NCBI GenBank assembly: GCA_040263275.1 | Contig: JBDQKM010000001.1 | Coordinates: forward strand, 1-62,099 | DNA from: Acidimicrobiales bacterium | GTDB taxonomy: Bacteria > Actinomycetota > Acidimicrobiia > Acidimicrobiales > Aldehydirespiratoraceae | Reading direction: 5' to 3' | Length of the DNA stretch: 62,099 bases | In this document: positions 1 through 62,099 of the stretch, in pieces | Position numbering within the stretch: position 1 is the stretch's first letter | Layout: each line of letters begins with the position of its first letter | Translations under genes and position numbers: made by a program | The notes under the pieces: generated by a model | Database searches by the model: none | Told to the model about the DNA's origin: nothing | Seen by the model: the letters and a program-made list of their open reading frames with translations, nothing else

Positions 1-28
1 ACCCTGAGACGTCGGGGACGGCTCCGGG

Positions 29-1252
29 ATGGTCCCGAGTCGCTCCGGCCGCCGTTCGTGCGAGCATGGAGACGTGCCCGAGGCCTCCGCCGTGTCGAAT
101 CGCAACCTCCCCAACCGGTCGACCAACGACCGTGTGGTGGCCGGCGTCTGCGCAGGCTTGGCTCGGGCGGTCGGCGTCGACCCGCCGGTGGTCCGTATCG
201 CGGCCATCGTGCTCGGCATCACCGGCACCGGCGCCCTCCTCTACCTGATCGGCTGGCTGATCCTGCCCCCGGGGGTCACCCCGGAGCCGGAAGGCGCCGA
301 TGCGAGCGAGGTGCGCCGGGGGCTCGGTCTCGGCCTCATCGTGCTCGGGGTCGTGCTGACCCAGGACGCGCTCGGTCTCGGCTTCCCGCCCGAGGTCGTC
401 TGGCCGGTCGTGGTCGTCGGCCTCGGCGTCGGCGTGGTTGTCTGGCAGGTGCAGCCCCAGCTCGAGGCGACCCGCACGGAGGCCTTTCGCATCGCCGCGG
501 GGATCCTCGTGGTCGGCGCCGGGATCACCGCGCTGATCGCCGGCAATGTCTCGTTCGAGGTGATTCGCAGCAGTCTGCTCGCCACCACCCTCGTGCTCGG
601 CGGTGTGGCGCTCATCGTGGGTCCGTGGATGGCGGTGCTCATGCGGGAGCGGGCGGAGGAACGGCGGCGGCGGCTCCATGCCGACGCACGCGCCGACATG
701 GCCGCCCATCTCCACGATTCCGTGCTGCAGACGTTCGCGCTGATCCAACGTACCGACGACCCGAAGGTGATCGCCCAGCTCGCCCGCCAGCAGGAACGCG
801 AGCTGCGGCGCTGGCTCTACGCCGACTCCGACGATCCGGCCGCGACCACCGTCAAGAACGCGGTCGACCGGGTGGCCGGCGTGGTCGAGGACCGGTTCGA
901 CGTGGCGGTGCAGACCGTGGTCGTCGGCGACGTCGCCCTCGACACGACGCTCGAGGCGCTGATGGGGGCGATGGGCGAGGCCGCGACCAACGCGGCGAAG
1001 TGGTCGGGGTGCGACCAGGTGTCGGTGTTCGCCGAGGTCGAGGACGACGGGGTGCGGGTGTTCGTGCGCGACACGGGCGCCGGGTTCGACCCCGAAGCCG
1101 TGGCCGAGGACCGCCTCGGGCTCCGTGAGTCGATCATCGGCCGCATGGAGCGGGTCGGGGGCACGGTCGACATCCGATCGAGTCCCGGCGACGGCACCGA
1201 GGTCGAACTCTTCGCCCCGCTCGTCGGCGCCGTCCGCAGGGATACGGTCTGA
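29..1252 (+). CDS. PspC-domain sensor histidine kinase (HisKA_3 / HATPase_c)
   Basis: 407-aa track ORF. N-terminal PspC motif (RVVAGVCAGLARAVGVDPPVVRIAAIVLGI), several TM segments, H-box HLHDSVLQTF, and N/G boxes (NAAKWSG, DTGAGF, GLRESIIGRMERVGG). A LuxR-type regulator starts 2 nt after its stop. Confidence 0.85.
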   Translation: MVPSRSGRRSCEHGDVPEASAVSNRNLPNRSTNDRVVAGVCAGLARAVGVDPPVVRIAAIVLGITGTGALLYLIGWLILPPGVTPEPEGADASEVRRGLGLGLIVLGVVLTQDALGLGFPPEVVWPVVVVGLGVGVVVWQVQPQLEATRTEAFRIAAGILVVGAGITALIAGNVSFEVIRSSLLATTLVLGGVALIVGPWMAVLMRERAEERRRRLHADARADMAAHLHDSVLQTFALIQRTDDPKVIAQLARQQERELRRWLYADSDDPAATTVKNAVDRVAGVVEDRFDVAVQTVVVGDVALDTTLEALMGAMGEAATNAAKWSGCDQVSVFAEVEDDGVRVFVRDTGAGFDPEAVAEDRLGLRESIIGRMERVGGTVDIRSSPGDGTEVELFAPLVGAVRRDTV

Positions 1253-1254
1253 CC

Positions 1255-1911
1255 ATGCCCACCGCGCCGCCCCGTGTCGTGCTCGTCGACGACCACCAGA
1301 TGTTCCGCAGCGGTGTACGTTCGGAACTGGGCGACCGGGTGACCGTCGTTGCCGAAGCCGACGACATCGCCGAGGCCGTCGCGGTCATCGAACAGTGGTC
1401 ACCCGACGTGGTGCTCCTCGACGTGCACCTGCCCTCCGGCACCGGCCGTGAGGTGATCGAGGCGATCGACGCCGCCGGGGTCGACACCCGGTTCCTGGCG
1501 CTGTCCGTGTCGGATGCCGCCGAGGACGTGATCGATGTCGTCCGCGCCGGGGCCCGTGGCTACGTCACCAAATCGATCTCGAGCGACGACCTCGTCGACG
1601 CCATCATCCGCGTCAGCGAGGGCGACGCCGTCTTCTCGCCCCGCCTCGCCGGCTTCGTGCTCGATGCCTTCGCCGGCGGTCCGCCCGCCGCCGAGGTCAG
1701 CGAGGCCGACGACGACCTCGACGCGCTCACGAAACGTGAGAAAGAGGTGTTGCGCCATCTCGCTCGGGGCTACACCTACAAGGAGATCGCGCGGCAGCTG
1801 ACCATCTCGGTGAAGACGGTCGAGACCCATGCCTCGGCGGTGCTGCGCAAGCTCCAACTCTCGAATCGCAACGAGCTCAGCCGCTGGGCGGCCGCCCGCC
1901 GCATCTGGTGA
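1255..1911 (+). CDS. NarL/LuxR-family response regulator
   Basis: 218 aa. Receiver domain (VVLVDDH...DVVLLDVHLP...LSVSD...K) plus C-terminal LuxR HTH (LTKREKEVLRHLARGYTYKEIARQLTISVKTVETHASAVLRKL). Confidence 0.9.
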   Translation: MPTAPPRVVLVDDHQMFRSGVRSELGDRVTVVAEADDIAEAVAVIEQWSPDVVLLDVHLPSGTGREVIEAIDAAGVDTRFLALSVSDAAEDVIDVVRAGARGYVTKSISSDDLVDAIIRVSEGDAVFSPRLAGFVLDAFAGGPPAAEVSEADDDLDALTKREKEVLRHLARGYTYKEIARQLTISVKTVETHASAVLRKLQLSNRNELSRWAAARRIW

Positions 1912-1966
1912 TGCCCGGAGAGTTCGGGCGAAGCCGGAACTCCGAGCAACGCCGAAGGTGTTGCCG

Positions 1967-2038
1967 TGCCCCCGGCAGGAATCGAACCTGCGCTCACGGT
2001 TTAGGAAACCGATGCTCTATCCACTGAGCTACGGGGGC
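1967..2038 (-). tRNA. tRNA-Arg (anticodon CCT)
   Basis: The reverse complement GCCCCCGTAGCTCAGTGGATAGAGC...TTCCTAA...GCAGGTTCGATTCCTGCCGGGGGCA folds as a cloverleaf. The 7-bp acceptor stem, D arm and TPsiC arm are intact, and the anticodon loop TTCCTAA gives CCT. CCA is not encoded. Confidence 0.9.
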
Positions 2039-2074
2039 CGGACCGGAAGAGTTCGCGGCGCGAAACCCCCCCGG

Positions 2075-2362
2075 TCAGGCGTCGATGCTAGTGGTGGTGG
2101 GATGTGGGGCCTCGCCTCCTGGCCGGCCTGTCGCCTGCCGTCGCGGTTCGGCCCGCCGGCAGAGGTCGAGGGCGCGCTGCGGCCGACTCTGGTGGGTCGG
2201 GTTGGGTTCAGGCGGCGGCTGGTTCGGTTCGGCATCGTTGCGGCGGGCATACAGGGCGGCGAAGTCAGCGTCAGCCGGTGGGATGGCGCCGACGTTCTTG
2301 GTGCGGCTGAAGCCGCGTCGCAGAGGCCGTCCGACGGGCCGCTCGGTGCTGATCGTGGACAT
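2075..2362 (-). CDS. hypothetical small Arg/Pro-rich protein (95 aa)
   Basis: Track ORF with a strong SD (GAGGAGG about 6 nt upstream of the ATG at 2362). GC3 bias is good in the first ~45 codons. No family recognised. Confidence 0.35.
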   Translation of the reverse strand: MSTISTERPVGRPLRRGFSRTKNVGAIPPADADFAALYARRNDAEPNQPPPEPNPTHQSRPQRALDLCRRAEPRRQATGRPGGEAPHPTTTSIDA

Positions 2363-2433
2363 GGGTCCTCCTCGGAAGTGAGCAGCCGGCAGCCGGCGGC
2401 CGGCTATCAGGTCGGGGACTAGGGTTCGACGCC

Positions 2434-3219
2434 ATGAACGACTACGACGAACAATTCGGACCCTGGGCAGTCGTCACCGGCGCGGCGATGGGCGTCGGCC
2501 TGGCCTTTGTCGAGGAGTTGCACGCCCGCGGGATCGGGGTGGTCATGGTCGACCGCGATCCCGGCGTGCACGACGTCGCCGGCGATCTGGCGGGCGAGAC
2601 GCGGGCGATCGTCGCCGACGTGACCGATCCGGACTGGATCCCCGCGTTGGCCGCTGCGACCGACGACGTCGAGGTCGGACTGGCCGTGGCCAACGCGGGC
2701 ATCAGTTTCGTCGGCAACTTCCTCGACATGACCGGTCCGCAACGCCAGTCGCATCTCGACGTGAACTGCAAGGGCGTGGTCGATCTCGCCGCGTGGGCGC
2801 TCCCGCCGATGGTCGAACGGGGCCGCGGCGGATTCGTCGTCACCAGTTCGGGCTCGGCGCTGGCGGGCACTGCCGGCGTCGGCCTCTACAGCGCCACCAA
2901 GGCCTTCGTGGTCAACCTGATCGAGGCGATCGGGTGGGAGATCCGGGAGAGCGGCGTCGTGACCCAAGCGGTGGTCGCCCCGAGCATGGACACACCGGCT
3001 TTTCGGGCCAACGGGGCCGACCACACACGGATGATGGCGCCGCCGGTCGATCCGAGGACCGTCGTGTCGCGGGCGCTCGACGACCTCCCGGCGGGCGGTC
3101 GGTGGATCGCCGACGACGGTCTCGAGTTCGCTGCGCAGGTCCCGCGAGCCGAGCGGGTCGACATGATGTCGGCGGCCACGACGGCCATGTACCCCCAGGT
3201 GTTCGAGTCGCCCTCCTAG
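2434..3219 (+). CDS. SDR-family oxidoreductase
   Basis: 261 aa. Rossmann motif AVVTGAAMGVGLAF, NAG motif (VANAGI), and Y-x3-K (YSATKAF). Confidence 0.85.
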   Translation: MNDYDEQFGPWAVVTGAAMGVGLAFVEELHARGIGVVMVDRDPGVHDVAGDLAGETRAIVADVTDPDWIPALAAATDDVEVGLAVANAGISFVGNFLDMTGPQRQSHLDVNCKGVVDLAAWALPPMVERGRGGFVVTSSGSALAGTAGVGLYSATKAFVVNLIEAIGWEIRESGVVTQAVVAPSMDTPAFRANGADHTRMMAPPVDPRTVVSRALDDLPAGGRWIADDGLEFAAQVPRAERVDMMSAATTAMYPQVFESPS

Positions 3220-3347
3220 GCGAGGACGAGTCCCGGCCGTCTCCCATCGGCAACGATTCCGTGTGGGTGTTGAACCGGATCTCACCCTCTCGGGCACGGT
3301 CCAGTGAGCGGGTCGACCCAGATGGCGCCGACGAGTCGGATCGGGCG

Positions 3348-4145
3348 TCAGCGACCCTTCCATTCGGGGTCCCGTTTCTCCGCTCGGGCCCGGCCGCCCT
3401 CGGCCGCGTCGTCGCTCTGACCGACCACGCGGCGCATGGCCTCGCCCATCCGCACGGCGTCGGTCCACGGCAGTTCCTGCCCCCGATGCGCCATCTCGTT
3501 GGTGGCTCGGACCGCCAGCGGAGCCCCCTGACAGAGCCGCGACGCCAGTGTGTGCGCCTCGGTGAGCAGGGCGTCGTGCTCGTGGACCCGCCAGGCGAGT
3601 CCGATCTCCCGGGCCCGCTCCGCGTCGATGGAGTCTCCGGTCAGCAGGAGTTCGAGCGCGTCGGGCATCGCGACGTGTTTGGGCAACCGCAGTGCACCGA
3701 CGATGGTCGCGACCCCGATCTTCACCTCGGGGTATCCGAACGTGGCGCGATCGCTGGCGAGGACGAAGTCGCAGGCCAGGGCGGCGGTGAGTCCGTAGCC
3801 GATGCACGGGCCGTTCACGGCCGCGATCGTCGGCTTCCAGATCTCCATGCCGCTCTCGAAGGTCGTGATCGTCGGCCATTCCCAGAACGATCCCGGCCAG
3901 GAGCCGGTGGATCCCTTGCCGTCGCGCAGGTCGGCGCCGGCGCAGAATGCCCTCCCCGCGCCGGTGATGATCCCGACCCAGGCGTCTTCGTCCTCGCGGA
4001 AGCGGGTCCAGACGTCGTCGAGGGCGACCCGCATGTCGCCGTTCACCGCGTTGAGCGCGTCGGGGCGGTTGTATGTGATCGTGGCGACATGGCCGTTGCG
4101 TTCGTAGGTGGCAGCCGGTGCTGAGGATGCGGCGTTGGGCGACAT
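3348..4145 (-). CDS. enoyl-CoA hydratase/isomerase (crotonase) family protein
   Basis: C-terminal 265 aa of the 3348..4568 track ORF, starting at the internal ATG at 4145 (MSPNAASS...). Crotonase signature ITYNRPDALNAV...GAGRAFCAGADL. The upstream part of the ORF overlaps osmC antisense and looks non-coding. Confidence 0.85.
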   Translation of the reverse strand: MSPNAASSAPAATYERNGHVATITYNRPDALNAVNGDMRVALDDVWTRFREDEDAWVGIITGAGRAFCAGADLRDGKGSTGSWPGSFWEWPTITTFESGMEIWKPTIAAVNGPCIGYGLTAALACDFVLASDRATFGYPEVKIGVATIVGALRLPKHVAMPDALELLLTGDSIDAERAREIGLAWRVHEHDALLTEAHTLASRLCQGAPLAVRATNEMAHRGQELPWTDAVRMGEAMRRVVGQSDDAAEGGRARAEKRDPEWKGR

Positions 4146-4175
4146 GGAGGAGCAGCTTTCCCTACGCTGCGGCCC

Positions 4176-4607
4176 ATGGCCACCATCACCGCAGATCTCA
4201 CCACCGGTTTCGCCGTCGAACTCCGTGCCGGCGACCACGTCTGGCATGCCGACGAACCCACCGATCTGGGCGGGACCGACACCGGTCCGAACCCCTACGA
4301 GCTGTTGCTCTCGGCGGTGGCCGCCTGCACCTGCATCACCATCTCGATGTACTGCCAGCGGAAGGGTTGGGACCTGCACTCGATCTCGGCGAAGTACGAG
4401 CACGACAAGGTGCACGCCGACGATTGCGGTGACTGTGACGACGACGCCAAGGGCTACATCGATCGGGTCCGGAGCGAGATCTTCATCGAGGGCGACTTCG
4501 ACGACGAACAGCGCGATCGACTGTCGGGCATCGCCCAGCGTTGCCCCGTCCACAAGACCCTCGACCACGGCGTCAGCTTCACCGTCGAGACGATCTTCGT
4601 CGGCTGA
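4176..4607 (+). CDS. OsmC/Ohr-family protein
   Basis: 143 aa. GPNPYELLLSAVAACT and QRCPVHKTL motifs typical of OsmC-like peroxiredoxins. Carries an unusual DDCGDCDDD insertion. Confidence 0.85.
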   Translation: MATITADLTTGFAVELRAGDHVWHADEPTDLGGTDTGPNPYELLLSAVAACTCITISMYCQRKGWDLHSISAKYEHDKVHADDCGDCDDDAKGYIDRVRSEIFIEGDFDDEQRDRLSGIAQRCPVHKTLDHGVSFTVETIFVG

Positions 4608-4666
4608 CCCGTCACACCGGTGTCAGACACTCGTCACGCCGCCGCCGGAAACCGACCAGCACGCGA

Positions 4667-4694
4667 AACGGGCGACCCCGGAGGGTCGCCCGTT
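4667..4694. terminator. perfect 12-bp GC-rich hairpin between convergent osmC and mscL
   Basis: AACGGGCGACCC-CGGA-GGGTCGCCCGTT. Lies in the 137-nt convergent gap. There is no strong U-tract, so function as a bidirectional terminator is inferred only. Confidence 0.45.
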
Positions 4695-4744
4695 CATCGG
4701 GAGGTCGGCGCAGCCGAAGTCCAAGCAGCGCGAAGCGCTGCCGG

Positions 4745-5149
4745 CTACCGGTTGGCCAGCGAGTCGCGGATCTCGGTGAGGAGATCGACCTCGCTCGGAC
4801 CGGCTTCTTCCTCTTCCTCGTCGGCCTTGCTCTTGTTGTAGGCCTTGACGACCAGGAACACGGCGAACGCGACGATGATGAAGTTGAGCAGCTGGGTGAG
4901 GAAGCTTCCATAGAAGATCTGACCCTCGTAGAGCGCCCGGTTCTGGTCGTCGAACATGCCGGTTGCGTCACCCCAGTGGATGCTGAGGCTGTTGAAGTCG
5001 GGCTGACCGAAGACCGCGGCCACGATCTGCATGAGGATGTCGTTGACGAACGACGTCACCACCAGGCCGAACGCGGCACCGATGACCACCGCGACTGCGA
5101 GGTCGACGATGCTGCCCTTGTTGATGAAGTCCTTGAATTCCTGAATCAC
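4745..5149 (-). CDS. mscL: large-conductance mechanosensitive channel MscL
   Basis: C-terminal 134 aa of the 829-aa track ORF, from the GTG at 5149 (VIQEFKDFINKGSIVDLAVAVVIGAAFG...). GAGGGAG SD lies upstream. The rest of that ORF is antisense to acs. Confidence 0.9.
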   Translation of the reverse strand: MIQEFKDFINKGSIVDLAVAVVIGAAFGLVVTSFVNDILMQIVAAVFGQPDFNSLSIHWGDATGMFDDQNRALYEGQIFYGSFLTQLLNFIIVAFAVFLVVKAYNKSKADEEEEEAGPSEVDLLTEIRDSLANR

Positions 5150-5326
5150 GGAGTTACTCCCTCTCGAGGGCCACCCAAATGTGACCCGCCGGTGCCACTG
5201 ACGCTCGGAGCGGGCCGAAAGTCGCGACAGGATCCTAGACGACCGAACTGAGCGCTGTTCAGAACGACCGGATCGGGGGGAGTGGGTAAGGTCTCGCTTC
5301 GACGTCCACCCGCGGGGAGCAACACG

Positions 5327-7314
<1,988 letters not shown>

Positions 7315-7318
<4 letters not shown>

Positions 7319-7827
7319 ACGAGGCGGACAACGAGCTCCCCGCCAACTGGCGCTGGCGCTCTGACCGGCGGTTCGACGAGCCCGCCGTCATCTTCGACAT
7401 GGATGGCGTCATCTCCGATGCCTCGCACCGGCAGCGATTCCTCGATGTCGATCCGCCCGACTGGGCGAACTTCAACTCCCAAGCCTGGAAGGACCCCGTC
7501 ATCGCCGACGGTGTCGACGCGGTCCGCGCCGTCGCAGGAGACCATGTCGTCGTCGTGGTCACGGCGCGTCCGCTGATCACGATCGACATGGCCGACTCCT
7601 GGCTCGAGCGTCACGACGTGCCCGTCGACCTGCTCGTACTCCGCCCCGAGGGCGACGAGCGCCACAGCCCGGCCGTCAAGCGCGACGAGCTGGCGAGATT
7701 GCGGGCAGCGGGAGCCCGAATCGTCTCAGCCGTCGAGGACCACCCCGGAATCGTGGAGATGTACGAGCAGGAGGGAGTGTCCGTCCGCTACGTCCACTCC
7801 GGCTACTACGACATCGGCGAGGTCTGA
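7315..7827 (+). CDS. HAD-superfamily phosphatase-like protein
   Basis: 170 aa. HAD motif I FDMDGVISD and motif II-like VVVVVTARP. The GTG start overlaps the acs TGA (GTGA). Confidence 0.65.
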
Positions 7828-7899
7828 TCCGAACAGCTTTGACCTGGAATTTCGGTCGGCCCCTCTACTGTTGAGTCCACCAGGAGGTAATCGACCGAC

Positions 7900-8751
7900 A
7901 TGGTCAACACTGCAAAGACATTCACGCTGCTCGCCGCCCTCGGTGGTCTCATCATCGTGGCCGGCGGCGCGCTCGGCGGCCAGAGCGGCCTCGTCATCGG
8001 GCTGATCATCGGCCTCGTCATGGCCGGTGGCTCGTACTGGTTCAGCGACAAGCTCGCCATCAAGTCGGCCAAGGCCCAGCCCGCCACGCGCGAGACGATG
8101 CCCGAGTACTTCCAAATCATGGAAGAGCTGACGGCCAAGGCCAACATGCCGATGCCGAAGCTCTACGTCTCGCCCAACCCGCAACCCAATGCGTTCGCCA
8201 CGGGCCGCAATCCCAACCACGCCGCGGTGGCCGTGACGGTCGGCCTCCTCGACGCGATGACCTGGGACGAGGTGCGCGGCGTCCTCGCCCACGAGCTCGC
8301 CCACATCCGCAACCGCGACATCCTCATCGGTTCCGTCGCCGCGGCCATCGGGATGGGCATCACGTTCGCCGCTCGAATGGCCATGTGGGGCGCCATGTTC
8401 GCGGGCCGTGGCGGACGCGACCGCAACCCGATCGGCGAACTGGCCTTCGCCATCCTCGCCCCCATCGCGGCGGCGCTCATCCAGGCCGCCGTGAGCCGGA
8501 GCCGCGAGTTCCAGGCCGACGAGTCGGCCGCCAAGCTGATCGGTACGGGCGAGCCGTTGGCCCAGGCTCTCGAGAAGCTCGATGCCTACGCGATGCGGAT
8601 CCCGGTCGACATCGATCCCAACCAGGCCAGCAACTACATCATCAACCCGCTGTCGGCCCAGGCCGCCGGCCGCGGTGGTGGCGGCATCGGCAAGCTCTTC
8701 AGCACCCACCCGCCGACCGAACAGCGCATCGCCCGCCTTCGGGCCCTCTGA
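7900..8751 (+). CDS. htpX: zinc metalloprotease HtpX
   Basis: 283 aa. N-terminal TM helices, [10 protein letters not shown] (HExxH), and C-terminal [19 protein letters not shown] lies upstream. Confidence 0.9.
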
Positions 8752-8758
8752 CGCCCGC

Positions 8759-9247
8759 TCAGTCGCGGAAGTTGTTGAACTGGAGGGGGAGACCGAAGTC
8801 CTCCTCCTTCAGTTTCGCGATCACTTCCTGAAGGTGATCGCGCTTCTTCCCCGACACGCGGAGCTGGTCGCCCTGGGTCGAAGACTGAATGCCCTTCAGG
8901 CCCAGACCCTTGATGAACTTGTGGAGTTCGCGGGCCTTGTCGGCGTTGATCCCGGCCTGCAGCGTCGCGGTCTGGCGCACCGTGCCCCCCGACGCCGGCT
9001 CGACCGCGCCATAGTCGAGGACCTTCAGGCTCACCTTCCGCTTCACGAGCTTCTCCTCGAGCACCTGCCGCAAGGCGGCCAGCCGGTCCTCGGACAGTGA
9101 CGCCATCGCAATGGCGTCGTCCCCCAACTCGATGGACGAGTTGGTGTTCTTGAAGTCGAACCGCTGGGCGACCTCCCGCGCTGCTTGATCGACGGCGTTG
9201 CGCACTTCCTGCTCGTCGACCTCTGAAACCACATCGAACGTCGGCAT
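8759..9247 (-). CDS. yajQ: YajQ-family nucleotide/c-di-GMP-binding protein (UPF0234)
   Basis: 162 aa from the internal ATG at 9247 (MPTFDVVSEVDEQEVRNAVDQAAREVAQRFDFK...QFNNFRD). This is the canonical YajQ N- and C-terminus. The remainder of the 489-aa track ORF is antisense to the next gene. Confidence 0.9.
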   Translation of the reverse strand: MPTFDVVSEVDEQEVRNAVDQAAREVAQRFDFKNTNSSIELGDDAIAMASLSEDRLAALRQVLEEKLVKRKVSLKVLDYGAVEPASGGTVRQTATLQAGINADKARELHKFIKGLGLKGIQSSTQGDQLRVSGKKRDHLQEVIAKLKEEDFGLPLQFNNFRD

Positions 9248-9313
9248 GGGCAGGAACGTACCAAAGCGGGAGGCCGGGCGACGCTCGCTCACATCCGAAC
9301 CGGCGATGCCGAA

Positions 9314-11149
9314 GTGACATCCATGTCCTCCGTGCGCCTCATCGCGATCGTGACCGGGGTCGTCTACCTGACCTGGCGGTTGGTCTTCACCTGGGAGGGC
9401 GCCCACCCGGTGATGTTCTTCCTCCTGCTCGCGGCCGAAGCCTTCGGCTTCCTGCGGCTCCTGATGGAGACATCGCTGCTCGGCGAACCCCGGGCGCTGG
9501 TCCGCACCCCGGAGAAGACGGTGGCCCCCGATGGCGACGTCATCGTCGTCGTGACCGACGAGTCCACCAGTGAGGTGCGTGCCGCCGTGCTTTCGGCTCG
9601 GCTCATCTCGGGATACAACAACCTCCGCATCGTGGATCGCGACAACCGGCCCGACGTGGCCGAACTCGCCGGCCGGCTCGGGCTCACCCGCATCGCCGGC
9701 GGCTTCGAGGCCGACCTCGGAGGCCTGATCGACCGGGCCATGGACGAGTGCACGTCTCTGTTCTCCCTCCTCATGCCGGCCGATGTCGTCGTGCTCCCCG
9801 ACATCCTCGAGGTGACCGCATCGGCCTTCGAGGATCCCGAGGTGGCCGTGGTGTCGTGTCGTGTCGAGAACACCAACGCGCTCCATGCCGTCGACTACGG
9901 CGGCTATGGCGAAATCCGCCGTCGCGATGAACTCATGATCGACACGCTCGACGACGCCGGTGCGTTGCCGTGGTGGCCGGGAATGGCCGTCGTCCGCCGC
10001 AGCGCCATCGGAGAGATCGACGGCATGAGCCGCGGTCGTCAGGGCGTCACCCTCTCCACCGGTGTCCGTCTCCAGTCCGTCGGCTGGAAGATCACCGATG
10101 TGCCCGTCATCGTCGCCCGTCGGCTCGCCCCCTGGAACGACGACCGCCACCTCCACCGCTGGGCCCGCGATCTCCACGAACGACTCGCCGTCCTCGTCGA
10201 CAAGGAAGCTCCGCGTCGCAACAAACACGCAAGCCGGTTGAGCCGCCGCATCTATCGGTCTGCCGACCTCCTCGTCGGCCGCAGCATCCAGCGTCTCGTC
10301 CTCATCGGCGTGCTCCTCGCCACGCTCTACTCCTCGTCACTTCCGCTCGTCGCCGATGCGCCCGTGTTGATCGGGCTGTGGGGGCTCTGGCAGATCTCGT
10401 CGATGCTCTACCGCCGGGAAGCGCAAGCGCCGATCGGGTTCACCAACTGGATGAGCAACGACCTCCGCTTGCTGGCGACCGACCTGCACGTGGCCGTGCG
10501 GGCCCTGCCGGGGCGACCGCTCGACGTGGATCTCGTCGACCCGGCTCCGGGTCGGCTGACTCGCCGCGTCGTGCTCACCAGCCTGCAGGTCGTGCTCGGG
10601 GTGTCACTCGCCCTGTTCGGCATGGGAATCGTGCGCCCCTTGCACGGCGACTTCGCCACGCTGGCCGCCCTGAGCCTCACCGCATGGTTGTGGACCATGA
10701 CGTTCCAGGCCCGAGCCGCGCTGAGGCTACGACAGGTGCGACAGAACTTCCGGGCCGTCGCCCGACTCGATGTCCTCGCCGGCGAGGCCGGCCTCGCCGT
10801 CGTCGGCGTGTCGCCCTTCGGTCTCGACGTCGTCTCGTCGAGTTCGTTGCGCCCCGGTGAGAACGTGCGGATCGCCTTCGCGCTCCCGCAGACCGACGGG
10901 GCGTCGCTCCGGTTCGAGTGCCCCTCTGCCGTCCGGCGGGTGTCTCGCATCGGCGATCGTTACGCCGCCTATCTTCGGTTCGCCCAACTCAGCGACGCCG
11001 AGGTCGACCAGATCACCGAGTACTGCTCCGTGGTGGCCGGCGTCGGTGAACTGCGCGACCAGGTCGCCGGCCAGACCGTGGCACCGCCGCCGGTCGCCGG
11101 GATGCTCGTCCAACCGCGGGCCGACGCCAACGTGGTCGCAGACGTCTGA
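9314..11149 (+). CDS. BcsA-like membrane GT2-fold protein with C-terminal PilZ domain; catalytic motifs appear degenerate
   Basis: 611 aa. N-terminal TM pair, GT2-like core, C-terminal TM bundle, then PilZ motifs RQNFR ... GVSPFG. The DxD position reads PAD, the TED position reads TLS, and QxxRW reads LHRW (alignment by eye). Confidence 0.75.
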   Translation: MTSMSSVRLIAIVTGVVYLTWRLVFTWEGAHPVMFFLLLAAEAFGFLRLLMETSLLGEPRALVRTPEKTVAPDGDVIVVVTDESTSEVRAAVLSARLISGYNNLRIVDRDNRPDVAELAGRLGLTRIAGGFEADLGGLIDRAMDECTSLFSLLMPADVVVLPDILEVTASAFEDPEVAVVSCRVENTNALHAVDYGGYGEIRRRDELMIDTLDDAGALPWWPGMAVVRRSAIGEIDGMSRGRQGVTLSTGVRLQSVGWKITDVPVIVARRLAPWNDDRHLHRWARDLHERLAVLVDKEAPRRNKHASRLSRRIYRSADLLVGRSIQRLVLIGVLLATLYSSSLPLVADAPVLIGLWGLWQISSMLYRREAQAPIGFTNWMSNDLRLLATDLHVAVRALPGRPLDVDLVDPAPGRLTRRVVLTSLQVVLGVSLALFGMGIVRPLHGDFATLAALSLTAWLWTMTFQARAALRLRQVRQNFRAVARLDVLAGEAGLAVVGVSPFGLDVVSSSSLRPGENVRIAFALPQTDGASLRFECPSAVRRVSRIGDRYAAYLRFAQLSDAEVDQITEYCSVVAGVGELRDQVAGQTVAPPPVAGMLVQPRADANVVADV

Positions 11150-11175
11150 ACCGCGGATAGTCTCTCTCCGTCCAA

Positions 11176-11258
11176 GGGTCGGTGCCCGAGCGGCCAAAGG
11201 GAACGGGCTGTAAACCCGTCGGCTTTCGCCTACGAAGGTTCGAATCCTTCCCGGCCCA
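11176..11258 (+). tRNA. tRNA-Tyr (anticodon GTA)
   Basis: GGGTCGGTGCCCGAGCGG...ACGGGCTGTAAACCCGT...long variable arm...GAAGGTTCGAATCCTTCCCGGCCCA. Class II cloverleaf with anticodon loop CTGTAAA. Confidence 0.9.
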
Positions 11259-11265
11259 CACGACC

Positions 11266-11294
11266 GAAGACCCGGCGCCCAGCGCCGGGTCTTC
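11266..11294. terminator. 13-bp perfect hairpin between tRNA-Tyr and the convergent GNAT gene
   Basis: GAAGACCCGGCGC-CCA-GCGCCGGGTCTTC, followed by GCCATTCT. Confidence 0.5.
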
Positions 11295-11306
11295 GCCATT
11301 CTCGGC

Positions 11307-11795
11307 TCACGCCAGCATGCGCTGCATCACGACGACGTCGAGCCACTTGCCGAACTTGCGGCCCACCTGGCGTTCGGTGCCGACGACGGTGAACCCGCAC
11401 GCCTGATGCAGGCCGATGCTGGCTTCGTGGCCACCGGAGATCCGGGCGATGATCGTGTGGAACCCTCGCTGCGTCGCCACGTCGATCAACTCCTCCATCA
11501 ACGCGCGCCCGACCCCGGCGCCCCGGGCCGACTCGGCGACGTAGACGCTGTTCTCCACCGAGGTGCGGTATGCGGCGCGCGGTCGGTAGGGCGACAGCGA
11601 CGCGAACCCGGCCACCTCGCCGTCGACCTCGGCCACGAGCACGCCGAGCGCGCCCTCACGCTCCCGGATCCAGTCCTGCTGCTCGGAGAGCGTGCGGGGT
11701 TCGAGGTCGAACGTGTGGGTCGTCTCCTCGACCTCGCGGTTGTAGATGGTGCGGAGCGCCTCGGCGTCGGCGACGGTTGCGTTGCGGAGTTGCAT
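11307..11795 (-). CDS. GNAT-family N-acetyltransferase (phosphinothricin-acetyltransferase-like)
   Basis: 162 aa from the ATG at 11795 (MQLRNATVADAEALRTIYNREV...). Acetyl-CoA motif RGAGVGRALMEEL. Its start overlaps the stop of the upstream SDR (TGATG). Confidence 0.85.
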   Translation of the reverse strand: MQLRNATVADAEALRTIYNREVEETTHTFDLEPRTLSEQQDWIREREGALGVLVAEVDGEVAGFASLSPYRPRAAYRTSVENSVYVAESARGAGVGRALMEELIDVATQRGFHTIIARISGGHEASIGLHQACGFTVVGTERQVGRKFGKWLDVVVMQRMLA

Positions 11796-12559
11796 CAGTC
11801 GAGGTCTCGGACGTTGACCCGTCGCACGAGCCGGAGAGGAGCGACTTTCAGGAGTGCGACCCCCATCTTGTTGAGCACCCCGGGTACCACCCGTGCCCGT
11901 CCTTCGGACACCGCAGCGAGGGCGTGGGCGGCCACGGTCTCGGCGTCTTGCCACAGGAAGCCCGGGATGTCGGACGAGTCCATCTCGGCCCGGTCCTGGA
12001 ACTCGGTTCGGGTGAACCCCGGGCACGACGCGGTGACGGTCACGCCGGCATCGGCCAGGTCTTGATGAAGCGACTCGCTGAAGCTGTTGACGAACGCCTT
12101 CGTCGCTGCATACGTGGCGCCGCTCTTCGACGGCCAGTATCCGGCAACGCTCGCGATGTTGAGGATGCCTCCTCGCCTTGCGGTCGACATGGCCACGGCC
12201 GCGGCGTGCGACAGTTCGTGGAGGGCGAGCACGTTGACGGCGACCACCCCCCGTTCTCGTTCGTAGTCGAGGTCGGCGAATCGGCCGGTGAAGCCGAGGC
12301 CGGCGTTGTTCACAAGGAGGTCGACGGGTCGTTCCTCGGCGCCCAGGCGCGCCGCCACGCGGGCGACGTCGTCGCGGATCGACAGGTCGGCAACCAGCAC
12401 CTCGACGTCGACGCCCGCGTCGGTGGCGAGCTCGTCGAGACGGGCGCGGTCGCGGGCGACCACCACCAGATCGGTGCCGTCGTCGGCCAGCTGACGGGCG
12501 ATCGCCGCACCGATACCGCTCGACGCGCCGGTGACCAGGGCTCGATTCCAACGGGGCAT
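11795..12559 (-). CDS. SDR-family oxidoreductase
   Basis: 254 aa from the ATG at 12559 (MPRWNRALVTGASSGIGAAIA...). NNAG motif and YAATKAF (YxxxK). Confidence 0.85.
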   Translation of the reverse strand: MPRWNRALVTGASSGIGAAIARQLADDGTDLVVVARDRARLDELATDAGVDVEVLVADLSIRDDVARVAARLGAEERPVDLLVNNAGLGFTGRFADLDYERERGVVAVNVLALHELSHAAAVAMSTARRGGILNIASVAGYWPSKSGATYAATKAFVNSFSESLHQDLADAGVTVTASCPGFTRTEFQDRAEMDSSDIPGFLWQDAETVAAHALAAVSEGRARVVPGVLNKMGVALLKVAPLRLVRRVNVRDLD

Positions 12560-12622
12560 GCATCCTCGATCTGCAGGGCGGTGGGTGCCACGCCCGAATC
12601 TACTGCCGTGGTTGTATTGGGC

Positions 12623-13006
12623 ATGACACGTCCCGATCCGGCCCGCAACGTCCTCGGTGGAGAACTGGCGGAGTGCGGCACCGACCCGGTCACGGGCTTC
12701 TTCCGCGACGGGTGCTGCAACACCGCCGAAGAGGACATCGGCTCGCACACGGTGTGCGCCACCGTCACCGCCCGTTTCCTCGAGTTCTCGAAGGAGGCGG
12801 GCAACGATCTCTCGACGCCCCGACCCGAATGGGGATTCGCCGGCCTGCAACCCGGCGACGGATGGTGCGTGTGCGCGGCGCGCTGGTTGGAGGCGGCGCT
12901 CGCCGGGGCGGCCGCGCCCGTGCGTCTGACCGCCACCCACGAGCGCGCGCTCGAAGTCGTGCCGCTCCAGATGCTGCGCACCCACGCCGTCGACGCGGAG
13001 AACTGA
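12623..13006 (+). CDS. DUF2237-family small Cys-rich protein
   Basis: 127 aa from the ATG at 12623 (MTRPDPARNVLGGELAECGTDPVTGFFRDGCCNT...GDGWCVCAARW), the pattern typical of DUF2237. Confidence 0.7.
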   Translation: MTRPDPARNVLGGELAECGTDPVTGFFRDGCCNTAEEDIGSHTVCATVTARFLEFSKEAGNDLSTPRPEWGFAGLQPGDGWCVCAARWLEAALAGAAAPVRLTATHERALEVVPLQMLRTHAVDAEN

Positions 13007-13024
13007 TCCGCCCGGTCGAGGAGC

Positions 13025-14062
13025 TCAGGCGGCGGCGACGTCGCGGGCGACCTGTGCCCAGCGATCCAGGATGTCGGGGTGTTTCCGGAGCTGGCTGGAC
13101 GCGGTGTAGGTCATCAACCGGGTCGTCGGGGCCACATCGCGGTAGCGGGCCACGAGGTTGGCGCCAAGGGTCGACCATGAGCCGGTCACCGTGTAGTGAT
13201 CGAGCACGTCGTCGGTGATGAGGCCGACCATGCCGGCCAGGTCGCCCTCGCGCTGCTTCGCGTGCAGTTGGTCCGACAGGCCATCGAATCCGTGCGTTTC
13301 GAAGACGGGGGAGTAGGTGCGGGTGGAGCCGTAGAAGGCGATCATCTGACGGGCGTGCTCGCGGGTCTCCGACAGCTCTTCGTCGGTGTCGCCGACCGGC
13401 GTCATGACCGGGATCTCGAACGTGACGTCCTCGAGGCGGCGACCGGCGCGCGCAACACCCTCCTCGACGTTGGGGCGCTGCCGCTCGATGATGTACTCGG
13501 CGGAGTTGAAGGGATGGACGTGGATGCCGTCGCACACTTCGCCGGCCATCCGACTCATCCACGGCAGCACTGCCGACACGAAGATCCGCGGGTCGGGCGC
13601 GTCGATCGGGCCCGGCGACCATTGGGCCGGGAGGAGTGAGAAGTCGTAGAAGTCGCCCTGGAACGCCAGCTTCTCCTCGCCTCGGAAGGCCCGGAAGATC
13701 GCCTGGATCGCCTGGACGTACTCCTTCATCCTCGGCCCGGGCGGGGCGTACTCCGACGAATAGCGCCGCTCGATGTGGGCCTTCACCTGGGTTCCGAGCC
13801 CGAGCGTGAACCGGCCACCGGTCGCGTCGGCCAGCTCCCAGGCGGTCGAGGCGGTGATCATGGGACTTCGAGGAAAGGCGACCGCGACCGCCGTCCCGAG
13901 CCCGAGGGTGTCGGTGGCGAGGCCGGCGGCCGCCGCGGACAGATACGCGGTGCGGCCGGACTCGGTCAACCAGAGCGTGTCGAAGCCGGCCTCCTCGACA
14001 GCCTTCGCGTGGCGTTGCATGGCGTGCAGCTCCATCGAGCCGGACATGATGTCGAGTTTCAT
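13025..14062 (-). CDS. LLM-class (luciferase-like) flavin/F420-dependent oxidoreductase
   Basis: 345-aa track ORF. Luciferase-like TIM-barrel N-terminus (AEEAGFDTLWLTE...GLGTAVAVAFPRSPM...RFTLGLGTQV). GGGGAG SD lies upstream. Confidence 0.85.
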   Translation of the reverse strand: MKLDIMSGSMELHAMQRHAKAVEEAGFDTLWLTESGRTAYLSAAAAGLATDTLGLGTAVAVAFPRSPMITASTAWELADATGGRFTLGLGTQVKAHIERRYSSEYAPPGPRMKEYVQAIQAIFRAFRGEEKLAFQGDFYDFSLLPAQWSPGPIDAPDPRIFVSAVLPWMSRMAGEVCDGIHVHPFNSAEYIIERQRPNVEEGVARAGRRLEDVTFEIPVMTPVGDTDEELSETREHARQMIAFYGSTRTYSPVFETHGFDGLSDQLHAKQREGDLAGMVGLITDDVLDHYTVTGSWSTLGANLVARYRDVAPTTRLMTYTASSQLRKHPDILDRWAQVARDVAAA

Positions 14063-14197
14063 CGTCTCCCCCTCGAGGCTGCGCTCGCCGCGAGCCGCAA
14101 CCGCCCGTCAAGTTAGCGCTGCCGCAGCTTTCGAGACTCAACTCATGGGCGCCGGGACCGATCGGAAGAGGTTCTCGACCCCAGGAACCCGCGTCCC

Positions 14198-17100
14198 GTG
14201 CCGACCTCCGACACCCACAGAGAAGCCGGCGATGCCGTTGTCATTCCGCGCGACCCGCTGGCCGTGGTCGACAGTGTCGGCGAGATGCTCGCTCGCTTCG
14301 ACGGCGAAGACCACGACACCGGCTATGCCGAGGCCTTGCGACTGCTCACCGAGGGTTTAGGCGCGACGGTGAGCGTGATCGTGCGCTTTGCCGACGACGG
14401 TGCGCATGTGGTCGGCCTCTGGGCCGGGGACCGGTTCGTGCGCGATCCGCAGATCCGGCTCGACAGCGACCTCCTCCCCGGCGGTCGACCGCTCCGTTCG
14501 ATGCGCACGCCCGTCGCCTACGTGCCCGATGACTTCGGTGAGGAAGGTGCAGCGCTCCTGAATGCCTTCGGCCCCGACCAGCACCTGTTGATGGCTCCGA
14601 TCAGCGACGCCGACCAGGTGAACGGTGCAGTCGGAGTGCTGGCGGCCGGTGCCGACCGGCTCTCGAGTCATGCCCGGATCGCGCTGCAGTTGTGCGGCGA
14701 GCTGCTCTGGCGGCATATGCGCCACCACGAATCGAGACGTGAGCTCCATGAGCGGGCCGAGGTGGCCGAGATCCTCGCCAGAGTCGGCGGCCGGCTCCAC
14801 GAGGGCGGTGTGGCCCGGGCCCGGGAGCTGCTCGACGAGGTGTTCGTGACCGTGGGCGACTATGTCGGTGCCGACCTCGTCGCGACCTACGAACGAGTCG
14901 GCGGGCGCGCCGAGCTCCTCCTCCAGTGGTCCTCGGACGGGGCCGACGCGGCTGCGCCCCTGCTCCACCTCGAGGATGCGGATTGGGATCGACTGGCCGA
15001 GCGGCCGTTGTCCAGGAGCGAGCTTGTGGGCGACCCGCTGACCGACCTGGTCCGCGACGTGAACCCTGCAGGTATCGGCTCCGGCATGGTCGTGCCCGGC
15101 CGCTCCGACGGCGAAGTCGTCGGGATCTTCGTCATCGCGAAGCGGGACAACCGCCCCTTCCGTTCCGCCCACGTCGAGCTGATCGTCGCAGCCGTCGGCT
15201 TGCTCGGTCAGTTCCGGACCCGGATGGGCGCGGAGCTCGCCCTCGTTCGGCGGGGCGTGGTCGAGCAGTGCCGCACCGAAATCGCCGAGGCGTTCATCAA
15301 CTCGCCAGCCTGCGAGATCGACGCCGCCCTGAGCAGCGCACTCCAGCGCATCGGAGGGGTGTTCGGCGCTCGGCGGGTGCGGTGGTTGGAGGTGGCCGAC
15401 GACACGAGCTCGGCCTCGTTGACCACCGAGTGGTCGGATGGCACGCGACCCTCCGGACCCGTCGAGTTCTCCGTCGACAACGTGCTCCTGGCCGAGCGGG
15501 CCGATCTTCGCGAACCCTTCGTGATCGAACCGCAGCAGATCGCGGAGCACTGTGGGATCGATTCACCGTCGTCGACCCTGATCGTCCCGACGGTCGTGGC
15601 CGAGGACGTCCGCGCCGTGCTCACCCTCACGGGCGACGGCATCAGCCACGACCTTCCCGACATCGAGCGACGGGCGCTGACCGATCTGGCCGGGCTCATC
15701 CACCAAGCCCGTCGGCGGGCCCGCCAGGAGTTGGAAGCCGAATACCGGACCACCCTCGACGACCTGCAGCTTCGACTGGCCCGTCGCTTCCTCGACCGGT
15801 CCGTCCGAGATCACCGGCCGGTGCTCGACTGGGTGCTCGGCGAACTCGGGGCGTCACTGGATTGTGACCTGATCGCCTTCGCGGAGTTCATCGGGAGTCG
15901 TGACGGCGAGATGCACTGGTGGTCGCGCGACGAGCGGAATCGCCGTGCCGCCGACCGGGTGGATCTCACTGCGCCGGTGCTCGTCGACCACTTCTCGCGG
16001 TGTCTGCAGACCGGCGAACCGGCGGTCACCCGAAGCCGTGACCTCGACGCCGAGACGGTGGCCCGGATCGGCGGTCTCGATGGGCGAGAGTTCTCGATGC
16101 TCATCGTCCCGTTCCGGGCGCCGGGTGTCGCCCTCCTGCTCGGCGTGTGTGTCTTCGGCGACCGGGAGTGGGAGGCCGTCGAAGTGGCCCTGCTCCAGAA
16201 GGTGATCGGTCAGCTCCGGCAGTTCATCGACGTGGTGTCGGGTCGCGGCAAGCTCGAGTTCGACGCGAGTCACGACGCGCTGACCGGTCTCGCGAACCGC
16301 CGCAAGATCGCCGATCAGTTCACCGACGTCATCGCCGACGGCGGCGGAGGGGCGATGCTCATGATCGACGTCGACCGGTTCAAGGTCGTCAACGACTCGC
16401 TCGGACACAGTGCCGGCGACGCGGTTCTCGTGGCGATCGCCGATCGACTCCGAACATCGGTGCGCGAGGGGGACCTCGTGGCCCGTTTCGGGGGCGACGA
16501 GTTCGCGGTGATGGTCAGGGACGGCACCAGCGATCTCGAGCTGGCGGCGACCGCCGACCGCTTGATCCGACTGATCCGCGAGCCGATCCTGGTGAGCGGC
16601 ACCACCGTCATCCCGACCTGCAGCATCGGTATCGCGGTCGCGAGTGACGGCGACGATGTCGAGGCCGTCCTCCGCCACGCCGACGCGGCCCTCTACGACG
16701 CGAAGGCGAAGGGCCGTGACCGCTACGAGTTCTTCGACGACGCGCATCGGCAGTCGCTGACCGTGCGGCTCCGTCTCGAAACCGCGCTGCGTCGTGGTGT
16801 GGCCAGAGCCGAGTTCGTTCCCTGGTTCCAGCCCGAGTACGAACTGCTCACCGGCGAGATGGTCGGGGTCGAAGCCCTGGTGCGCTGGAATCACCCGACC
16901 GAAGGCGTCGTGGATGCGTGGCGCTTCATCGACACCGCAGAGGAGATCGGCCTGGCACCGGAGCTGAGCCGGGTCGTGATGGCCCGCAGTCTCGAGACGG
17001 TGCGAGGGTGGATGGCCGAGGGGTTCGACACCCGCGTCCGGGTCAACGTGGCGGCGGGTCAGCTCCAGTCGGCCGACCTCGCCGACCAGGTCGAGGCCTT

Positions 17101-17524
17101 GCTCGAGAAGTACCAGGTGCCACCCGAGCTGTTGTGCGTCGAGATCACCGAGCGGTCCCTCATGCTCGATCTCGACTCGGCCGTCGAGGCGTTGGTGGCC
17201 GTTCGTGCGCTCGGCGTCGAGGTCGCCGTCGACGACTTCGGGACCGGGTTCAGTTCGCTGGCCCGGCTCAAGCACCTGCCGGTCGACACCCTCAAGATCG
17301 ACCGGTCGTTCGTCTCCGGCATCGTGTCGAGCGCAACCGATCGAGAGATCGTACGCACCATCATCTGGCTCAGCCGTGGCCTCGGCCTCGACGTCGTCGC
17401 GGAAGGGGTCGAGCACCCGGAACAGGTCGAACTGCTGCTCGAACTCGGTTGCCGGCGGGCCCAGGGGTGGTTGTGGACTCCGGCGGTTCCCGCTGCCGAG
17501 GTGCCTCGCCTCGCCCGCGTGTGA
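14198..17524 (+). CDS. multi-GAF sensor diguanylate cyclase/phosphodiesterase (GGDEF-EAL)
   Basis: 1108 aa. Intact GGDEF (RFGGDEFAV) with an RxxD I-site (REGD) 5 residues upstream. Intact EAL set (EALVRW, DDFGTGFSSL, KIDRSF, EGVE). The N-terminal ~650 aa are GAF-like repeats. Confidence 0.9.
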   Translation: MPTSDTHREAGDAVVIPRDPLAVVDSVGEMLARFDGEDHDTGYAEALRLLTEGLGATVSVIVRFADDGAHVVGLWAGDRFVRDPQIRLDSDLLPGGRPLRSMRTPVAYVPDDFGEEGAALLNAFGPDQHLLMAPISDADQVNGAVGVLAAGADRLSSHARIALQLCGELLWRHMRHHESRRELHERAEVAEILARVGGRLHEGGVARARELLDEVFVTVGDYVGADLVATYERVGGRAELLLQWSSDGADAAAPLLHLEDADWDRLAERPLSRSELVGDPLTDLVRDVNPAGIGSGMVVPGRSDGEVVGIFVIAKRDNRPFRSAHVELIVAAVGLLGQFRTRMGAELALVRRGVVEQCRTEIAEAFINSPACEIDAALSSALQRIGGVFGARRVRWLEVADDTSSASLTTEWSDGTRPSGPVEFSVDNVLLAERADLREPFVIEPQQIAEHCGIDSPSSTLIVPTVVAEDVRAVLTLTGDGISHDLPDIERRALTDLAGLIHQARRRARQELEAEYRTTLDDLQLRLARRFLDRSVRDHRPVLDWVLGELGASLDCDLIAFAEFIGSRDGEMHWWSRDERNRRAADRVDLTAPVLVDHFSRCLQTGEPAVTRSRDLDAETVARIGGLDGREFSMLIVPFRAPGVALLLGVCVFGDREWEAVEVALLQKVIGQLRQFIDVVSGRGKLEFDASHDALTGLANRRKIADQFTDVIADGGGGAMLMIDVDRFKVVNDSLGHSAGDAVLVAIADRLRTSVREGDLVARFGGDEFAVMVRDGTSDLELAATADRLIRLIREPILVSGTTVIPTCSIGIAVASDGDDVEAVLRHADAALYDAKAKGRDRYEFFDDAHRQSLTVRLRLETALRRGVARAEFVPWFQPEYELLTGEMVGVEALVRWNHPTEGVVDAWRFIDTAEEIGLAPELSRVVMARSLETVRGWMAEGFDTRVRVNVAAGQLQSADLADQVEALLEKYQVPPELLCVEITERSLMLDLDSAVEALVAVRALGVEVAVDDFGTGFSSLARLKHLPVDTLKIDRSFVSGIVSSATDREIVRTIIWLSRGLGLDVVAEGVEHPEQVELLLELGCRRAQGWLWTPAVPAAEVPRLARV

Positions 17525-17580
17525 ATACTCTGTAGCTGCATCGCACACACCGTGACGATCGTGTGATCCAGGAGGGCACC

Positions 17581-17715
17581 TTGGAGCCGACCGACATCCA
17601 GGACCAGACCAGCACCGACGAAGTCGTCGACACCGCCGCCGAGAGTGGCGAACTCGTCGAGGACGAGCTGCTCGTCGAGGAGATCTCCATCGACGGGATG
17701 TGCGGCGTCTACTAG
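17581..17715 (+). CDS. mftA: mycofactocin precursor peptide MftA (44 aa; not in the ORF track)
   Basis: TTG start at 17581 with GGAGGG 5 nt upstream (alternative in-frame GTG at 17563); TAG at 17713-17715. Translation LEPTDIQDQTSTDEVVDTAAESGELVEDELLVEEISIDGMCGVY ends in the invariant MftA core IDGMCGVY. mftB and mftC follow immediately. Confidence 0.88.
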   Translation: MEPTDIQDQTSTDEVVDTAAESGELVEDELLVEEISIDGMCGVY

Positions 17716-17719
17716 CCCG

Positions 17720-17986
17720 ATGGACTTCGATGCCGGCCGTCGCTACCGGTTGCACGAGCGCGTCGCCCTTCGCCCCGAACCCTTCGGTGCCTTGGCCTAC
17801 CACTACGGCAATCGTCGATTGAACTTCCTCCGCGCCCCCGAGCTCGTCACCGTCGTCGAGTCGCTCGACGATCACGACACACCGCGGGCGGCATTCGACG
17901 CGGCCGGGATCGAACCCCGCCGGTGGCCATCGTTCGAGAAGGCCCTCGCCTCGCTCGCCGCATCCGACTTCCTGGTGGCCGCATGA
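17720..17986 (+). CDS. mftB: mycofactocin biosynthesis chaperone MftB (RRE peptide-binding protein)
   Basis: 88 aa from the ATG at 17720 (MDFDAGRRYRLHERVALRPEPFGALAYHYGNRRLNFL...), the typical MftB N-terminus. The track start at 17645 would overlap mftA. Its stop overlaps the mftC start (ATGA). Confidence 0.9.
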   Translation: MDFDAGRRYRLHERVALRPEPFGALAYHYGNRRLNFLRAPELVTVVESLDDHDTPRAAFDAAGIEPRRWPSFEKALASLAASDFLVAA

Positions 17987-19155
17987 CCGATCTGCAGATA
18001 CCCACCACACCGGTGCCCGGCAACCTCGTGCTGTCGCCGGTCAAGCAGAGCGGCCTCGGCGAACAGATGAAGGCCGGACTCGACGCCCCCATCTGCCTCA
18101 CCTGGGAACTCACCTATGCGTGCAACCTCCAGTGTGTGCACTGTCTCTCGTCGAGTGGGCGCCGCGACCCCCGTGAGCTGACCACCGCCGAAGCGGAGGC
18201 CGTCATCGACGAGCTCGAGCGGATGCAGGTCTTCTACATCAACATCGGCGGCGGAGAACCCACGATCCGCCCCGACTTCTGGCACCTCGTCGAGTACGCC
18301 GTCGACCACGGGGTCGGAGTGAAGTTCTCCACGAACGGGTCGAAGATCGACGCCGACGTCGCCCGCAAGCTCGCCGGCATGGACTATGTCGACGTCCAGA
18401 TCTCGATCGACGGTGCCGACGCCGCCACCAACGACGCCGTCCGCGGCGAGGGTTCGTTCGCCACCGCCGTCGCGGCGATGGAGCACCTCCACGACGCCGG
18501 TTTCGGCGAGTTCAAGATCAGCGTCGTCATGACCCGCCACAACATCCCTCAGGTCGACGAGTTCAAGGCGATGGCCGACCGGTTCGGGGCCCAACTCCGG
18601 CTGACCCGCTTCCGCCCGTCCGGTCGCGGAGCCGACAGCTGGCACGAGCTGCACCCGACCGACCAACAGCAGCGCGACCTCTACCACTGGCTCCTCGATC
18701 GGCCCGATGTGCTGACCGGCGACTCGTTCTTCCACCTGTCGGCCCTCGGCGAGGCGCTTCCCGGTCTCAACCTGTGTGGCGCCGGTCGCGTCGTGTGCCT
18801 GATCGATCCGCTCGGCGATGTCTACGCGTGTCCCTTCGTGCTGCACGACGAGTTCCTCGCCGGCAGCGTGCGAGACGAAGGCGGCTTCCAACGGGTCTGG
18901 CAGGAGAGCGATCTCTTCCGCGAGCTCCGCGAGCCCCAGTCGGCCGGTGCGTGTGCTTCGTGTGGCCACTTCGACGCCTGCCAGGGCGGCTGCATGGCGG
19001 CCAAGTTCTTCACGGGCATTCCGCTCGACGGTCCCGATCCCGAGTGTGTGCTCGGGCATGGCGAGCCGCTCGTCGAGGCCGCCGACCAGGCGCTGCGCCC
19101 GGTCGGCCAGGACCACTCCCGTCCCACCCCGGTGAAGTTCCTCGGCCGCAAGTGA
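17983..19155 (+). CDS. mftC: mycofactocin radical SAM maturase MftC (rSAM/SPASM)
   Basis: 390 aa from the ATG at 17983. CxxxCxxC cluster (YACNLQCVHC), GGGEP, and C-terminal SPASM cysteines (CGAGR...YACPF...CASCGHFDACQGGC). Confidence 0.95.
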   Translation: MTDLQIPTTPVPGNLVLSPVKQSGLGEQMKAGLDAPICLTWELTYACNLQCVHCLSSSGRRDPRELTTAEAEAVIDELERMQVFYINIGGGEPTIRPDFWHLVEYAVDHGVGVKFSTNGSKIDADVARKLAGMDYVDVQISIDGADAATNDAVRGEGSFATAVAAMEHLHDAGFGEFKISVVMTRHNIPQVDEFKAMADRFGAQLRLTRFRPSGRGADSWHELHPTDQQQRDLYHWLLDRPDVLTGDSFFHLSALGEALPGLNLCGAGRVVCLIDPLGDVYACPFVLHDEFLAGSVRDEGGFQRVWQESDLFRELREPQSAGACASCGHFDACQGGCMAAKFFTGIPLDGPDPECVLGHGEPLVEAADQALRPVGQDHSRPTPVKFLGRK

Positions 19156-20081
19156 TGCGTCGTCTCGCCGCAGTCGGCTGTGTGCTGGTCCTGCTGAGCG
19201 CCGCCTGCAGCGACGACGGCGAGTCGACGCCTTCATCCACCTCCACCACCACACAGGCCCCCGCCTCGTCGACCACCGTCGCGACGACATTGGCTCCGAC
19301 CACCACGGTCGGGCCCGACGAGGGGTGCACGGCCGATGCCACCGAGATGCGCACGATCGATGTCTGGATCGATCGGCCGACGATCGAGGGCCCGTGGCCG
19401 CTGATCGTGTTCTCCCACGGTCTCACCGGGCACCCCTTCTCCCACGTGACCCACCGTCGGGAGCTCGCCGCCCAGTGCTTCGTCGTGGTCGCGCCGGCGT
19501 TTCCGCTCACCAACAACGACGTCCCGAACGCGTTCCTGAACGCGGGCGACACCGCCGGCCAGGTCGGCGACGTGTCGTTCCTCATCGACGAGATGCTGGC
19601 CGACGATGCCCTGGCACCGTTCATCGATCCGGGTCGCATCGGCGCCCTCGGGCACTCGCTCGGCGGCCTCACGACCGCCGGTGCGGCGTTGTCTCCCGAC
19701 GGTGATCAGCGCATCTCCGCTGCGGTGGTCATCTCGGCCGGCTTCGGCGACGTGCGCGACGACGTCGCGGTCATGGTGCTCCACGGCGATGCCGACAATG
19801 TGATCGCCGTCGACAGCAGCATCACGTCCTACGCCTTCGTCGACGGCCGGGGGATCTTCGTGACCCTTCTCGGCGGTGACCACATCGCCGGAATCATCGA
19901 CGGCGAGTCGATCTACGGCCCGGTGGTCCGTGGACTGACCGGCGCCTTCTTCGCCCACGAGCTCGACAACGGTTCCGCTCCGATCGACGCCGTGCCCGAA
20001 CTTCGGCTCGATCTGGCGACCATCGAGGCCCGCACGGCCGATGGGCCGCTCGATGACTGGGCCGAGTACTTCGGCGTCTGA
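19155..20081 (+). CDS. secreted lipoprotein, alpha/beta-hydrolase fold (GxSxG)
   Basis: 308 aa. Signal peptide plus lipobox (VLVLLSAAC), a Ser/Thr-rich linker, and nucleophile elbow GHSLGG. Its ATG overlaps the mftC TGA (TGATG). Confidence 0.8.
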   Translation: MRRLAAVGCVLVLLSAACSDDGESTPSSTSTTTQAPASSTTVATTLAPTTTVGPDEGCTADATEMRTIDVWIDRPTIEGPWPLIVFSHGLTGHPFSHVTHRRELAAQCFVVVAPAFPLTNNDVPNAFLNAGDTAGQVGDVSFLIDEMLADDALAPFIDPGRIGALGHSLGGLTTAGAALSPDGDQRISAAVVISAGFGDVRDDVAVMVLHGDADNVIAVDSSITSYAFVDGRGIFVTLLGGDHIAGIIDGESIYGPVVRGLTGAFFAHELDNGSAPIDAVPELRLDLATIEARTADGPLDDWAEYFGV

Positions 20082-20090
20082 GGGCAGGCT

Positions 20091-20624
20091 CTAGGGCCGC
20101 TGATCCCGCACGGTCTTCACGTGGTCGATCGCCTCGCGTAGCTCGCGGATCCAGTCGTCCTCGTGTTGGCCGACGAGACGCACGCACCACGCCAAGGCCT
20201 CGCTACGACTGCGGGCGACACCGGCGTCGATCAGGGTGTCGAGCACCTGGCGCTCGTCGATCCGCAGCCGGGTCATGGCCGGCGCGTTGACGGTGGTGAA
20301 CCGGGCTTCCGTCTCGCCGCAGACGACCGCCCAACTCACCTTGCGGGCGAAGGTGGCCTCGGCCTCGTCGGCGATCGTCATTCGCTGTTCGCGGGTGGCC
20401 TCCCGAAAGGCCACGATCTGTTGTTCGTGGCTGAGTCCGGCGCCGGGGGGGCCGAGGTTGCCGGTGACGAGGATCTCGTCGGCGTCGTGGCGCACCGTCG
20501 GCGGCTCGACGAACCAGCCGTCGGGGAGCGCGTCGGCGAACCAACCGAGGAGGGTGGCCGTGTCGGTGGCCGGCGCAGCGGCGGAACGCTCACGTCGGGA
20601 TCGGGGGGTGCGGGGAGGAGTCAT
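20091..20624 (-). CDS. hypothetical protein with C-terminal ribbon-helix-helix-like domain
   Basis: Track ORF trimmed to the ATG at 20624 (MTPPRTPRS...). C-terminal MTRLRIDERQVLDTLIDAGVARSRSEALAWCVRLV resembles CopG/RHH. The start choice is uncertain. Confidence 0.55.
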   Translation of the reverse strand: MTPPRTPRSRRERSAAAPATDTATLLGWFADALPDGWFVEPPTVRHDADEILVTGNLGPPGAGLSHEQQIVAFREATREQRMTIADEAEATFARKVSWAVVCGETEARFTTVNAPAMTRLRIDERQVLDTLIDAGVARSRSEALAWCVRLVGQHEDDWIRELREAIDHVKTVRDQRP

Positions 20625-20688
20625 GGGAATAGTTCGTAACCTAGATCGTTGTAAGCCAGTAATCAAGAACTGGAGGAAGGCTCATTAC

Positions 20689-22692
<2,004 letters not shown>

Positions 22693-22693
22693 T

Positions 22694-23398
22694 TCAGCGG
22701 CGGCTGAGCAGGCTCAGCACGTACCAGAACATGGTCATCACCGACGAGAACAGGCCCAGGGCCGCGGCGACGTGGGCCTGGGCCGGGTACTTCCGGATGA
22801 TGGTCTGGGTCTGGTAGAGGATGGCCACGCCCGAGAGGGCGATCATCGCGAGCGAGAACCACACGCCGAGGCTGAAGCCGAAGAGCACGGCGGCGACGAT
22901 CAGGGCCAGTGCCACCACGAAGCCGTACATCACGATCGGCCGCAGGAACGACAGGTCCTTGCGGGTGATGAACCCGACCACGGTGAGGCCGGAGAAGGCG
23001 ATGGCGGTGATGAGGGCCGCCGCGGCGACCGTGGTGCCGCCGTTGTCGGTCTCACGGAAGACGTAGTGCAGCATCGGGGCGAACAGCACGGCATAGAGCC
23101 CGGCCGATCCGAAGAGCGCGGCGTATTGCTTCGACGGGTTGAGGAGGTCGGCGGCCGCGTTGGCCACGATCCACTGGCCGACCATGAAGCCGCCCAGGAT
23201 GACCAACCAGGTCATGCCGCTGCCGGAGACGAGGTCGAAGATGCCCTTGGCGATCGGCGTGTTGAGGAAGATCGCCTCGACACCGACGAACACGAGAATC
23301 GCGGCCATCAGGTGCTGATAGACGCGCACCACGAAGTCGCCGCGGGCTTCGTCGTCGAGGGCCGCTACCGGGCGGAGGTCGAGATCACTGTTGCTCAT
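22694..23398 (-). CDS. Bax-inhibitor-1/YccA-family membrane protein
   Basis: 234 aa with seven hydrophobic segments. N-terminus (FVVRVYQHLMAAILVFVG...) is typical of the BI-1 family. Confidence 0.85.
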   Translation of the reverse strand: MSNSDLDLRPVAALDDEARGDFVVRVYQHLMAAILVFVGVEAIFLNTPIAKGIFDLVSGSGMTWLVILGGFMVGQWIVANAAADLLNPSKQYAALFGSAGLYAVLFAPMLHYVFRETDNGGTTVAAAALITAIAFSGLTVVGFITRKDLSFLRPIVMYGFVVALALIVAAVLFGFSLGVWFSLAMIALSGVAILYQTQTIIRKYPAQAHVAAALGLFSSVMTMFWYVLSLLSRR

Positions 23399-23449
23399 GA
23401 GCCGCAGGATACCGCCGAATCGTGAACCGCCCTGAGCGGGTCGCGCTGA

Positions 23450-24643
23450 TCAGGGGTGCTCGGGAAGCTGGATGACGCCGGCGTCGAGCAGCGCCTGGCG
23501 TTGTTCCGGGGTGATGCCGATGTCGTTCAGGACCTCGTCGACGTGCTCGTTGAGCAGCGGGGCCGACGCCTTGAACTCCGGCGGGGTCGCGCTGAACTGC
23601 GCCGACATGCGAGGGCTGCGGATGCGTCCGGCGGCCGGGTGCTCCCACTCCACGAACGTGCCGCTGTGCACGATCTGCGGATCGGTCGGGAGGTCCTCCA
23701 TCTGGTTGACGTGGCCGCACGGCACCGAGCGCTCGTGCATGCGGGGCAGGAGATCGGCGACCTTCCATTCGAGGAACGCGTTGCCGAGGAGGGCGCCGAT
23801 CTCCTCCTGCTTTCCATGGCGCTGTTCGGTGGTGCCGTAGGCCTCGACCCACTCGGGGTGCCCCAGCGCCTCGAAGAGGCCCTGGAACTGTCCGTCGGAG
23901 ATCACGAAGTAGACGATGTGGCCGTCGGCGCACTGGCTCAGCGTGTAGATCTCGCTGAGGCGGTAGCCGCGGGGGATGTCGGGGTCGAGCATGGTGTCGG
24001 CCATCCCGCCGTCGGGCCACAGGAACTGCACGGCGATGTCGAGCATCGAGAGCTCGATGTGTTGCCCGCCGTTGCCCTCGTTGCGGGCGTGCAGGGCGCT
24101 GGTGATGGCGAGGGCGGCCATCCATGCCGCCGCCTTGTCGACCACACCGTTGCGGACGAGGTCGGGGACCGGCACCTGCGGGTTCACTTGGAGCGCGACA
24201 TAGCCGGCCATTGCCTGCACGATCGGGTCGTAGACGGCCCGGTCGGCGTAGGGACCCGACGAGCCGTAGCCCGACATCGAGCAGTAGATGATCTCCGGGT
24301 TCACCGCGGCGCTTCCCTCCCAGCCGACGCCGAGCCGCTCCATCACCCCGGGACGCATGTTCTGCACCACCACGTCGGCGTCGCGGATCAGATCGAGGAC
24401 GAGATCCCGGCCGGCGTCCTGCTGGATGTCGACCTGGATGGACCGCTTGCCCCGGTTGTTGTTGACGACAGAACTGTTGAGCCCGCCCTTGGCGAACTGG
24501 GCCAGTCGGGTGAGGTCGCCGAAGGCCGGCGGCTCGACCTTGGTCACCTCGGCGCCGAGGTCGCTCAGGAGCATGCAGGCCAGCGGTCCCGCGATCACCT
24601 GGGTCATGTCGACGACCTTGATTCCTTCGAGTGGACCTGGCAT
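23450..24643 (-). CDS. CaiB/BaiF-family (class III) CoA-transferase
   Basis: 397 aa from the ATG at 24643 (MPGPLEGIKVVDMTQVIAGPLACMLLSDLGAEVTKVEPP...), the canonical family-III CoA-transferase N-terminus. Confidence 0.9.
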   Translation of the reverse strand: MPGPLEGIKVVDMTQVIAGPLACMLLSDLGAEVTKVEPPAFGDLTRLAQFAKGGLNSSVVNNNRGKRSIQVDIQQDAGRDLVLDLIRDADVVVQNMRPGVMERLGVGWEGSAAVNPEIIYCSMSGYGSSGPYADRAVYDPIVQAMAGYVALQVNPQVPVPDLVRNGVVDKAAAWMAALAITSALHARNEGNGGQHIELSMLDIAVQFLWPDGGMADTMLDPDIPRGYRLSEIYTLSQCADGHIVYFVISDGQFQGLFEALGHPEWVEAYGTTEQRHGKQEEIGALLGNAFLEWKVADLLPRMHERSVPCGHVNQMEDLPTDPQIVHSGTFVEWEHPAAGRIRSPRMSAQFSATPPEFKASAPLLNEHVDEVLNDIGITPEQRQALLDAGVIQLPEHP

Positions 24644-24736
24644 CTCGACCCCTTTCGTCCGCGAGCGCGACCCTAGCCGTGTAGCCTCAGCCAGCAGTTT
24701 TGGCCGACCGGCCAACCGGAACACCAGGAGTCCCCC

Positions 24737-24919
24737 ATGGGCATTCTCGACAAGATCAAGGGCCTCGTCGGCGGCAACGCCGACAAGGTCGAAGACGCCA
24801 TCGACAAGGCCGCCGACGTCGCCAAGGACAAGGTGCCCGACGCGCACGACGACAAGGTCGACATGGCCGCCGACAAGGCGAAGGACCTCGTCGACGGTCT
24901 CGACGGCGACGACGCCTGA
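24737..24919 (+). CDS. small MT0933/Rv0909-like antitoxin-type (CsbD-like) protein
   Basis: 60 aa, MGILDKIKGLVGGNADKVEDAIDKAADVAKDKV.... AGGAG SD upstream and a hairpin terminator downstream. Confidence 0.6.
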   Translation: MGILDKIKGLVGGNADKVEDAIDKAADVAKDKVPDAHDDKVDMAADKAKDLVDGLDGDDA

Positions 24920-24939
24920 GCGTCAGTAGATTCCTGAGG

Positions 24940-24961
24940 ACCGCGCCCCTCGGGGCGCGGT
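24940..24961 (+). terminator. intrinsic terminator-like hairpin
   Basis: ACCGCGCCC-CTCG-GGGCGCGGT, followed by TCTTCGCG. Confidence 0.5.
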
Positions 24962-25030
24962 TCTTCGCGTCCGGGCCGACTCGCGCGTTCCGGCTCCCCG
25001 CCGGTACCGTCGTAGGCCGGATGAGAGGTC

Positions 25031-26209
25031 ATGCGCGTGGGTAATCCCTGGTTTGAAACGGTCGCCATCGCTCAGGAGCGGGCCAAGAAGCGACTCCCGA
25101 AGTCGGTCTACGGCGCCCTGATCGCCGGTGCCGAGGCCGGCATCTCGATGCGCGACAACGTGTCGGCCTTCGACGAGATCGGCTTCCGGCCGGTCACGGC
25201 CGGCCAGGCCGCCGAGCGTTCGATGGACGTCACGGTCATGGGCCAGTCGGCATCGATGCCGGTGATCATGTCGCCCACCGGCGTGCAGGCCGTGCATCCC
25301 GACGGTGAGGTCGCCGTCGCGGCCGGAGCCGCCAATCGGGGCATTCCTTCCGGTCTCAGCTCGTTCGCCTCGAAGCCGATCGAAGAGGTCGCGGCCGTCA
25401 ATTCGCAGCTCTTCTTCCAGATCTACTGGGCCGGCGACAAGGACTCCATGCTCGCCCGGATCGCCCGGGCCAAGGCGGCGGGCGCCGTCGGTCTGATCCT
25501 CACGCTCGACTGGTCGTTCTCGCACGGCCGCGACTGGGGAAGCCCGGCCATCCCGCAGTCCTTCACCCTCAAGGAACTCATTCCTCATGCCCCCGACGTG
25601 CTCCGCAAGCCGCGCTGGGCGTGGACCTGGGCGAAGTCGGGTCAGATCCCGCGGCTGACGGTGCCCAACTTCGCGACCGGCGGCGACACGCCGCCGGTCT
25701 TCTTCGAGGCCTACGGCACCTGGATGGGCACACCCCCGCCGACGTGGGACGATGTCGCCTGGCTGCGTGAGCAGTGGGACGGGCCGTTCATGGTCAAGGG
25801 CGTCGTGCGGGCCGACGAGGCCCGTCGCGCCGTCGACGCCGGCGCCACCTGCGTGTCGGTCTCGAACCACGGCGGCAACAATGTCGACGGCGCCCCTGCG
25901 TCGATCCGCATGTTGCCGGAGATTGTGGCCGCGGTCGGCGATCAGGTCGAGGTCGTGCTCGACGGTGGCGTGCGCCGCGGATCCGATGTGGTCAAGGCCT
26001 GCGCTCTGGGCGCCGATGCGGTGCTCATCGGTCGCGCCTACCTCTGGGGCCTCGCCGCCAACGGCCAGGCCGGTGTCGAGAACGTGCTCGACATCCTGCG
26101 CGGTGGCATCGACGCGACCCTTCGGGGCATCGGCGTCGACTCGATCGCCGATCTCACGCCCGACGACGTCATCGTCCCCGACGGCTTCTCACCGCCGCCC
26201 CTCGGCTGA
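25031..26209 (+). CDS. mftD: pre-mycofactocin synthase MftD (FMN-dependent alpha-hydroxy-acid-oxidase fold)
   Basis: 392 aa. The N-terminus NPWFETVAIAQERAKKRLPKSVYGALIAGAE... is characteristic of MftD. FMN-dehydrogenase motifs are present (SNHGGN, GGVRRGSDVVKA). Confidence 0.88.
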   Translation: MRVGNPWFETVAIAQERAKKRLPKSVYGALIAGAEAGISMRDNVSAFDEIGFRPVTAGQAAERSMDVTVMGQSASMPVIMSPTGVQAVHPDGEVAVAAGAANRGIPSGLSSFASKPIEEVAAVNSQLFFQIYWAGDKDSMLARIARAKAAGAVGLILTLDWSFSHGRDWGSPAIPQSFTLKELIPHAPDVLRKPRWAWTWAKSGQIPRLTVPNFATGGDTPPVFFEAYGTWMGTPPPTWDDVAWLREQWDGPFMVKGVVRADEARRAVDAGATCVSVSNHGGNNVDGAPASIRMLPEIVAAVGDQVEVVLDGGVRRGSDVVKACALGADAVLIGRAYLWGLAANGQAGVENVLDILRGGIDATLRGIGVDSIADLTPDDVIVPDGFSPPPLG

Positions 26210-26227
26210 CCCGAGCCCCCGCCGCAA

Positions 26228-26422
26228 TCAGCCGACGCCGGCGCCGGTCACGATCCCGTCGTCGACCTCGACATCGATCACGGCGGTGTCGTCGAGCACC
26301 GGGTTGGTGGTGTCGCTGATGTAGAGCAGTTCGTCGCCGTTGATGATGCGGACCGACACCGACACGTCGGGCCCGGTGCCGTCCGCCGGCGTCCACTCGA
26401 CCTCGTAGTCGAGCGGCAGCAT
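26228..26422 (-). CDS. hypothetical small acidic protein (64 aa)
   Basis: Track ORF 21 nt downstream of the ACAD gene on the same strand. Nearly every codon ends in G or C, a strong coding signature in this genome. No family recognised. Confidence 0.5.
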   Translation of the reverse strand: MLPLDYEVEWTPADGTGPDVSVSVRIINGDELLYISDTTNPVLDDTAVIDVEVDDGIVTGAGVG

Positions 26423-26443
26423 CGCGACGTCGTCGTAGACCCC

Positions 26444-27529
26444 TCAGCGGTTCCCGCTCGCCGCCAAGTCGGCGCCGATGGCCCGGAGCTGCTGGTTGGC
26501 AGCACCGAGCGTGACCTCGAGATGCTTGTTCCAGAGGGTGACGCGGTGCAGGGGGTAGTCGACGTCGACGCCGATGCCGCCGTGCATGTGCTGGGCGCCG
26601 TGGGCGACGAAGTGGGCACCCTCCGAGCCGAACCATTTGGCGATCCTGAGGTCTTCCCAGGGATCGAGCCCGTTGGCGATGCGCCAGAGGGCCGACTGGG
26701 TCTGGAGGCGCAGCCCTTCGACCTGGATGAAGCAGTCGGCGAGACGCTGGGTCACCGCCTGGAAGGTGGCGATCGGTCGGCCGAACTGCTCGCGCTCGCT
26801 GGTGTAGGCCGCGGTCAACCGGAGTTGACCCTCGACCACCCCGAGCTGGGTGGCACACACGAGCGCGAGGTAGCGCGCCTCGAACCAGCGGACGGCATCC
26901 TCCCCGGTGGCCAGCAACGCCGCGGGCGTGGCCGCGAACGTCAACTCGTGGACGGGCTGCTTGCGGCTCGTGACTCCGGCCTCCGCGGCGACGCCGTCGA
27001 GCGCGACCAGGTAGAGGCCGACCCCGTCCGGTCCCACGGCGTTGACGACTGCGTGGGTGGCCGCGTCGGCGAACTCCACGACGGATTTCACCCCGGTGAG
27101 CGCGCCCGCGGCGTCGGCGGTGACCCCGGGGCGGGCGAGGTCCTCGCGCAACGACTCGGCCACGGCCACGGTCAGGATGCGAGAGCCGTCGCACACGCCG
27201 GGCAGGAACTCGGCCGACGCGTCGTCGGCGAACTCGGCGATCGTCATCGCCGCGAGCATCGTCGGCAGTGCCGGCACCGGTGCGACGTGGCGACCCACCG
27301 CCTCGCACACGAGGCCGGCCTCGATGATCCCGAGGCCACCGCCACCGTGTGACTCGGGCAACGCGATCCCCACCAGACCCGCGTCGGCCATCAGCATCCA
27401 CTCGTCGGCTGCGAACCAATCTGCGCTCGCTTCGACCTCCTTGAGACGATCGTGGTCGACCTTGTCGCCGAGGATCTGCATCGCCAGATCGCTCACGGCC
27501 TGTTCCTGTTCGTTCAGGTTGAAGTCCAT
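26444..27529 (-). CDS. acyl-CoA dehydrogenase family protein
   Basis: 361 aa with ACAD N-terminal, middle and C-terminal organisation (MDFNLNEQEQAV...GGIGV...). Confidence 0.85.
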   Translation of the reverse strand: MDFNLNEQEQAVSDLAMQILGDKVDHDRLKEVEASADWFAADEWMLMADAGLVGIALPESHGGGGLGIIEAGLVCEAVGRHVAPVPALPTMLAAMTIAEFADDASAEFLPGVCDGSRILTVAVAESLREDLARPGVTADAAGALTGVKSVVEFADAATHAVVNAVGPDGVGLYLVALDGVAAEAGVTSRKQPVHELTFAATPAALLATGEDAVRWFEARYLALVCATQLGVVEGQLRLTAAYTSEREQFGRPIATFQAVTQRLADCFIQVEGLRLQTQSALWRIANGLDPWEDLRIAKWFGSEGAHFVAHGAQHMHGGIGVDVDYPLHRVTLWNKHLEVTLGAANQQLRAIGADLAASGNR

Positions 27530-27539
27530 GACGAGCCCC

Positions 27540-28724
27540 TCACTTCCTGCGCTTCTCGCGGGGGAGCGCCATGCCCGCCCAACCGATGATGTCCCGTTGC
27601 AGCTCGTTGGTCCCTCCGCCGAAGGTCAGGACCCAGACGCCCCGATAGAGCTCGTCGATCCGACCCGCGAGGATGGCGCCGGTCGAGCCGGGCCGCAGCG
27701 CGCCGAGCGCACCGAACAGCTCGGTCGCCTCCTTGTAGATGACGTGCATCGACTCGGAGCCCCAGACCTTCACCGAGCTGGCGACGGCCGGATTGAGTGC
27801 GCCGGTGGTCTGGTTGTAGGCGACCTTCCAGTTGAGCAGGTCGAGGAAGCGGACTCGGGCCCGCATCTCGGCCAGCTTGACCTGCACCCACTCCTGGTCG
27901 ATGACCCGGCCACCGTCGGGGTGCTCGGTGTCGCGAGCCCAGTCGATGATCTGGTTGACCGTGTTGGTGACGCCGCCGGCCGCGCACAGCGAGACCCGCT
28001 CCTGGTTGAGCTGGCTGGTGATGAGGTTCCACCCGCCGTGGACCTCGCCGACCACCGCCGATTCGGGCACCCGCACGTCGTCGTAGAACGTGGCGGTGGT
28101 GTTGGTCGTGCCCATCGTGATGAACGGAGTGATCGAGAAGCCCGGGTCACTGGTGGGGACCAGGAAGATGGTGATGCCCTTGTGGGCGGGTGCATCGGGA
28201 TCGGTGCGAGCGGCGAGCCAGATGTAGTCGGCATCCCAGGCGAGCGAGGTGTACAGCTTCTGGCCATTGATGACCCACTCGTCACCGTCCTTCACCGCCT
28301 TGGTCTGCAGCGACGCCAGGTCGGACCCGGCGCCGGGTTCGGAGTAGCCGATGGAGAAGAACATGTCGCCGGTGAGGATCTTCGGTAGGAACTCGTTCTT
28401 CTGCTCGTCGGTGCCGAAGTGGCGCAGGGTCGGTCCGACCGTGTTGGTCGTGAGGAACGGGATCGGGCAACCGGCCTTCTGCGCCTCGTTGAAGAAGATG
28501 TAGTTCTCGACCGGTGAGTAGCCCTTGCCGCCGTACTCCTCCGGCCAGGCCACGCCGAGCCACCCGTCGGCACCGATCTTGCGGATGAGGTCGCGGTAGG
28601 GCTCGTTGGCGCTGAGCTCGTCGTTGCGGATCGACGCCTTGACCTCGTCGGTCATCAACGTCGTGAAGTAGTCGCGGAGCTCGGCCTGCAGATCCTTTTG
28701 TTCCGGAGTCAGGTCGACATGCAT
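27540..28724 (-). CDS. acyl-CoA dehydrogenase family protein
   Basis: 394 aa. MHVDLTPEQKDLQAELRDYF..., GYSEPGAGSDLA, and C-terminal GGGTNELQRDII. Confidence 0.9.
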   Translation of the reverse strand: MHVDLTPEQKDLQAELRDYFTTLMTDEVKASIRNDELSANEPYRDLIRKIGADGWLGVAWPEEYGGKGYSPVENYIFFNEAQKAGCPIPFLTTNTVGPTLRHFGTDEQKNEFLPKILTGDMFFSIGYSEPGAGSDLASLQTKAVKDGDEWVINGQKLYTSLAWDADYIWLAARTDPDAPAHKGITIFLVPTSDPGFSITPFITMGTTNTTATFYDDVRVPESAVVGEVHGGWNLITSQLNQERVSLCAAGGVTNTVNQIIDWARDTEHPDGGRVIDQEWVQVKLAEMRARVRFLDLLNWKVAYNQTTGALNPAVASSVKVWGSESMHVIYKEATELFGALGALRPGSTGAILAGRIDELYRGVWVLTFGGGTNELQRDIIGWAGMALPREKRRK

Positions 28725-28736
28725 GCCGAGACTGTC

Positions 28737-29561
28737 TCAGACGGGGTCGCCCACCGCCACTCGCGCCATCTCCCGTCGAGCCGGGAAGTGGTCACCGGTC
28801 GCGAAGTGCTGGGTCGACCGTTCGTCCCAGAGGCACAACTCGCCCACGGTCCACCGGTGGCGGAGGCAGTGGTTGGGTTGCACGGCGTGGTCGACGAGGA
28901 AGCCGAGCAGGGCGTCGGACTCCGCGGGTTCGAGTTCGACGATCCGACGGGTGAACTGCTTGTTGACGGCGAGATAGCGACGCCCGGTCGTCGGGTGGGT
29001 GCCCACCACCGGGTGTCGGGTGTCGGGCAGCAACGTCTTGGCCATCTCGAAGACGTCGACCCCGCCCTTGGTCTTGAACGCCTCGCCCGACCCGATGTCG
29101 TGATGGGCGGTGAGCCCGTCGAGCGCGTCCCGCAGTCGGGGCGACAGGCTGTCGTAGGCGGCGTACATCGAGGCCCAGAGCGTGTCGCCGCCCTGTTCCG
29201 GCATCTCGATCGGGCGCAGCGACCCGATCGTGGGCGGGGCGAGATCCCAGCTCACGTCGGTGTGCCAGCGATCCTGGAAGGGTGGGTGGTCGGCGTCGTC
29301 GACGATGTGCTCGACCATGGCCTCGGTACGGCCGGCCACCCGGGCGAGGGGATGGACGTAGGGCGAGCCGACACGAAGCAGCAATTCGAGATGCTGTGGA
29401 TCGGTGAGGTCCTCCTGGCCCCGAACGAAGACCACCTGGTGTTCGTGCACGGCAGCGACGACCTCGGCCAGCGTGTCGTCGTCGATCGTGTCGAGCCTCG
29501 GGAGTCCGGTCAGGGTCGCGCCGAGCACCGATGTGCACCGCTGCGTCTCGAAGGAGGCCAT
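28737..29561 (-). CDS. TauD/TfdA-family Fe(II)/2-oxoglutarate dioxygenase
   Basis: 274 aa. WHTDVSW (HxD facial triad) and the distal His region (TAHHDIG). Confidence 0.85.
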   Translation of the reverse strand: MASFETQRCTSVLGATLTGLPRLDTIDDDTLAEVVAAVHEHQVVFVRGQEDLTDPQHLELLLRVGSPYVHPLARVAGRTEAMVEHIVDDADHPPFQDRWHTDVSWDLAPPTIGSLRPIEMPEQGGDTLWASMYAAYDSLSPRLRDALDGLTAHHDIGSGEAFKTKGGVDVFEMAKTLLPDTRHPVVGTHPTTGRRYLAVNKQFTRRIVELEPAESDALLGFLVDHAVQPNHCLRHRWTVGELCLWDERSTQHFATGDHFPARREMARVAVGDPV

Positions 29562-29584
29562 GGCGGGACACTACCGTCGGCGAC

Positions 29585-30250
29585 ATGCGCCTGGGATCCC
29601 GTCCGTCGTCGGCAGTCGCCGACGGTGGCCATCTCCTTCTCGTGCCCTTGGGCGCGACGGAACAGCACGGCCCCCACCTGCCGCTCGACACCGACACGCG
29701 CATTGCGGTGGCCGTGGCGGACGGGGTCGCACTGCGGATCGAGGGAGCGCTCGTCGCACCGGCGATCGCCATCGGTGCGTCGGGCGAACACGCCGGCTTC
29801 GCGGGCACGCTGTCGGTCGGCACCAAGGTCCTTGCCGACATGCTCGTCGAGATCGTCCGGACCGCCGGACCCGAGTTCACGCGCATCGTGGTGGTCAACG
29901 CCCACGGCGGCAACGCCTATGCCTTGCGGGCCGCGACGGCGACGTGCGCGGCCGAGGGTCGTTCGCTCGAGGTCTGGTCGGTGCGTCTGCCCGGGGCCGA
30001 CGCCCACGCAGGACGCACCGAGACGTCGCTCCTGCTTCATCTCGCACCGGAGTCGGTCTTGCTCGACCGGGCCGCGGCCGGCAACACCGCCCCCCTCGAG
30101 GAGTTGCTCCCCCCGATGATGGAAGGCGGCGTGGGCGAGGTCTCGGCCAACGGCGTGCTCGGCGATCCCACCGGCGCGGATGCCGCCGAAGGGGCGGCGT
30201 TGTTGCGACAGCTGGTCGATGCCGCGGTGGCCCAGATCGCCGACGGGTAG
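29585..30250 (+). CDS. mftE: mycofactocin precursor peptidase MftE (creatininase fold)
   Basis: 221 aa from the ATG at 29585. LLLVPLGATEQHGPHLPLDTDTRIA is the creatinine-amidohydrolase/MftE signature. TACCGT sits 7 nt upstream of the ATG, consistent with a leaderless-type -10. Confidence 0.85.
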   Translation: MRLGSRPSSAVADGGHLLLVPLGATEQHGPHLPLDTDTRIAVAVADGVALRIEGALVAPAIAIGASGEHAGFAGTLSVGTKVLADMLVEIVRTAGPEFTRIVVVNAHGGNAYALRAATATCAAEGRSLEVWSVRLPGADAHAGRTETSLLLHLAPESVLLDRAAAGNTAPLEELLPPMMEGGVGEVSANGVLGDPTGADAAEGAALLRQLVDAAVAQIADG

Positions 30251-30285
30251 TCGCACTTCGGGGCCGCACCTGCGACGCTGGCGAG

Positions 30286-31077
30286 GTGGATCGACCCGTA
30301 GCCCTCGTCACCGGAGCCGCCCGCGGCATGGGTGCCGCAACCGTTCACCGCCTCGTGGCCGACGGATGGTCGGTCGTCGCGACCGACGTCTGTGCCGACG
30401 AACCGGCCATTCCCTACGGCTTGGGCACGCTCGAGGAGCTCGAATCTGTCGCCGCCGCCGGTGGTGAACACGTCACCCCCGTCGTGGCCGATGTCCGTGA
30501 CCAGGCCGCGATGCGCGCGGCCGTGGCCACCGCCGTCGATCTCTTCGGTCGGCTCGACGCGGCGATCGCGATGGCCGGGGTTTTCGCCGCCGGCGACCGG
30601 CTCTGGGAGGTCTCCGACGAAGAGTGGGATGCCGTGGTCGACATCGATCTCCGCGGGGTGTTCCACACCGCCCGTGCGGCCGTTCCGGCGATTCTCGAGA
30701 GTCCGGAGCCGTGGAGAGGACGGTTCGTGGCGATCGCATCGACCGCGGCGATGGTCGGTCTCCAGAACATGGCCCCCTACGTCGCCGCCAAACACGGCGT
30801 GGTGGGTTTGACCCGGTCCCTGGCCATCGACCTGGCCGGAACCGGCATCACGTCCAACGCGATCGCGCCGGGATCGACCCGCACCGCGATCCTCGAGGCG
30901 TCGGCCGCTGCCTACGACACCGACATCGACGAGTTCGCCGAGCACCAGCGCCCGATCGGACGCCTCGTCGAACCCGAGGAGATCGCCGGCGCCGTCGCCT
31001 ACCTGTGCTCGGAAGCCGCCGCGGCGGTCACCGGTGTGGTGCTCCCCGTCGACGGAGGGATGACGAGCACCATCTGA
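30286..31077 (+). CDS. mycofactocin-coupled SDR-family oxidoreductase
   Basis: 263 aa from the GTG at 30286 (VDRPVALVTGAARGMGAA...). It has the insertion after the first beta-alpha unit (DVCADEPAIPYGLGTLEELESV) typical of the non-exchangeable-NAD SDRs that co-occur with mft genes. YVAAKHG is present. Confidence 0.8.
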   Translation: MDRPVALVTGAARGMGAATVHRLVADGWSVVATDVCADEPAIPYGLGTLEELESVAAAGGEHVTPVVADVRDQAAMRAAVATAVDLFGRLDAAIAMAGVFAAGDRLWEVSDEEWDAVVDIDLRGVFHTARAAVPAILESPEPWRGRFVAIASTAAMVGLQNMAPYVAAKHGVVGLTRSLAIDLAGTGITSNAIAPGSTRTAILEASAAAYDTDIDEFAEHQRPIGRLVEPEEIAGAVAYLCSEAAAAVTGVVLPVDGGMTSTI

Positions 31078-31144
31078 CGCCATCTGACGAGGAGATCCGA
31101 CCGGGACTACGGTCTGTCGCTCAGCGACGGAGGTACAGGATCAG

Positions 31145-32284
31145 ATGAAGACGCGTGCTGCGGTGCTCTACGGGGCCCATCAGGAATGGCAGGTCGAGGA
31201 GATCGAGCTCGATCCCCCGGGCAAGGGTGAGGTACTGGTCAAGACACACGCCGCCGGCCTCTGTCACTCCGACGAACATCTGGTGACCGGCGACCTCGGC
31301 ACGCCCGACGAGCTCGGCGGGTCGTCGCTGTTCCCGGTGATCGGTGGTCACGAGGGTTCGGGGGTCGTCATCGAGATCGGTGAGGGCGTGACCGACTTCG
31401 AGGTCGGCGACCATGTCGCCGTCTCGTTCGTCCCGGCCTGCGGCAAGTGCCGCTGGTGCGCGTCGGGTCAGCAGAACCTGTGTGACCTGGGCGCCGGCAC
31501 GCTCGGCCCCGGCATGATCAGCGATGGCCGCTGCGGTCATCACGGTCCCGGTGGCAAGGACATCAACACGATGGCGAAGCTCGGCACGTTCGCCGAGCAC
31601 ATGCTCCTGCACCAGGACTCCCTCATCAAGGTCGACAAGGACATCCCCCTGATCCCGGTCGCCCTGGTCAGCTGTGGCGTGGCGACGGGCTACGGCTCGG
31701 CGGTGAACCGCGCCGAGGTGACCGCGGGCGACACCGTCGTGGTGGTCGGCTGTGGAGGTATCGGCGCCAACGCGCTCCAGGGAGCCAAGGCGGCCGGCGC
31801 GAAGAATGTCGTCGCCGTCGATCTCTCCGAGTTCAAGCGCGAGAAGGCCGCCGAGTTCGGCGCCACCCACACCGCGGCCTCCATGGAGGAGGCGATGGAA
31901 CTCGTCGGCGGGCTCACCGAGGGCGTGATGGCCGACAGCGTGATCGTCTCGGCCGGCGTCGTCACCGGCGATCTCATCGCCCCGGCCCAGTTCCTGACCC
32001 GCAAGGGCGGCACGATCGTGGTCACCGGCCTCGCGCCGATGATGCAGATGGACGTACAGCTCAACCTGTTCGAGTTCGCGATGATGAACAAGCAGATCAA
32101 GGGCACGATCTTCGGTTCCGACAGCCCGCGGCGAGCAGTGCCTCGCCTGCTGGGTCTGTACCAGGCCGGTCAGTTGAAGCTCGACGAGCTGGTCACCAAG
32201 ACCTACAGCCTCGATCAGATCAACGAGGGCTATCAGGACATGCGCGACGACAAGAACATCCGCGGGGTGCTCGTCTTCGACTAG
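31145..32284 (+). CDS. Zn-dependent alcohol dehydrogenase, NDMA-/mycofactocin-dependent type (Rxyl_3153-like)
   Basis: 379 aa. GLCHSDEH, GGHEGSG, CGKCRWCASGQQNLCD, and GCGGIG. GGAGG SD lies upstream. Confidence 0.88.
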   Translation: MKTRAAVLYGAHQEWQVEEIELDPPGKGEVLVKTHAAGLCHSDEHLVTGDLGTPDELGGSSLFPVIGGHEGSGVVIEIGEGVTDFEVGDHVAVSFVPACGKCRWCASGQQNLCDLGAGTLGPGMISDGRCGHHGPGGKDINTMAKLGTFAEHMLLHQDSLIKVDKDIPLIPVALVSCGVATGYGSAVNRAEVTAGDTVVVVGCGGIGANALQGAKAAGAKNVVAVDLSEFKREKAAEFGATHTAASMEEAMELVGGLTEGVMADSVIVSAGVVTGDLIAPAQFLTRKGGTIVVTGLAPMMQMDVQLNLFEFAMMNKQIKGTIFGSDSPRRAVPRLLGLYQAGQLKLDELVTKTYSLDQINEGYQDMRDDKNIRGVLVFD

Positions 32285-33139
32285 CGATCCGGCCGTTCGG
32301 GGGCGGGGCGACACAGCAGCGTGCTGCCCCCGATGGCCAGGAGCCGGCCATCGTCGCTCCATGTCTCGGAGGCAACGCCGATCAGTCCGCCGTGGGCGAC
32401 CGGAGCTGCGCCCCAACCGAGGAGCCATTCCTCGTCGTTCGCCGGTTGCAGGAACCGGCAGGTCAGTTCGATCGTCGGGGCGACGTAGGCCAACTCGCCG
32501 ATGTGGGCGTTGGTGGCCGCGCCCCAGGCGTCGAGATCGGTGACGATCAGGAGACGGGTGTCGTCGAGCCAAGGCTCGTCGTAGCGGGGACCGTCGACGA
32601 AGCGATACCACCCGGTCTGCTCCGGTTCGGACACGTCGCGGTTGTCCCAGTCGTCGATCCACTCGTTGGGTCGGTGGTCGAGTCGGTCCCAGAACGGGTG
32701 ATGCCAGGTCTCACCCTGGGCGGCGAGGAGGTCCGCCGCGCTGGCGAGGTCCGAGTGATGGGGCACGTCGGGTCGGCCGCGGTCGGTGTGGTGGTCGAGA
32801 CCCGCGTCGGTGTCGGTGCCCCACACCGTGGCTTCGAGCACGGGCCGCCCGTCCTGGATCACCACGACGCGGACACACGTCGCGACGCGGGTGACCCTGA
32901 GCGTCTCGACCCGGATCGAGATCGGGGCGAACGCGGCGGCCGCAAGGAAGTTGGCATTGATCGATGCTGGTCGGGCCCGGCCGCTGTGGGCTCCCGCTGC
33001 CCGCAGGGCGATCGACGCGATGTAGCCGCCCATGGGTCCCCAGATGGCCCACTCCTCCGAGACGGTGGCCCGAGAAGTCGCTGTGGTCGACGGTGCTCGA
33101 ATCGACGACGACCGCCGTGTCGCGTTGCAGATCTGCCAT
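32281..33139 (-). CDS. acyl-CoA thioesterase (double hot-dog, TesB-like); apparent +1 frameshift near the 5' end
   Basis: The C-terminal ~260 aa lie in the 32281..34167 frame (ATVSEEWAIWGPMGGYIASIALRAAG...). The plausible N-terminus MADLQRDTAVVVDSS... starts at the ATG at 33139 in the adjacent frame. TACCTT lies 6 nt upstream of that ATG. Confidence 0.7.
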
Positions 33140-33204
33140 CGCGCGAAGGTAGCCCTCGACATCGACGGCGTCCTCGCCATTTGTCCCACGACTAGCCTCA
33201 CGAC

Positions 33205-34155
33205 GTGAGCGGTCCCCTGGTCGTCGAGGTTCTCCGAGGTACCGAGGTCGAGAGCCGCCACGAGGTCGATGTCGTGGCGGTCGACGAAGTCGGCCGGGTG
33301 CTCTGGTCCCGCGGCGACGGCGCCCGGCCGGTCCTTCCCCGTTCGTCCTTGAAGCCGGTCCAGGCACTCCCGCTGGTTCGCTCCGGCGCGGCCGACGCCC
33401 ACGCGGCCTCGGTGGTGCGGCTCGCCCTGTCGTGCGCCAGCCACGGCGGCGAGCCGGCCCACGTCGCCGAGGTCGACGCCTGGCTGGCCGATCTCGGGTG
33501 CACGGTGGCCGACCTCGAGTGCGGTGCCCACCCGCCCACGCATCGTCCGAGTGCCGATGCGCTGGTGGCCGCCGGGGGGCAACCATCGGCCGTGCACCAC
33601 ACGTGTTCGGGCAAACATGCGGGTTTCCTGTCGGTGTGTCGCCACCTCGGACTCGACCCGTCCGGCTACCGCACGCCGGGTCACCCCCTCCAGGACGCAT
33701 GGGTCACCCCGGCGACCGAGGACGCCTGCGGGATCTCGCTCGCCGGAGCGACTCCGGGCGCCGACGGTTGTGGCATACCGGTGTGGACCATGCCGCTCGA
33801 TCGGTTGGCCGCAGGTTGGGCGTCCCTCGGCGGGCACGACGACGGTCGGCGAATCCTCGCCGCGATGATGGAGGCCCCGTTCATGGTCGGTGGGACCGAC
33901 CGAGCATGCACCCGGATCATGGAGGCGGCCGAGGGGCGAGTCGCCGTCAAGACCGGAGCCGAGGGCGTCTACTGCGGGCTGGCGATCGAGTCGGGCGCCG
34001 CGGTCGCCCTCAAGGTGCGAGACGGAGCGACGCGGGCGAGTGAACCGGCGATCGAGTGGGCGATGGCGGAGTTGGGCGTGGGCCCGCGACCGCGTCCGGA
34101 GATCCTCCGCAACGCCGCCGGCACGACCGTCGGCGAGATCCGTATCGGCGACTGA
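33205..34155 (+). CDS. asparaginase-II-family protein (PF06089-like)
   Basis: 316 aa from the GTG at 33205. RSSLKPVQALP, SCASHGGEP and CSGKHAGFL motifs. Confidence 0.8.
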   Translation: MSGPLVVEVLRGTEVESRHEVDVVAVDEVGRVLWSRGDGARPVLPRSSLKPVQALPLVRSGAADAHAASVVRLALSCASHGGEPAHVAEVDAWLADLGCTVADLECGAHPPTHRPSADALVAAGGQPSAVHHTCSGKHAGFLSVCRHLGLDPSGYRTPGHPLQDAWVTPATEDACGISLAGATPGADGCGIPVWTMPLDRLAAGWASLGGHDDGRRILAAMMEAPFMVGGTDRACTRIMEAAEGRVAVKTGAEGVYCGLAIESGAAVALKVRDGATRASEPAIEWAMAELGVGPRPRPEILRNAAGTTVGEIRIGD

Positions 34156-34258
34156 CACGTCACTCACGCAGACTGCGAACTATCGGAACCCGCACCCGCA
34201 CTGGTACGTTCTGCCGCGTTCACTCTCGCCCGAACAGAAACCTCCGAAGGGGACCGTC

Positions 34259-35371
34259 ATGAAGACCAGAGCTGCCATTCTCCGTGAAGTCGGTGCCGAC
34301 TGGAGTGTCGAGGAGATCGAGCTCGACGATCCGCAGCCCGGCGAGATCCTCGTCAAGACCCTCGCGGCCGGCATGTGCCATTCCGACGAGCACGCCCACG
34401 ACGGCACGATGCCCGTCCCGCTGCCGCTCGTGGGTGGTCACGAAGGCGCCGGCGAGGTCATCGGCCTCGGCGAGGGCGTCACCGAATTCGAGATCGGCGA
34501 CCATGTGTCGTGCTCGTTCATCCCCTCCTGCGGCAAGTGCCGGTGGTGCGCCTCGGGCCAGCAGAACCTCTGCGACCTCGGAATGCACCTGATGGAGCCC
34601 GGGATGATGGCCGGCGGTTTCCGTCACCACAGCGCGGCCGGCGAGGATCTCACCCCGCTCCTCAAGCTCGGCACCTTCGCCGAACACATGATCCTCAGCG
34701 TCGACTCCGCCATCAAGGTGCAGAAGGACGTGCCCGCCGGTCCCGCCGCGCTGGTGAGCTGCGGTGTCACGACCGGATACGGCTCGGCCGTCAACCGGGC
34801 TGGCGTCACCGCCGGCGACACGGTGGTCATCGTCGGTGCCGGTGGCCTCGGCCATGCCGCCATCCAGGGCGCGAAGGTCGCCGGGGCCAAGAACGTCATC
34901 GCCGTCGATCCGTCCGAGTTCAAGCGCGAGAGCGCCCAGGAGTTCGGCGCCACGCACGCGGCCGAGTCCATGGAGGAAGCGATGGCGCTCGTCGGCGGCA
35001 TCACCGAGGGCGTGATGGCCGACAGTGTCATCCTCACCCCGGGTGTCCTCACCGGCGACATGATCGCTCCGGCCCAGTTCCTCACCCGCAAGGGCGGCAC
35101 CATCGTTGCGACGGCGGTGGCCAACGCGATGGCGATGGACGTCCAGCTCAACCTCTTCGAGTTCGCCATGATGAACAAGGAACTCAAGGGTTGCCTCTTC
35201 GGCTCGGCCGCTCCCCGCAAGGAGATCCCGCATCTCCTGTCCATGTACCAGGCCGGTCAGCTCAAGCTCGACGAGATGATCACCAACACCTACACGCTCG
35301 ATCAGGTGAACGAGGGCTACGCCGACATGCTCGCGAACAAGAACGTTCGCGGCGTGATCATGTTCGACTGA
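34259..35371 (+). CDS. Zn-dependent alcohol dehydrogenase, NDMA-/mycofactocin-dependent type (paralog of 31145..32284)
   Basis: 370 aa from the ATG at 34259 (MKTRAAILREVGADWSVEEIELD...). Same CGKCRWCASGQQNLCD block as the first ADH, and roughly two-thirds identical to it by eye. Confidence 0.88.
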   Translation: MKTRAAILREVGADWSVEEIELDDPQPGEILVKTLAAGMCHSDEHAHDGTMPVPLPLVGGHEGAGEVIGLGEGVTEFEIGDHVSCSFIPSCGKCRWCASGQQNLCDLGMHLMEPGMMAGGFRHHSAAGEDLTPLLKLGTFAEHMILSVDSAIKVQKDVPAGPAALVSCGVTTGYGSAVNRAGVTAGDTVVIVGAGGLGHAAIQGAKVAGAKNVIAVDPSEFKRESAQEFGATHAAESMEEAMALVGGITEGVMADSVILTPGVLTGDMIAPAQFLTRKGGTIVATAVANAMAMDVQLNLFEFAMMNKELKGCLFGSAAPRKEIPHLLSMYQAGQLKLDEMITNTYTLDQVNEGYADMLANKNVRGVIMFD

Positions 35372-35393
35372 TCCGGACGAGGGCCGACAACCA

Positions 35394-36323
35394 ATGAGTT
35401 CACTCGACGACGCCGCGGTGCTCGACGCGCTCGACGACGCGCTGGTCGGTCGTCGTCGCGAACTCGAACTGCTCGTCGCCGCCCTTGCGGCGGACCGCCA
35501 CGTACTCCTCGAGGGGCCACCCGGCACCGGCAAGTCGACCATGCTGCGCGAGGTCGCCAATGCGGCGGGGACGGGCTTCGTCTTCGTGGAGGGCAATGCC
35601 GAACTCACCCCGGCGCGACTGGCCGGCCAGTTCGACCCGGCCCGGGTGCTCGAGGAGGGCTATGTGCCCGACGTGTTCGTCGACGGTCCGCTGGTCGAGG
35701 CGTTGCGGGCAGGTTCCCTGCTCTACGTGGAGGAGCTCAACCGTGTCCCAGAGGAGACGGTGAACCTCCTGATCTCGGTGATGTCGGAAGGAGAGTTGCA
35801 TCTCCCCCGCATCGGTCGCATCGCGGCGGCCCCCGGATTCCGACTCGTCGCGGCCATGAACCCCTTCGACAATGTCGGCACGGCCCGCGTGTCCGGTGCG
35901 GTCTACGACCGGATGTGTCGTATCGCGATGGGCTACCAGAGCCGTGACGACGAGGCCGACATCGTCGGTCGGCGGGCCTGCCAGTCCGGTGACCTCATCC
36001 TGGTGCGCGCCGTGCTGGTCACCCGGGGCACGCGCAACCACAGCGACATCCGGGTCGGCTCGTCGGTTCGCGGCGCGATCGACCTCGTGGAGGTCGCGAC
36101 GCAGCTCGCCGGGATCCGCGGTGTCGACGTGACCGACCCCGAGGTCGGCCTCGATGCGGCGCTCGTCGCACTCTCGGGACGGATCCGGCTCCACGAGGGT
36201 GGCGACACCGACCCCGAGGACGTGATCCGCGATCTATGGAACCAGGTCCTCGCCGCGGAGAACCCCGAGCCCTCCCTCACCGACCAGGAACGCGACGATC
36301 AGGGAAAAGTGGGAGCCCCCTAG
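35394..36323 (+). CDS. MoxR-like AAA+ ATPase
   Basis: 309 aa. Walker A LLEGPPGTGKST, Walker B LLYVEELNR, and AAMNP. Confidence 0.9.
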   Translation: MSSLDDAAVLDALDDALVGRRRELELLVAALAADRHVLLEGPPGTGKSTMLREVANAAGTGFVFVEGNAELTPARLAGQFDPARVLEEGYVPDVFVDGPLVEALRAGSLLYVEELNRVPEETVNLLISVMSEGELHLPRIGRIAAAPGFRLVAAMNPFDNVGTARVSGAVYDRMCRIAMGYQSRDDEADIVGRRACQSGDLILVRAVLVTRGTRNHSDIRVGSSVRGAIDLVEVATQLAGIRGVDVTDPEVGLDAALVALSGRIRLHEGGDTDPEDVIRDLWNQVLAAENPEPSLTDQERDDQGKVGAP

Positions 36324-37267
36324 GGGGCGACCCGGGCGCGCCGCTCACCCTCGAGGGCGATGATGCCCAGGAGGCCCTGGCCGAGGAGAACCGCCGGACC
36401 ACGCCCCGCGAGCAGCTGCGCCGTGACCCGGCGTTCGACGACGTCTCGCCCGATGTCGGTGAGATCGATGAGCAGGCGCTGGCCCAACTGGTCGAGGAGG
36501 ACGCCGACCACGCCCTGTCGCTGCTGGCCGAGATGACCGCTGCCACCGACCCCACGCTGGCCTCGCTCGCCGCCCGACTGGCCGGGCGCCTGCTGCTCGA
36601 CGTCGCTCGGGTCGGCCCGTCCGAGAGTCGCGGGATCGGTCGGCTGGTGACCGGCGCGGCCGACCGGTTCGACGGCGACCTCGACGTCGACGCGAGCCTC
36701 GACGCCCTCCTCGATGCCCGGGCCGGTGGGCGGTCGCTGGTCGCCGACGAACTTCGCGTCCGTCACTGGACCAAGCCCGCCATGGCGCTGTCGTTGCTGG
36801 TCGACCGCAGTGGCTCGATGAGTGGTGATCGGCTGGCGACGGCGGCAGTGGCCGCGGCGGCATGTTCCTGGCGTGCGCCCTCCGACTGGTCGGTGCTGGC
36901 GTTCTCCGACCGGCAACTCGCGCTCAAGGCCCAGGACGACGAGCGCGCCGCCGCAGTCGTGGTCGACGACCTGCTTCGGCTCCGCGGTCGAGGGACGACC
37001 GACCTCGACGCGGCCTTGCGCAGTTCCGCTCGGCAACTCGAGCGGTCGAGAGCAAAGCGCCGCGTCACGATCCTGCTGTCGGACTGTCGGGCCACCGCCG
37101 GTGTCGATCCGGTGCGCTCGGCGCGCGGCCTCGACGAGCTCTGTGTGATCGCGCCGGCCGATGATGCGGATGACGCGAGGGAGTTCGCCCGCTCGGTCGG
37201 CGCGACGTTCGCCTCGGTGAAGTCGGCGCTCGAGATCCCCGCGGCCCTGGCCGCGGTCCTCGCCTGA
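36236..37267 (+). CDS. VWA-domain protein (MoxR partner)
   Basis: MIDAS motif LLVDRSGSMSG. The only canonical in-frame start is the ATG at 36236, which overlaps moxR by 88 nt, so the true start is uncertain. Confidence 0.7.
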   Translation: MEPGPRRGEPRALPHRPGTRRSGKSGSPLGGDPGAPLTLEGDDAQEALAEENRRTTPREQLRRDPAFDDVSPDVGEIDEQALAQLVEEDADHALSLLAEMTAATDPTLASLAARLAGRLLLDVARVGPSESRGIGRLVTGAADRFDGDLDVDASLDALLDARAGGRSLVADELRVRHWTKPAMALSLLVDRSGSMSGDRLATAAVAAAACSWRAPSDWSVLAFSDRQLALKAQDDERAAAVVVDDLLRLRGRGTTDLDAALRSSARQLERSRAKRRVTILLSDCRATAGVDPVRSARGLDELCVIAPADDADDAREFARSVGATFASVKSALEIPAALAAVLA

Positions 37268-37287
37268 ATCTCGTTTCCGAACCCGGG

Positions 37288-38997
37288 CTAGCGAGGGTCG
37301 GCCTGGGGTCCGCGGACCAGCCGGCCGGGATGTTCGCCGGTGAACTCGTCGTCGACGACGGTGACGGTGCCCCGACACACGGTTGCGCCGTAGCCGTGGG
37401 CTCGCTGCACATAGCGGTTGGCGCCGGTCGGCAGATCGCCGACGAGGTGGGGGAGTTCGACGCCGAGTCCGTCGACGTCGATCACGTTGACGTCGCCTCG
37501 GTAGCCCGGCGCGATCAGCCCGCGGTCGCGGAGTCCGTAGAGTTCCGCGGTCTGGCGGGTCTGGCGGTGGACAACCCATTCGAGCGGCATGTGGGCGCCC
37601 CGCTCCCGATCACGGGCCCAGAACTGCAGCATGAACGTGGGCATGCCGCCGTCGGCGATGGTGCCGCAGTGGGCGCCCGCGTCGGCGAGGCCCATGCGGG
37701 TGTGGGGATGCTGATGGAGCTCCCAGAGATGGTCGAGGTTGTGGTTGCTGTAGTTGAACAGGGGGAAGTAGAGGAGGCCGCGCCCGTCCTCGGTCATCAG
37801 GTGGTCGTAGGCGATCTCTGCCGGTGTCCGAGTGTCATGCGCGGCGAGGGGGCCGCACGCGGCCGCCGGGTCTGGCTCGTAGTCGGCTTCGCCCGCGAAG
37901 GGGTAGAGCTTGTCCCACGTCCGGGTGACCGACGTGATGAAGTCGCTCCACACGGCGGGGGCCTCGGTGGTGAGCGCCGAGCGCACGTCGTCGCGGCGCA
38001 GGTGGGCGAGACGCTCCTCCTCCGGCAGCTGACCGATCAGGCCCCACGTGGGGCACAGCATGAAGGGATTCACCGTCGCGGACCACGACTCGAGGATGCC
38101 CACCGGGCGGCCCGAGACCTGTGCCAGGACGTTGAGCCCGTCGGCCTGGGCCTCGTCGAGCAGACGCAGGTCCTCCCGCCAGAGGTCGGGCGCGTAGTCG
38201 GGTTGGTTCAGGTTGAAGACCACCGGTTGACCGGTGACCCCGGCGACCGCGCGCATCCATCCGAACGACTCCGGGACGTCGGCGTGGTGGGACGCGGTCT
38301 GGAAGACGCCGTGGCCGACCCGCTTGATCGCGTCGGCGATCGCGAGGAGTTCGGTGTCGGTCGCGAACGTGCCGGGGACCAATTCGCCGTCGACCGACTT
38401 GTGCAGCGGGGTCCGTGAGGTCGAGAACCCGAGGGCGCCGACCTCGAGCGCCTCCTGCACCAGCATCGCCATGCGGTCGATGTCGTCGTCGCCCGCGTCG
38501 CCGAGTGCCCGCTCGCCCATCACGTAGGCACGAAGGGCGCCGTGGGGGATCTGGGCGCCGAGGTCGAGCACCCAGGAGCGTTGCTGCAATTCGTCGAGGT
38601 ACTCGGGAAAGGTCTCCCAACCCCACTGGATGCCGTCGGTGAGGGCCGCGCCGGGGATGTCCTCGACCCCTTCCATGAGCTCGATGAGCCAGTCGCGGCG
38701 GGCGGGCTCGACCGGCGCGAAGCCGACGCCACAGTTGCCCATGACCACAGAGGTGACGCCGTGCCATCCGGACGGGGTCAGCTCGGGATCCCACGTGGCC
38801 TGCGCGTCGTAGTGCGTGTGGGTGTCGACGAACCCCGGCGTGACCACGCGGCCCTCGGCGTCGATCTCGCGGTGGCCGGCACCGATGTCGGTGCCGACCG
38901 CCACGATCGTCTCGCCGTCGATGGCGATGTCGCCGGGAGTGGCGGGAGTGCCGGACCCGTCGATGATCCGACCGTTGCGAATGACGAGATCGTGCAT
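37288..38997 (-). CDS. N-acyl-D-amino-acid deacylase (D-aminoacylase) family amidohydrolase
   Basis: 569 aa from the ATG at 38997 (MHDLVIRNGRIIDGSGTPATPGDIAIDGETIVAVG...PGFVDTHTHYD...). The upstream part of the track ORF is antisense to mftF. Confidence 0.85.
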   Translation of the reverse strand: MHDLVIRNGRIIDGSGTPATPGDIAIDGETIVAVGTDIGAGHREIDAEGRVVTPGFVDTHTHYDAQATWDPELTPSGWHGVTSVVMGNCGVGFAPVEPARRDWLIELMEGVEDIPGAALTDGIQWGWETFPEYLDELQQRSWVLDLGAQIPHGALRAYVMGERALGDAGDDDIDRMAMLVQEALEVGALGFSTSRTPLHKSVDGELVPGTFATDTELLAIADAIKRVGHGVFQTASHHADVPESFGWMRAVAGVTGQPVVFNLNQPDYAPDLWREDLRLLDEAQADGLNVLAQVSGRPVGILESWSATVNPFMLCPTWGLIGQLPEEERLAHLRRDDVRSALTTEAPAVWSDFITSVTRTWDKLYPFAGEADYEPDPAAACGPLAAHDTRTPAEIAYDHLMTEDGRGLLYFPLFNYSNHNLDHLWELHQHPHTRMGLADAGAHCGTIADGGMPTFMLQFWARDRERGAHMPLEWVVHRQTRQTAELYGLRDRGLIAPGYRGDVNVIDVDGLGVELPHLVGDLPTGANRYVQRAHGYGATVCRGTVTVVDDEFTGEHPGRLVRGPQADPR

Positions 38998-39037
38998 GGC
39001 CCGAGCGTAGGCGGTGACCGGGGGTACCGTCCTGTGC

Positions 39038-40477
39038 ATGGCCGACCTGCTGCCGCCGTCGGGCATCCGCCTCGTGGCCGACGAAGGGCTGCGTCGACTC
39101 GACGAGGGGCGAGTGCTCGTGGGCGGTTCTCCTCTGCGCATCGTCACGTTGTCCGAGGCCGGCGCGGCCGTGGTCGAGGCCTGGGTCGGCGGGCGTCCGC
39201 TCGCCGCGGTGCGATCGGCGAGAGTCCTGGCTCGTCGGCTGCTCGACGCCGGCATGCTCCACCCGGTCGTCACGCCGGTCGACACCCCGGTGCCGGTCAC
39301 GGTCGTCGTGCCGGTGAAGGACGACGCCGACGGTCTCGCTCGGCTGTTGCCGACGATCGGCAGCCCGACGGTGATCACGACCGTGGTGGTCGACGACGGG
39401 TCGGGTGATGCCGACGCGATCGCCCGCGTCGCCCGAGCCCATGGCGCGACCCTCGAGCGTCGTGAGACGAGCGGTGGCCCAGGGGTGGCCCGCATGACCG
39501 GTCTCGATCGGGTCGAGACCGCGCTCGTCGCGTTCGTCGATGCCGACGTCGAGTTGCCCCTGGGCTGGTGGACCGCGCTCTCGCCCCACTTCGACGACCC
39601 GGCGGTGGTCGCCGTCGCCCCGCGCGTCGCCAGCGCCCCCGGTCCCTCCCTCCGCGAGCGCTACGAGGCGGTTCACTCGCCGCTCGACCTCGGCGCCTCG
39701 CCCGCATCGGTGGCGCCCCGACGGCGGATGGCCTACGTGCCGAGCGCCGTGTTGACGGCCCGCGTCGATGCCGTCCGCGCGGCGGGAGGCTTCGACCCCG
39801 ACCTGCGCACGGGAGAAGACGTCGATCTGGTGTGGCGGCTGGCCGACCGAGGGGGGACGGTGCGCTACGCACCAGAAGTCCGAGCGCAGCACCGACCCCG
39901 TGGATCGTGGTTGGCAATGGTTCGACAACGTGTGGACTACGGGGCGTCGGCTGCCGCCCTCGCCGAGCGGCACGGCGCGGCGGTCGCGCCGGCGCGGTGT
40001 TCCCGTTGGAGTCTGGGCGCCTGGGGCCTCGTCGCCCTCGGCCGACCCCTGTCGGGCCTGGCCGTGGCTGCCGGTTCCACGGCGGCGCTGGCCCGTCGAC
40101 TGTCCGGTCTTCCCGGTGGCCGTCGTGAGGCGTTGCGAATCGCCGGGTGGGGCAATCTCCACGCGGGAACCGGTCTGGCTCGCGCGGTGTCGCGGGTGTG
40201 GTGGCCGGTCGCGTTGCCGCTGGCCCGGTTTCGGCCCCTCCGCCGTGCGGTGATCGGCGCGATGGTCCTCCCCGCGGCGGCGGGGTGGGTCCGTGGGCTC
40301 AGACCGGCCGGTCCCGTTCGATCCGTTGCGCTGCGAATCGCCGACGACATGGCCTACGGCATCGGCGTCTGGCGGGGTGTCGTCAGCCGGCGAGACCCCC
40401 GTGCCCTGCTGCCGGAGTTGACCGAGTGGCCGGGCGGGCGCGGGCCCGTCGAGACCGATACGGTCGCGACGCGATGA
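39038..40477 (+). CDS. mftF: mycofactocin glycosyltransferase MftF (GT2)
   Basis: N-terminal mft-specific domain, then a GT2 core (VTVVVPVKDD...VVVDDGSGD...AFVDADV...GEDVDLVWRL), then C-terminal TM segments. The ATG at 39038 is preferred because TACCGT lies 7 nt upstream; the track GTG at 39014 is the alternative. Confidence 0.85.
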   Translation: MADLLPPSGIRLVADEGLRRLDEGRVLVGGSPLRIVTLSEAGAAVVEAWVGGRPLAAVRSARVLARRLLDAGMLHPVVTPVDTPVPVTVVVPVKDDADGLARLLPTIGSPTVITTVVVDDGSGDADAIARVARAHGATLERRETSGGPGVARMTGLDRVETALVAFVDADVELPLGWWTALSPHFDDPAVVAVAPRVASAPGPSLRERYEAVHSPLDLGASPASVAPRRRMAYVPSAVLTARVDAVRAAGGFDPDLRTGEDVDLVWRLADRGGTVRYAPEVRAQHRPRGSWLAMVRQRVDYGASAAALAERHGAAVAPARCSRWSLGAWGLVALGRPLSGLAVAAGSTAALARRLSGLPGGRREALRIAGWGNLHAGTGLARAVSRVWWPVALPLARFRPLRRAVIGAMVLPAAAGWVRGLRPAGPVRSVALRIADDMAYGIGVWRGVVSRRDPRALLPELTEWPGGRGPVETDTVATR

Positions 40478-41592
40478 GCTCACTGATCCCCGAACGTGTG
40501 TCCAAGCTGCTCGACCGGTGTGCCCGGGAGGTCGACGAGGGGCGGATACCCGGCTGTCAGGTCGCCGTCGGCTTCGAAGGCGAGGTCGTGGTCTTCGAGG
40601 CGTTCGGTGATCTCACGACCGACCACCGGCTCCACACGTACTCGGCGATCAAGCCCACGGTGGCGCTCACGGTCCTCGAACTCGCGGCCGAGGGCTTGCT
40701 CGATCTCGAGGCGCCGGTGTCATCAGTGCTTCCCGGCTTCGCGGCCAACGGGAAACACACGATCACGCTGTCGCAGGTGCTCCTGCATGCCGGCGGCTTC
40801 CCGCACGCCCCCCTCGGCGTCGACGACTTCGGCGATCGGACCCGACGTCTGGCCCGCTACGAGTCGTGGCGAACCACCTGGGAGCCGGGGACGGCATTCG
40901 AGTACCACGCCTCCGCCGCCCACTGGGTGCTGGCCGACTGCATCACCGAGGTGACCGGCCGTCACCATGCCGACGTGGTGACCGAACGGGTGATGGAACC
41001 CGCCGGCTGCGGCCGCTGGCTGGGCATCGCGCCCGAGGACCAGCACGACATCGCCGACGTGGTGTCGGTCGGCGAGGCCCCCGACCTCGAGGCGATGGCA
41101 CAGCAGTTCGGCATCGAGGAGATGCCGACCACGGAGGTCACCGACGACGCCCTGCTCGGGTTCAACGATCCGGCCGTGCGGGCCGCGGGTCACCCGGGCG
41201 GAGGCGGCATCGCGTCCGCCGCAGACCTCGCCAGGTGGTACCAGGCGGTGCTCCACGACGACGGTGGGTTCCTGCACCCCGAGGTGAAGCGCGACGCGCT
41301 CGAGGTCGTACGCCAGAACCACACCGACTGGCTGGGGGTGGCCGCCAACCGCACCCACGCCTTCACCCTCGGCGGCGACGACGGTCAGATCGTGATGCGT
41401 GGCTATGGCCACACGACCGGACCGGCGACGTTCGGACACGGCGGCGCGAAGGGTCAGCGGGCGTGGGCCGACCCCGACACCGGCATCTCTCTCGGATTCA
41501 TGACGCACGGGCTCGACCGCGATGATCTCGTCACCGCTCGTCGCGGCGCCGGCGTGTCCTCGGCGGCCGGAGCCCTCACCACGCCGATCTAG
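40474..41592 (+). CDS. beta-lactamase-fold serine hydrolase
   Basis: 372 aa from the ATG at 40474. SxxK motif (YSAIKP), a YHAS (YxN-like) motif, and HGG near the C-terminus. Its start overlaps the mftF stop (ATGA). Confidence 0.8.
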   Translation: MSSLIPERVSKLLDRCAREVDEGRIPGCQVAVGFEGEVVVFEAFGDLTTDHRLHTYSAIKPTVALTVLELAAEGLLDLEAPVSSVLPGFAANGKHTITLSQVLLHAGGFPHAPLGVDDFGDRTRRLARYESWRTTWEPGTAFEYHASAAHWVLADCITEVTGRHHADVVTERVMEPAGCGRWLGIAPEDQHDIADVVSVGEAPDLEAMAQQFGIEEMPTTEVTDDALLGFNDPAVRAAGHPGGGGIASAADLARWYQAVLHDDGGFLHPEVKRDALEVVRQNHTDWLGVAANRTHAFTLGGDDGQIVMRGYGHTTGPATFGHGGAKGQRAWADPDTGISLGFMTHGLDRDDLVTARRGAGVSSAAGALTTPI

Positions 41593-42770
41593 GACCCGGT
41601 CCGGACGGGGCCGACGCGGGCGTCCCGTTCGATCGCGAGCCACAGCGCGCCCATCGCGACGGTGGTGAGCAACACGACCGGTGCGGCGACTCCCGCGTCA
41701 GTCCGTTCGGCCAGCACTCCGATGGCGGCGGGAAACGCCGTGAACCCGATCGCCGTCGCGCCGATCTGGTACCCGACGGCCTTCGAGGTTCGGGCCTCGC
41801 CGAGGTACACCGCGGTCCGGCCCATCACCACGGGGAACATCGCAGAGAAGGCGAACCCGGCGACGGGCAGCGCCAGCCCGCCCGCGTCGCCCGGGTCGAG
41901 CCACAGGAAGGCCACGGCCAGCGCCGCGGCGACGGTCGAAGCCCGGAGCGTCCGTTCCGGGTGGAGTCGGTGTCCGACGATCGCGAGCACGAATCGGCCG
42001 CCCATGAGCCCTCCCCAGTACGCCGCCGTCAATGCTCCGGCCGCGAGGTCGGAGTAGCCGCGGGCTTCGGTGAGCAGCGTGTAGCTCCAACTGCCGATGG
42101 CGACCTCGGCACCGACATAGACGGCGAACCACGCGATCATCAGGCCCTGGAGCCGGGTGGAACCGGTGAGGTCGGCGTCCTGGTCGACGATCTCGGGCGT
42201 GGTCGTCGCTGCGGCGAAGCCGGCGTGGTTGCGGGCCACGACGATCACGGCGAGGGCGGTGACGGCGACGCACACCACATAGGGAGCGCGCCAGCCGGTG
42301 CCGTCGGCGATCAGCGCGGTGGCCAGGATCGGCCCGGCGAAAGCCCCCACCCCGTACGAGGCGTGGAGCATGCCCATGGTCCGTGGCCCCTGGGTCAGCG
42401 CCATCCAACCGTTGACGCCGGCATCGGCGAGTCCCCATCCCGTGCCCAGGCCCAGATAGCCGAGGGCCACGATCCACCAGCCGGGAGCGGCGGCGACGAG
42501 GGCGAGCGCCGCCACGGCGCCGGCCATCGATGTGGTGAGGAGGACTCCCATCGGGAACCGTTCGACGAGATGCCCCGACGCGGCTCCGCCGGTTGCGTAG
42601 CCCACCGCCGTCGCGACGATCAGCCAACCGAGGCTGGCGTCGCCACGGCCGAAGTCGTCGCGCAGGTTCGGCCAGACCGTGCCGAAGACCCCGTCCGGCA
42701 CGCCGAAGACCACATAGAGCACGAAGGCGGCGAGCACCGAACGACGGATCGCCGTGGATGACTGCATCAT
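41589..42770 (-). CDS. MFS transporter
   Basis: 393 aa from the ATG at 42770 (MMQSSTAIRR...), with about 12 hydrophobic segments. Confidence 0.8.
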   Translation of the reverse strand: MMQSSTAIRRSVLAAFVLYVVFGVPDGVFGTVWPNLRDDFGRGDASLGWLIVATAVGYATGGAASGHLVERFPMGVLLTTSMAGAVAALALVAAAPGWWIVALGYLGLGTGWGLADAGVNGWMALTQGPRTMGMLHASYGVGAFAGPILATALIADGTGWRAPYVVCVAVTALAVIVVARNHAGFAAATTTPEIVDQDADLTGSTRLQGLMIAWFAVYVGAEVAIGSWSYTLLTEARGYSDLAAGALTAAYWGGLMGGRFVLAIVGHRLHPERTLRASTVAAALAVAFLWLDPGDAGGLALPVAGFAFSAMFPVVMGRTAVYLGEARTSKAVGYQIGATAIGFTAFPAAIGVLAERTDAGVAAPVVLLTTVAMGALWLAIERDARVGPVRTGS

Positions 42771-42783
42771 GTCGAAGGGCTGG

Positions 42784-43563
42784 TCAGCGACCGCGCTCGG
42801 CGAGGTACCGGGCGGCCACGGCGCGGCTCTCGTCGTCGTGCATCGCCACGACGAACTGGTCGGCGTCGGACCACGCACCGGCGGTCGACACCAGCGCTTC
42901 GGCAGCCGCGTCGACGGCGTCGAGGGTCGCTCGCAGCGTGTAGACCGACTTCCCGGCGAGGTCCTCGGCGAGCGCCGCGGCCTCGTCGTCGAGGTCGCCG
43001 TCGGCCACGATCCGGGAGACGATGCCTCGCGAATGCGCCTCGTCGGCGGTGAACGGCCGGCACGACAGCACGAGGTCACGGGTCGCCGCCGCGCCGATCT
43101 CGCGGACCAGCCGGGGGATACCGCCCCACGTGAGGGGGATGCCCAGGTCGACCTCGGGGATCACGAACCTGGTCGAGGCGGCCGCCAGCCGGAGGTCGCA
43201 CGCCATGGCCAACAGCACGCCGCCCCCGATGCAGTGACCGTGCACCGCGGCGATCGTCACCGCCCGCATGCGTTCGATCGCCTCCACCATCAGACGCCCG
43301 GCATCGGCTCCGTCCCGTGCCGATCGGTCGCCCGCCCCCGAGAAGCCGGCGAGATCGGCGCCGGCGCAGAACGCTCGGCCGGCCCCCGACACGACGACGA
43401 CGCGTACCTCGGGACGGGCATCGAACCAGGACGCCGCCTCGGCGAGTTCGTCCAGGCATCCGGTCGACAACGGGTTGAGCTTCTCGGGTCGGTTCAGTGT
43501 GAGACGGCCGACGCGATCGACGGCGGCGACGGTGAGCGTCTCGAAATCGGGAGTGTGGTCCAT
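42784..43563 (-). CDS. enoyl-CoA hydratase/isomerase family protein
   Basis: 259 aa from the ATG at 43563 (MDHTPDFETLTVAAVDRVGRLTLNRPEKLNPL...GAGRAFCAGADL). Confidence 0.85.
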   Translation of the reverse strand: MDHTPDFETLTVAAVDRVGRLTLNRPEKLNPLSTGCLDELAEAASWFDARPEVRVVVVSGAGRAFCAGADLAGFSGAGDRSARDGADAGRLMVEAIERMRAVTIAAVHGHCIGGGVLLAMACDLRLAAASTRFVIPEVDLGIPLTWGGIPRLVREIGAAATRDLVLSCRPFTADEAHSRGIVSRIVADGDLDDEAAALAEDLAGKSVYTLRATLDAVDAAAEALVSTAGAWSDADQFVVAMHDDESRAVAARYLAERGR

Positions 43564-43677
43564 ACGCGACGATGCCACGCCCCTGAGAGGAGCGTGGCAC
43601 CGACGCATGCGACTGGCGAGTCGCGGCTCGCCACCTCGACCCTCCCGGCTGGAAGGGTCAGGACATGATCCGGGATC

Positions 43678-45003
43678 TCAGGCTATCCGCAGGGTCTCCT
43701 CGGCGTCGGCGTCGATCACTTCGTCGGCCGCGGTCGGCTCGAGGATCGACAGGTCGCCGGTGATCGCTTCGACGCGGGCCCAGTCGGTCACATCGGCGTC
43801 CTCGGTGAGGAAGACGATCTGCTGCTTCTCGCTCGAACGGACGAGCATCTCCAGCAGCGGTGCCTTCAGCTCGGCGTCGAGCCCGTTGAGCGAGTCGTCG
43901 AGGACCAGGGGAAGGTTCTCGCCGCCGGGACCGATGCCCCGGACCTCTTCCAGCTTGAGCATGAGGGCGTGAGCCAGGGCGGCGACCTGGTCGTTCTCGG
44001 TGTCGATCGGCAGCGGGCCCGTCTTGAGCGCATCGACGTCCTTGTTGCGCTGCGACGCCTCTTCGATCTCTGCGCGGTGTTCGTAGGCCCAGTCGACGAC
44101 GATGTCGCCGGCGTGCTCGAACCACTCGGCCAGTGCTGCCTCGTGGTCGGCGCCGGCCTGGATGAGGCGTTGACGGGTGGCCTGGCTGTCGAGGAGCCCG
44201 TTGACCCGCTGCAGATGGAAACCGAGGTACGACTGGGCGCCCGCCTCGGCCAGCGCGTCCTCCTCTTCCTTGCGGGCCCGCTCCATGCGCTGGTTCTGCA
44301 TGAACGACAGGGCCGTCACCGAGGCGGCGAGGATCAGAAGGGCCATCGCGAGCGTCCGACTGATCCACATCACCGACGGGACGGCGAGGATTGCTGCAGC
44401 CGCGCCGACGAAGAAGGAGACCTTGCGTACCTGCTCGGCTCGGGCCTGGGCTTCCTCGAAGTTGGCGTGGCGTTCCTCGATGCGGGCCACCACGGACGCG
44501 TCCTCGGGGGCGGACCCGGAGGCGTCCGCCTCTTCGTTGAGGATCTGTTGCGCGGCGGTCACCCGATCGGCCAGCCCCCACAGTCGTGCGGGTTCGACGG
44601 CCGCGAGCCGACGGATGATCTGGTCGTGATGGGTGCTGGTGGTGAGGTCGGTCGACGTCAGCCGCAGGCGGCGCTTCGCCGAGTGTGCATCGAGACCGGC
44701 GACCCGCAAGAGGTCGATCTCGCCGTCCGCGTCGGCGAACCGGGTGCTCACGTCGGCCGAGGCCTCCACGTCGATGACGCGGGCGCGGGCTCCGAACGGC
44801 CGGAAGACCGCGAAACGGTTGCCGTTGTCGGCGACGATCTCGGCGTGTACCCCCGCCCGACTCGAACTCAACGAGCCGACGAGCTCGGTGATGAGCCCCT
44901 CTCGCTCGAGCCGACCCACACCGCCGATGACGGTGAGTCGGGGATGGAACTCCAACGAGAAGGTGTTCTCGTCGGCCTCAATGACAAGCCGGTCGAATCG
45001 CAT
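43678..45003 (-). CDS. membrane-anchored SMC/YhaN-like ATPase homolog with degenerate P-loop
   Basis: 441 aa from the ATG at 45003 (MRFDRLVIEADENTFSLEFHPRLTVIGGVGRLEREG...). Coiled-coil-like regions flank two central TM helices. C-terminal Walker-B-like LPLVLDDSLNGLD. The GK(S/T) of Walker A is replaced by RLE. Confidence 0.55.
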   Translation of the reverse strand: MRFDRLVIEADENTFSLEFHPRLTVIGGVGRLEREGLITELVGSLSSSRAGVHAEIVADNGNRFAVFRPFGARARVIDVEASADVSTRFADADGEIDLLRVAGLDAHSAKRRLRLTSTDLTTSTHHDQIIRRLAAVEPARLWGLADRVTAAQQILNEEADASGSAPEDASVVARIEERHANFEEAQARAEQVRKVSFFVGAAAAILAVPSVMWISRTLAMALLILAASVTALSFMQNQRMERARKEEEDALAEAGAQSYLGFHLQRVNGLLDSQATRQRLIQAGADHEAALAEWFEHAGDIVVDWAYEHRAEIEEASQRNKDVDALKTGPLPIDTENDQVAALAHALMLKLEEVRGIGPGGENLPLVLDDSLNGLDAELKAPLLEMLVRSSEKQQIVFLTEDADVTDWARVEAITGDLSILEPTAADEVIDADAEETLRIA

Positions 45004-45166
45004 GCTTGTCCTACGGCGCGCCGGAGGCCCGACTTGAGCCTTTCGACCCAATCGGCTGGTCCGTTCCGACCATGCGGCAGTTTTGACGGGCAAGCGGGTT
45101 GGAGGCGGGGCAGTACCGTGGCATCATTGCCGACGCTTCCTCGGGTCGTTTCTCCCGTGGTCGCAA

Positions 45167-45242
45167 GCTCCCTTAGCTCAGTCGGCAGAGCGTCTCCATG
45201 GTAAGGAGAAGGTCGTCAGTTCAATTCTGACAGGGAGCTCCA
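45167..45242 (+). tRNA. tRNA-Thr (anticodon GGT), CCA encoded
   Basis: GCTCCCTTAGCTCAGTCGGCAGAGCGTCTCCATGGTAAGGAGAAGGTCGTCAGTTCAATTCTGACAGGGAGCTCCA, with anticodon loop ATGGTAA. Confidence 0.9.
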
Positions 45243-45267
45243 CGGATCGGTTCGCCGGTCCGAGGTT

Positions 45268-45341
45268 GGCGACGTAGCTCAGCTGGTGAGAGCGCTCGAC
45301 TCATAATCGAGAGGTCGACAGTTCGACTCTGTCCGTCGCTA
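45268..45341 (+). tRNA. tRNA-Met, elongator type (anticodon CAT)
   Basis: GGCGACGTAGCTCAGCTGGTGAGAGCGCTCGACTCATAATCGAGAGGTCGACAGTTCGACTCTGTCCGTCGCTA. The anticodon stem lacks the three G-C pairs of initiator tRNAs. A tRNA-Ile(CAU, lysidine) identity cannot be excluded from sequence alone. Confidence 0.8.
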
Positions 45342-45455
45342 CGCATGGTCGAGGTTCCTCCCGCGTCCGAACCCGCTCGCCGGGGGCTGCGGATCGTCAC
45401 CGATCCGACACGTAACCTCGGCGCGCCGAGCGGGTCGAATCACTCGGCCGCGTCC

Positions 45456-46013
45456 ATGGACGATCTCGTGCAATGGGCCGTGGCCGGCGAGCGTGAGGCG
45501 TTCGACGAGATGGTCCGCCGGACCCATCGCGATGCCTACGGACTGGCGCTGCGCCTGACCAGCGACGAGGAGGATGCGAGAGACGTGGTGCAAGACGCCT
45601 ACCTCCGTGCCTACCGCAGCATCGACCGGTTCCGGGGCGACGCCCAGTTCTCGACCTGGCTCTACCGCATCGTGGCGAACTGTGCGGCCACCACCACGGG
45701 CAAGCGGCGTCGGCATCGCCACGACGAACTGCCCGACGAGGCGCTCATGGTCGATGCCCGTCCCGAGAACGATCCGGCCGCCCAGGCTGCCGTGGGCGAT
45801 CTCCGCCAGCAGGTCGACGATGCCATCCGTGAGCTCCCTCCTCGCCTTCGTTCGGTCGTCGTGCTGCGCGATGTCTACGACCTCCCCCATGATGCGATCG
45901 CCGAAGAGCTCGGCATCTCGGTGAGCGCGGCCAAGGTCCGACTGCACCGGGCCCGTCGCCGACTACGCGAACGGGTGTTCCCACTTCCGGGAGAGGCGCG
46001 GCATGCGATCTGA
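45456..46013 (+). CDS. ECF (group IV) RNA polymerase sigma factor
   Basis: 185 aa from the ATG at 45456. Region 2 (DVVQDAYLRAYRSIDRFRGDAQFSTWLYRIVAN) and region 4 (VVVLRDVYDLPHDAIAEELGISVSAAKVRLHRARRRL). The track start at 45345 would abut the tRNA. Confidence 0.88.
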   Translation: MDDLVQWAVAGEREAFDEMVRRTHRDAYGLALRLTSDEEDARDVVQDAYLRAYRSIDRFRGDAQFSTWLYRIVANCAATTTGKRRRHRHDELPDEALMVDARPENDPAAQAAVGDLRQQVDDAIRELPPRLRSVVVLRDVYDLPHDAIAEELGISVSAAKVRLHRARRRLRERVFPLPGEARHAI

Positions 46014-46365
46014 TCTGTCCTGCGACGACGTCCTCGACGCCCTTTCCGGCGCCGACGACGAGTTCGCCACCGGCGAGGTCATGGACGAGGCCTCCCGGAC
46101 CCACGTGGGCCAGTGCCTTCGTTGTCAAGCCGAGGTCGCCAACCATCGCCGGCTCCGTCGTGTCCTGCGTTCCCTGGCCGATTCGCCGGTGCCGGTCGAC
46201 CCGACACTCGAGCACGAGATCCTCCTCACCCTCGACGAGTTCGACGGCCGGCAGAGCCGTCGGGTACCCGGCTACGCCGCAGCAACGCTCGGCGGTCTGG
46301 CGGCCGCGGCCGGCGTGATCGCGTTGGCCACCCGCCAGCGGCGAGGCGCACGGTTGGTCGGCTGA
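46003..46365 (+). CDS. membrane anti-sigma factor (ZAS-type HxxxCxxC)
   Basis: 120 aa. Overlaps the sigma gene by 11 nt. HVGQCLRCQ zinc-binding motif and a C-terminal TM helix (AAATLGGLAAAAGVIALA). Confidence 0.8.
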   Translation: MRSDLSCDDVLDALSGADDEFATGEVMDEASRTHVGQCLRCQAEVANHRRLRRVLRSLADSPVPVDPTLEHEILLTLDEFDGRQSRRVPGYAAATLGGLAAAAGVIALATRQRRGARLVG

Positions 46366-46423
46366 CCCCACCACGCGGGGGTAATTATTCGGAAGGCCAG
46401 TGATATCGTTGTCCACCGTTCTC

Positions 46424-46496
46424 AGGGGCGTGGCTCAATTGGTAGAGCATCGGTCTCCAAAACCGAAGGTTGCAGGTTCAAGTCCTGTCGCCCCTG
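46424..46496 (+). tRNA. tRNA-Trp (anticodon CCA)
   Basis: AGGGGCGTGGCTCAATTGGTAGAGCATCGGTCTCCAAAACCGAAGGTTGCAGGTTCAAGTCCTGTCGCCCCTG. Sits in the conserved position upstream of secE-nusG. Confidence 0.9.
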
Positions 46497-46554
46497 CATG
46501 ACGGTGCCGTCACACGGTGGCGCCGCTCGTTGATCTGATCCAAGGATTTCTCTC

Positions 46555-46854
46555 ATGTCGATGAACCGGCAGCAGAAGCGAATGCTGCAGAAGCAAGGCG
46601 AAGTCGATGCCGACGGCCAGCCGGTTCGCGCGCGACGTCAGCCGCCCGGCGGTGCAGCGCCCCAGGAGCGCACCAGTCCGGTGCAGTTCCTGCGTGAGGT
46701 GCGGGGCGAGCTGCGCAAGGTCGCATGGCCGTCGCGCTCCGAGACGATCAACTACTCGATCGTCGTCCTGTTCACCATCGTGGTGCTGGGCGCGATCATC
46801 TACGGCCTCGATTGGCTGTTCTCCACCTTCATCCTCGAGCTCTTCGAGGCCTGA
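46555..46854 (+). CDS. secE: preprotein translocase subunit SecE
   Basis: 99 aa. Basic N-terminus, FLREVRGELRKVAWPSRSE, then a single TM helix. Confidence 0.9.
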   Translation: MSMNRQQKRMLQKQGEVDADGQPVRARRQPPGGAAPQERTSPVQFLREVRGELRKVAWPSRSETINYSIVVLFTIVVLGAIIYGLDWLFSTFILELFEA

Positions 46855-46859
46855 TTCCC

Positions 46860-47669
46860 ATGACGGACGATGCAGACATGAGCGACGAGAACATGAACGA
46901 AGAGACCGACGGTGACGCGGCCGAGGCCGTGATCGCCGAGGCAGAGGAGATCGTGGCCGAGGCCGCCGAGCAGGTCGAGGCCACCGACGACGCTGCGCCC
47001 ATCGGCGCCGGCCTCGCCAACGAGTGGACCGGTGCGGCCACCGACGCACCGGCGGCCGACGTGGTCGTCGACGAGGACGAGCTCCTCGAAGAGGAATACG
47101 TCGAGGCCTACGTCTCGCCCTACGACCGACCGGGCCGGTGGTTCGTGCTCCACACCCAGTCGGGCTACGAGAAGAAGGTCAAGCAGAACCTCGAGGCCCG
47201 AATCGCCTCGATGAACATGGAGGAGCGCATCTACGAGGTGGTCATCCCCACTCGTGAGATCCCCGAGTTCAAGAACGGCAAGAAGGTCATGACCGAGAAG
47301 AAGCTCTTCCCGGGCTACCTCCTCTGTCGCACTTCGCTCGACGACGACGCCTGGTACGTGATCCGCAACACCCCGGGCGTGACCGGCTTCGTCAACCAGG
47401 GTGGCAAGCCCTCGCCCATGCGCCGCAAGGACGTCGAGAACTTCCTCGGCGTCGAGGCCGACCGCACCCAGGAAGCCACCAAGAAGTCCAAGCCGATGTT
47501 CGAGTACGACATGGGCGAGACCGTGCGGGTCAAGGAAGGTCCGTTCGCCGACTTCTCCGGTGAGATCATCGAGATCAACGAGGATCAGCTCAAGGTCAAG
47601 GTGCTCGTCAACATCTTCGGGCGTGAGACCCCGGTCGAACTCGAGTTCGCCCAGGTGGCCCGTCTCTGA
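46860..47669 (+). CDS. nusG: transcription termination/antitermination factor NusG
   Basis: 269 aa from the ATG at 46860. Acidic N-terminal extension, NGN domain (WFVLHTQSGYEKKV), and KOW domain (GETVRVKEGPFADFSGEI). Confidence 0.92.
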   Translation: MTDDADMSDENMNEETDGDAAEAVIAEAEEIVAEAAEQVEATDDAAPIGAGLANEWTGAATDAPAADVVVDEDELLEEEYVEAYVSPYDRPGRWFVLHTQSGYEKKVKQNLEARIASMNMEERIYEVVIPTREIPEFKNGKKVMTEKKLFPGYLLCRTSLDDDAWYVIRNTPGVTGFVNQGGKPSPMRRKDVENFLGVEADRTQEATKKSKPMFEYDMGETVRVKEGPFADFSGEIIEINEDQLKVKVLVNIFGRETPVELEFAQVARL

Positions 47670-47759
47670 TTCCCCTCCCGCGCGGGTTGTCGCGCGGGTC
47701 CCCTCCGTCCAGACTTACAGGTCCCTTCTTTCGCGGGACCCTCTCTTTAGGAAATCCTC

Positions 47760-48194
47760 ATGGCCAAGAAGCAGGTCGCTGCAACCGTCAGAATCCAGAT
47801 CCCGGCCGGTCAGGCCTCCCCGGCGCCGCCGGTGGGCACCGCCCTCGGTCCGCACGGTGTCGCGATCATGGACTTCTGCAAGGACTACAACGCGAAGACC
47901 GAGGACCAGCGAGGCCAGATCGTTCCGGCCGAGATCACGATCTACGAAGACCGTTCCTTCTCGTTCATCCTCAAGACCCCTCCCACCGCCTTCCTGATCA
48001 AGAAGGCCGCCGGGCTCGACCTGGCCGCCAACCACCCCGGTCGCGAGACCGCCGGGTCGATCACCGATGCGCAGGTCGAGGAGATCGCCACCATCAAGAT
48101 GCCCGACCTCAACGCCATCGACATGGCGGGCGCCAAGCTCCAGGTCGCCGGCACCGCCCGCTCGATGGGTATCGAAGTCGTCGGCAACGCCTGA
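47760..48194 (+). CDS. rplK: 50S ribosomal protein L11
   Basis: 144 aa, [34 protein letters not shown].... Confidence 0.95.
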
Positions 48195-48324
48195 CGGCGG
48201 CAACGCCTGCGGCGTTGCTCGGAGTTCGGCTGGCGCCGAACTCCCCATTCGCTGGATCGAGATTCGATCCACCTGCTGACACCGGAACACCTCGCCGGGT
48301 CGCAGTACACAGAGGGAGCCACAC

Positions 48325-49020
48325 ATGGCGCAGAGCAAGCAGTACCGAGACAACGCCCAGAAGTACGACCGAGATCGCCTGCACTCCGACGAGGAGGCCG
48401 TGGCGATCGTCAAGTCGTTGGGCACCAAGAAGTTCGACGAGACCGTCGACGCGGTGATCCGCCTCGGTGTCGACCCGCGCAAGGCGGATCAGATGATCCG
48501 GGCCACCGTGGCGTTGCCCGCGGGCACCGGCAAGGACGTGCGCATCGCCGTCTTCGCGCAGGGTGAGGCCGCCCAGGCGGCCCGTGACGCCGGCGCCGAT
48601 CACGTCGGTGGCGACGATCTCGCTGCCGAGGTCGAGAAGGGCATGACCGACTTCGACCTGGCGATCGCGACGCCCGACATGATGCCGACGGTCGGCAAGC
48701 TGGGCCGTGTCCTCGGTCCTCGCGGCCTGATGCCCAACCCGAAGACCGGCACGGTCACGCCCGACGTCGCCAAGGCGATCGGCGAGTTCAAGGGTGGCAT
48801 GGTCGAATACCGCACCGACCGGTTCGCCAATGTCCATGTGCCGATCGGCAAGGCGTCCTTCGACGAGTCGGCGTTGCTGACCAACCTTCGTGCGCTCATC
48901 ACCGAGCTCGAGCGGGTGCGCCCTGCGTCGGCCAAGGGTGACTACATGCGCAAGGTCGTGCTCAGCACGACGATGGGTCCCGGCGTGCGCGTCGACCCGA
49001 AGCGGATCGTCACCTCCTGA
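48325..49020 (+). CDS. rplA: 50S ribosomal protein L1
   Basis: 231 aa. [23 protein letters not shown]...[16 protein letters not shown]. Confidence 0.95.
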
Positions 49021-49307
49021 CCGGAGGAAGTCACCGATCGGCGCTCTACGATGATCGCCACAACTGAGATCTTTGTTCACCGAAGACATCCGGTGCGCTC
49101 CGCGGGGAGCACCAATGGGCCAGCAGGCTCGCCGGACGAGGAGAGCTTCCTGACTGCCACAGTCTCTTGTGGTTCGCCTGGGCGTTCGCCGAAATCGGTG
49201 GGCGCCCAGTTCGCATTTTCGGATGGGAACGTGAACCAGGAACCAACGTTTCGGCGGGGTTCCGCGAGTCCGGCCACATGTGCCGGAATGAAGAGGAGGT
49301 GACAGAT
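49021..49307 (+). promoter_or_regulatory. long untranslated rplJ leader (candidate L10(L12)n autoregulatory leader)
   Basis: A 287-nt gap of visibly lower GC than the flanking genes. The track ORFs inside it have poor codon bias. The position matches the known L10 leader, but the structure was not verified here. Confidence 0.4.
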
Positions 49308-50054
49308 ATGGGAGACCCGAGACCCGAGAAGGTTGCGGTCGTCGACGAGGTGAAGCAGATGCTCGCCGATGCCGACGGCGCAATGCTGACCGAGTACCGC
49401 GGCCTCGACGTGGCGGCCCTGGCCGATCTCCGTCGTGCGCTCCGCGATGCCGGCGGTGAGTACAAGATCTACAAGAACACGCTCGTGCGCCTTGCGGCGC
49501 GTGATGCAGGACTGGAGATCGACGACCTTCTGACCGGTCCGACGGCCATCGCCTTCGTGGGCGACAAGGCCGACGGATCTGCCGGTGACGTCGCGGCCGT
49601 GGCGAAGGCCCTCAAGGACTTCGCCAAGACCAACGATGCGCTGGTGATCAAGGGAGGCGTGGTCGACGATCAGCTGCTGAGCGCAGACGATCTGAAGGCC
49701 CTGGCCGAACTGCCGTCTCGCGACGTGTTGCTGTCGATGCTGGCCGGAGCGCTCCAGGCGCCCATGGCCAAGTTCGCCGGCCTGCTCGCCGCGGTGCCCC
49801 GCGACTTCGCCTACGGCCTGCAGGCCCTCATCGAGAAGGGTGGCGGCCCCGATGCGGCGGCCGACGCGCCCGTCATCGAAGAGGCTCCGGCCGAGGACGC
49901 AGCCGAAGAGGCTCCGGCCGAGGACGCAGCCGAAGAACCTGGTGAGGCCGCCGAGGCCGACGCCACCGAAGAAACCACAGAAACCACAGAAGCCGAGGCG
50001 TCAGCCGACGCCGGCGACGATTCCGGCGATGCCGGTGAGGAAGAGGAGGCCTGA
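49308..50054 (+). CDS. rplJ: 50S ribosomal protein L10 with a ~70-aa acidic repeat tail
   Basis: 248 aa from the ATG at 49308 (GAGGAGG SD). The L10 core ([13 protein letters not shown]...[14 protein letters not shown]...YKIYKNTLV) is followed by a Glu/Ala/Asp-rich tail. Confidence 0.9.
49878..49931 (+). repeat. perfect 27-nt tandem duplication inside the rplJ tail
   Basis: GAAGAGGCTCCGGCCGAGGACGCAGCC occurs twice (49878-49904 and 49905-49931), encoding EEAPAEDAA twice, and is followed by a partial third unit. A 9-nt GAAACCACA doublet follows at 49971-49988. Confidence 0.9.
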
Positions 50055-50056
50055 TC

Positions 50057-50437
50057 ATGGCTACCAAGGAAGAGATTCTCGACGCGATCGGCGCCATGAG
50101 CGTCCTCGAGCTGAGTGAGCTCCTGTCGGACTTCGAAGAGAAGTTCGGCGTGACCGCTGCTGCTCCCGCAGCCGTTGCCGTTGCTGCCCCCGCGGGTGGC
50201 GGCGATGCCGGTGCGGCCGAGGAGAAGGATTCGTTCGACGTCGTGCTCACCAGCGCCGGCGACAAGAAGATCCAGGTCATCAAGGAGGTGCGCGGTCTCA
50301 CGTCCCTCGGTCTCAAGGAAGCCAAGGAGCTCGTCGACAACGCGCCGAAGCCGATTCTCGAAGGCGCGTCGAAGGACGACGCCGAGAAGGCCAAGGAAGC
50401 CCTCGAGGCTGCCGGCGGCTCGGTCGAACTCCAGTAA
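50057..50437 (+). CDS. rplL: 50S ribosomal protein L7/L12
   Basis: 126 aa. [23 protein letters not shown]...[24 protein letters not shown]. Confidence 0.95.
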
Positions 50438-50465
50438 CACCCGCCCTCCGGGGCAACCAGTAGTC

Positions 50466-50501
50466 GCGAACCGCGTCGGCCTCAGGGTCGGCGCGGTTCG
50501 C
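50466..50501 (+). terminator. 16-bp hairpin downstream of rplL (terminator/attenuator candidate)
   Basis: GCGAACCGCGTCGGCC-TCAG-GGTCGGCGCGGTTCGC (two G-U pairs), followed by CGTTCTGG with a weak U-tract. Confidence 0.45.
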
Positions 50502-50562
50502 CGTTCTGGCGCAGGTGGCGCGCCGCCCGGCGACGGCGGATGGTCGGGCCTAGGGTGCCATC

Positions 50563-51555
50563 GTGACTGATCCGATTTCCCATGTGAACGTCCTGTCGGT
50601 CGATGACGAGTTGATCGTCACCTGGCGTGGCGGATCCGACGAGATGTCGGTGTTCCTCTCCGACGACCCGGTCGACGCCGGCACCGATGTGCGCGCCCCC
50701 GACGCCCCCGGACAGGCCCGGCTGCCGATCAACTCCCGTCGACCCTACGTGCACCTGTTCGAGCCGACCCAGGGGTTCGTGGTCGCGGCGGAACGTCGTC
50801 TCGCGATGGACGGACCGTCGAACTTCCGCGACCTGGGCGGCTATCCGACCCTGGACGGCGCGTGGACTCGTTGGGGTCAGGTGTTTCGCAGTGATGGGCT
50901 GCACGAGCTGTCCGACCGGGATCATGCGCTGATGGGCGAGTTGGAGATCACGACCGTGTTCGATCTCCGCTCCCACGGTGAGGTCGAGCAGGCGCCGGAC
51001 CGGCTGCCGGACGGGGTGCGTCACGTGCACCTCCCGATGTCGAGCGACGTTGCCCAGGGTCGCTCGATGCTCGAGCGGATCGTCGACGGCGACCTGCCGA
51101 AGTTCGACGAGGACGACATGGCCGACGGCTACCTCCGGATGCTGGAGGGGTTCCCGGAGTTCCTGTCCGAGATGTTGCACACCGTCGCCGAGGGCGAGAA
51201 GGTCCTCTTCCACTGCACCGCCGGCAAGGACCGAACCGGGATCACCGCGATGACCATGCTCGGCCTGGCCGGTGTCGCCGACTCCTACATCCTCGACGAC
51301 TACGAGGTCTCGGCCCGCTACCGGGCGCATTCGGTCGAGGGATCGAACTGGTTCGCCGACCGCATCCGCGAGGCGGGTTACGACCCCGACGACTTCCACG
51401 CGATGTGGGGTTCGCCCCGACCGGCGATGCGCAAGACGCTCGACGGTCTGCGCGACCGGTGGGGCGACCACGACGAGTACGTCCGCAGCATCGGGGTGAG
51501 TGACGACGCCGCAGGCCGTGTCCGGACCCGGTTGCGACACGCGGACCCGGTCTGA
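50563..51555 (+). CDS. protein-tyrosine/dual-specificity phosphatase-like protein (CX5R, Y_phosphatase3-like)
   Basis: 330 aa. Active-site loop HCTAGKDRTG. The GTG start at 50563 has TAGGGT 6 nt upstream. Confidence 0.8.
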   Translation: MTDPISHVNVLSVDDELIVTWRGGSDEMSVFLSDDPVDAGTDVRAPDAPGQARLPINSRRPYVHLFEPTQGFVVAAERRLAMDGPSNFRDLGGYPTLDGAWTRWGQVFRSDGLHELSDRDHALMGELEITTVFDLRSHGEVEQAPDRLPDGVRHVHLPMSSDVAQGRSMLERIVDGDLPKFDEDDMADGYLRMLEGFPEFLSEMLHTVAEGEKVLFHCTAGKDRTGITAMTMLGLAGVADSYILDDYEVSARYRAHSVEGSNWFADRIREAGYDPDDFHAMWGSPRPAMRKTLDGLRDRWGDHDEYVRSIGVSDDAAGRVRTRLRHADPV

Positions 51556-51604
51556 TCGCCGCGCGTTTCGAGATCACAATCCGGTTGCATGTGGCCGAGC
51601 GTCC

Positions 51605-51633
51605 TTGACCTCGCGGTCCCGAGCATTTACCGT
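51605..51633 (+). promoter_or_regulatory. candidate sigma-A promoter upstream of rpoB
   Basis: TTGACC (51605-51610), a 17-nt spacer, then TACCGT (51628-51633). This fits the actinobacterial TTGACN-17-TANNNT consensus. Prediction by eye only. Confidence 0.3.
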
Positions 51634-51851
51634 TCGCGATCAATCCGCCCGACTCGATCGGCCCGGATCGTGCACCGCCCGCTACGGCCGGTGCCGGTTC
51701 TGGTTGCCCGAGAGTTGCTGCACTGACGCGGAAGCACTAGCGTGCAAAGCAACGTGGTCGTCCTCGCGCCTGTTCCGAATCAATGTCTTCGGTTCTCCGC
51801 GCCCCGACGACTGCGTTGTCGTCCTCATCCACGGCCAACTCTGGAGCCAAG

Positions 51852-54800
51852 GTGACCACACGCGCCGCACATCGCGAACGCTATTCGTTCGGAAATCTCC
51901 CCGAGGTTCTCGAACTCCCCGATCTCATCGCCGTACAGCGTGAGTCCTTCAAATGGCTGCTCGACGAAGGTCTCGCACAGACCTTCCGCGACATCAGCCC
52001 GATCAAGGACTTCACCGAGACGCTGCAGCTCGAACTCGAGTTCGACCCGGACGACGAGGACCTGCGCCCGCCACCGAAGTTCACGGTGGAGGAGTGCAAA
52101 GAGAAGGACATGACCTACAGCGCGCCGATCTTCGTGCGCGCCCGCTTCATGAACGCCAACACCGGCGAGATCAAGGAGCAGACGGTCTTCATGGGCGACT
52201 TCCCCATGATGACCGACAAGGGAACCTTCATCATCAACGGCACCGAGCGTGTCGTGGTGTCCCAGCTCGTGCGTTCGCCGGGCGTCATCTTCCAGCCGGG
52301 TGAGCGGTTCCGTCTGCGCAACCTGAGCAAGCACCAGCTCGTGACCGGCACGGTCCACCCCTACCGCGGTGAGTGGATCGAGTTCGACGTCGAGCAGAAG
52401 CCGGGCAAGGACGTCACCGCGGGCGCCCGTGTCGCCCGCAAGCGCCGCATCTCGCTGTTCACCCTGCTTCGTGCCCTCGGCTACGACGAAGAGAACGAGC
52501 CGGGCTTCCTCGACAAGTTCGTCGACTACTTCGACTTCCTCGAGGGCCAGTGGGAGAAGGACAAGGAGATCTCGCCGACCCAGGAAGAGTCGCTCCTCGA
52601 GATCTACAAGCGGGCTCGTCCGGGCGAGCCGCCGACGGTCGAGTCGGCCCGTGCCTACTTCCGCAACGCCTTCTTCGAGCCCCGCCGCTACGACCTCAGC
52701 CGGGTCGGCCGCTACAAGCTCAACCGCAAGCTCGGCCCCGAACTCGATTTCCTGCAGAAGCAGTTCGGTCTCGACCTCGAGCGTCCCGACGAGGACCAGT
52801 CGGTGCTGGCCCAGGCCGAGATGCTGGCCGCCACCACCTACCTGCTCAACCTGGCCAAGGGTGAGCCGGGCTACCGGCTCGACGACCAGGACCACTTCGC
52901 CAACCGCCGCATCCGCAGCGTCGGCGAGCTGATCCAGAACCAGGTCCGTATCGGTCTCAGCCGCATGGAGCGGGTCGTGCGCGAGCGCATGACCACCCAG
53001 GACGTCGAGGCGATCACGCCGCAGACGCTCATCAACATCCGTCCCGTCGTGGCTGCGATCAAGGAGTTCTTCGGAACGTCCCAGCTCTCGCAGTTCATGG
53101 ACCAGGTCAACCCGCTGTCGGGTCTCACCCATCGTCGTCGCCTCTCGGCGCTCGGCCCGGGTGGTCTGTCCCGCGAGCGGGCCGGCTTCGAAGTGCGAGA
53201 CGTGCACTTCTCCCACTACGGCCGCATGTGTCCGATCGAGACGCCGGAGGGTCCGAACATCGGCCTCATCGGCGGCCTCGCCTCCTTCGCCCGGGTCAAC
53301 CCCTTCGGCTTCATCGAGACGCCCTACCGCGTCGTCAAAAAGGGAAAGGTCACCGACGAGATCGTCTACCTGACCGCCGATGAAGAAGAGGACTATGTCG
53401 TCGCCCAGGCCAACGCGCCGATCGACGACAAGGGCAACTTCCTGGCCGATCGTGTGCTCGTGCGGCGTTCGCCGCAGGCTGCGAGCCTCCAGGATCTCCG
53501 TCTCCAGCTCGAACAGGAAGTGTTCTTCGGGGCGACCACCGAGATCTCCTCGGTGCCGCCGGAGGAAGTCCAGATGATGGACGTCTCGCCGAAGCAGATC
53601 ATCTCGGTCGCGACCGCGCTGATCCCCTTCCTCGAGCACGACGACGCCAACCGTGCCCTGATGGGCGCCAACATGCAGCGCCAGGCCGTGCCGCTGGTCC
53701 GGGCCGAGGCGCCCTACATCGGCACGGGCATCGAGGGCCGCTGCGCCACCGATGCGGCCGACATGGTGCTGGCCGAGGACGACGGCACCGTCGTCGAACT
53801 CGACGGCGACCACATCATCATGGACTACAAGAAGCTGGGTCAGAAGACGATCCGTCTGAAGCGCTTCGAGCGGTCCAACCAGGACTCCTGCATCTCCCAG
53901 AAGCCCCGCGTGGCCGAGGGCGACAAGGTGAAGGCCGGTCAACTGCTCGCCGACGGTCCCTCGACCGACAACGGCGAGCTGGCGCTCGGCAAGAACCTCC
54001 TCGTGGCCTTCATGCCGTGGGAGGGCTACAACTTCGAGGACGCCATCATCCTCTCGGAGCGACTGGTCAAGGACGACGTGCTCACGTCGGTCCACATCCA
54101 CGAGCACGAGATCGATGCGCGCGACACGAAGCTCGGACCCGAAGAGATCACCCGCGACATCCCGAACCTCAGCGAGGAGATCCTCGCCGATCTCGACGAG
54201 CGCGGGATCATCCGCGTCGGCGCCGAGGTCGGTCCGGGTGATGTCCTCGTCGGCAAGGTCACGCCCAAGGGCGAGACCGAGCTCACCCCCGAGGAGCGGC
54301 TCCTGCGGGCCATCTTCGGTGAGAAGGCCCGTGAGGTGCGCGACACCTCGCTGAAGGTGCCGCACGGTGAGACCGGCAAGGTCATCGACGTCAAGGTCTT
54401 CAACCGCGACGATGCCCACGAACTGCCCCCCGGGGTCAACCAGCTCGTGCGGGTCTACGTGGCCCAGAAGCGCAAGATCAGCGTGGGCGACAAGCTCGCC
54501 GGCCGTCACGGCAACAAGGGCGTCATCTCCAAGATCCTCCCGATCGAGGACATGCCGTTCAACGCCGACGGTCAGCAGGTCGACATCATCCTCAACCCGC
54601 TCGGCGTGCCGTCCCGTATGAACGTCGGGCAGGTGCTCGAGGCGCATCTCGGTTACTGCGCCCGTTGGGGTTGGAGCATCGACGGTGAGCAGATCGGCGA
54701 CGATCCGGTGCGGGGCACCGAGCGCAAGACGCGTCCGACCACCAAGCCCGCCGCCTTCGTGGCGACGCCGGTGTTCGACGGTGCCAAGTGGGACGAGTAC

Positions 54801-55442
54801 GAACTCGCCGGCGACAAGCCGGTGATCGTCGACATCCTGAAGAACCTCAACCCCGAGAGCCGCGACGGCGAGACCCGTCTGATCGGTGTCAACGGCAAGC
54901 AGCAGCTGTTCAACGGCCGCACCGGCGAGCCCTACGACAACGACATCATGACGGGCTACGTCTACATCCTGAAGCTGGCCCACCTGGTCGACGACAAGAT
55001 CCACGCCCGTTCCACGGGTCCGTACTCGATGATCACCCAGCAGCCGCTCGGTGGTAAGGCCCAGTTCGGCGGTCAGCGCTTCGGTGAGATGGAAGTGTGG
55101 GCCCTCGAGGCCTACGGCGCGGCGTACTGCCTGCAGGAGCTGCTCACCATCAAGTCCGACGACGTGCTCGGCCGAGTCAAGGTCTACGAGGCGATCGTCA
55201 AGGGCGAGAACATTCCAGAGCCCGGCATTCCCGAGTCCTTCAAGGTGCTCATCAAGGAAATGCAGGCGTTGTGCATCAACGTCGAGGTGCTCTCCAAGGA
55301 CGGTCAGGAAATCGAGATGCGTGAACTCGACGAAGAGACCTTCCGCACGGTCGAGGAGCTGGGGATCGATCTCCAGCGGCCCGAACGTGGATCCGACGAA
55401 GAAGACGCTGCCCGTGCCGCCGCTCGTGCGGCTCGCGGCTGA
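51852..55442 (+). CDS. rpoB: DNA-directed RNA polymerase subunit beta
   Basis: Start assigned to the GTG at 51852 (GGAG upstream), which gives [41 protein letters not shown], colinear with other RpoB N-termini. The track ATG at 51783 lacks an SD but cannot be excluded. Confidence 0.95.
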
Positions 55443-55468
55443 GACCGGGAAGACGAGGGAGTAACAAC

Positions 55469-59386
<3,918 letters not shown>

Positions 59387-59412
59387 ACAAGCCCTCCCGA
59401 TCCTCGCAATCC

Positions 59413-59452
59413 GAGGCGAGTCGCCCACCGATTCGGTGGTCGGCTCGCCTCG
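59413..59452 (+). terminator. rpoC intrinsic terminator
   Basis: GAGGCGAG...CCACCG-ATT-CGGTGG...CTCGCCTC compound hairpin, followed by GGTTTCGTTTTGTC (T-rich). Confidence 0.7.
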
Positions 59453-59474
59453 GTTTCGTTTTGTCAGGGCTGGG

Positions 59475-61031
59475 TCAGAGCAGGACCTGTACGGGCGCGG
59501 TGACGAACTCGAAGAAGATCGTCCAGGCCAGGGAGTAGTCGCGGATGCTGACGAAGGCGAAGCCGCCGGCCACGTAGAGGTTGGTGAGCACCGTGCCGCC
59601 GATGGTTCGCAGGCGCCCCTCCTTCACGAGGTTCCACGGCCACCACGCGAGTACCGCCATGCCGATGCCGTGATAGAGGCCCCAGGTGACCCAGGTGAGG
59701 GCGAGGTCGTGCCAGAGGCCGATGGTCAGCAGGGTGACGATCAGGGCCGCGGATTGGTTGCGGGTGGTGGCGATGACCGGGAAAAAGACGTTGCGGAACG
59801 CCCACCCCGACAGTGAGATGTGCCAGCGGCGCCAGAACTCGGCGAGGTCGGGGGCCAGCACCGGCCAGCGGAAGTTCTCGCCGATCGTGTGACCGAACAG
59901 TCGGGCCAGGCCGATGGCGATGTCGGAGTAGGAGGAGAAGTCGAGATAGGCGACGAGGTAGGAGAGCACGCAGAAGCGCACGACGTCCCAGGGGTCTCCC
60001 GTCGGGTCGGTCACGACCCGGCTCCACAGGCCGCTCTCGAAGACCAGGCCGGCGAGGATGCCGTCGACGATGACGAGCTTCTTGGCCACGCCCACCGTGA
60101 TGCGCATGGCGCCGTCGCCAAGGTCGTCGCGGGTGATGCGTTCGGCGCGGTTCTTGAAGAAGGTGTCGACCAGTTCGATCGGTCCGGCCACCAGCGTCGG
60201 GGGGAAGAGCACGTAGACGAGATAGCGGCGGAGCGTGAGGTCTTCGAGCTGTCCCCGGTGCCATCGCAGTTGGAGGTCGAGCAGTCGGATGAGGAAGTAG
60301 CTGGTGCCGAGCGGGAGCACCAGGGCCAACGATCCGTAGTCCTCGAACGACACGAGGAAGATCGCCTTGAAGTTCTTGAGGACGAGCAGGATCAGGGCGG
60401 TGACGGCCAGCCACGTGAGGATGAAGCGCGACGATCGTTTCTCGCTGGCGCGGTACCACCGGCCGATCGCGAAGAACGCCAGCAGGATCGCCAGCAGGAT
60501 GACGGTGAAGCCGAACTGCAGGGCGGCCAGCGCGGTGACCGAGAAGCCGATCAGCAGCCATTGGCTCAGTGCCACCCGGCGGTGGGTCAAGACGATGACC
60601 GGGACGAAGGCGAGGGCCAGGAGGAACAGGCGGTTCAACCAGCGTCCGTCGAAGGGGGCTTGGCGGGTCTGGCGGGCGGTGTCGATGCCCTCGACGTCGA
60701 CGCTCGCGCCGACCGGGCTCGGGTCGATCACCAGCCGGAGACTGTCGCCGCCCAGGGTCGCGTGGCCCCGGCAGGAGAACGCGGCGTCGCAGTCGACCGT
60801 GTTGAAGCCGCGATCGCCGATCTCGTCGATGGTGCCTACCCCGCTGACCGAGAAACGCACGACATAGTCGGTTGCTGCGCCCTTGCCCTCGAACTCCGCC
60901 TCCCAGGTGCCGTCGGTGTCGACGCCCTCGCGTTCGGGCGCGGCGACGTCGTCGGTCACGACCGACCACACCGCGACCATCAGCGCACCGAGTGTGAGGA
61001 GGGTGATGAGGGGCCGGAGCTTGGTGATCAC
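59475..61031 (-). CDS. MBOAT-family O-acyltransferase (AlgI/DltB/PatA-like) with N-terminal extracytoplasmic domain
   Basis: 518 aa. MBOAT core (FSSYSDIAIGLARLFGH...NFRWPVLAPDLAEFWRRWHISLSGW) is preceded by one TM helix and a ~110-aa non-membrane domain. The GTG start overlaps the stop of the upstream gene (GTGA). Confidence 0.85.
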   Translation of the reverse strand: MITKLRPLITLLTLGALMVAVWSVVTDDVAAPEREGVDTDGTWEAEFEGKGAATDYVVRFSVSGVGTIDEIGDRGFNTVDCDAAFSCRGHATLGGDSLRLVIDPSPVGASVDVEGIDTARQTRQAPFDGRWLNRLFLLALAFVPVIVLTHRRVALSQWLLIGFSVTALAALQFGFTVILLAILLAFFAIGRWYRASEKRSSRFILTWLAVTALILLVLKNFKAIFLVSFEDYGSLALVLPLGTSYFLIRLLDLQLRWHRGQLEDLTLRRYLVYVLFPPTLVAGPIELVDTFFKNRAERITRDDLGDGAMRITVGVAKKLVIVDGILAGLVFESGLWSRVVTDPTGDPWDVVRFCVLSYLVAYLDFSSYSDIAIGLARLFGHTIGENFRWPVLAPDLAEFWRRWHISLSGWAFRNVFFPVIATTRNQSAALIVTLLTIGLWHDLALTWVTWGLYHGIGMAVLAWWPWNLVKEGRLRTIGGTVLTNLYVAGGFAFVSIRDYSLAWTIFFEFVTAPVQVLL

Positions 61032-62099
61032 TCGGCCTCGAGTCCGAGGTCGGTGCCGATCAGGGCGGAGAAGACGGCGTCGGTCAGCCGCGGTCGACCG
61101 GGGGCCAGAAGGTGTTCGAGATCGAAGAAGTCGTCGTCGCCGAACGGTTCACTGCGCAGGTCGATCCGGGACGAGTCGGTCGTGGCGACGAGGGCCTCGA
61201 CCGCCGCGTGGTAGTCGGCCCACACCGGTCCGTAGGCCTCGACCGAGAGCGACGTGCGCGGCAGTTCGAGGAAGACGACCTCGGCGCCGGTCGCCCGGAT
61301 GCTGTCGGCCAGGGCGGTTGCGATCGCGAAGTCGAGGTCGTGGTGGGCGAAGTAGTCGTCCACCCGCGTCTCGGCGACGATCGCTGCGAGCTCGGCCTTC
61401 TCCGTGTCGGCGAGCGGCTGGTTGCCGTAGCCGTAGCGAACGGGTCGGCGGATGTCGCGGAACGACGTGTCGGTCAGGGCCCCCCAGTCGACGTCGGTCA
61501 GTCGGCCGGCGAAGAGGTCGGACCATGCCGTGGTCGTGTCGCTGGAGAGCCGACCCTCGACCCATTGGCGGAGGAACAACCGGTGCTCGAAGGCCGCGGT
61601 TTCGTCCCACGGCGAGAAGGCGACGGACTCGCCGAGGTCGTCGATCCGCCCCGAGATGCCCGACGGCTTCGGTCGGGCCGAGTCGACCGTGTCGGAGGCG
61701 ACGAGGTCGGCGACGTCGTCCGCCGGGAGGAGCGACAGCCGCGACGCACGGAACTCCTGGGTCAGGGTGTCGTCACCGAACCCGAACCGGCGGGGGTTGA
61801 TGCCGATCACCACCGTGTCGCCGGCCTCGAGTGGGAGATTGAGGGCGATGCGGGCGGTCTCGGCCATCGACTGGTCGAAGCTGTAGAGCGTGTGGACGTC
61901 GGGCACCTGTGGTCCGAGCTCCGCGTCGAGGGCCTGCTGGATCACGCCGTCGGGCACCAGCCCCTCCCGGATCGTCGAGCCGCCGATCATGATGAGTCGG
62001 CCTGCCTCCGGTCGTTCGCCCGCCTGGATCGCCACCACCTCGCTGAGCAGGCGGCCGTGGTCGTCGCGTTCGTGGGCCAGGAACGCATCGGCGCTCCAC
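61028..62099 (-). CDS. SGNH/DltD/AlgJ-like partner of the MBOAT protein (5' end outside the window)
   Basis: The frame stays open upstream of the track start to the window edge (...WSADAFLAHERDDHGRLLSEVVAIQ...). Block-I-like IMIGGSTIREG and C-terminal DLEH (DxxH-like) motifs. Confidence 0.65.
   Translation of the reverse strand, partial: WSADAFLAHERDDHGRLLSEVVAIQAGERPEAGRLIMIGGSTIREGLVPDGVIQQALDAELGPQVPDVHTLYSFDQSMAETARIALNLPLEAGDTVVIGINPRRFGFGDDTLTQEFRASRLSLLPADDVADLVASDTVDSARPKPSGISGRIDDLGESVAFSPWDETAAFEHRLFLRQWVEGRLSSDTTTAWSDLFAGRLTDVDWGALTDTSFRDIRRPVRYGYGNQPLADTEKAELAAIVAETRVDDYFAHHDLDFAIATALADSIRATGAEVVFLELPRTSLSVEAYGPVWADYHAAVEALVATTDSSRIDLRSEPFGDDDFFDLEHLLAPGRPRLTDAVFSALIGTDLGLEAE

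Follow-up and report, generated by a model that had tools for sequence, protein, structure and literature searches.

The DNA analysed here, a stretch of 62,099 nucleotides referred to as the window, belongs to a marine Acidimicrobiales MAG. Reading of the sequence between 17400 and 18100 revealed a short forward-strand frame of 44 codons that runs from a TTG at 17581-17583 to a TAG at 17713-17715, with an in-frame GTG at 17563 as an alternative start that would give 50 codons to the same stop. We consider it highly likely (probability of about 95%), judging from the sequence, that this frame is mftA, encoding the ribosomal peptide precursor of the redox cofactor mycofactocin. The 44-aa product starting at the TTG is LEPTDIQDQTSTDEVVDTAAESGELVEDELLVEEISIDGMCGVY, while translation from the GTG would yield the 50-aa product VIQEGTLEPTDIQDQTSTDEVVDTAAESGELVEDELLVEEISIDGMCGVY. 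Coordinates and translation are as given in the first-pass annotation, which also described a 56-nt gap behind a GGDEF-EAL gene; the ORF of that gene does end at 17524. The positions of all features are collected in Table 1.

The MftA translation exceeds the curated cut-off of TIGR03969, the search proposed in the first-pass annotation, with 46 bits (cut-off 25, E 3.3e-12), and also matches PF23709 with 44.1 bits (cut-off 27, E-value 2.3e-11). It ends in ...EEISIDGMCGVY, placing IDGMCGVY directly before the stop and Val-Tyr at the very C-terminus. With MftC as query, 80 related loci were identified in species-representative genomes, with MftC identity ranging from 95% down to about 70%. At 77 of these 80 loci, a frame ending in ...SIDGMCGVY is found just upstream of mftB/mftC, and the previously proposed IDGMCGVY core thus recurs wherever a peptide frame was found. 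The core of MftA is the C-terminal Val-Tyr of ...SIDGMCGVY. Overall, both the N-terminus (fMet-Glu-Pro-Thr-Asp) and the C-terminus (...LLVEEISIDGMCGVY) of the peptide are conserved, and they are joined by an acidic linker that varies. The GC content by codon position of the mftA frame (0.68/0.32/0.93) is typical for genes of this window, which has an overall GC content of 68%. A consensus scan of 17300-18100 returned no match to a sigma-70-like promoter or terminator around mftA. Between 17480 and 17730, a single imperfect inverted repeat pair was detected, located within the mftA coding sequence, and no operator-like site was seen in the 56-nt gap.

Table 1 Features of the mft region (positions refer to the window)
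Feature	Position	Strand	Basis
Acetate-CoA ligase	5282-7318
GGDEF-EAL gene, directly upstream of mftA, outside the mft system	14198..17524	+	GGDEF and EAL family matches
Six in-frame codons from GTG, probably 5' untranslated leader containing the Shine-Dalgarno sequence	17563..17580	+	No Shine-Dalgarno sequence before 17563, no conservation upstream of the Shine-Dalgarno sequence
AGGAGG, Shine-Dalgarno sequence of mftA, 5-nt spacing to the start codon	17570..17575	+	Sequence; same column conserved in closest relatives
mftA, encoding the 44-aa mycofactocin precursor (start TTG, stop TAG)	17581..17715	+	TIGR03969, PF23709, GC3 0.93, start column, public peptide
mftB, peptide chaperone, 88 aa	17720..17986	+	TIGR03967 105 bits (cut-off 33); match spans 2-84 of 85 model positions
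mftC, radical SAM/SPASM maturase, 390 aa	17983..19155	+	TIGR03962 625 bits (cut-off 265)
Between mftC and mftD: alpha/beta-hydrolase-like ORF, AbmR-like regulator, lon, YccA-like membrane protein, CoA-transferase
mftD, pre-mycofactocin synthase	25031..26209	+	TIGR03966 650 bits (cut-off 471); match spans 2-384 of 385 model positions
Between mftD and mftE: two acyl-CoA dehydrogenases, TauD-like dioxygenase
mftE, peptidyl-dipeptidase	29531..30250	+	TIGR03964 275 bits (cut-off 172), match from residue 27
Between mftE and mftF: two alcohol dehydrogenases, thioesterase, asparaginase, AAA ATPase, VWA protein, amidohydrolase
NDMA-dependent (mycofactocin-type) Zn alcohol dehydrogenase	31145..32284	+	TIGR03989 523 bits (cut-off 440)
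Second NDMA-dependent alcohol dehydrogenase	34259..35371	+	TIGR03989 505 bits (cut-off 440); ATG 34259 just before model match
mftF, glycosyltransferase	39014..40477	+	TIGR03965 372 bits (cut-off 280); match spans 3-466 of 467 model positions

The 80 loci are nearly all found in Acidimicrobiales or Acidimicrobiia MAGs, for example Ca. Aldehydirespiratoraceae and Microthrix, and the window is therefore not mycobacterial. At locus L069 (5660-5888), which comes from a low-coverage Acidimicrobiia MAG, a stretch of 230 nt contains three copies of the 3' end of mftA (ACGGAATGTGCGGCGTCTACTGA). Between them lie two 100%-identical copies of a GC-rich element of about 60 nt, resulting in two extra short frames that end in HGMCGVY before the stop. 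This triplication is due either to the insertion of a small repeat or to an artefact of assembly.

The first-pass annotation referred to mftA as untracked. This is correct for the ORF track filtered at 60 aa, but the gene has already been called by public gene callers. A mechanical ORF list with a 25-aa threshold contains the frame as 17563..17715 (50 aa), so that the 60-aa cut-off alone had hidden it. Exact-sequence look-up located both the 44-aa and the 50-aa form in public collections, where PF23709 is precomputed and cluster mates carry the name 'mycofactocin precursor'. The mftA gene reported here is thus already known and a matter of ordinary annotation: its family has been modelled since 2011 and the exact peptide is publicly called and Pfam-labelled. 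In the literature searched, we found no paper pairing mycofactocin with Acidimicrobiia, and 'Aldehydirespiratoraceae' was mentioned only in unrelated sponge-symbiont work. Mycofactocin genes appear to be widespread in uncultured marine Acidimicrobiales.

Translation start and N-terminal leader of MftA

Sequence features around the two candidate start codons make TTG 17581, and thus a 44-residue peptide, the most likely outcome of translation. When Shine-Dalgarno sequences were scanned at all loci, TTG 17581 was found to be preceded by a perfect AGGAGG (6/6) at a spacing of 5 nt, while GTG 17563 has a 3/6 match. The ribosome binding site had earlier been described as GGAGGG located 5 nt upstream of the TTG; GGAGGG (17571-17576) is in fact 4 nt away and it is AGGAGG (17570-17575) that lies at 5 nt. 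In an alignment of the window with nine close relatives, a start codon occurs 4-6 nt behind AGGAGG and falls into a single column: eight of the nine relatives have ATG, L002 has GTG and the window has TTG. Upstream of the Shine-Dalgarno sequence, similarity drops away. Between the start and stop columns, indels leave the reading frame intact in each of the ten sequences and the core is almost invariant. Considering the 58 loci with a Shine-Dalgarno match of at least 5/6, TTG is the rarest start codon (39 ATG, 18 GTG, 1 TTG) and peptide lengths range from 33 to 55 aa with a median of 41.

The near-identical public contigs L083-L086 carry GTG at the position of 17581 and the peptide is called there as 44 aa. 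TTG is found at this position in the window, L081 and L082, where automatic callers use the upstream GTG instead and report 50 aa. The existence of two public peptide forms is thus explained by callers switching to the upstream GTG whenever codon 17581 is TTG, and the GTG/TTG difference itself is a start-codon polymorphism within one population.

The same gene could in principle be translated from GTG 17563 into a 50-aa precursor (MIQEGTLEPTD...), as proposed by the automatic callers for L081 and L082, and GTG is a commoner start codon than TTG. We nevertheless regard this reading as improbable: GTG 17563 is not preceded by a Shine-Dalgarno sequence, the conserved AGGAGG itself would fall inside the six additional codons, relatives show no conservation upstream of it, the callers themselves select the codon at 17581 in sister contigs where it is GTG, and the closest relatives have ATG in this column. 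The TTG start favoured in the first-pass annotation is consequently preferred here on the basis of the Shine-Dalgarno sequence, the aligned column and the near-identical contigs. A small gain of this analysis is that the 50-aa automatic call on TTG-carrying contigs is to be corrected to 44 aa.

Starting from TTG 17581, MftA possesses an N-terminal leader of some length. Haft 2011 (PMC3023750) supposed that long N-terminal regions of MftA proteins were mostly the result of wrong start predictions. Across the Acidimicrobiales clade, however, the long leader looks real when sequences are compared. A total of 21 distinct mftA sequences retain [start]-Glu-Pro-Thr/Ser-Asp/Glu, with each of the four Pro codons and either Glu codon in use, and preservation of the motif amid such synonymous variation argues for protein-level selection on codons 2-5. 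In a sister sub-clade, the corresponding leader reads Met/Val-Lys-Pro-Ile/Leu-Asn/Asp. A more far-reaching proposal would be that the leader is real and selected, as opposed to a mis-called start, and possibly offers the maturation enzymes a second element for recognition, and that the strain-variable GGDEF-EAL gene located 56 nt upstream may couple mftA transcription to a c-di-GMP signalling gene; taken as a whole, we view this as speculative and rather unlikely.

Arrangement of the mft genes and their neighbours

All six genes mftA-F are present in the window, full length and scoring above the respective equivalog cut-offs, with the true start of mftE probably located somewhat downstream of 29531. 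They are scattered over about 23 kb (17581-40477) and do not form a compact mycobacterial-style mftABCDEF operon. The gaps amount to 5.9 kb between mftC and mftD, 3.3 kb between mftD and mftE and 8.8 kb between mftE and mftF, each containing unrelated genes. The first-pass annotation had interpreted the whole central region as a mycofactocin locus; this stands insofar as mftA-F all lie in the window, but the intervening genes set mftD, mftE and mftF apart, both from mftABC and from one another. A tblastn comparison against the 80 loci showed that in L005-L007, mftABCDE are found in order and close together, 58-210 nt apart. Across related Acidimicrobiales loci, the mftC-mftD interval varies from less than 0.1 kb to about 6 kb due to the insertion of 1-6 kb of differing genes. 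A compact operon is one arrangement and not a defining feature of the mycofactocin system.

No family match to mftR (TetR regulator) or mftG (GMC oxidoreductase) was obtained among about 45 ORFs of the window that were scanned. Both are accessory genes and may be located elsewhere in the genome; mftG is missing from about 25% of mftC-bearing genomes (PMC11778925). The lack of both genes among the scanned ORFs, the spread of the mft genes over 23 kb and the interruption of the neighbouring lon gene by an in-frame TAG could be taken to indicate that mftA, although intact, is part of a decaying or non-functional mycofactocin system. We deem this very improbable given the full-length state of mftA-F, the presence of the identical MftA peptide on at least 13 contigs from independent samples and the fact that gene dispersal and a variable mftC-mftD region are common to the clade while the genes themselves stay conserved.

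The first three genes are tightly packed. As previously noted, mftC follows mftB with an ATGA overlap (17983-17986) and both encoded proteins score above their equivalog cut-offs. The placement of mftB directly downstream of mftA was likewise correct, but 4 nt, not 5, lie between the stop codon of mftA and the ATG of mftB (17720). Based on the 4-nt spacer and the ATGA overlap, mftA, mftB and mftC are probably co-transcribed and translationally coupled. MftC contains the radical-SAM motif CNLQCVHC at residues 47-54 and eight further cysteines in its C-terminal half. The exact 88-aa MftB protein is found on 11 public contigs under the name MftB.

The mechanical list further contains a 113-aa ORF (17645..17986) that still matches the MftB model and, starting from GTG 17645, would turn the peptide region into an N-terminal extension of mftB with no separate peptide gene. 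This reading is effectively refuted and can be ruled out based on model coordinates and codon-position composition: the model match starts at residue 30 of the 113-aa form, equivalent to residue 5 of the 88-aa form found in public collections, the 25 extra residues (VANSSRTSCSSRRSPSTGCAASTSP) are serine- and arginine-rich with an off-frame GC distribution (0.28/0.92/0.72; GC3 of 0.72 vs 0.93 in the mftA frame), and the overlapping frame yields the high-scoring and widely conserved MftA match. The first-pass annotation had already remarked that 17645..17986 would bury the peptide in an mftB extension. A chance ORF at the position of mftA is ruled out by the family-model E-values together with conservation across relatives.

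The GGDEF-EAL gene directly upstream of mftA shows a presence/absence polymorphism. It is cleanly deleted in L083 and L084 (2750-3000), whose mftABC genes are near-identical to those of the window (1572 of 1574 nt in L083), and kept in L085 and L086. In L083, about 3.3 kb of the gene is gone, with remnants of both its ends located between an F420-type LLM oxidoreductase gene and mftA. Further upstream, at about 3 kb from the GGDEF-EAL gene, a 611-aa protein is encoded (9314-11149, forward strand) that matches family-2 glycosyltransferases weakly and has a PilZ domain at its C-terminus; judging by these features, it could represent a c-di-GMP-controlled polysaccharide synthase.

The lon protease gene (20236-22692, forward strand) is split by a single in-frame TAG at 21910-21912 (...DHLLPRL*EQNAV..., asterisk denoting the stop). 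The lon frame is uninterrupted in five relatives, four of which encode Tyr or Phe at the TAG position. Two explanations come into question for the TAG: a nonsense mutation (TAY to TAG), or an error made in assembly or sequencing. Divergently oriented next to lon, an AbmR-like ATP-binding transcription factor is encoded (20091-20666, reverse strand; NF058631, 203 bits, cut-off 160), and the AbmR-lon pair recurs in L004, L009, L019 and L038. Downstream of the mft genes, the region 48325-59386 (forward strand) contains rplA and rplJ as well as two large ORFs (1219 and 1305 aa, at 51783-59386), which by size and position are candidates for rpoB and rpoC. In M. tuberculosis, the mft genes (Rv0691A-Rv0696) also lie near rpoBC (Rv0667-Rv0668). 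The proximity of the mft genes to the candidate rpoBC may represent old synteny.

Proposed pathway and comparison with known systems

The pathway proposed here follows mycobacterial work summarised in PMC11778925, while the evidence in the window consists of gene presence, integrity and family membership. MftB would bind the MftA peptide, whose terminal Tyr would then be decarboxylated and cross-linked to Val by the radical-SAM enzyme MftC. The resulting cyclised dipeptide (AHDP) would be released by MftE and deaminated by MftD to redox-active premycofactocin, to which MftF is predicted to add beta-1,4-glucose units. Finally, the finished cofactor would accept electrons from the two nearby NDMA-type (nicotinoprotein) alcohol dehydrogenases. 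Both belong to TIGR03989, a family built as mycofactocin-associated in Haft 2011 (PMC3023750), and the enzyme encoded at 31145..32284 is, by its family membership, a likely redox partner. The presence of mftA marks the genome as mycofactocin-capable and accounts for the nearby NDMA-type alcohol dehydrogenases.

The MftA family was described in Haft 2011 (PMC3023750), which listed the M. tuberculosis H37Rv gene adjacent to Rv0692 as a 'missed gene call'. Similar to mycobacterial MftA, the peptide described here carries a C-terminal ...SIDGMCGVY with the terminal Val-Tyr directly before the stop, preceded by an acidic LLVEE-type region. Its gene likewise lies immediately upstream of mftB and mftC and is short enough to escape length-filtered ORF lists. 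In contrast to the mycobacterial systems, the host is an uncultured marine Acidimicrobiales lineage, the gene starts with TTG, and the 44-aa peptide, with its conserved Met-Glu-Pro-Thr-Asp/Glu and variable acidic linker, extends well beyond the 23-aa conserved region. Further differences from mycobacteria are the location of mftD, mftE and mftF apart from mftABC and the lack of mftR and mftG among the ORFs scanned.

A second point of comparison is the pyrroloquinoline quinone (PQQ) system. Like MftA, PqqA is very short, is made by ribosomes and consumed in the formation of a redox cofactor, and is often missed in annotation (Haft 2011, PMC3023750). The PQQ system also employs a radical SAM/SPASM enzyme (PqqE), which is paired with PqqD, a small peptide-binding protein and the analogue of MftB (PMC3023750), and the MftC of the window shows a weak match to the PqqE model. 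The two precursor peptides, however, share no sequence similarity, and while PQQ is derived from an internal Glu and Tyr, mycofactocin originates from the C-terminal Val-Tyr.

Follow-up and report, generated by a model that had tools for sequence, protein, structure and literature searches.

An expanded mycofactocin locus without MftR in an uncultured Acidimicrobiales bacterium

In the biosynthesis of mycofactocin (MFT), the precursor peptide MftA is bound by MftB, and its C-terminal Val-Tyr is decarboxylated and cyclized by MftC; MftE then frees AHDP, MftD oxidizes AHDP to premycofactocin, and MftF adds sugar by glycosylation. The mycobacterial genes, Rv0691c-Rv0696 in Mycobacterium tuberculosis and MSMEG_1420-1428 in M. 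smegmatis, form a locus of approximately 6 to 8 kb in which mftR precedes mftABCDEF(G). Mycobacterial MftR responds to long-chain acyl-CoAs (PMC8728441), and MftG is a GMC oxidoreductase (PMC11778925). It was already remarked in 2011 that MftR is missing from some species with mft genes (PMC3023750).

Here we describe the mft genes in a 62-kb window (the whole stretch of DNA that was analyzed) from an uncultured, marine-type Acidimicrobiales bacterium, placed in the neighborhood of "Candidatus Aldehydirespiratoraceae." The locus has in common with its mycobacterial counterpart the six biosynthetic families, the order A-B-C-D-E-F, a precursor C-terminus reading IDGMCGVY, nicotinoprotein SDR and ADH partners, and an association with acyl-CoA metabolism. 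In contrast to the mycobacterial locus, it extends over 22.9 kb and is split by opposite-strand genes into at least four units; it has no MftR and no 27-bp MftR operator upstream of mftA, and no MftG was found in the 62-kb window. Its partner ADHs are of the Zn type (TIGR03989), whereas mycobacterial Mno and Mdo are of the Fe type. We consider it likely that these genes constitute a single complete MFT system, expanded but collinear, MftR-less, and distributed over at least four units.

The mft genes and their neighbors

The six mft genes are genuine and form one complete set in the window. The precursor gene mftA (17581..17715, +; TIGR03969, 46 bits against a cutoff of 25) has a TTG start and encodes 44 amino acids, the C-terminus of which reads ...EEISIDGMCGVY. 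It is followed by mftB (17720..17986, +; TIGR03967, 105 against 33), coding for the precursor-binding chaperone, and by mftC (17983..19155, +; TIGR03962, 625 against 265), coding for the radical SAM/SPASM maturase, with the mftC start overlapping the mftB stop (ATGA). The remaining genes encode the FMN-dependent premycofactocin synthase (mftD, 25031..26209, +; TIGR03966, 650 against 471), the creatininase-family peptidase releasing AHDP (mftE, 29585..30250, +; TIGR03964, 275 against 172), and the MFT glycosyltransferase (mftF, 39038..40477, +; TIGR03965, 372 against 280). These positions are as originally predicted, as are the gaps of 5.9, 3.4, and 8.8 kb between mftC and mftD, mftD and mftE, and mftE and mftF (5876, 3376, and 8788 bp, respectively). 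The mftE start at 29585 is favored because TIGR03964 aligns from about residue 27 onward of the longer ORF starting at 29531; for mftF, a gene caller chose a GTG at 39014, but the ATG at 39038 is a better match to the promoter geometry. All six Mft proteins, as well as the SDR and both ADHs described below, gave full-length alignments and scores above the curated NCBIfam/TIGRFAM equivalog cutoffs. MftD, MftE, and MftF might have been generic lactate-oxidase, creatininase, or GT2 paralogs, but all three pass the mft-specific cutoffs, and their scores against paralogous families are far lower (252 for lactate dehydrogenase, 105 for creatininase, and 62 for EpsD, respectively).

Directly upstream of mftA lies a gene for a GAF-GGDEF-EAL signaling protein (14198..17524, +; Pfam EAL, GGDEF, and GAF), which separates a conserved F420-dependent LLM gene from mftA both in the window and in its closest relatives; by synteny, it is present in loci L005 and L007 and missing from most other relatives. 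Downstream of mftC, an alpha/beta-hydrolase gene (19152..20081, +; weak PAF-AH/chlorophyllase-like Pfam match) overlaps the mftC stop by 4 nt and is thus probably the final gene of the mftABC unit. The N-terminus of its product resembles a lipoprotein signal as judged by eye. Orthologues with 53 to 55% identity follow mftC in L004, L005, and L007. Relative to the gene of the nearly identical assembly L001, the window copy lacks 54 bp, in frame.

Between mftD and mftE, an opposite-strand unit (26228..29561, -; Pfam and NCBIfam) comprises genes for TauD (28737-29561, with TAGTGT 6 nt upstream of the ATG), a large ACAD (27540-28724), and a small ACAD (26444-27529), with a 64-aa ORF (26228-26422) in last place; the TauD-ACAD block also follows mftD in L006. 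The gene after mftE encodes a mycofactocin-coupled SDR (30286..31077, +; TIGR04504, 341 against 250; NF040491, 309 against 265). This adjacency is kept in nearly all relatives, and the SDR gene is probably cotranscribed with mftE. Next come a nicotinoprotein-type, NDMA-dependent Zn-ADH, ADH1 (31145..32284, +; TIGR03989, 523 against 440), and a 4HBT_3 (TesB-like) acyl-CoA thioesterase (32281..33033, -; Pfam, with a weak tesB match). An Asparaginase_II family gene (33205..34155, +; PF06089), with TAGCCT 6 nt upstream of its GTG, opens the unit of the second NDMA-dependent Zn-ADH, ADH2 (34259..35371, +; TIGR03989, 507 against 440). Genes for a MoxR-type AAA+ ATPase (35394-36323, +; Pfam AAA_5/bpMoxR) and a CoxE-like VWA protein (36533-37267, +; Pfam VWA_CoxE) come next, and such a pair follows an ADH at mft loci throughout the Acidimicrobiia. 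Divergent from mftF is a gene for an Amidohydro_3 (D-aminoacylase-like) hydrolase (37288..38997, -; Pfam), with TACGCT 6 nt upstream of the ATG and equivalents at this position in L038/L177, L087, L167, L168, L176, and L182. The beta-lactamase-fold (LipE/EstB-like) serine hydrolase gene (40474..41592, +; PF00144, NCBIfam matches below cutoff) overlaps the mftF stop by 4 nt and adjoins the mftF 3' end in at least 11 relatives.

The identities originally proposed for these neighbors were confirmed, both for the mft-coupled SDR and the two NDMA-type Zn-ADHs, all of which score above their family cutoffs, and for TauD, the two ACADs, a family III CoA-transferase, the thioesterase, the Asparaginase_II protein, and the Amidohydro_3 protein. 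The encoded pathway would be standard MFT biosynthesis, with the cofactor serving the nicotinoprotein dehydrogenases encoded in between, namely, the SDR and the two Zn-ADHs.

Layout among relatives and the interval between mftC and mftD

The compactness that the original prediction took as canonical holds for Mycobacteriales and Pseudonocardiales, but most of the mft loci sampled from Acidimicrobiia are dispersed: among loci with full flanks, mftC, mftD, mftE, and mftF lay within ±10 kb at only 12 of the 47 centered on mftC and 8 of the 43 centered on mftF. The order in relatives is constant (mftABC-D-E-SDR...ADH-MoxR-VWA-F), as is a downstream flank with MFS, ECH, and a gene for a 441-aa protein. 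In Aquihabitans sp. G128 (L203), a member of the same order whose MftC is 71% identical to that of the window, the layout is mftABC-D-E-SDR-F followed by ADH-MoxR-VWA, with a divergent MftR retained (TIGR03968, 238 against 224.9) and mftA to mftF spanning only ~5.7 kb; in the window lineage, by contrast, mftE is separated from mftF by ADH-MoxR-VWA and other genes, and the locus has no MftR. The span grows to ~11.7 kb in L177, ~14.4 kb in L170, and ~21 kb in L005/L168. Loci in metagenome-assembled genomes of, or related to, "Candidatus Aldehydirespiratoraceae" (e.g., L170, L024, L177, and L005/L168) share with the window a backbone of F420-LLM(-), mftABC...mftD...mftE-SDR-(ADH1), and then ADH2-MoxR-VWA-(amidohydrolase)-mftF-(beta-lactamase-fold) and MFS(-) ECH(-); like the window, they have no adjacent TetR gene and keep the -10 boxes at mftD and mftE. 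Compared with them, the window has the most intercalated genes (GGDEF-EAL, hydrolase, AbmR-lon, CoA-transferase, the ACAD pair plus TauD, ADH1, thioesterase, and asparaginase-II), as well as a broken lon. The window is the longest member of this collinear series, and its layout is typical of its lineage rather than a one-off rearrangement.

For the stretch from 20091 to 24919, between mftC and mftD, the original prediction took a decayed lon to suggest insertion or rearrangement. The stretch begins with a gene for an AbmR-type (Rv1265-like) ATP-binding transcription factor (20091..20666, -; NF058631, 203 against 160), divergent from lon at a distance of 22 bp; this pair is kept in L004, L007, L012, L022, and L041. 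The lon gene (20689..22692, +) is indeed disrupted, by a 330-bp in-frame deletion in the substrate-binding N-domain, Y522* (a TAG codon at 21910-21912), and A688D beside the catalytic Ser. However, two independent assemblies that are 98 to 99% identical to the window (L001 and L326) have an intact lon of 781 aa; the lesions are private to the window. Farther along are genes for a Bax1-I family membrane protein (22694..23398, -; PF01027), the family III CoA-transferase (23450..24643, -; Pfam CoA_transf_3, best NCBIfam matches all below cutoffs), and an MT0933-like protein of 60 aa (24737..24919, +; PF14013). A GC-rich hairpin (~24940-24966), which a generic terminator scan did not call, lies between the latter gene and the mftD promoter.

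Could a recent event in this genome, marked by this block, have split a formerly compact operon? The three disabling lon lesions would fit, and in nine Aldehydirespiratoraceae loci (L008-L010, L013, L016, L017, L019, L024, and L027) mftD directly follows mftC, which indicates that the interval is dispensable. However, the synteny comparison revealed no recent insertion: the components are positioned alike in relatives and are shared to unequal depths. Bax1-I, accompanied or not by MT0933, separates mftC from mftD in >15 loci down to ~77% MftC identity; AbmR-lon is found there in L004, L007, and L041; and the CoA-transferase is confined to the closest relatives (L005-L007). The two near-identical assemblies carry the same block with intact lon, and comparison of the lon alleles gives 41 synonymous and 13 nonsynonymous codon differences, implying purifying selection until recently. 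Flanking direct or inverted repeats were looked for and not found, the gene lists of the block contain no integrase or transposase, and its GC content is uniform. A recent insertion is thus largely refuted and quite improbable. An assembly or binning chimera joining separate genomic regions is more improbable still, to the point of being negligible. The sequence is metagenome derived, and a local burst of differences from L001 near lon (54 of 67 within 21043-22513) could reflect strain mixing, but every junction is overlapped by independent assemblies (JGI, ENA, and Logan samples). The JGI assembly L001 (99% identity) covers window positions 15436-27823 in the same layout, a single independent ENA contig of 52 kb (k141_649937, comprising L326 and L084; ~98% identity) reproduces the gene order from mftB through rplL, and this order recurs on one 98-kb contig of another species (L005/L168).

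We favor a lineage history in which an ancestral locus was compact and MftR bearing, and client and accessory blocks (for acyl-CoA metabolism, amide hydrolysis, MoxR-VWA, and AbmR-lon-Bax1), many of them on the opposite strand, became interposed step by step among the biosynthetic genes; such accumulation would have left the mft genes in their present four or more transcription units. We infer this polarity from outgroup comparison.

Transcription units, candidate promoters, and the absence of MftR

Opposite-strand genes are present in all three gaps, and hence the biosynthetic genes cannot be one operon and must belong to at least four units, in line with the independent units originally proposed. 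With boundaries set by gene orientation, 4-nt overlaps, and short gaps, the predicted units are mftABC plus the hydrolase, mftD, mftE-SDR-ADH1, and mftF plus the beta-lactamase-fold gene. Ahead of mftA, a candidate -10 box (TACTCT, 17527..17532, +) just past the GGDEF-EAL stop codon is followed by a leader of ~40 nt with the SD sequence AGGAGG; a cTAnnnTg box and then GAGGAGG are kept upstream of mftA in ~40 relatives. The candidate box of mftD (TACCGTC, 25005..25011, +) lies 20 nt upstream of the ATG and is followed by the SD sequence GAGAGG, and relatives have GGTAC[C/G]GTC 6 to 8 nt upstream of a GTG start. The boxes predicted for mftE (TACCGTC, 29572..29578, +) and mftF (TACCGTC, 39025..39031, +) are of the leaderless type, their hexamers (29572-29577 and 39025-39030) being placed exactly 7 nt ahead of the ATG. 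The mftE box is back-to-back with that of TauD in a 23-bp intergenic region, and in relatives TACGCT or TACGAT, 6 nt, and an ATG or GTG are found at this site. The boxes of mftA, mftD, and mftE are kept even in relatives with adjacent mftD and mftE. Expression would accordingly be SD led for mftA, from a short leader for mftD, and leaderless for mftE and mftF.

In actinobacterial leaderless transcription, TANNNT lies ~6 to 8 nt upstream of an ATG or GTG that serves as both transcription start site and start codon. The starts predicted from sequence alone for mftE, mftF, TauD, the amidohydrolase, Bax1-I, OsmC, asparaginase-II, and others match this geometry and are without SD sequences. TANNNT, 6 to 8 nt, and a start codon precede 9 to 10 of the 38 genes in the window, whereas by our own estimate from base composition ~0.5 would be expected; two back-to-back divergent pairs of such predicted promoters are squeezed into intergenic regions 23 and 40 bp long. 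No promoter in the region was called by a generic sigma-70 consensus scan. TACCGT also stands ahead of the tRNA cluster (45114) and rpoB (51628), and the TANNNT pattern ahead of many other genes points to a general promoter habit, so that the box originally noticed at mftE and mftF is present but not specific to mft. Transcription of each mft unit seems to begin at a separate TANNNT promoter of the housekeeping type.

The predicted lack of a TetR-type mftR holds for the whole window: a TetR_N HMM, built in this analysis from 39 sequences, gave no match at an E value of ≤10 among six-frame ORFs of ≥50 aa, while it recovered the divergent MftR in the Prauserella, Actinophytocola, Saccharomonospora, and Aquihabitans loci, two of which were confirmed by TIGR03968 (272 for Prauserella, besides Aquihabitans). 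TetRs near the relatives' loci matched neither MftR nor MftR2. The absence of MftR and MftG, in a view limited to 62 kb, would be compatible with the scattered mftD, mftE, and mftF being accessory paralogues of a second, compact, MftR-bearing operon elsewhere in the genome. We regard this as very unlikely, as the scores are far above both the equivalog cutoffs and the paralogous-family scores, mftA, mftB, and mftC belong to the same locus, and the collinear set recurs in dozens of relatives, some represented by complete chromosomes; the single occurrence per assembly among the best 80 mftC loci argues against a second copy in relatives. With no local MftR-type repressor, any coordination of the units would have to come from similar promoters or some trans-acting factor. 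One such arrangement would be a dedicated regulator or sigma factor replacing MftR and recognizing TACCGTC, 3 of whose only 4 sites in 62 kb (both strands) precede mftE (by 7 nt), mftF (by 7 nt), and mftD (by 20 nt). The seven other leaderless-type boxes in the window carry different NNN cores, and the heptamer thus occurs at 3/3 mft boxes against 0/7 others (Fisher P of ~0.008, post hoc). However, the 4 sites are no more than chance predicts (3.97 expected), TACCGT ahead of the tRNA cluster and rpoB suggests a favored housekeeping -10 box, the mftA box is TACTCT, and the cores in relatives vary (TACGGT, TACGCT, TACGAT, TAGCCT, and TACCCT), only TANNNT and its spacing being kept. A dedicated signal is therefore unlikely; the shared heptamer could mean dedicated coregulation, but the expanded-locus explanation does not need it.

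In summary, the original prediction stands as regards genuine mft genes, the missing MftR, and separate units, but not as regards an insertion, and its view of compact loci as canonical does not extend to the sampled Acidimicrobiia. The MFT system appears to be ordinary and functional looking, in an expanded, lineage-typical, MftR-less arrangement. A dispersed layout without MftR, with the mft genes interleaved with cofactor-using enzymes over ~23 kb, is normal for this lineage.

Mycofactocin gene identities and the search for MftR

Every defining mycofactocin family is present in the window, and the locus departs only from the template of a compact operon with MftR (and MftG) that derives from mycobacteria. 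Genes were called by third-position GC (the GC content of the window is 0.64-0.73) and checked against the calls on near-identical public contigs, and their identity was tested with NCBIfam models at the curated mft-specific equivalog cutoffs, with scores in bits. On the forward strand, mftA (17581-17715), which has a TTG start six bases after AGGAGG, encodes the precursor peptide MftA ending in ...CGVY (TIGR03969, 46 against a cutoff of 25; C terminus of the product, EEISIDGMCGVY). It is adjoined across a 4-nt gap by mftB (17720-17986) for the chaperone MftB (TIGR03967, 105 against 33), which overlaps by 4 nt with mftC (17983-19155, forward strand) for the radical SAM/SPASM maturase MftC (TIGR03962, 625 against 265). 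The premycofactocin synthase MftD (25031-26209; TIGR03966, 650 against 471), the peptidase MftE (29585-30250; TIGR03964, 275 against 172), and the glycosyltransferase MftF (39038-40477; TIGR03965, 372 against 280) follow at distances of 5.9, 3.4, and 8.8 kb, exactly as predicted. The runner-up family for MftD was L-lactate dehydrogenase (252; cutoff, 376), while MftE scored 105 with the creatininase model (cutoff, 235) and MftF scored 62 with the GT2 model EpsD (cutoff, 370). All three paralogue families thus lie below their own cutoffs, and therefore the main objection foreseen in the original prediction, that mftD, mftE, and mftF might be generic paralogues, falls away. The genes proposed as mycofactocin clients were likewise borne out: the short-chain dehydrogenase (SDR; 30286-31077) is the mycofactocin-coupled SDR (TIGR04504, 341 against 250), and both Zn-dependent alcohol dehydrogenases, ADH1 (31145-32284) and ADH2 (34259-35371), are NDMA-dependent enzymes (TIGR03989, 523 and 507 against 440). 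No identical entry for the SDR protein was on record in an exact-protein lookup. The locus is a genuine, probably functional mycofactocin system.

MftR is a repressor that is released by long-chain acyl-CoAs (PMC8728441), and the absence of a TetR-type mftR from the window, as originally proposed, stood up to an HMM search. Since a phmmer search with three TetR-family sequences [TetR(B), QacR, and EthR] gave few matches, a TetR N-terminal HMM was built iteratively (39 sequences in its final form) and run against six-frame ORFs of ≥50 amino acids, independently of gene calls. It had no match at an E value of ≤10 across the window. As positive controls, the same HMM detected the divergent TetR gene beside mftA/B in Prauserella, Actinophytocola, Saccharomonospora, Saccharopolyspora, and Aquihabitans sp. 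G128, and with the MftR model TIGR03968 (cutoff, 224.9) the Prauserella and Aquihabitans proteins scored 272 and 238, respectively. Neither a divergent MftR (TIGR03968) nor MftR2 (NF038211) was found next to mftA in the window.

When all plausible ORFs 5' of the locus were scanned against Pfam and NCBIfam, the products identified were a PspC-histidine kinase, a LuxR response regulator, two SDRs, an enoyl-CoA hydratase, OsmC, an acetyl-CoA-synthetase-like enzyme, a HAD phosphatase, an M48 peptidase, a GT2-PilZ protein, GNAT and DUF2237 proteins, an F420-dependent LLM-class oxidoreductase (13025-14062, reverse strand; TIGR03617, 351 against 278), and, upstream of mftA, a GAF-GGDEF-EAL protein (14198-17524); TetR_N was absent from these upstream genes in the Pfam scans. 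Downstream of mftF lie genes for a beta-lactamase-fold hydrolase, an MFS transporter, an enoyl-CoA hydratase, a 441-amino-acid protein without a recognised family, and an ECF sigma factor, followed by tRNAs, secE-nusG-rplKAJL, and rpoBC-sized ORFs, and no TetR-family protein is among the genes listed on either side. The sole transcription factor inside the locus is of the AbmR type (Rv1265-like; 20091-20666, reverse strand; NF058631, 203 against 160). MftG is found in about 75% of mft genomes (PMC11778925); its GMC_oxred family was not among the Pfam matches of the genes called throughout the window. Among the homologous loci from public assemblies (designated here by L numbers), TetR genes near some loci resemble KstR, BetI, or FabR, and those near the mft loci of L025, L059, L060, and L080 were rejected as MftR or MftR2, as they score far below both cutoffs. 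The Pseudonocardia locus L082 has no TetR gene adjoining mftA. The missing local MftR is a feature of the clade.

Order and spacing of the locus in Acidimicrobiia

For comparison, 31 window proteins were mapped by tblastn onto 80 mftC-centred, 80 mftF-centred, and 79 ADH2-centred loci with flanks of up to ±10 kb each; the ADH2-based genome scan took the place of one based on mftF, from which the closest relatives were missing owing to the rapid divergence of MftF. Across the wider clade of the window, the backbone genes keep a constant order and spacing alone varies. From left to right, it consists of the F420-LLM gene (reverse strand), mftABC, a variable segment, mftD, a second variable segment, mftE-SDR-(ADH1), a third variable segment, ADH2 with a MoxR-type ATPase and a VWA protein gene, an optional amidohydrolase gene (reverse strand), mftF with or without the beta-lactamase-fold gene, and the MFS, enoyl-CoA hydratase, and 441-amino-acid protein genes (all reverse strand). 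The span runs from about 5.7 kb in Aquihabitans sp. G128 (mftR, mftABCDE-SDR-F, then ADH-MoxR-VWA) through about 11.7 kb from mftA to mftF in L177, about 14.4 kb in the Aldehydirespiratoraceae locus L170, where mftC, mftD, mftE, SDR, and ADH1 are contiguous, and about 21 kb in L005/L168 (MftC identity, 91%), the nearest relative with the whole locus on a single contig, to 22.9 kb in the window, which has the largest number of intercalated genes. Compared with L177, the window additionally contains the GGDEF-EAL gene 5' of mftA; the hydrolase, AbmR, and lon genes 3' of mftC; a CoA-transferase gene before the MT0933-like gene; a 64-amino-acid ORF, two acyl-CoA dehydrogenase (ACAD) genes, and TauD between mftD and mftE, which are common to L006; and ADH1, thioesterase, and asparaginase-II genes between SDR and ADH2. 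Among the loci with full flanks, mftC, mftD, mftE, and mftF all fall within ±10 kb in only 12 of 47 mftC-centred and 8 of 43 mftF-centred loci, and an isolated mftE-mftF pair occurs in many Acidimicrobiia. Dispersed mft genes are the rule in the sampled loci.

Two side observations concern the variants and flanks of this layout. In the Aldehydirespirator-type loci L046, L050, L185, and L192 (and L186), mftABC is directly followed by SDR-ADH-MoxR-VWA...mftF and neither mftD nor mftE was seen within 10 kb, so that they represent either an even more dispersed or a reduced set. In most relatives, the F420-dependent LLM gene (13025-14062, reverse strand) is conserved immediately to the left of mftA, and thus genes for enzymes that use a second unusual redox cofactor flank the mft locus.

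How this layout arose can be weighed against several alternatives. An assembly artefact could produce a scattered locus, but near-identical contigs were found in several public metagenomes: the JGI contig L001 matches window positions 15436-27823 at 99%, a 52-kb ENA contig (L326 plus L084; about 98%) shows exactly the same order from mftB past mftF as far as the ribosomal protein genes, and shorter Logan and JGI contigs also cover the stretch from mftD to asparaginase-II. Since these independent contigs share the gene order, an artefact is ruled out. The best matches of MftC are Acidimicrobiales metagenome-assembled genomes (95% to DHS20C19 and 90 to 92% to three more, including one labelled Ca. 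Aldehydirespiratoraceae). The scattering itself was correctly observed in the original prediction, but the insertion or rearrangement that it suggested between mftC and mftD is not upheld as a recent event, and collinear dispersal recurs in the relatives. The canonical mycobacterial operon is compact, contiguous, and on one strand, whereas the window locus spans 22.9 kb and has opposite-strand genes between mftC and mftD, mftD and mftE, and mftE and mftF. Compact loci with MftR are found in the outgroup actinomycetes and, within the order, in Aquihabitans, and therefore stepwise expansion with loss (or relocation) of MftR in the window's lineage, a polarity that we infer, is the most economical reading. 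The window arrangement is an expanded, lineage-typical one and not the product of recent rearrangement.

The block at 20091-24919 (AbmR, lon, Bax1-I, CoA-transferase, and MT0933-like genes) had been suggested to mark an insertion or rearrangement because it carries a broken lon, and lon is indeed broken in the window. The block is, however, kept in the relatives: it is present in the 98 to 99% identical assemblies and in part in more distant ones, with Bax1-I, with or without the MT0933-like gene, between mftC and mftD in many relatives, AbmR-lon in this interval in a subset, and the CoA-transferase gene in the closest relatives only. The block contains no integrase or transposase genes, flanking repeats, or compositional shift, and a repeat search around it returned no more than short matches of low identity, as are usual in GC-rich coding DNA. 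A single insertion is thus rejected, since the parts are shared to differing depths and signs of mobile elements are missing. As for lon itself, the window copy lacks 330 bp, or 110 amino acids of the substrate-binding domain, through a deletion between short repeats, and carries TAC>TAG at 21910-21912 (Y522*) and A688D beside the catalytic serine, where all five outgroup Lon proteins have Ala. Both near-identical assemblies (L001 and L326) encode an intact 781-amino-acid Lon, and comparison with these shows 41 synonymous and 13 nonsynonymous codon differences in the window allele. As most of the differences are synonymous, long-term decay was rejected, and lon was thus still functional until recently. 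The lesions are private to the window's source, where lon is a strain-level pseudogene unless the consensus is in error.

Further observations were made in this region. A total of 67 substitutions separate the window from L001 (99% identical); 54 of them lie inside lon (21043-22513), and the flanks are almost identical. This pattern indicates that lon, besides its disabling lesions, is an exchanged or divergent allele (recombination or strain mixing). The AbmR-type gene is divergent from lon across 22 bp (20091-20688), and the pair is kept in L004, L007, L012, L022, and L041. AbmR of Mycobacterium tuberculosis controls the small RNA Mcr11, but the AbmR-lon intergenic space has no room for an sRNA gene. 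The gene for the 60-amino-acid MT0933-like protein (24747-24898) has internal repeats, whose units follow a register of roughly 12 to 33 nt and encode a D-K-V/A-x-D-type repeat. The GAF-GGDEF-EAL gene is one 1,108-amino-acid ORF in the window (14198-17524), whereas in L001 (positions 1-2089; 99.8% identical) it is called as two genes, a GGDEF part and a 221-amino-acid EAL part, so either the window or L001 has a disrupting change there.

Predicted transcription units and promoters

Opposite gene orientation forces at least four mft units. The first comprises mftA-mftB-mftC and the alpha/beta-hydrolase gene, which are linked by 4-nt overlaps. The second is mftD, with a GC-rich hairpin upstream at about 24940-24966, and the third is mftE-SDR-ADH1, in which the gaps measure 35 and 67 nt. 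The fourth consists of mftF and the beta-lactamase-fold gene, with a 4-nt overlap. The alpha/beta-hydrolase gene (19152-20081), which overlaps the mftC stop by 4 nt, is kept 3' of mftC in L004, L005, and L007; its N terminus looks by eye like a lipoprotein signal, and the window copy is 54 bp shorter, in frame, than those of L001 and L326. A generic sigma-70/terminator scan called no promoter and did not call the hairpin 3' of the MT0933-like gene, and Rfam returned tRNAs only, with no riboswitch or known sRNA in the locus.

The hexamer TACCGT lies exactly 7 nt before the ATG of mftE and mftF, which have no Shine-Dalgarno (SD) sequence, and 20 nt before the mftD ATG, followed by an SD sequence. 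More generally, TANNNT plus 6 to 8 nt and a start codon was seen before 9 to 10 of 38 genes, against roughly 0.5 expected by our own estimate from base composition. Apart from mftE and mftF, this set includes the genes for TauD, the LuxR regulator, the amidohydrolase, Bax1-I, OsmC, asparaginase-II, and an SDR. In relatives, mftD has GGTAC[C/G]GTC 6 to 8 nt before its GTG, mftE has TACGCT or TACGAT plus 6 nt before its start even where mftD adjoins it, and mftA has a conserved cTAnnnTg box with a 20- to 45-nt leader and GAGGAGG. Separate leaderless-type promoters for mftE and mftF, as originally proposed, are thus well supported as a prediction, but the boxes reflect how promoters generally look in this organism and are not specific to mft genes. 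That three mft genes have the identical TACCGTC heptamer could still hint at co-regulation, a minor rival: three of its four sites in the window are the promoter positions of mftD, mftE, and mftF. However, 3.97 sites are expected by chance, and an enriched TACCGTC/TACCGT motif was rejected, as total counts are not enriched and placement alone is nonrandom. Outside the mft locus there are three TACCGT sites, including one before the tRNA cluster and one before rpoB, which suggests that TACCGT may be a favoured housekeeping -10 hexamer in this organism.

The sites outside the locus include 45114-45119 (tRNAs at 45167-45341) and 51628-51633, just upstream of the rpoB-sized ORF. Two divergent pairs stand back to back, TauD/mftE across 23 bp (29559-29587) and amidohydrolase/mftF across 40 bp (38995-39040), with TANNNT 6 to 7 nt before both starts and the TauD and mftE boxes sharing TA; this predicts back-to-back leaderless promoters. 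In one subclade (L012, L015, L018, L021 to L023, L025, L026, L031, L033, and L036), a palindrome, GGCGAATCGCC, is located about 35 to 45 nt upstream of the mftA -10 box and is a candidate operator of some regulator. The window lacks this palindrome, its place being taken by GGDEF-EAL coding sequence. Coordination of the dispersed units without MftR could be achieved by a shared promoter element, an AbmR-type regulator, or c-di-GMP via the GGDEF-EAL protein.

Recurrent accessory genes and their meaning

In the window, the NDMA-type Zn-ADH gene ADH2 is followed by genes for a MoxR-type AAA+ ATPase (AAA_5/bpMoxR) and a CoxE-like VWA protein (34259-37267). The ADH-MoxR-VWA triad adjoins mft genes throughout Acidimicrobiia, with ADH identities as low as about 55% (L047, L048, L053, L054, L066, L070, L074, L078, L083, L094, L095, L125, L128, L136, L140, and many of L200 to L243), and was not seen in the sampled Mycolicibacterium, Frankia, and Actinomadura ADH loci. 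A partial precedent for the triad comes from Mycobacterium smegmatis, in which the AAA ATPase MSMEG_6241 and MSMEG_6240 are co-regulated with the MFT-dependent ADH MSMEG_6242 (PMC7174638, PMC8406134). The MoxR-VWA pair, which always comes after an MFT-type alcohol dehydrogenase, could be a maturation or reactivation chaperone or activase for nicotinoprotein dehydrogenases; a literature search on mycofactocin and MoxR found nothing relevant.

The gene for a beta-lactamase-fold (LipE/EstB-like) serine hydrolase (40474-41592) has a start that overlaps the mftF stop by 4 nt. Such a gene is directly 3' of mftF in at least 11 relatives (for example, L167 to L169, L173, L174, L176, L177, L182, L185, L192, and L195), and the hydrolase is more conserved than MftF; Aldehydirespiratoraceae proper have the MFS gene 3' of mftF without it. 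Translationally coupled to mftF, the hydrolase could be a tailoring enzyme. Taken jointly, that the Acidimicrobiia mft locus is a conserved "supercluster" with accessory parts not yet recognised as members of the system seems to us rather unlikely.

We found no paper in the searchable literature that pairs mycofactocin with Acidimicrobiia, and collinear dispersal at the level of a class appears to be undescribed there, an incremental observation of comparative genomics; the window is otherwise ordinary and gives no sign of a new mechanism. Mycofactocin biology has so far been almost entirely mycobacterial, where the genes form one MftR-repressed operon. In this mostly uncultured, marine and soil class of Actinomycetota, the six genes as a rule keep a fixed order but lie scattered, usually without MftR, among client dehydrogenases and acyl-CoA and amide-metabolism genes. 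Genome mining that insists on a compact cluster or on MftR will therefore miss some mycofactocin systems of these lineages. More interesting as leads are the conserved accessory genes of the locus: the ADH-MoxR-VWA triad, the beta-lactamase-fold gene 3' of mftF, and the ACAD, TauD, and amidohydrolase blocks offer cheap entry points to unrecognised steps of mycofactocin-dependent metabolism.
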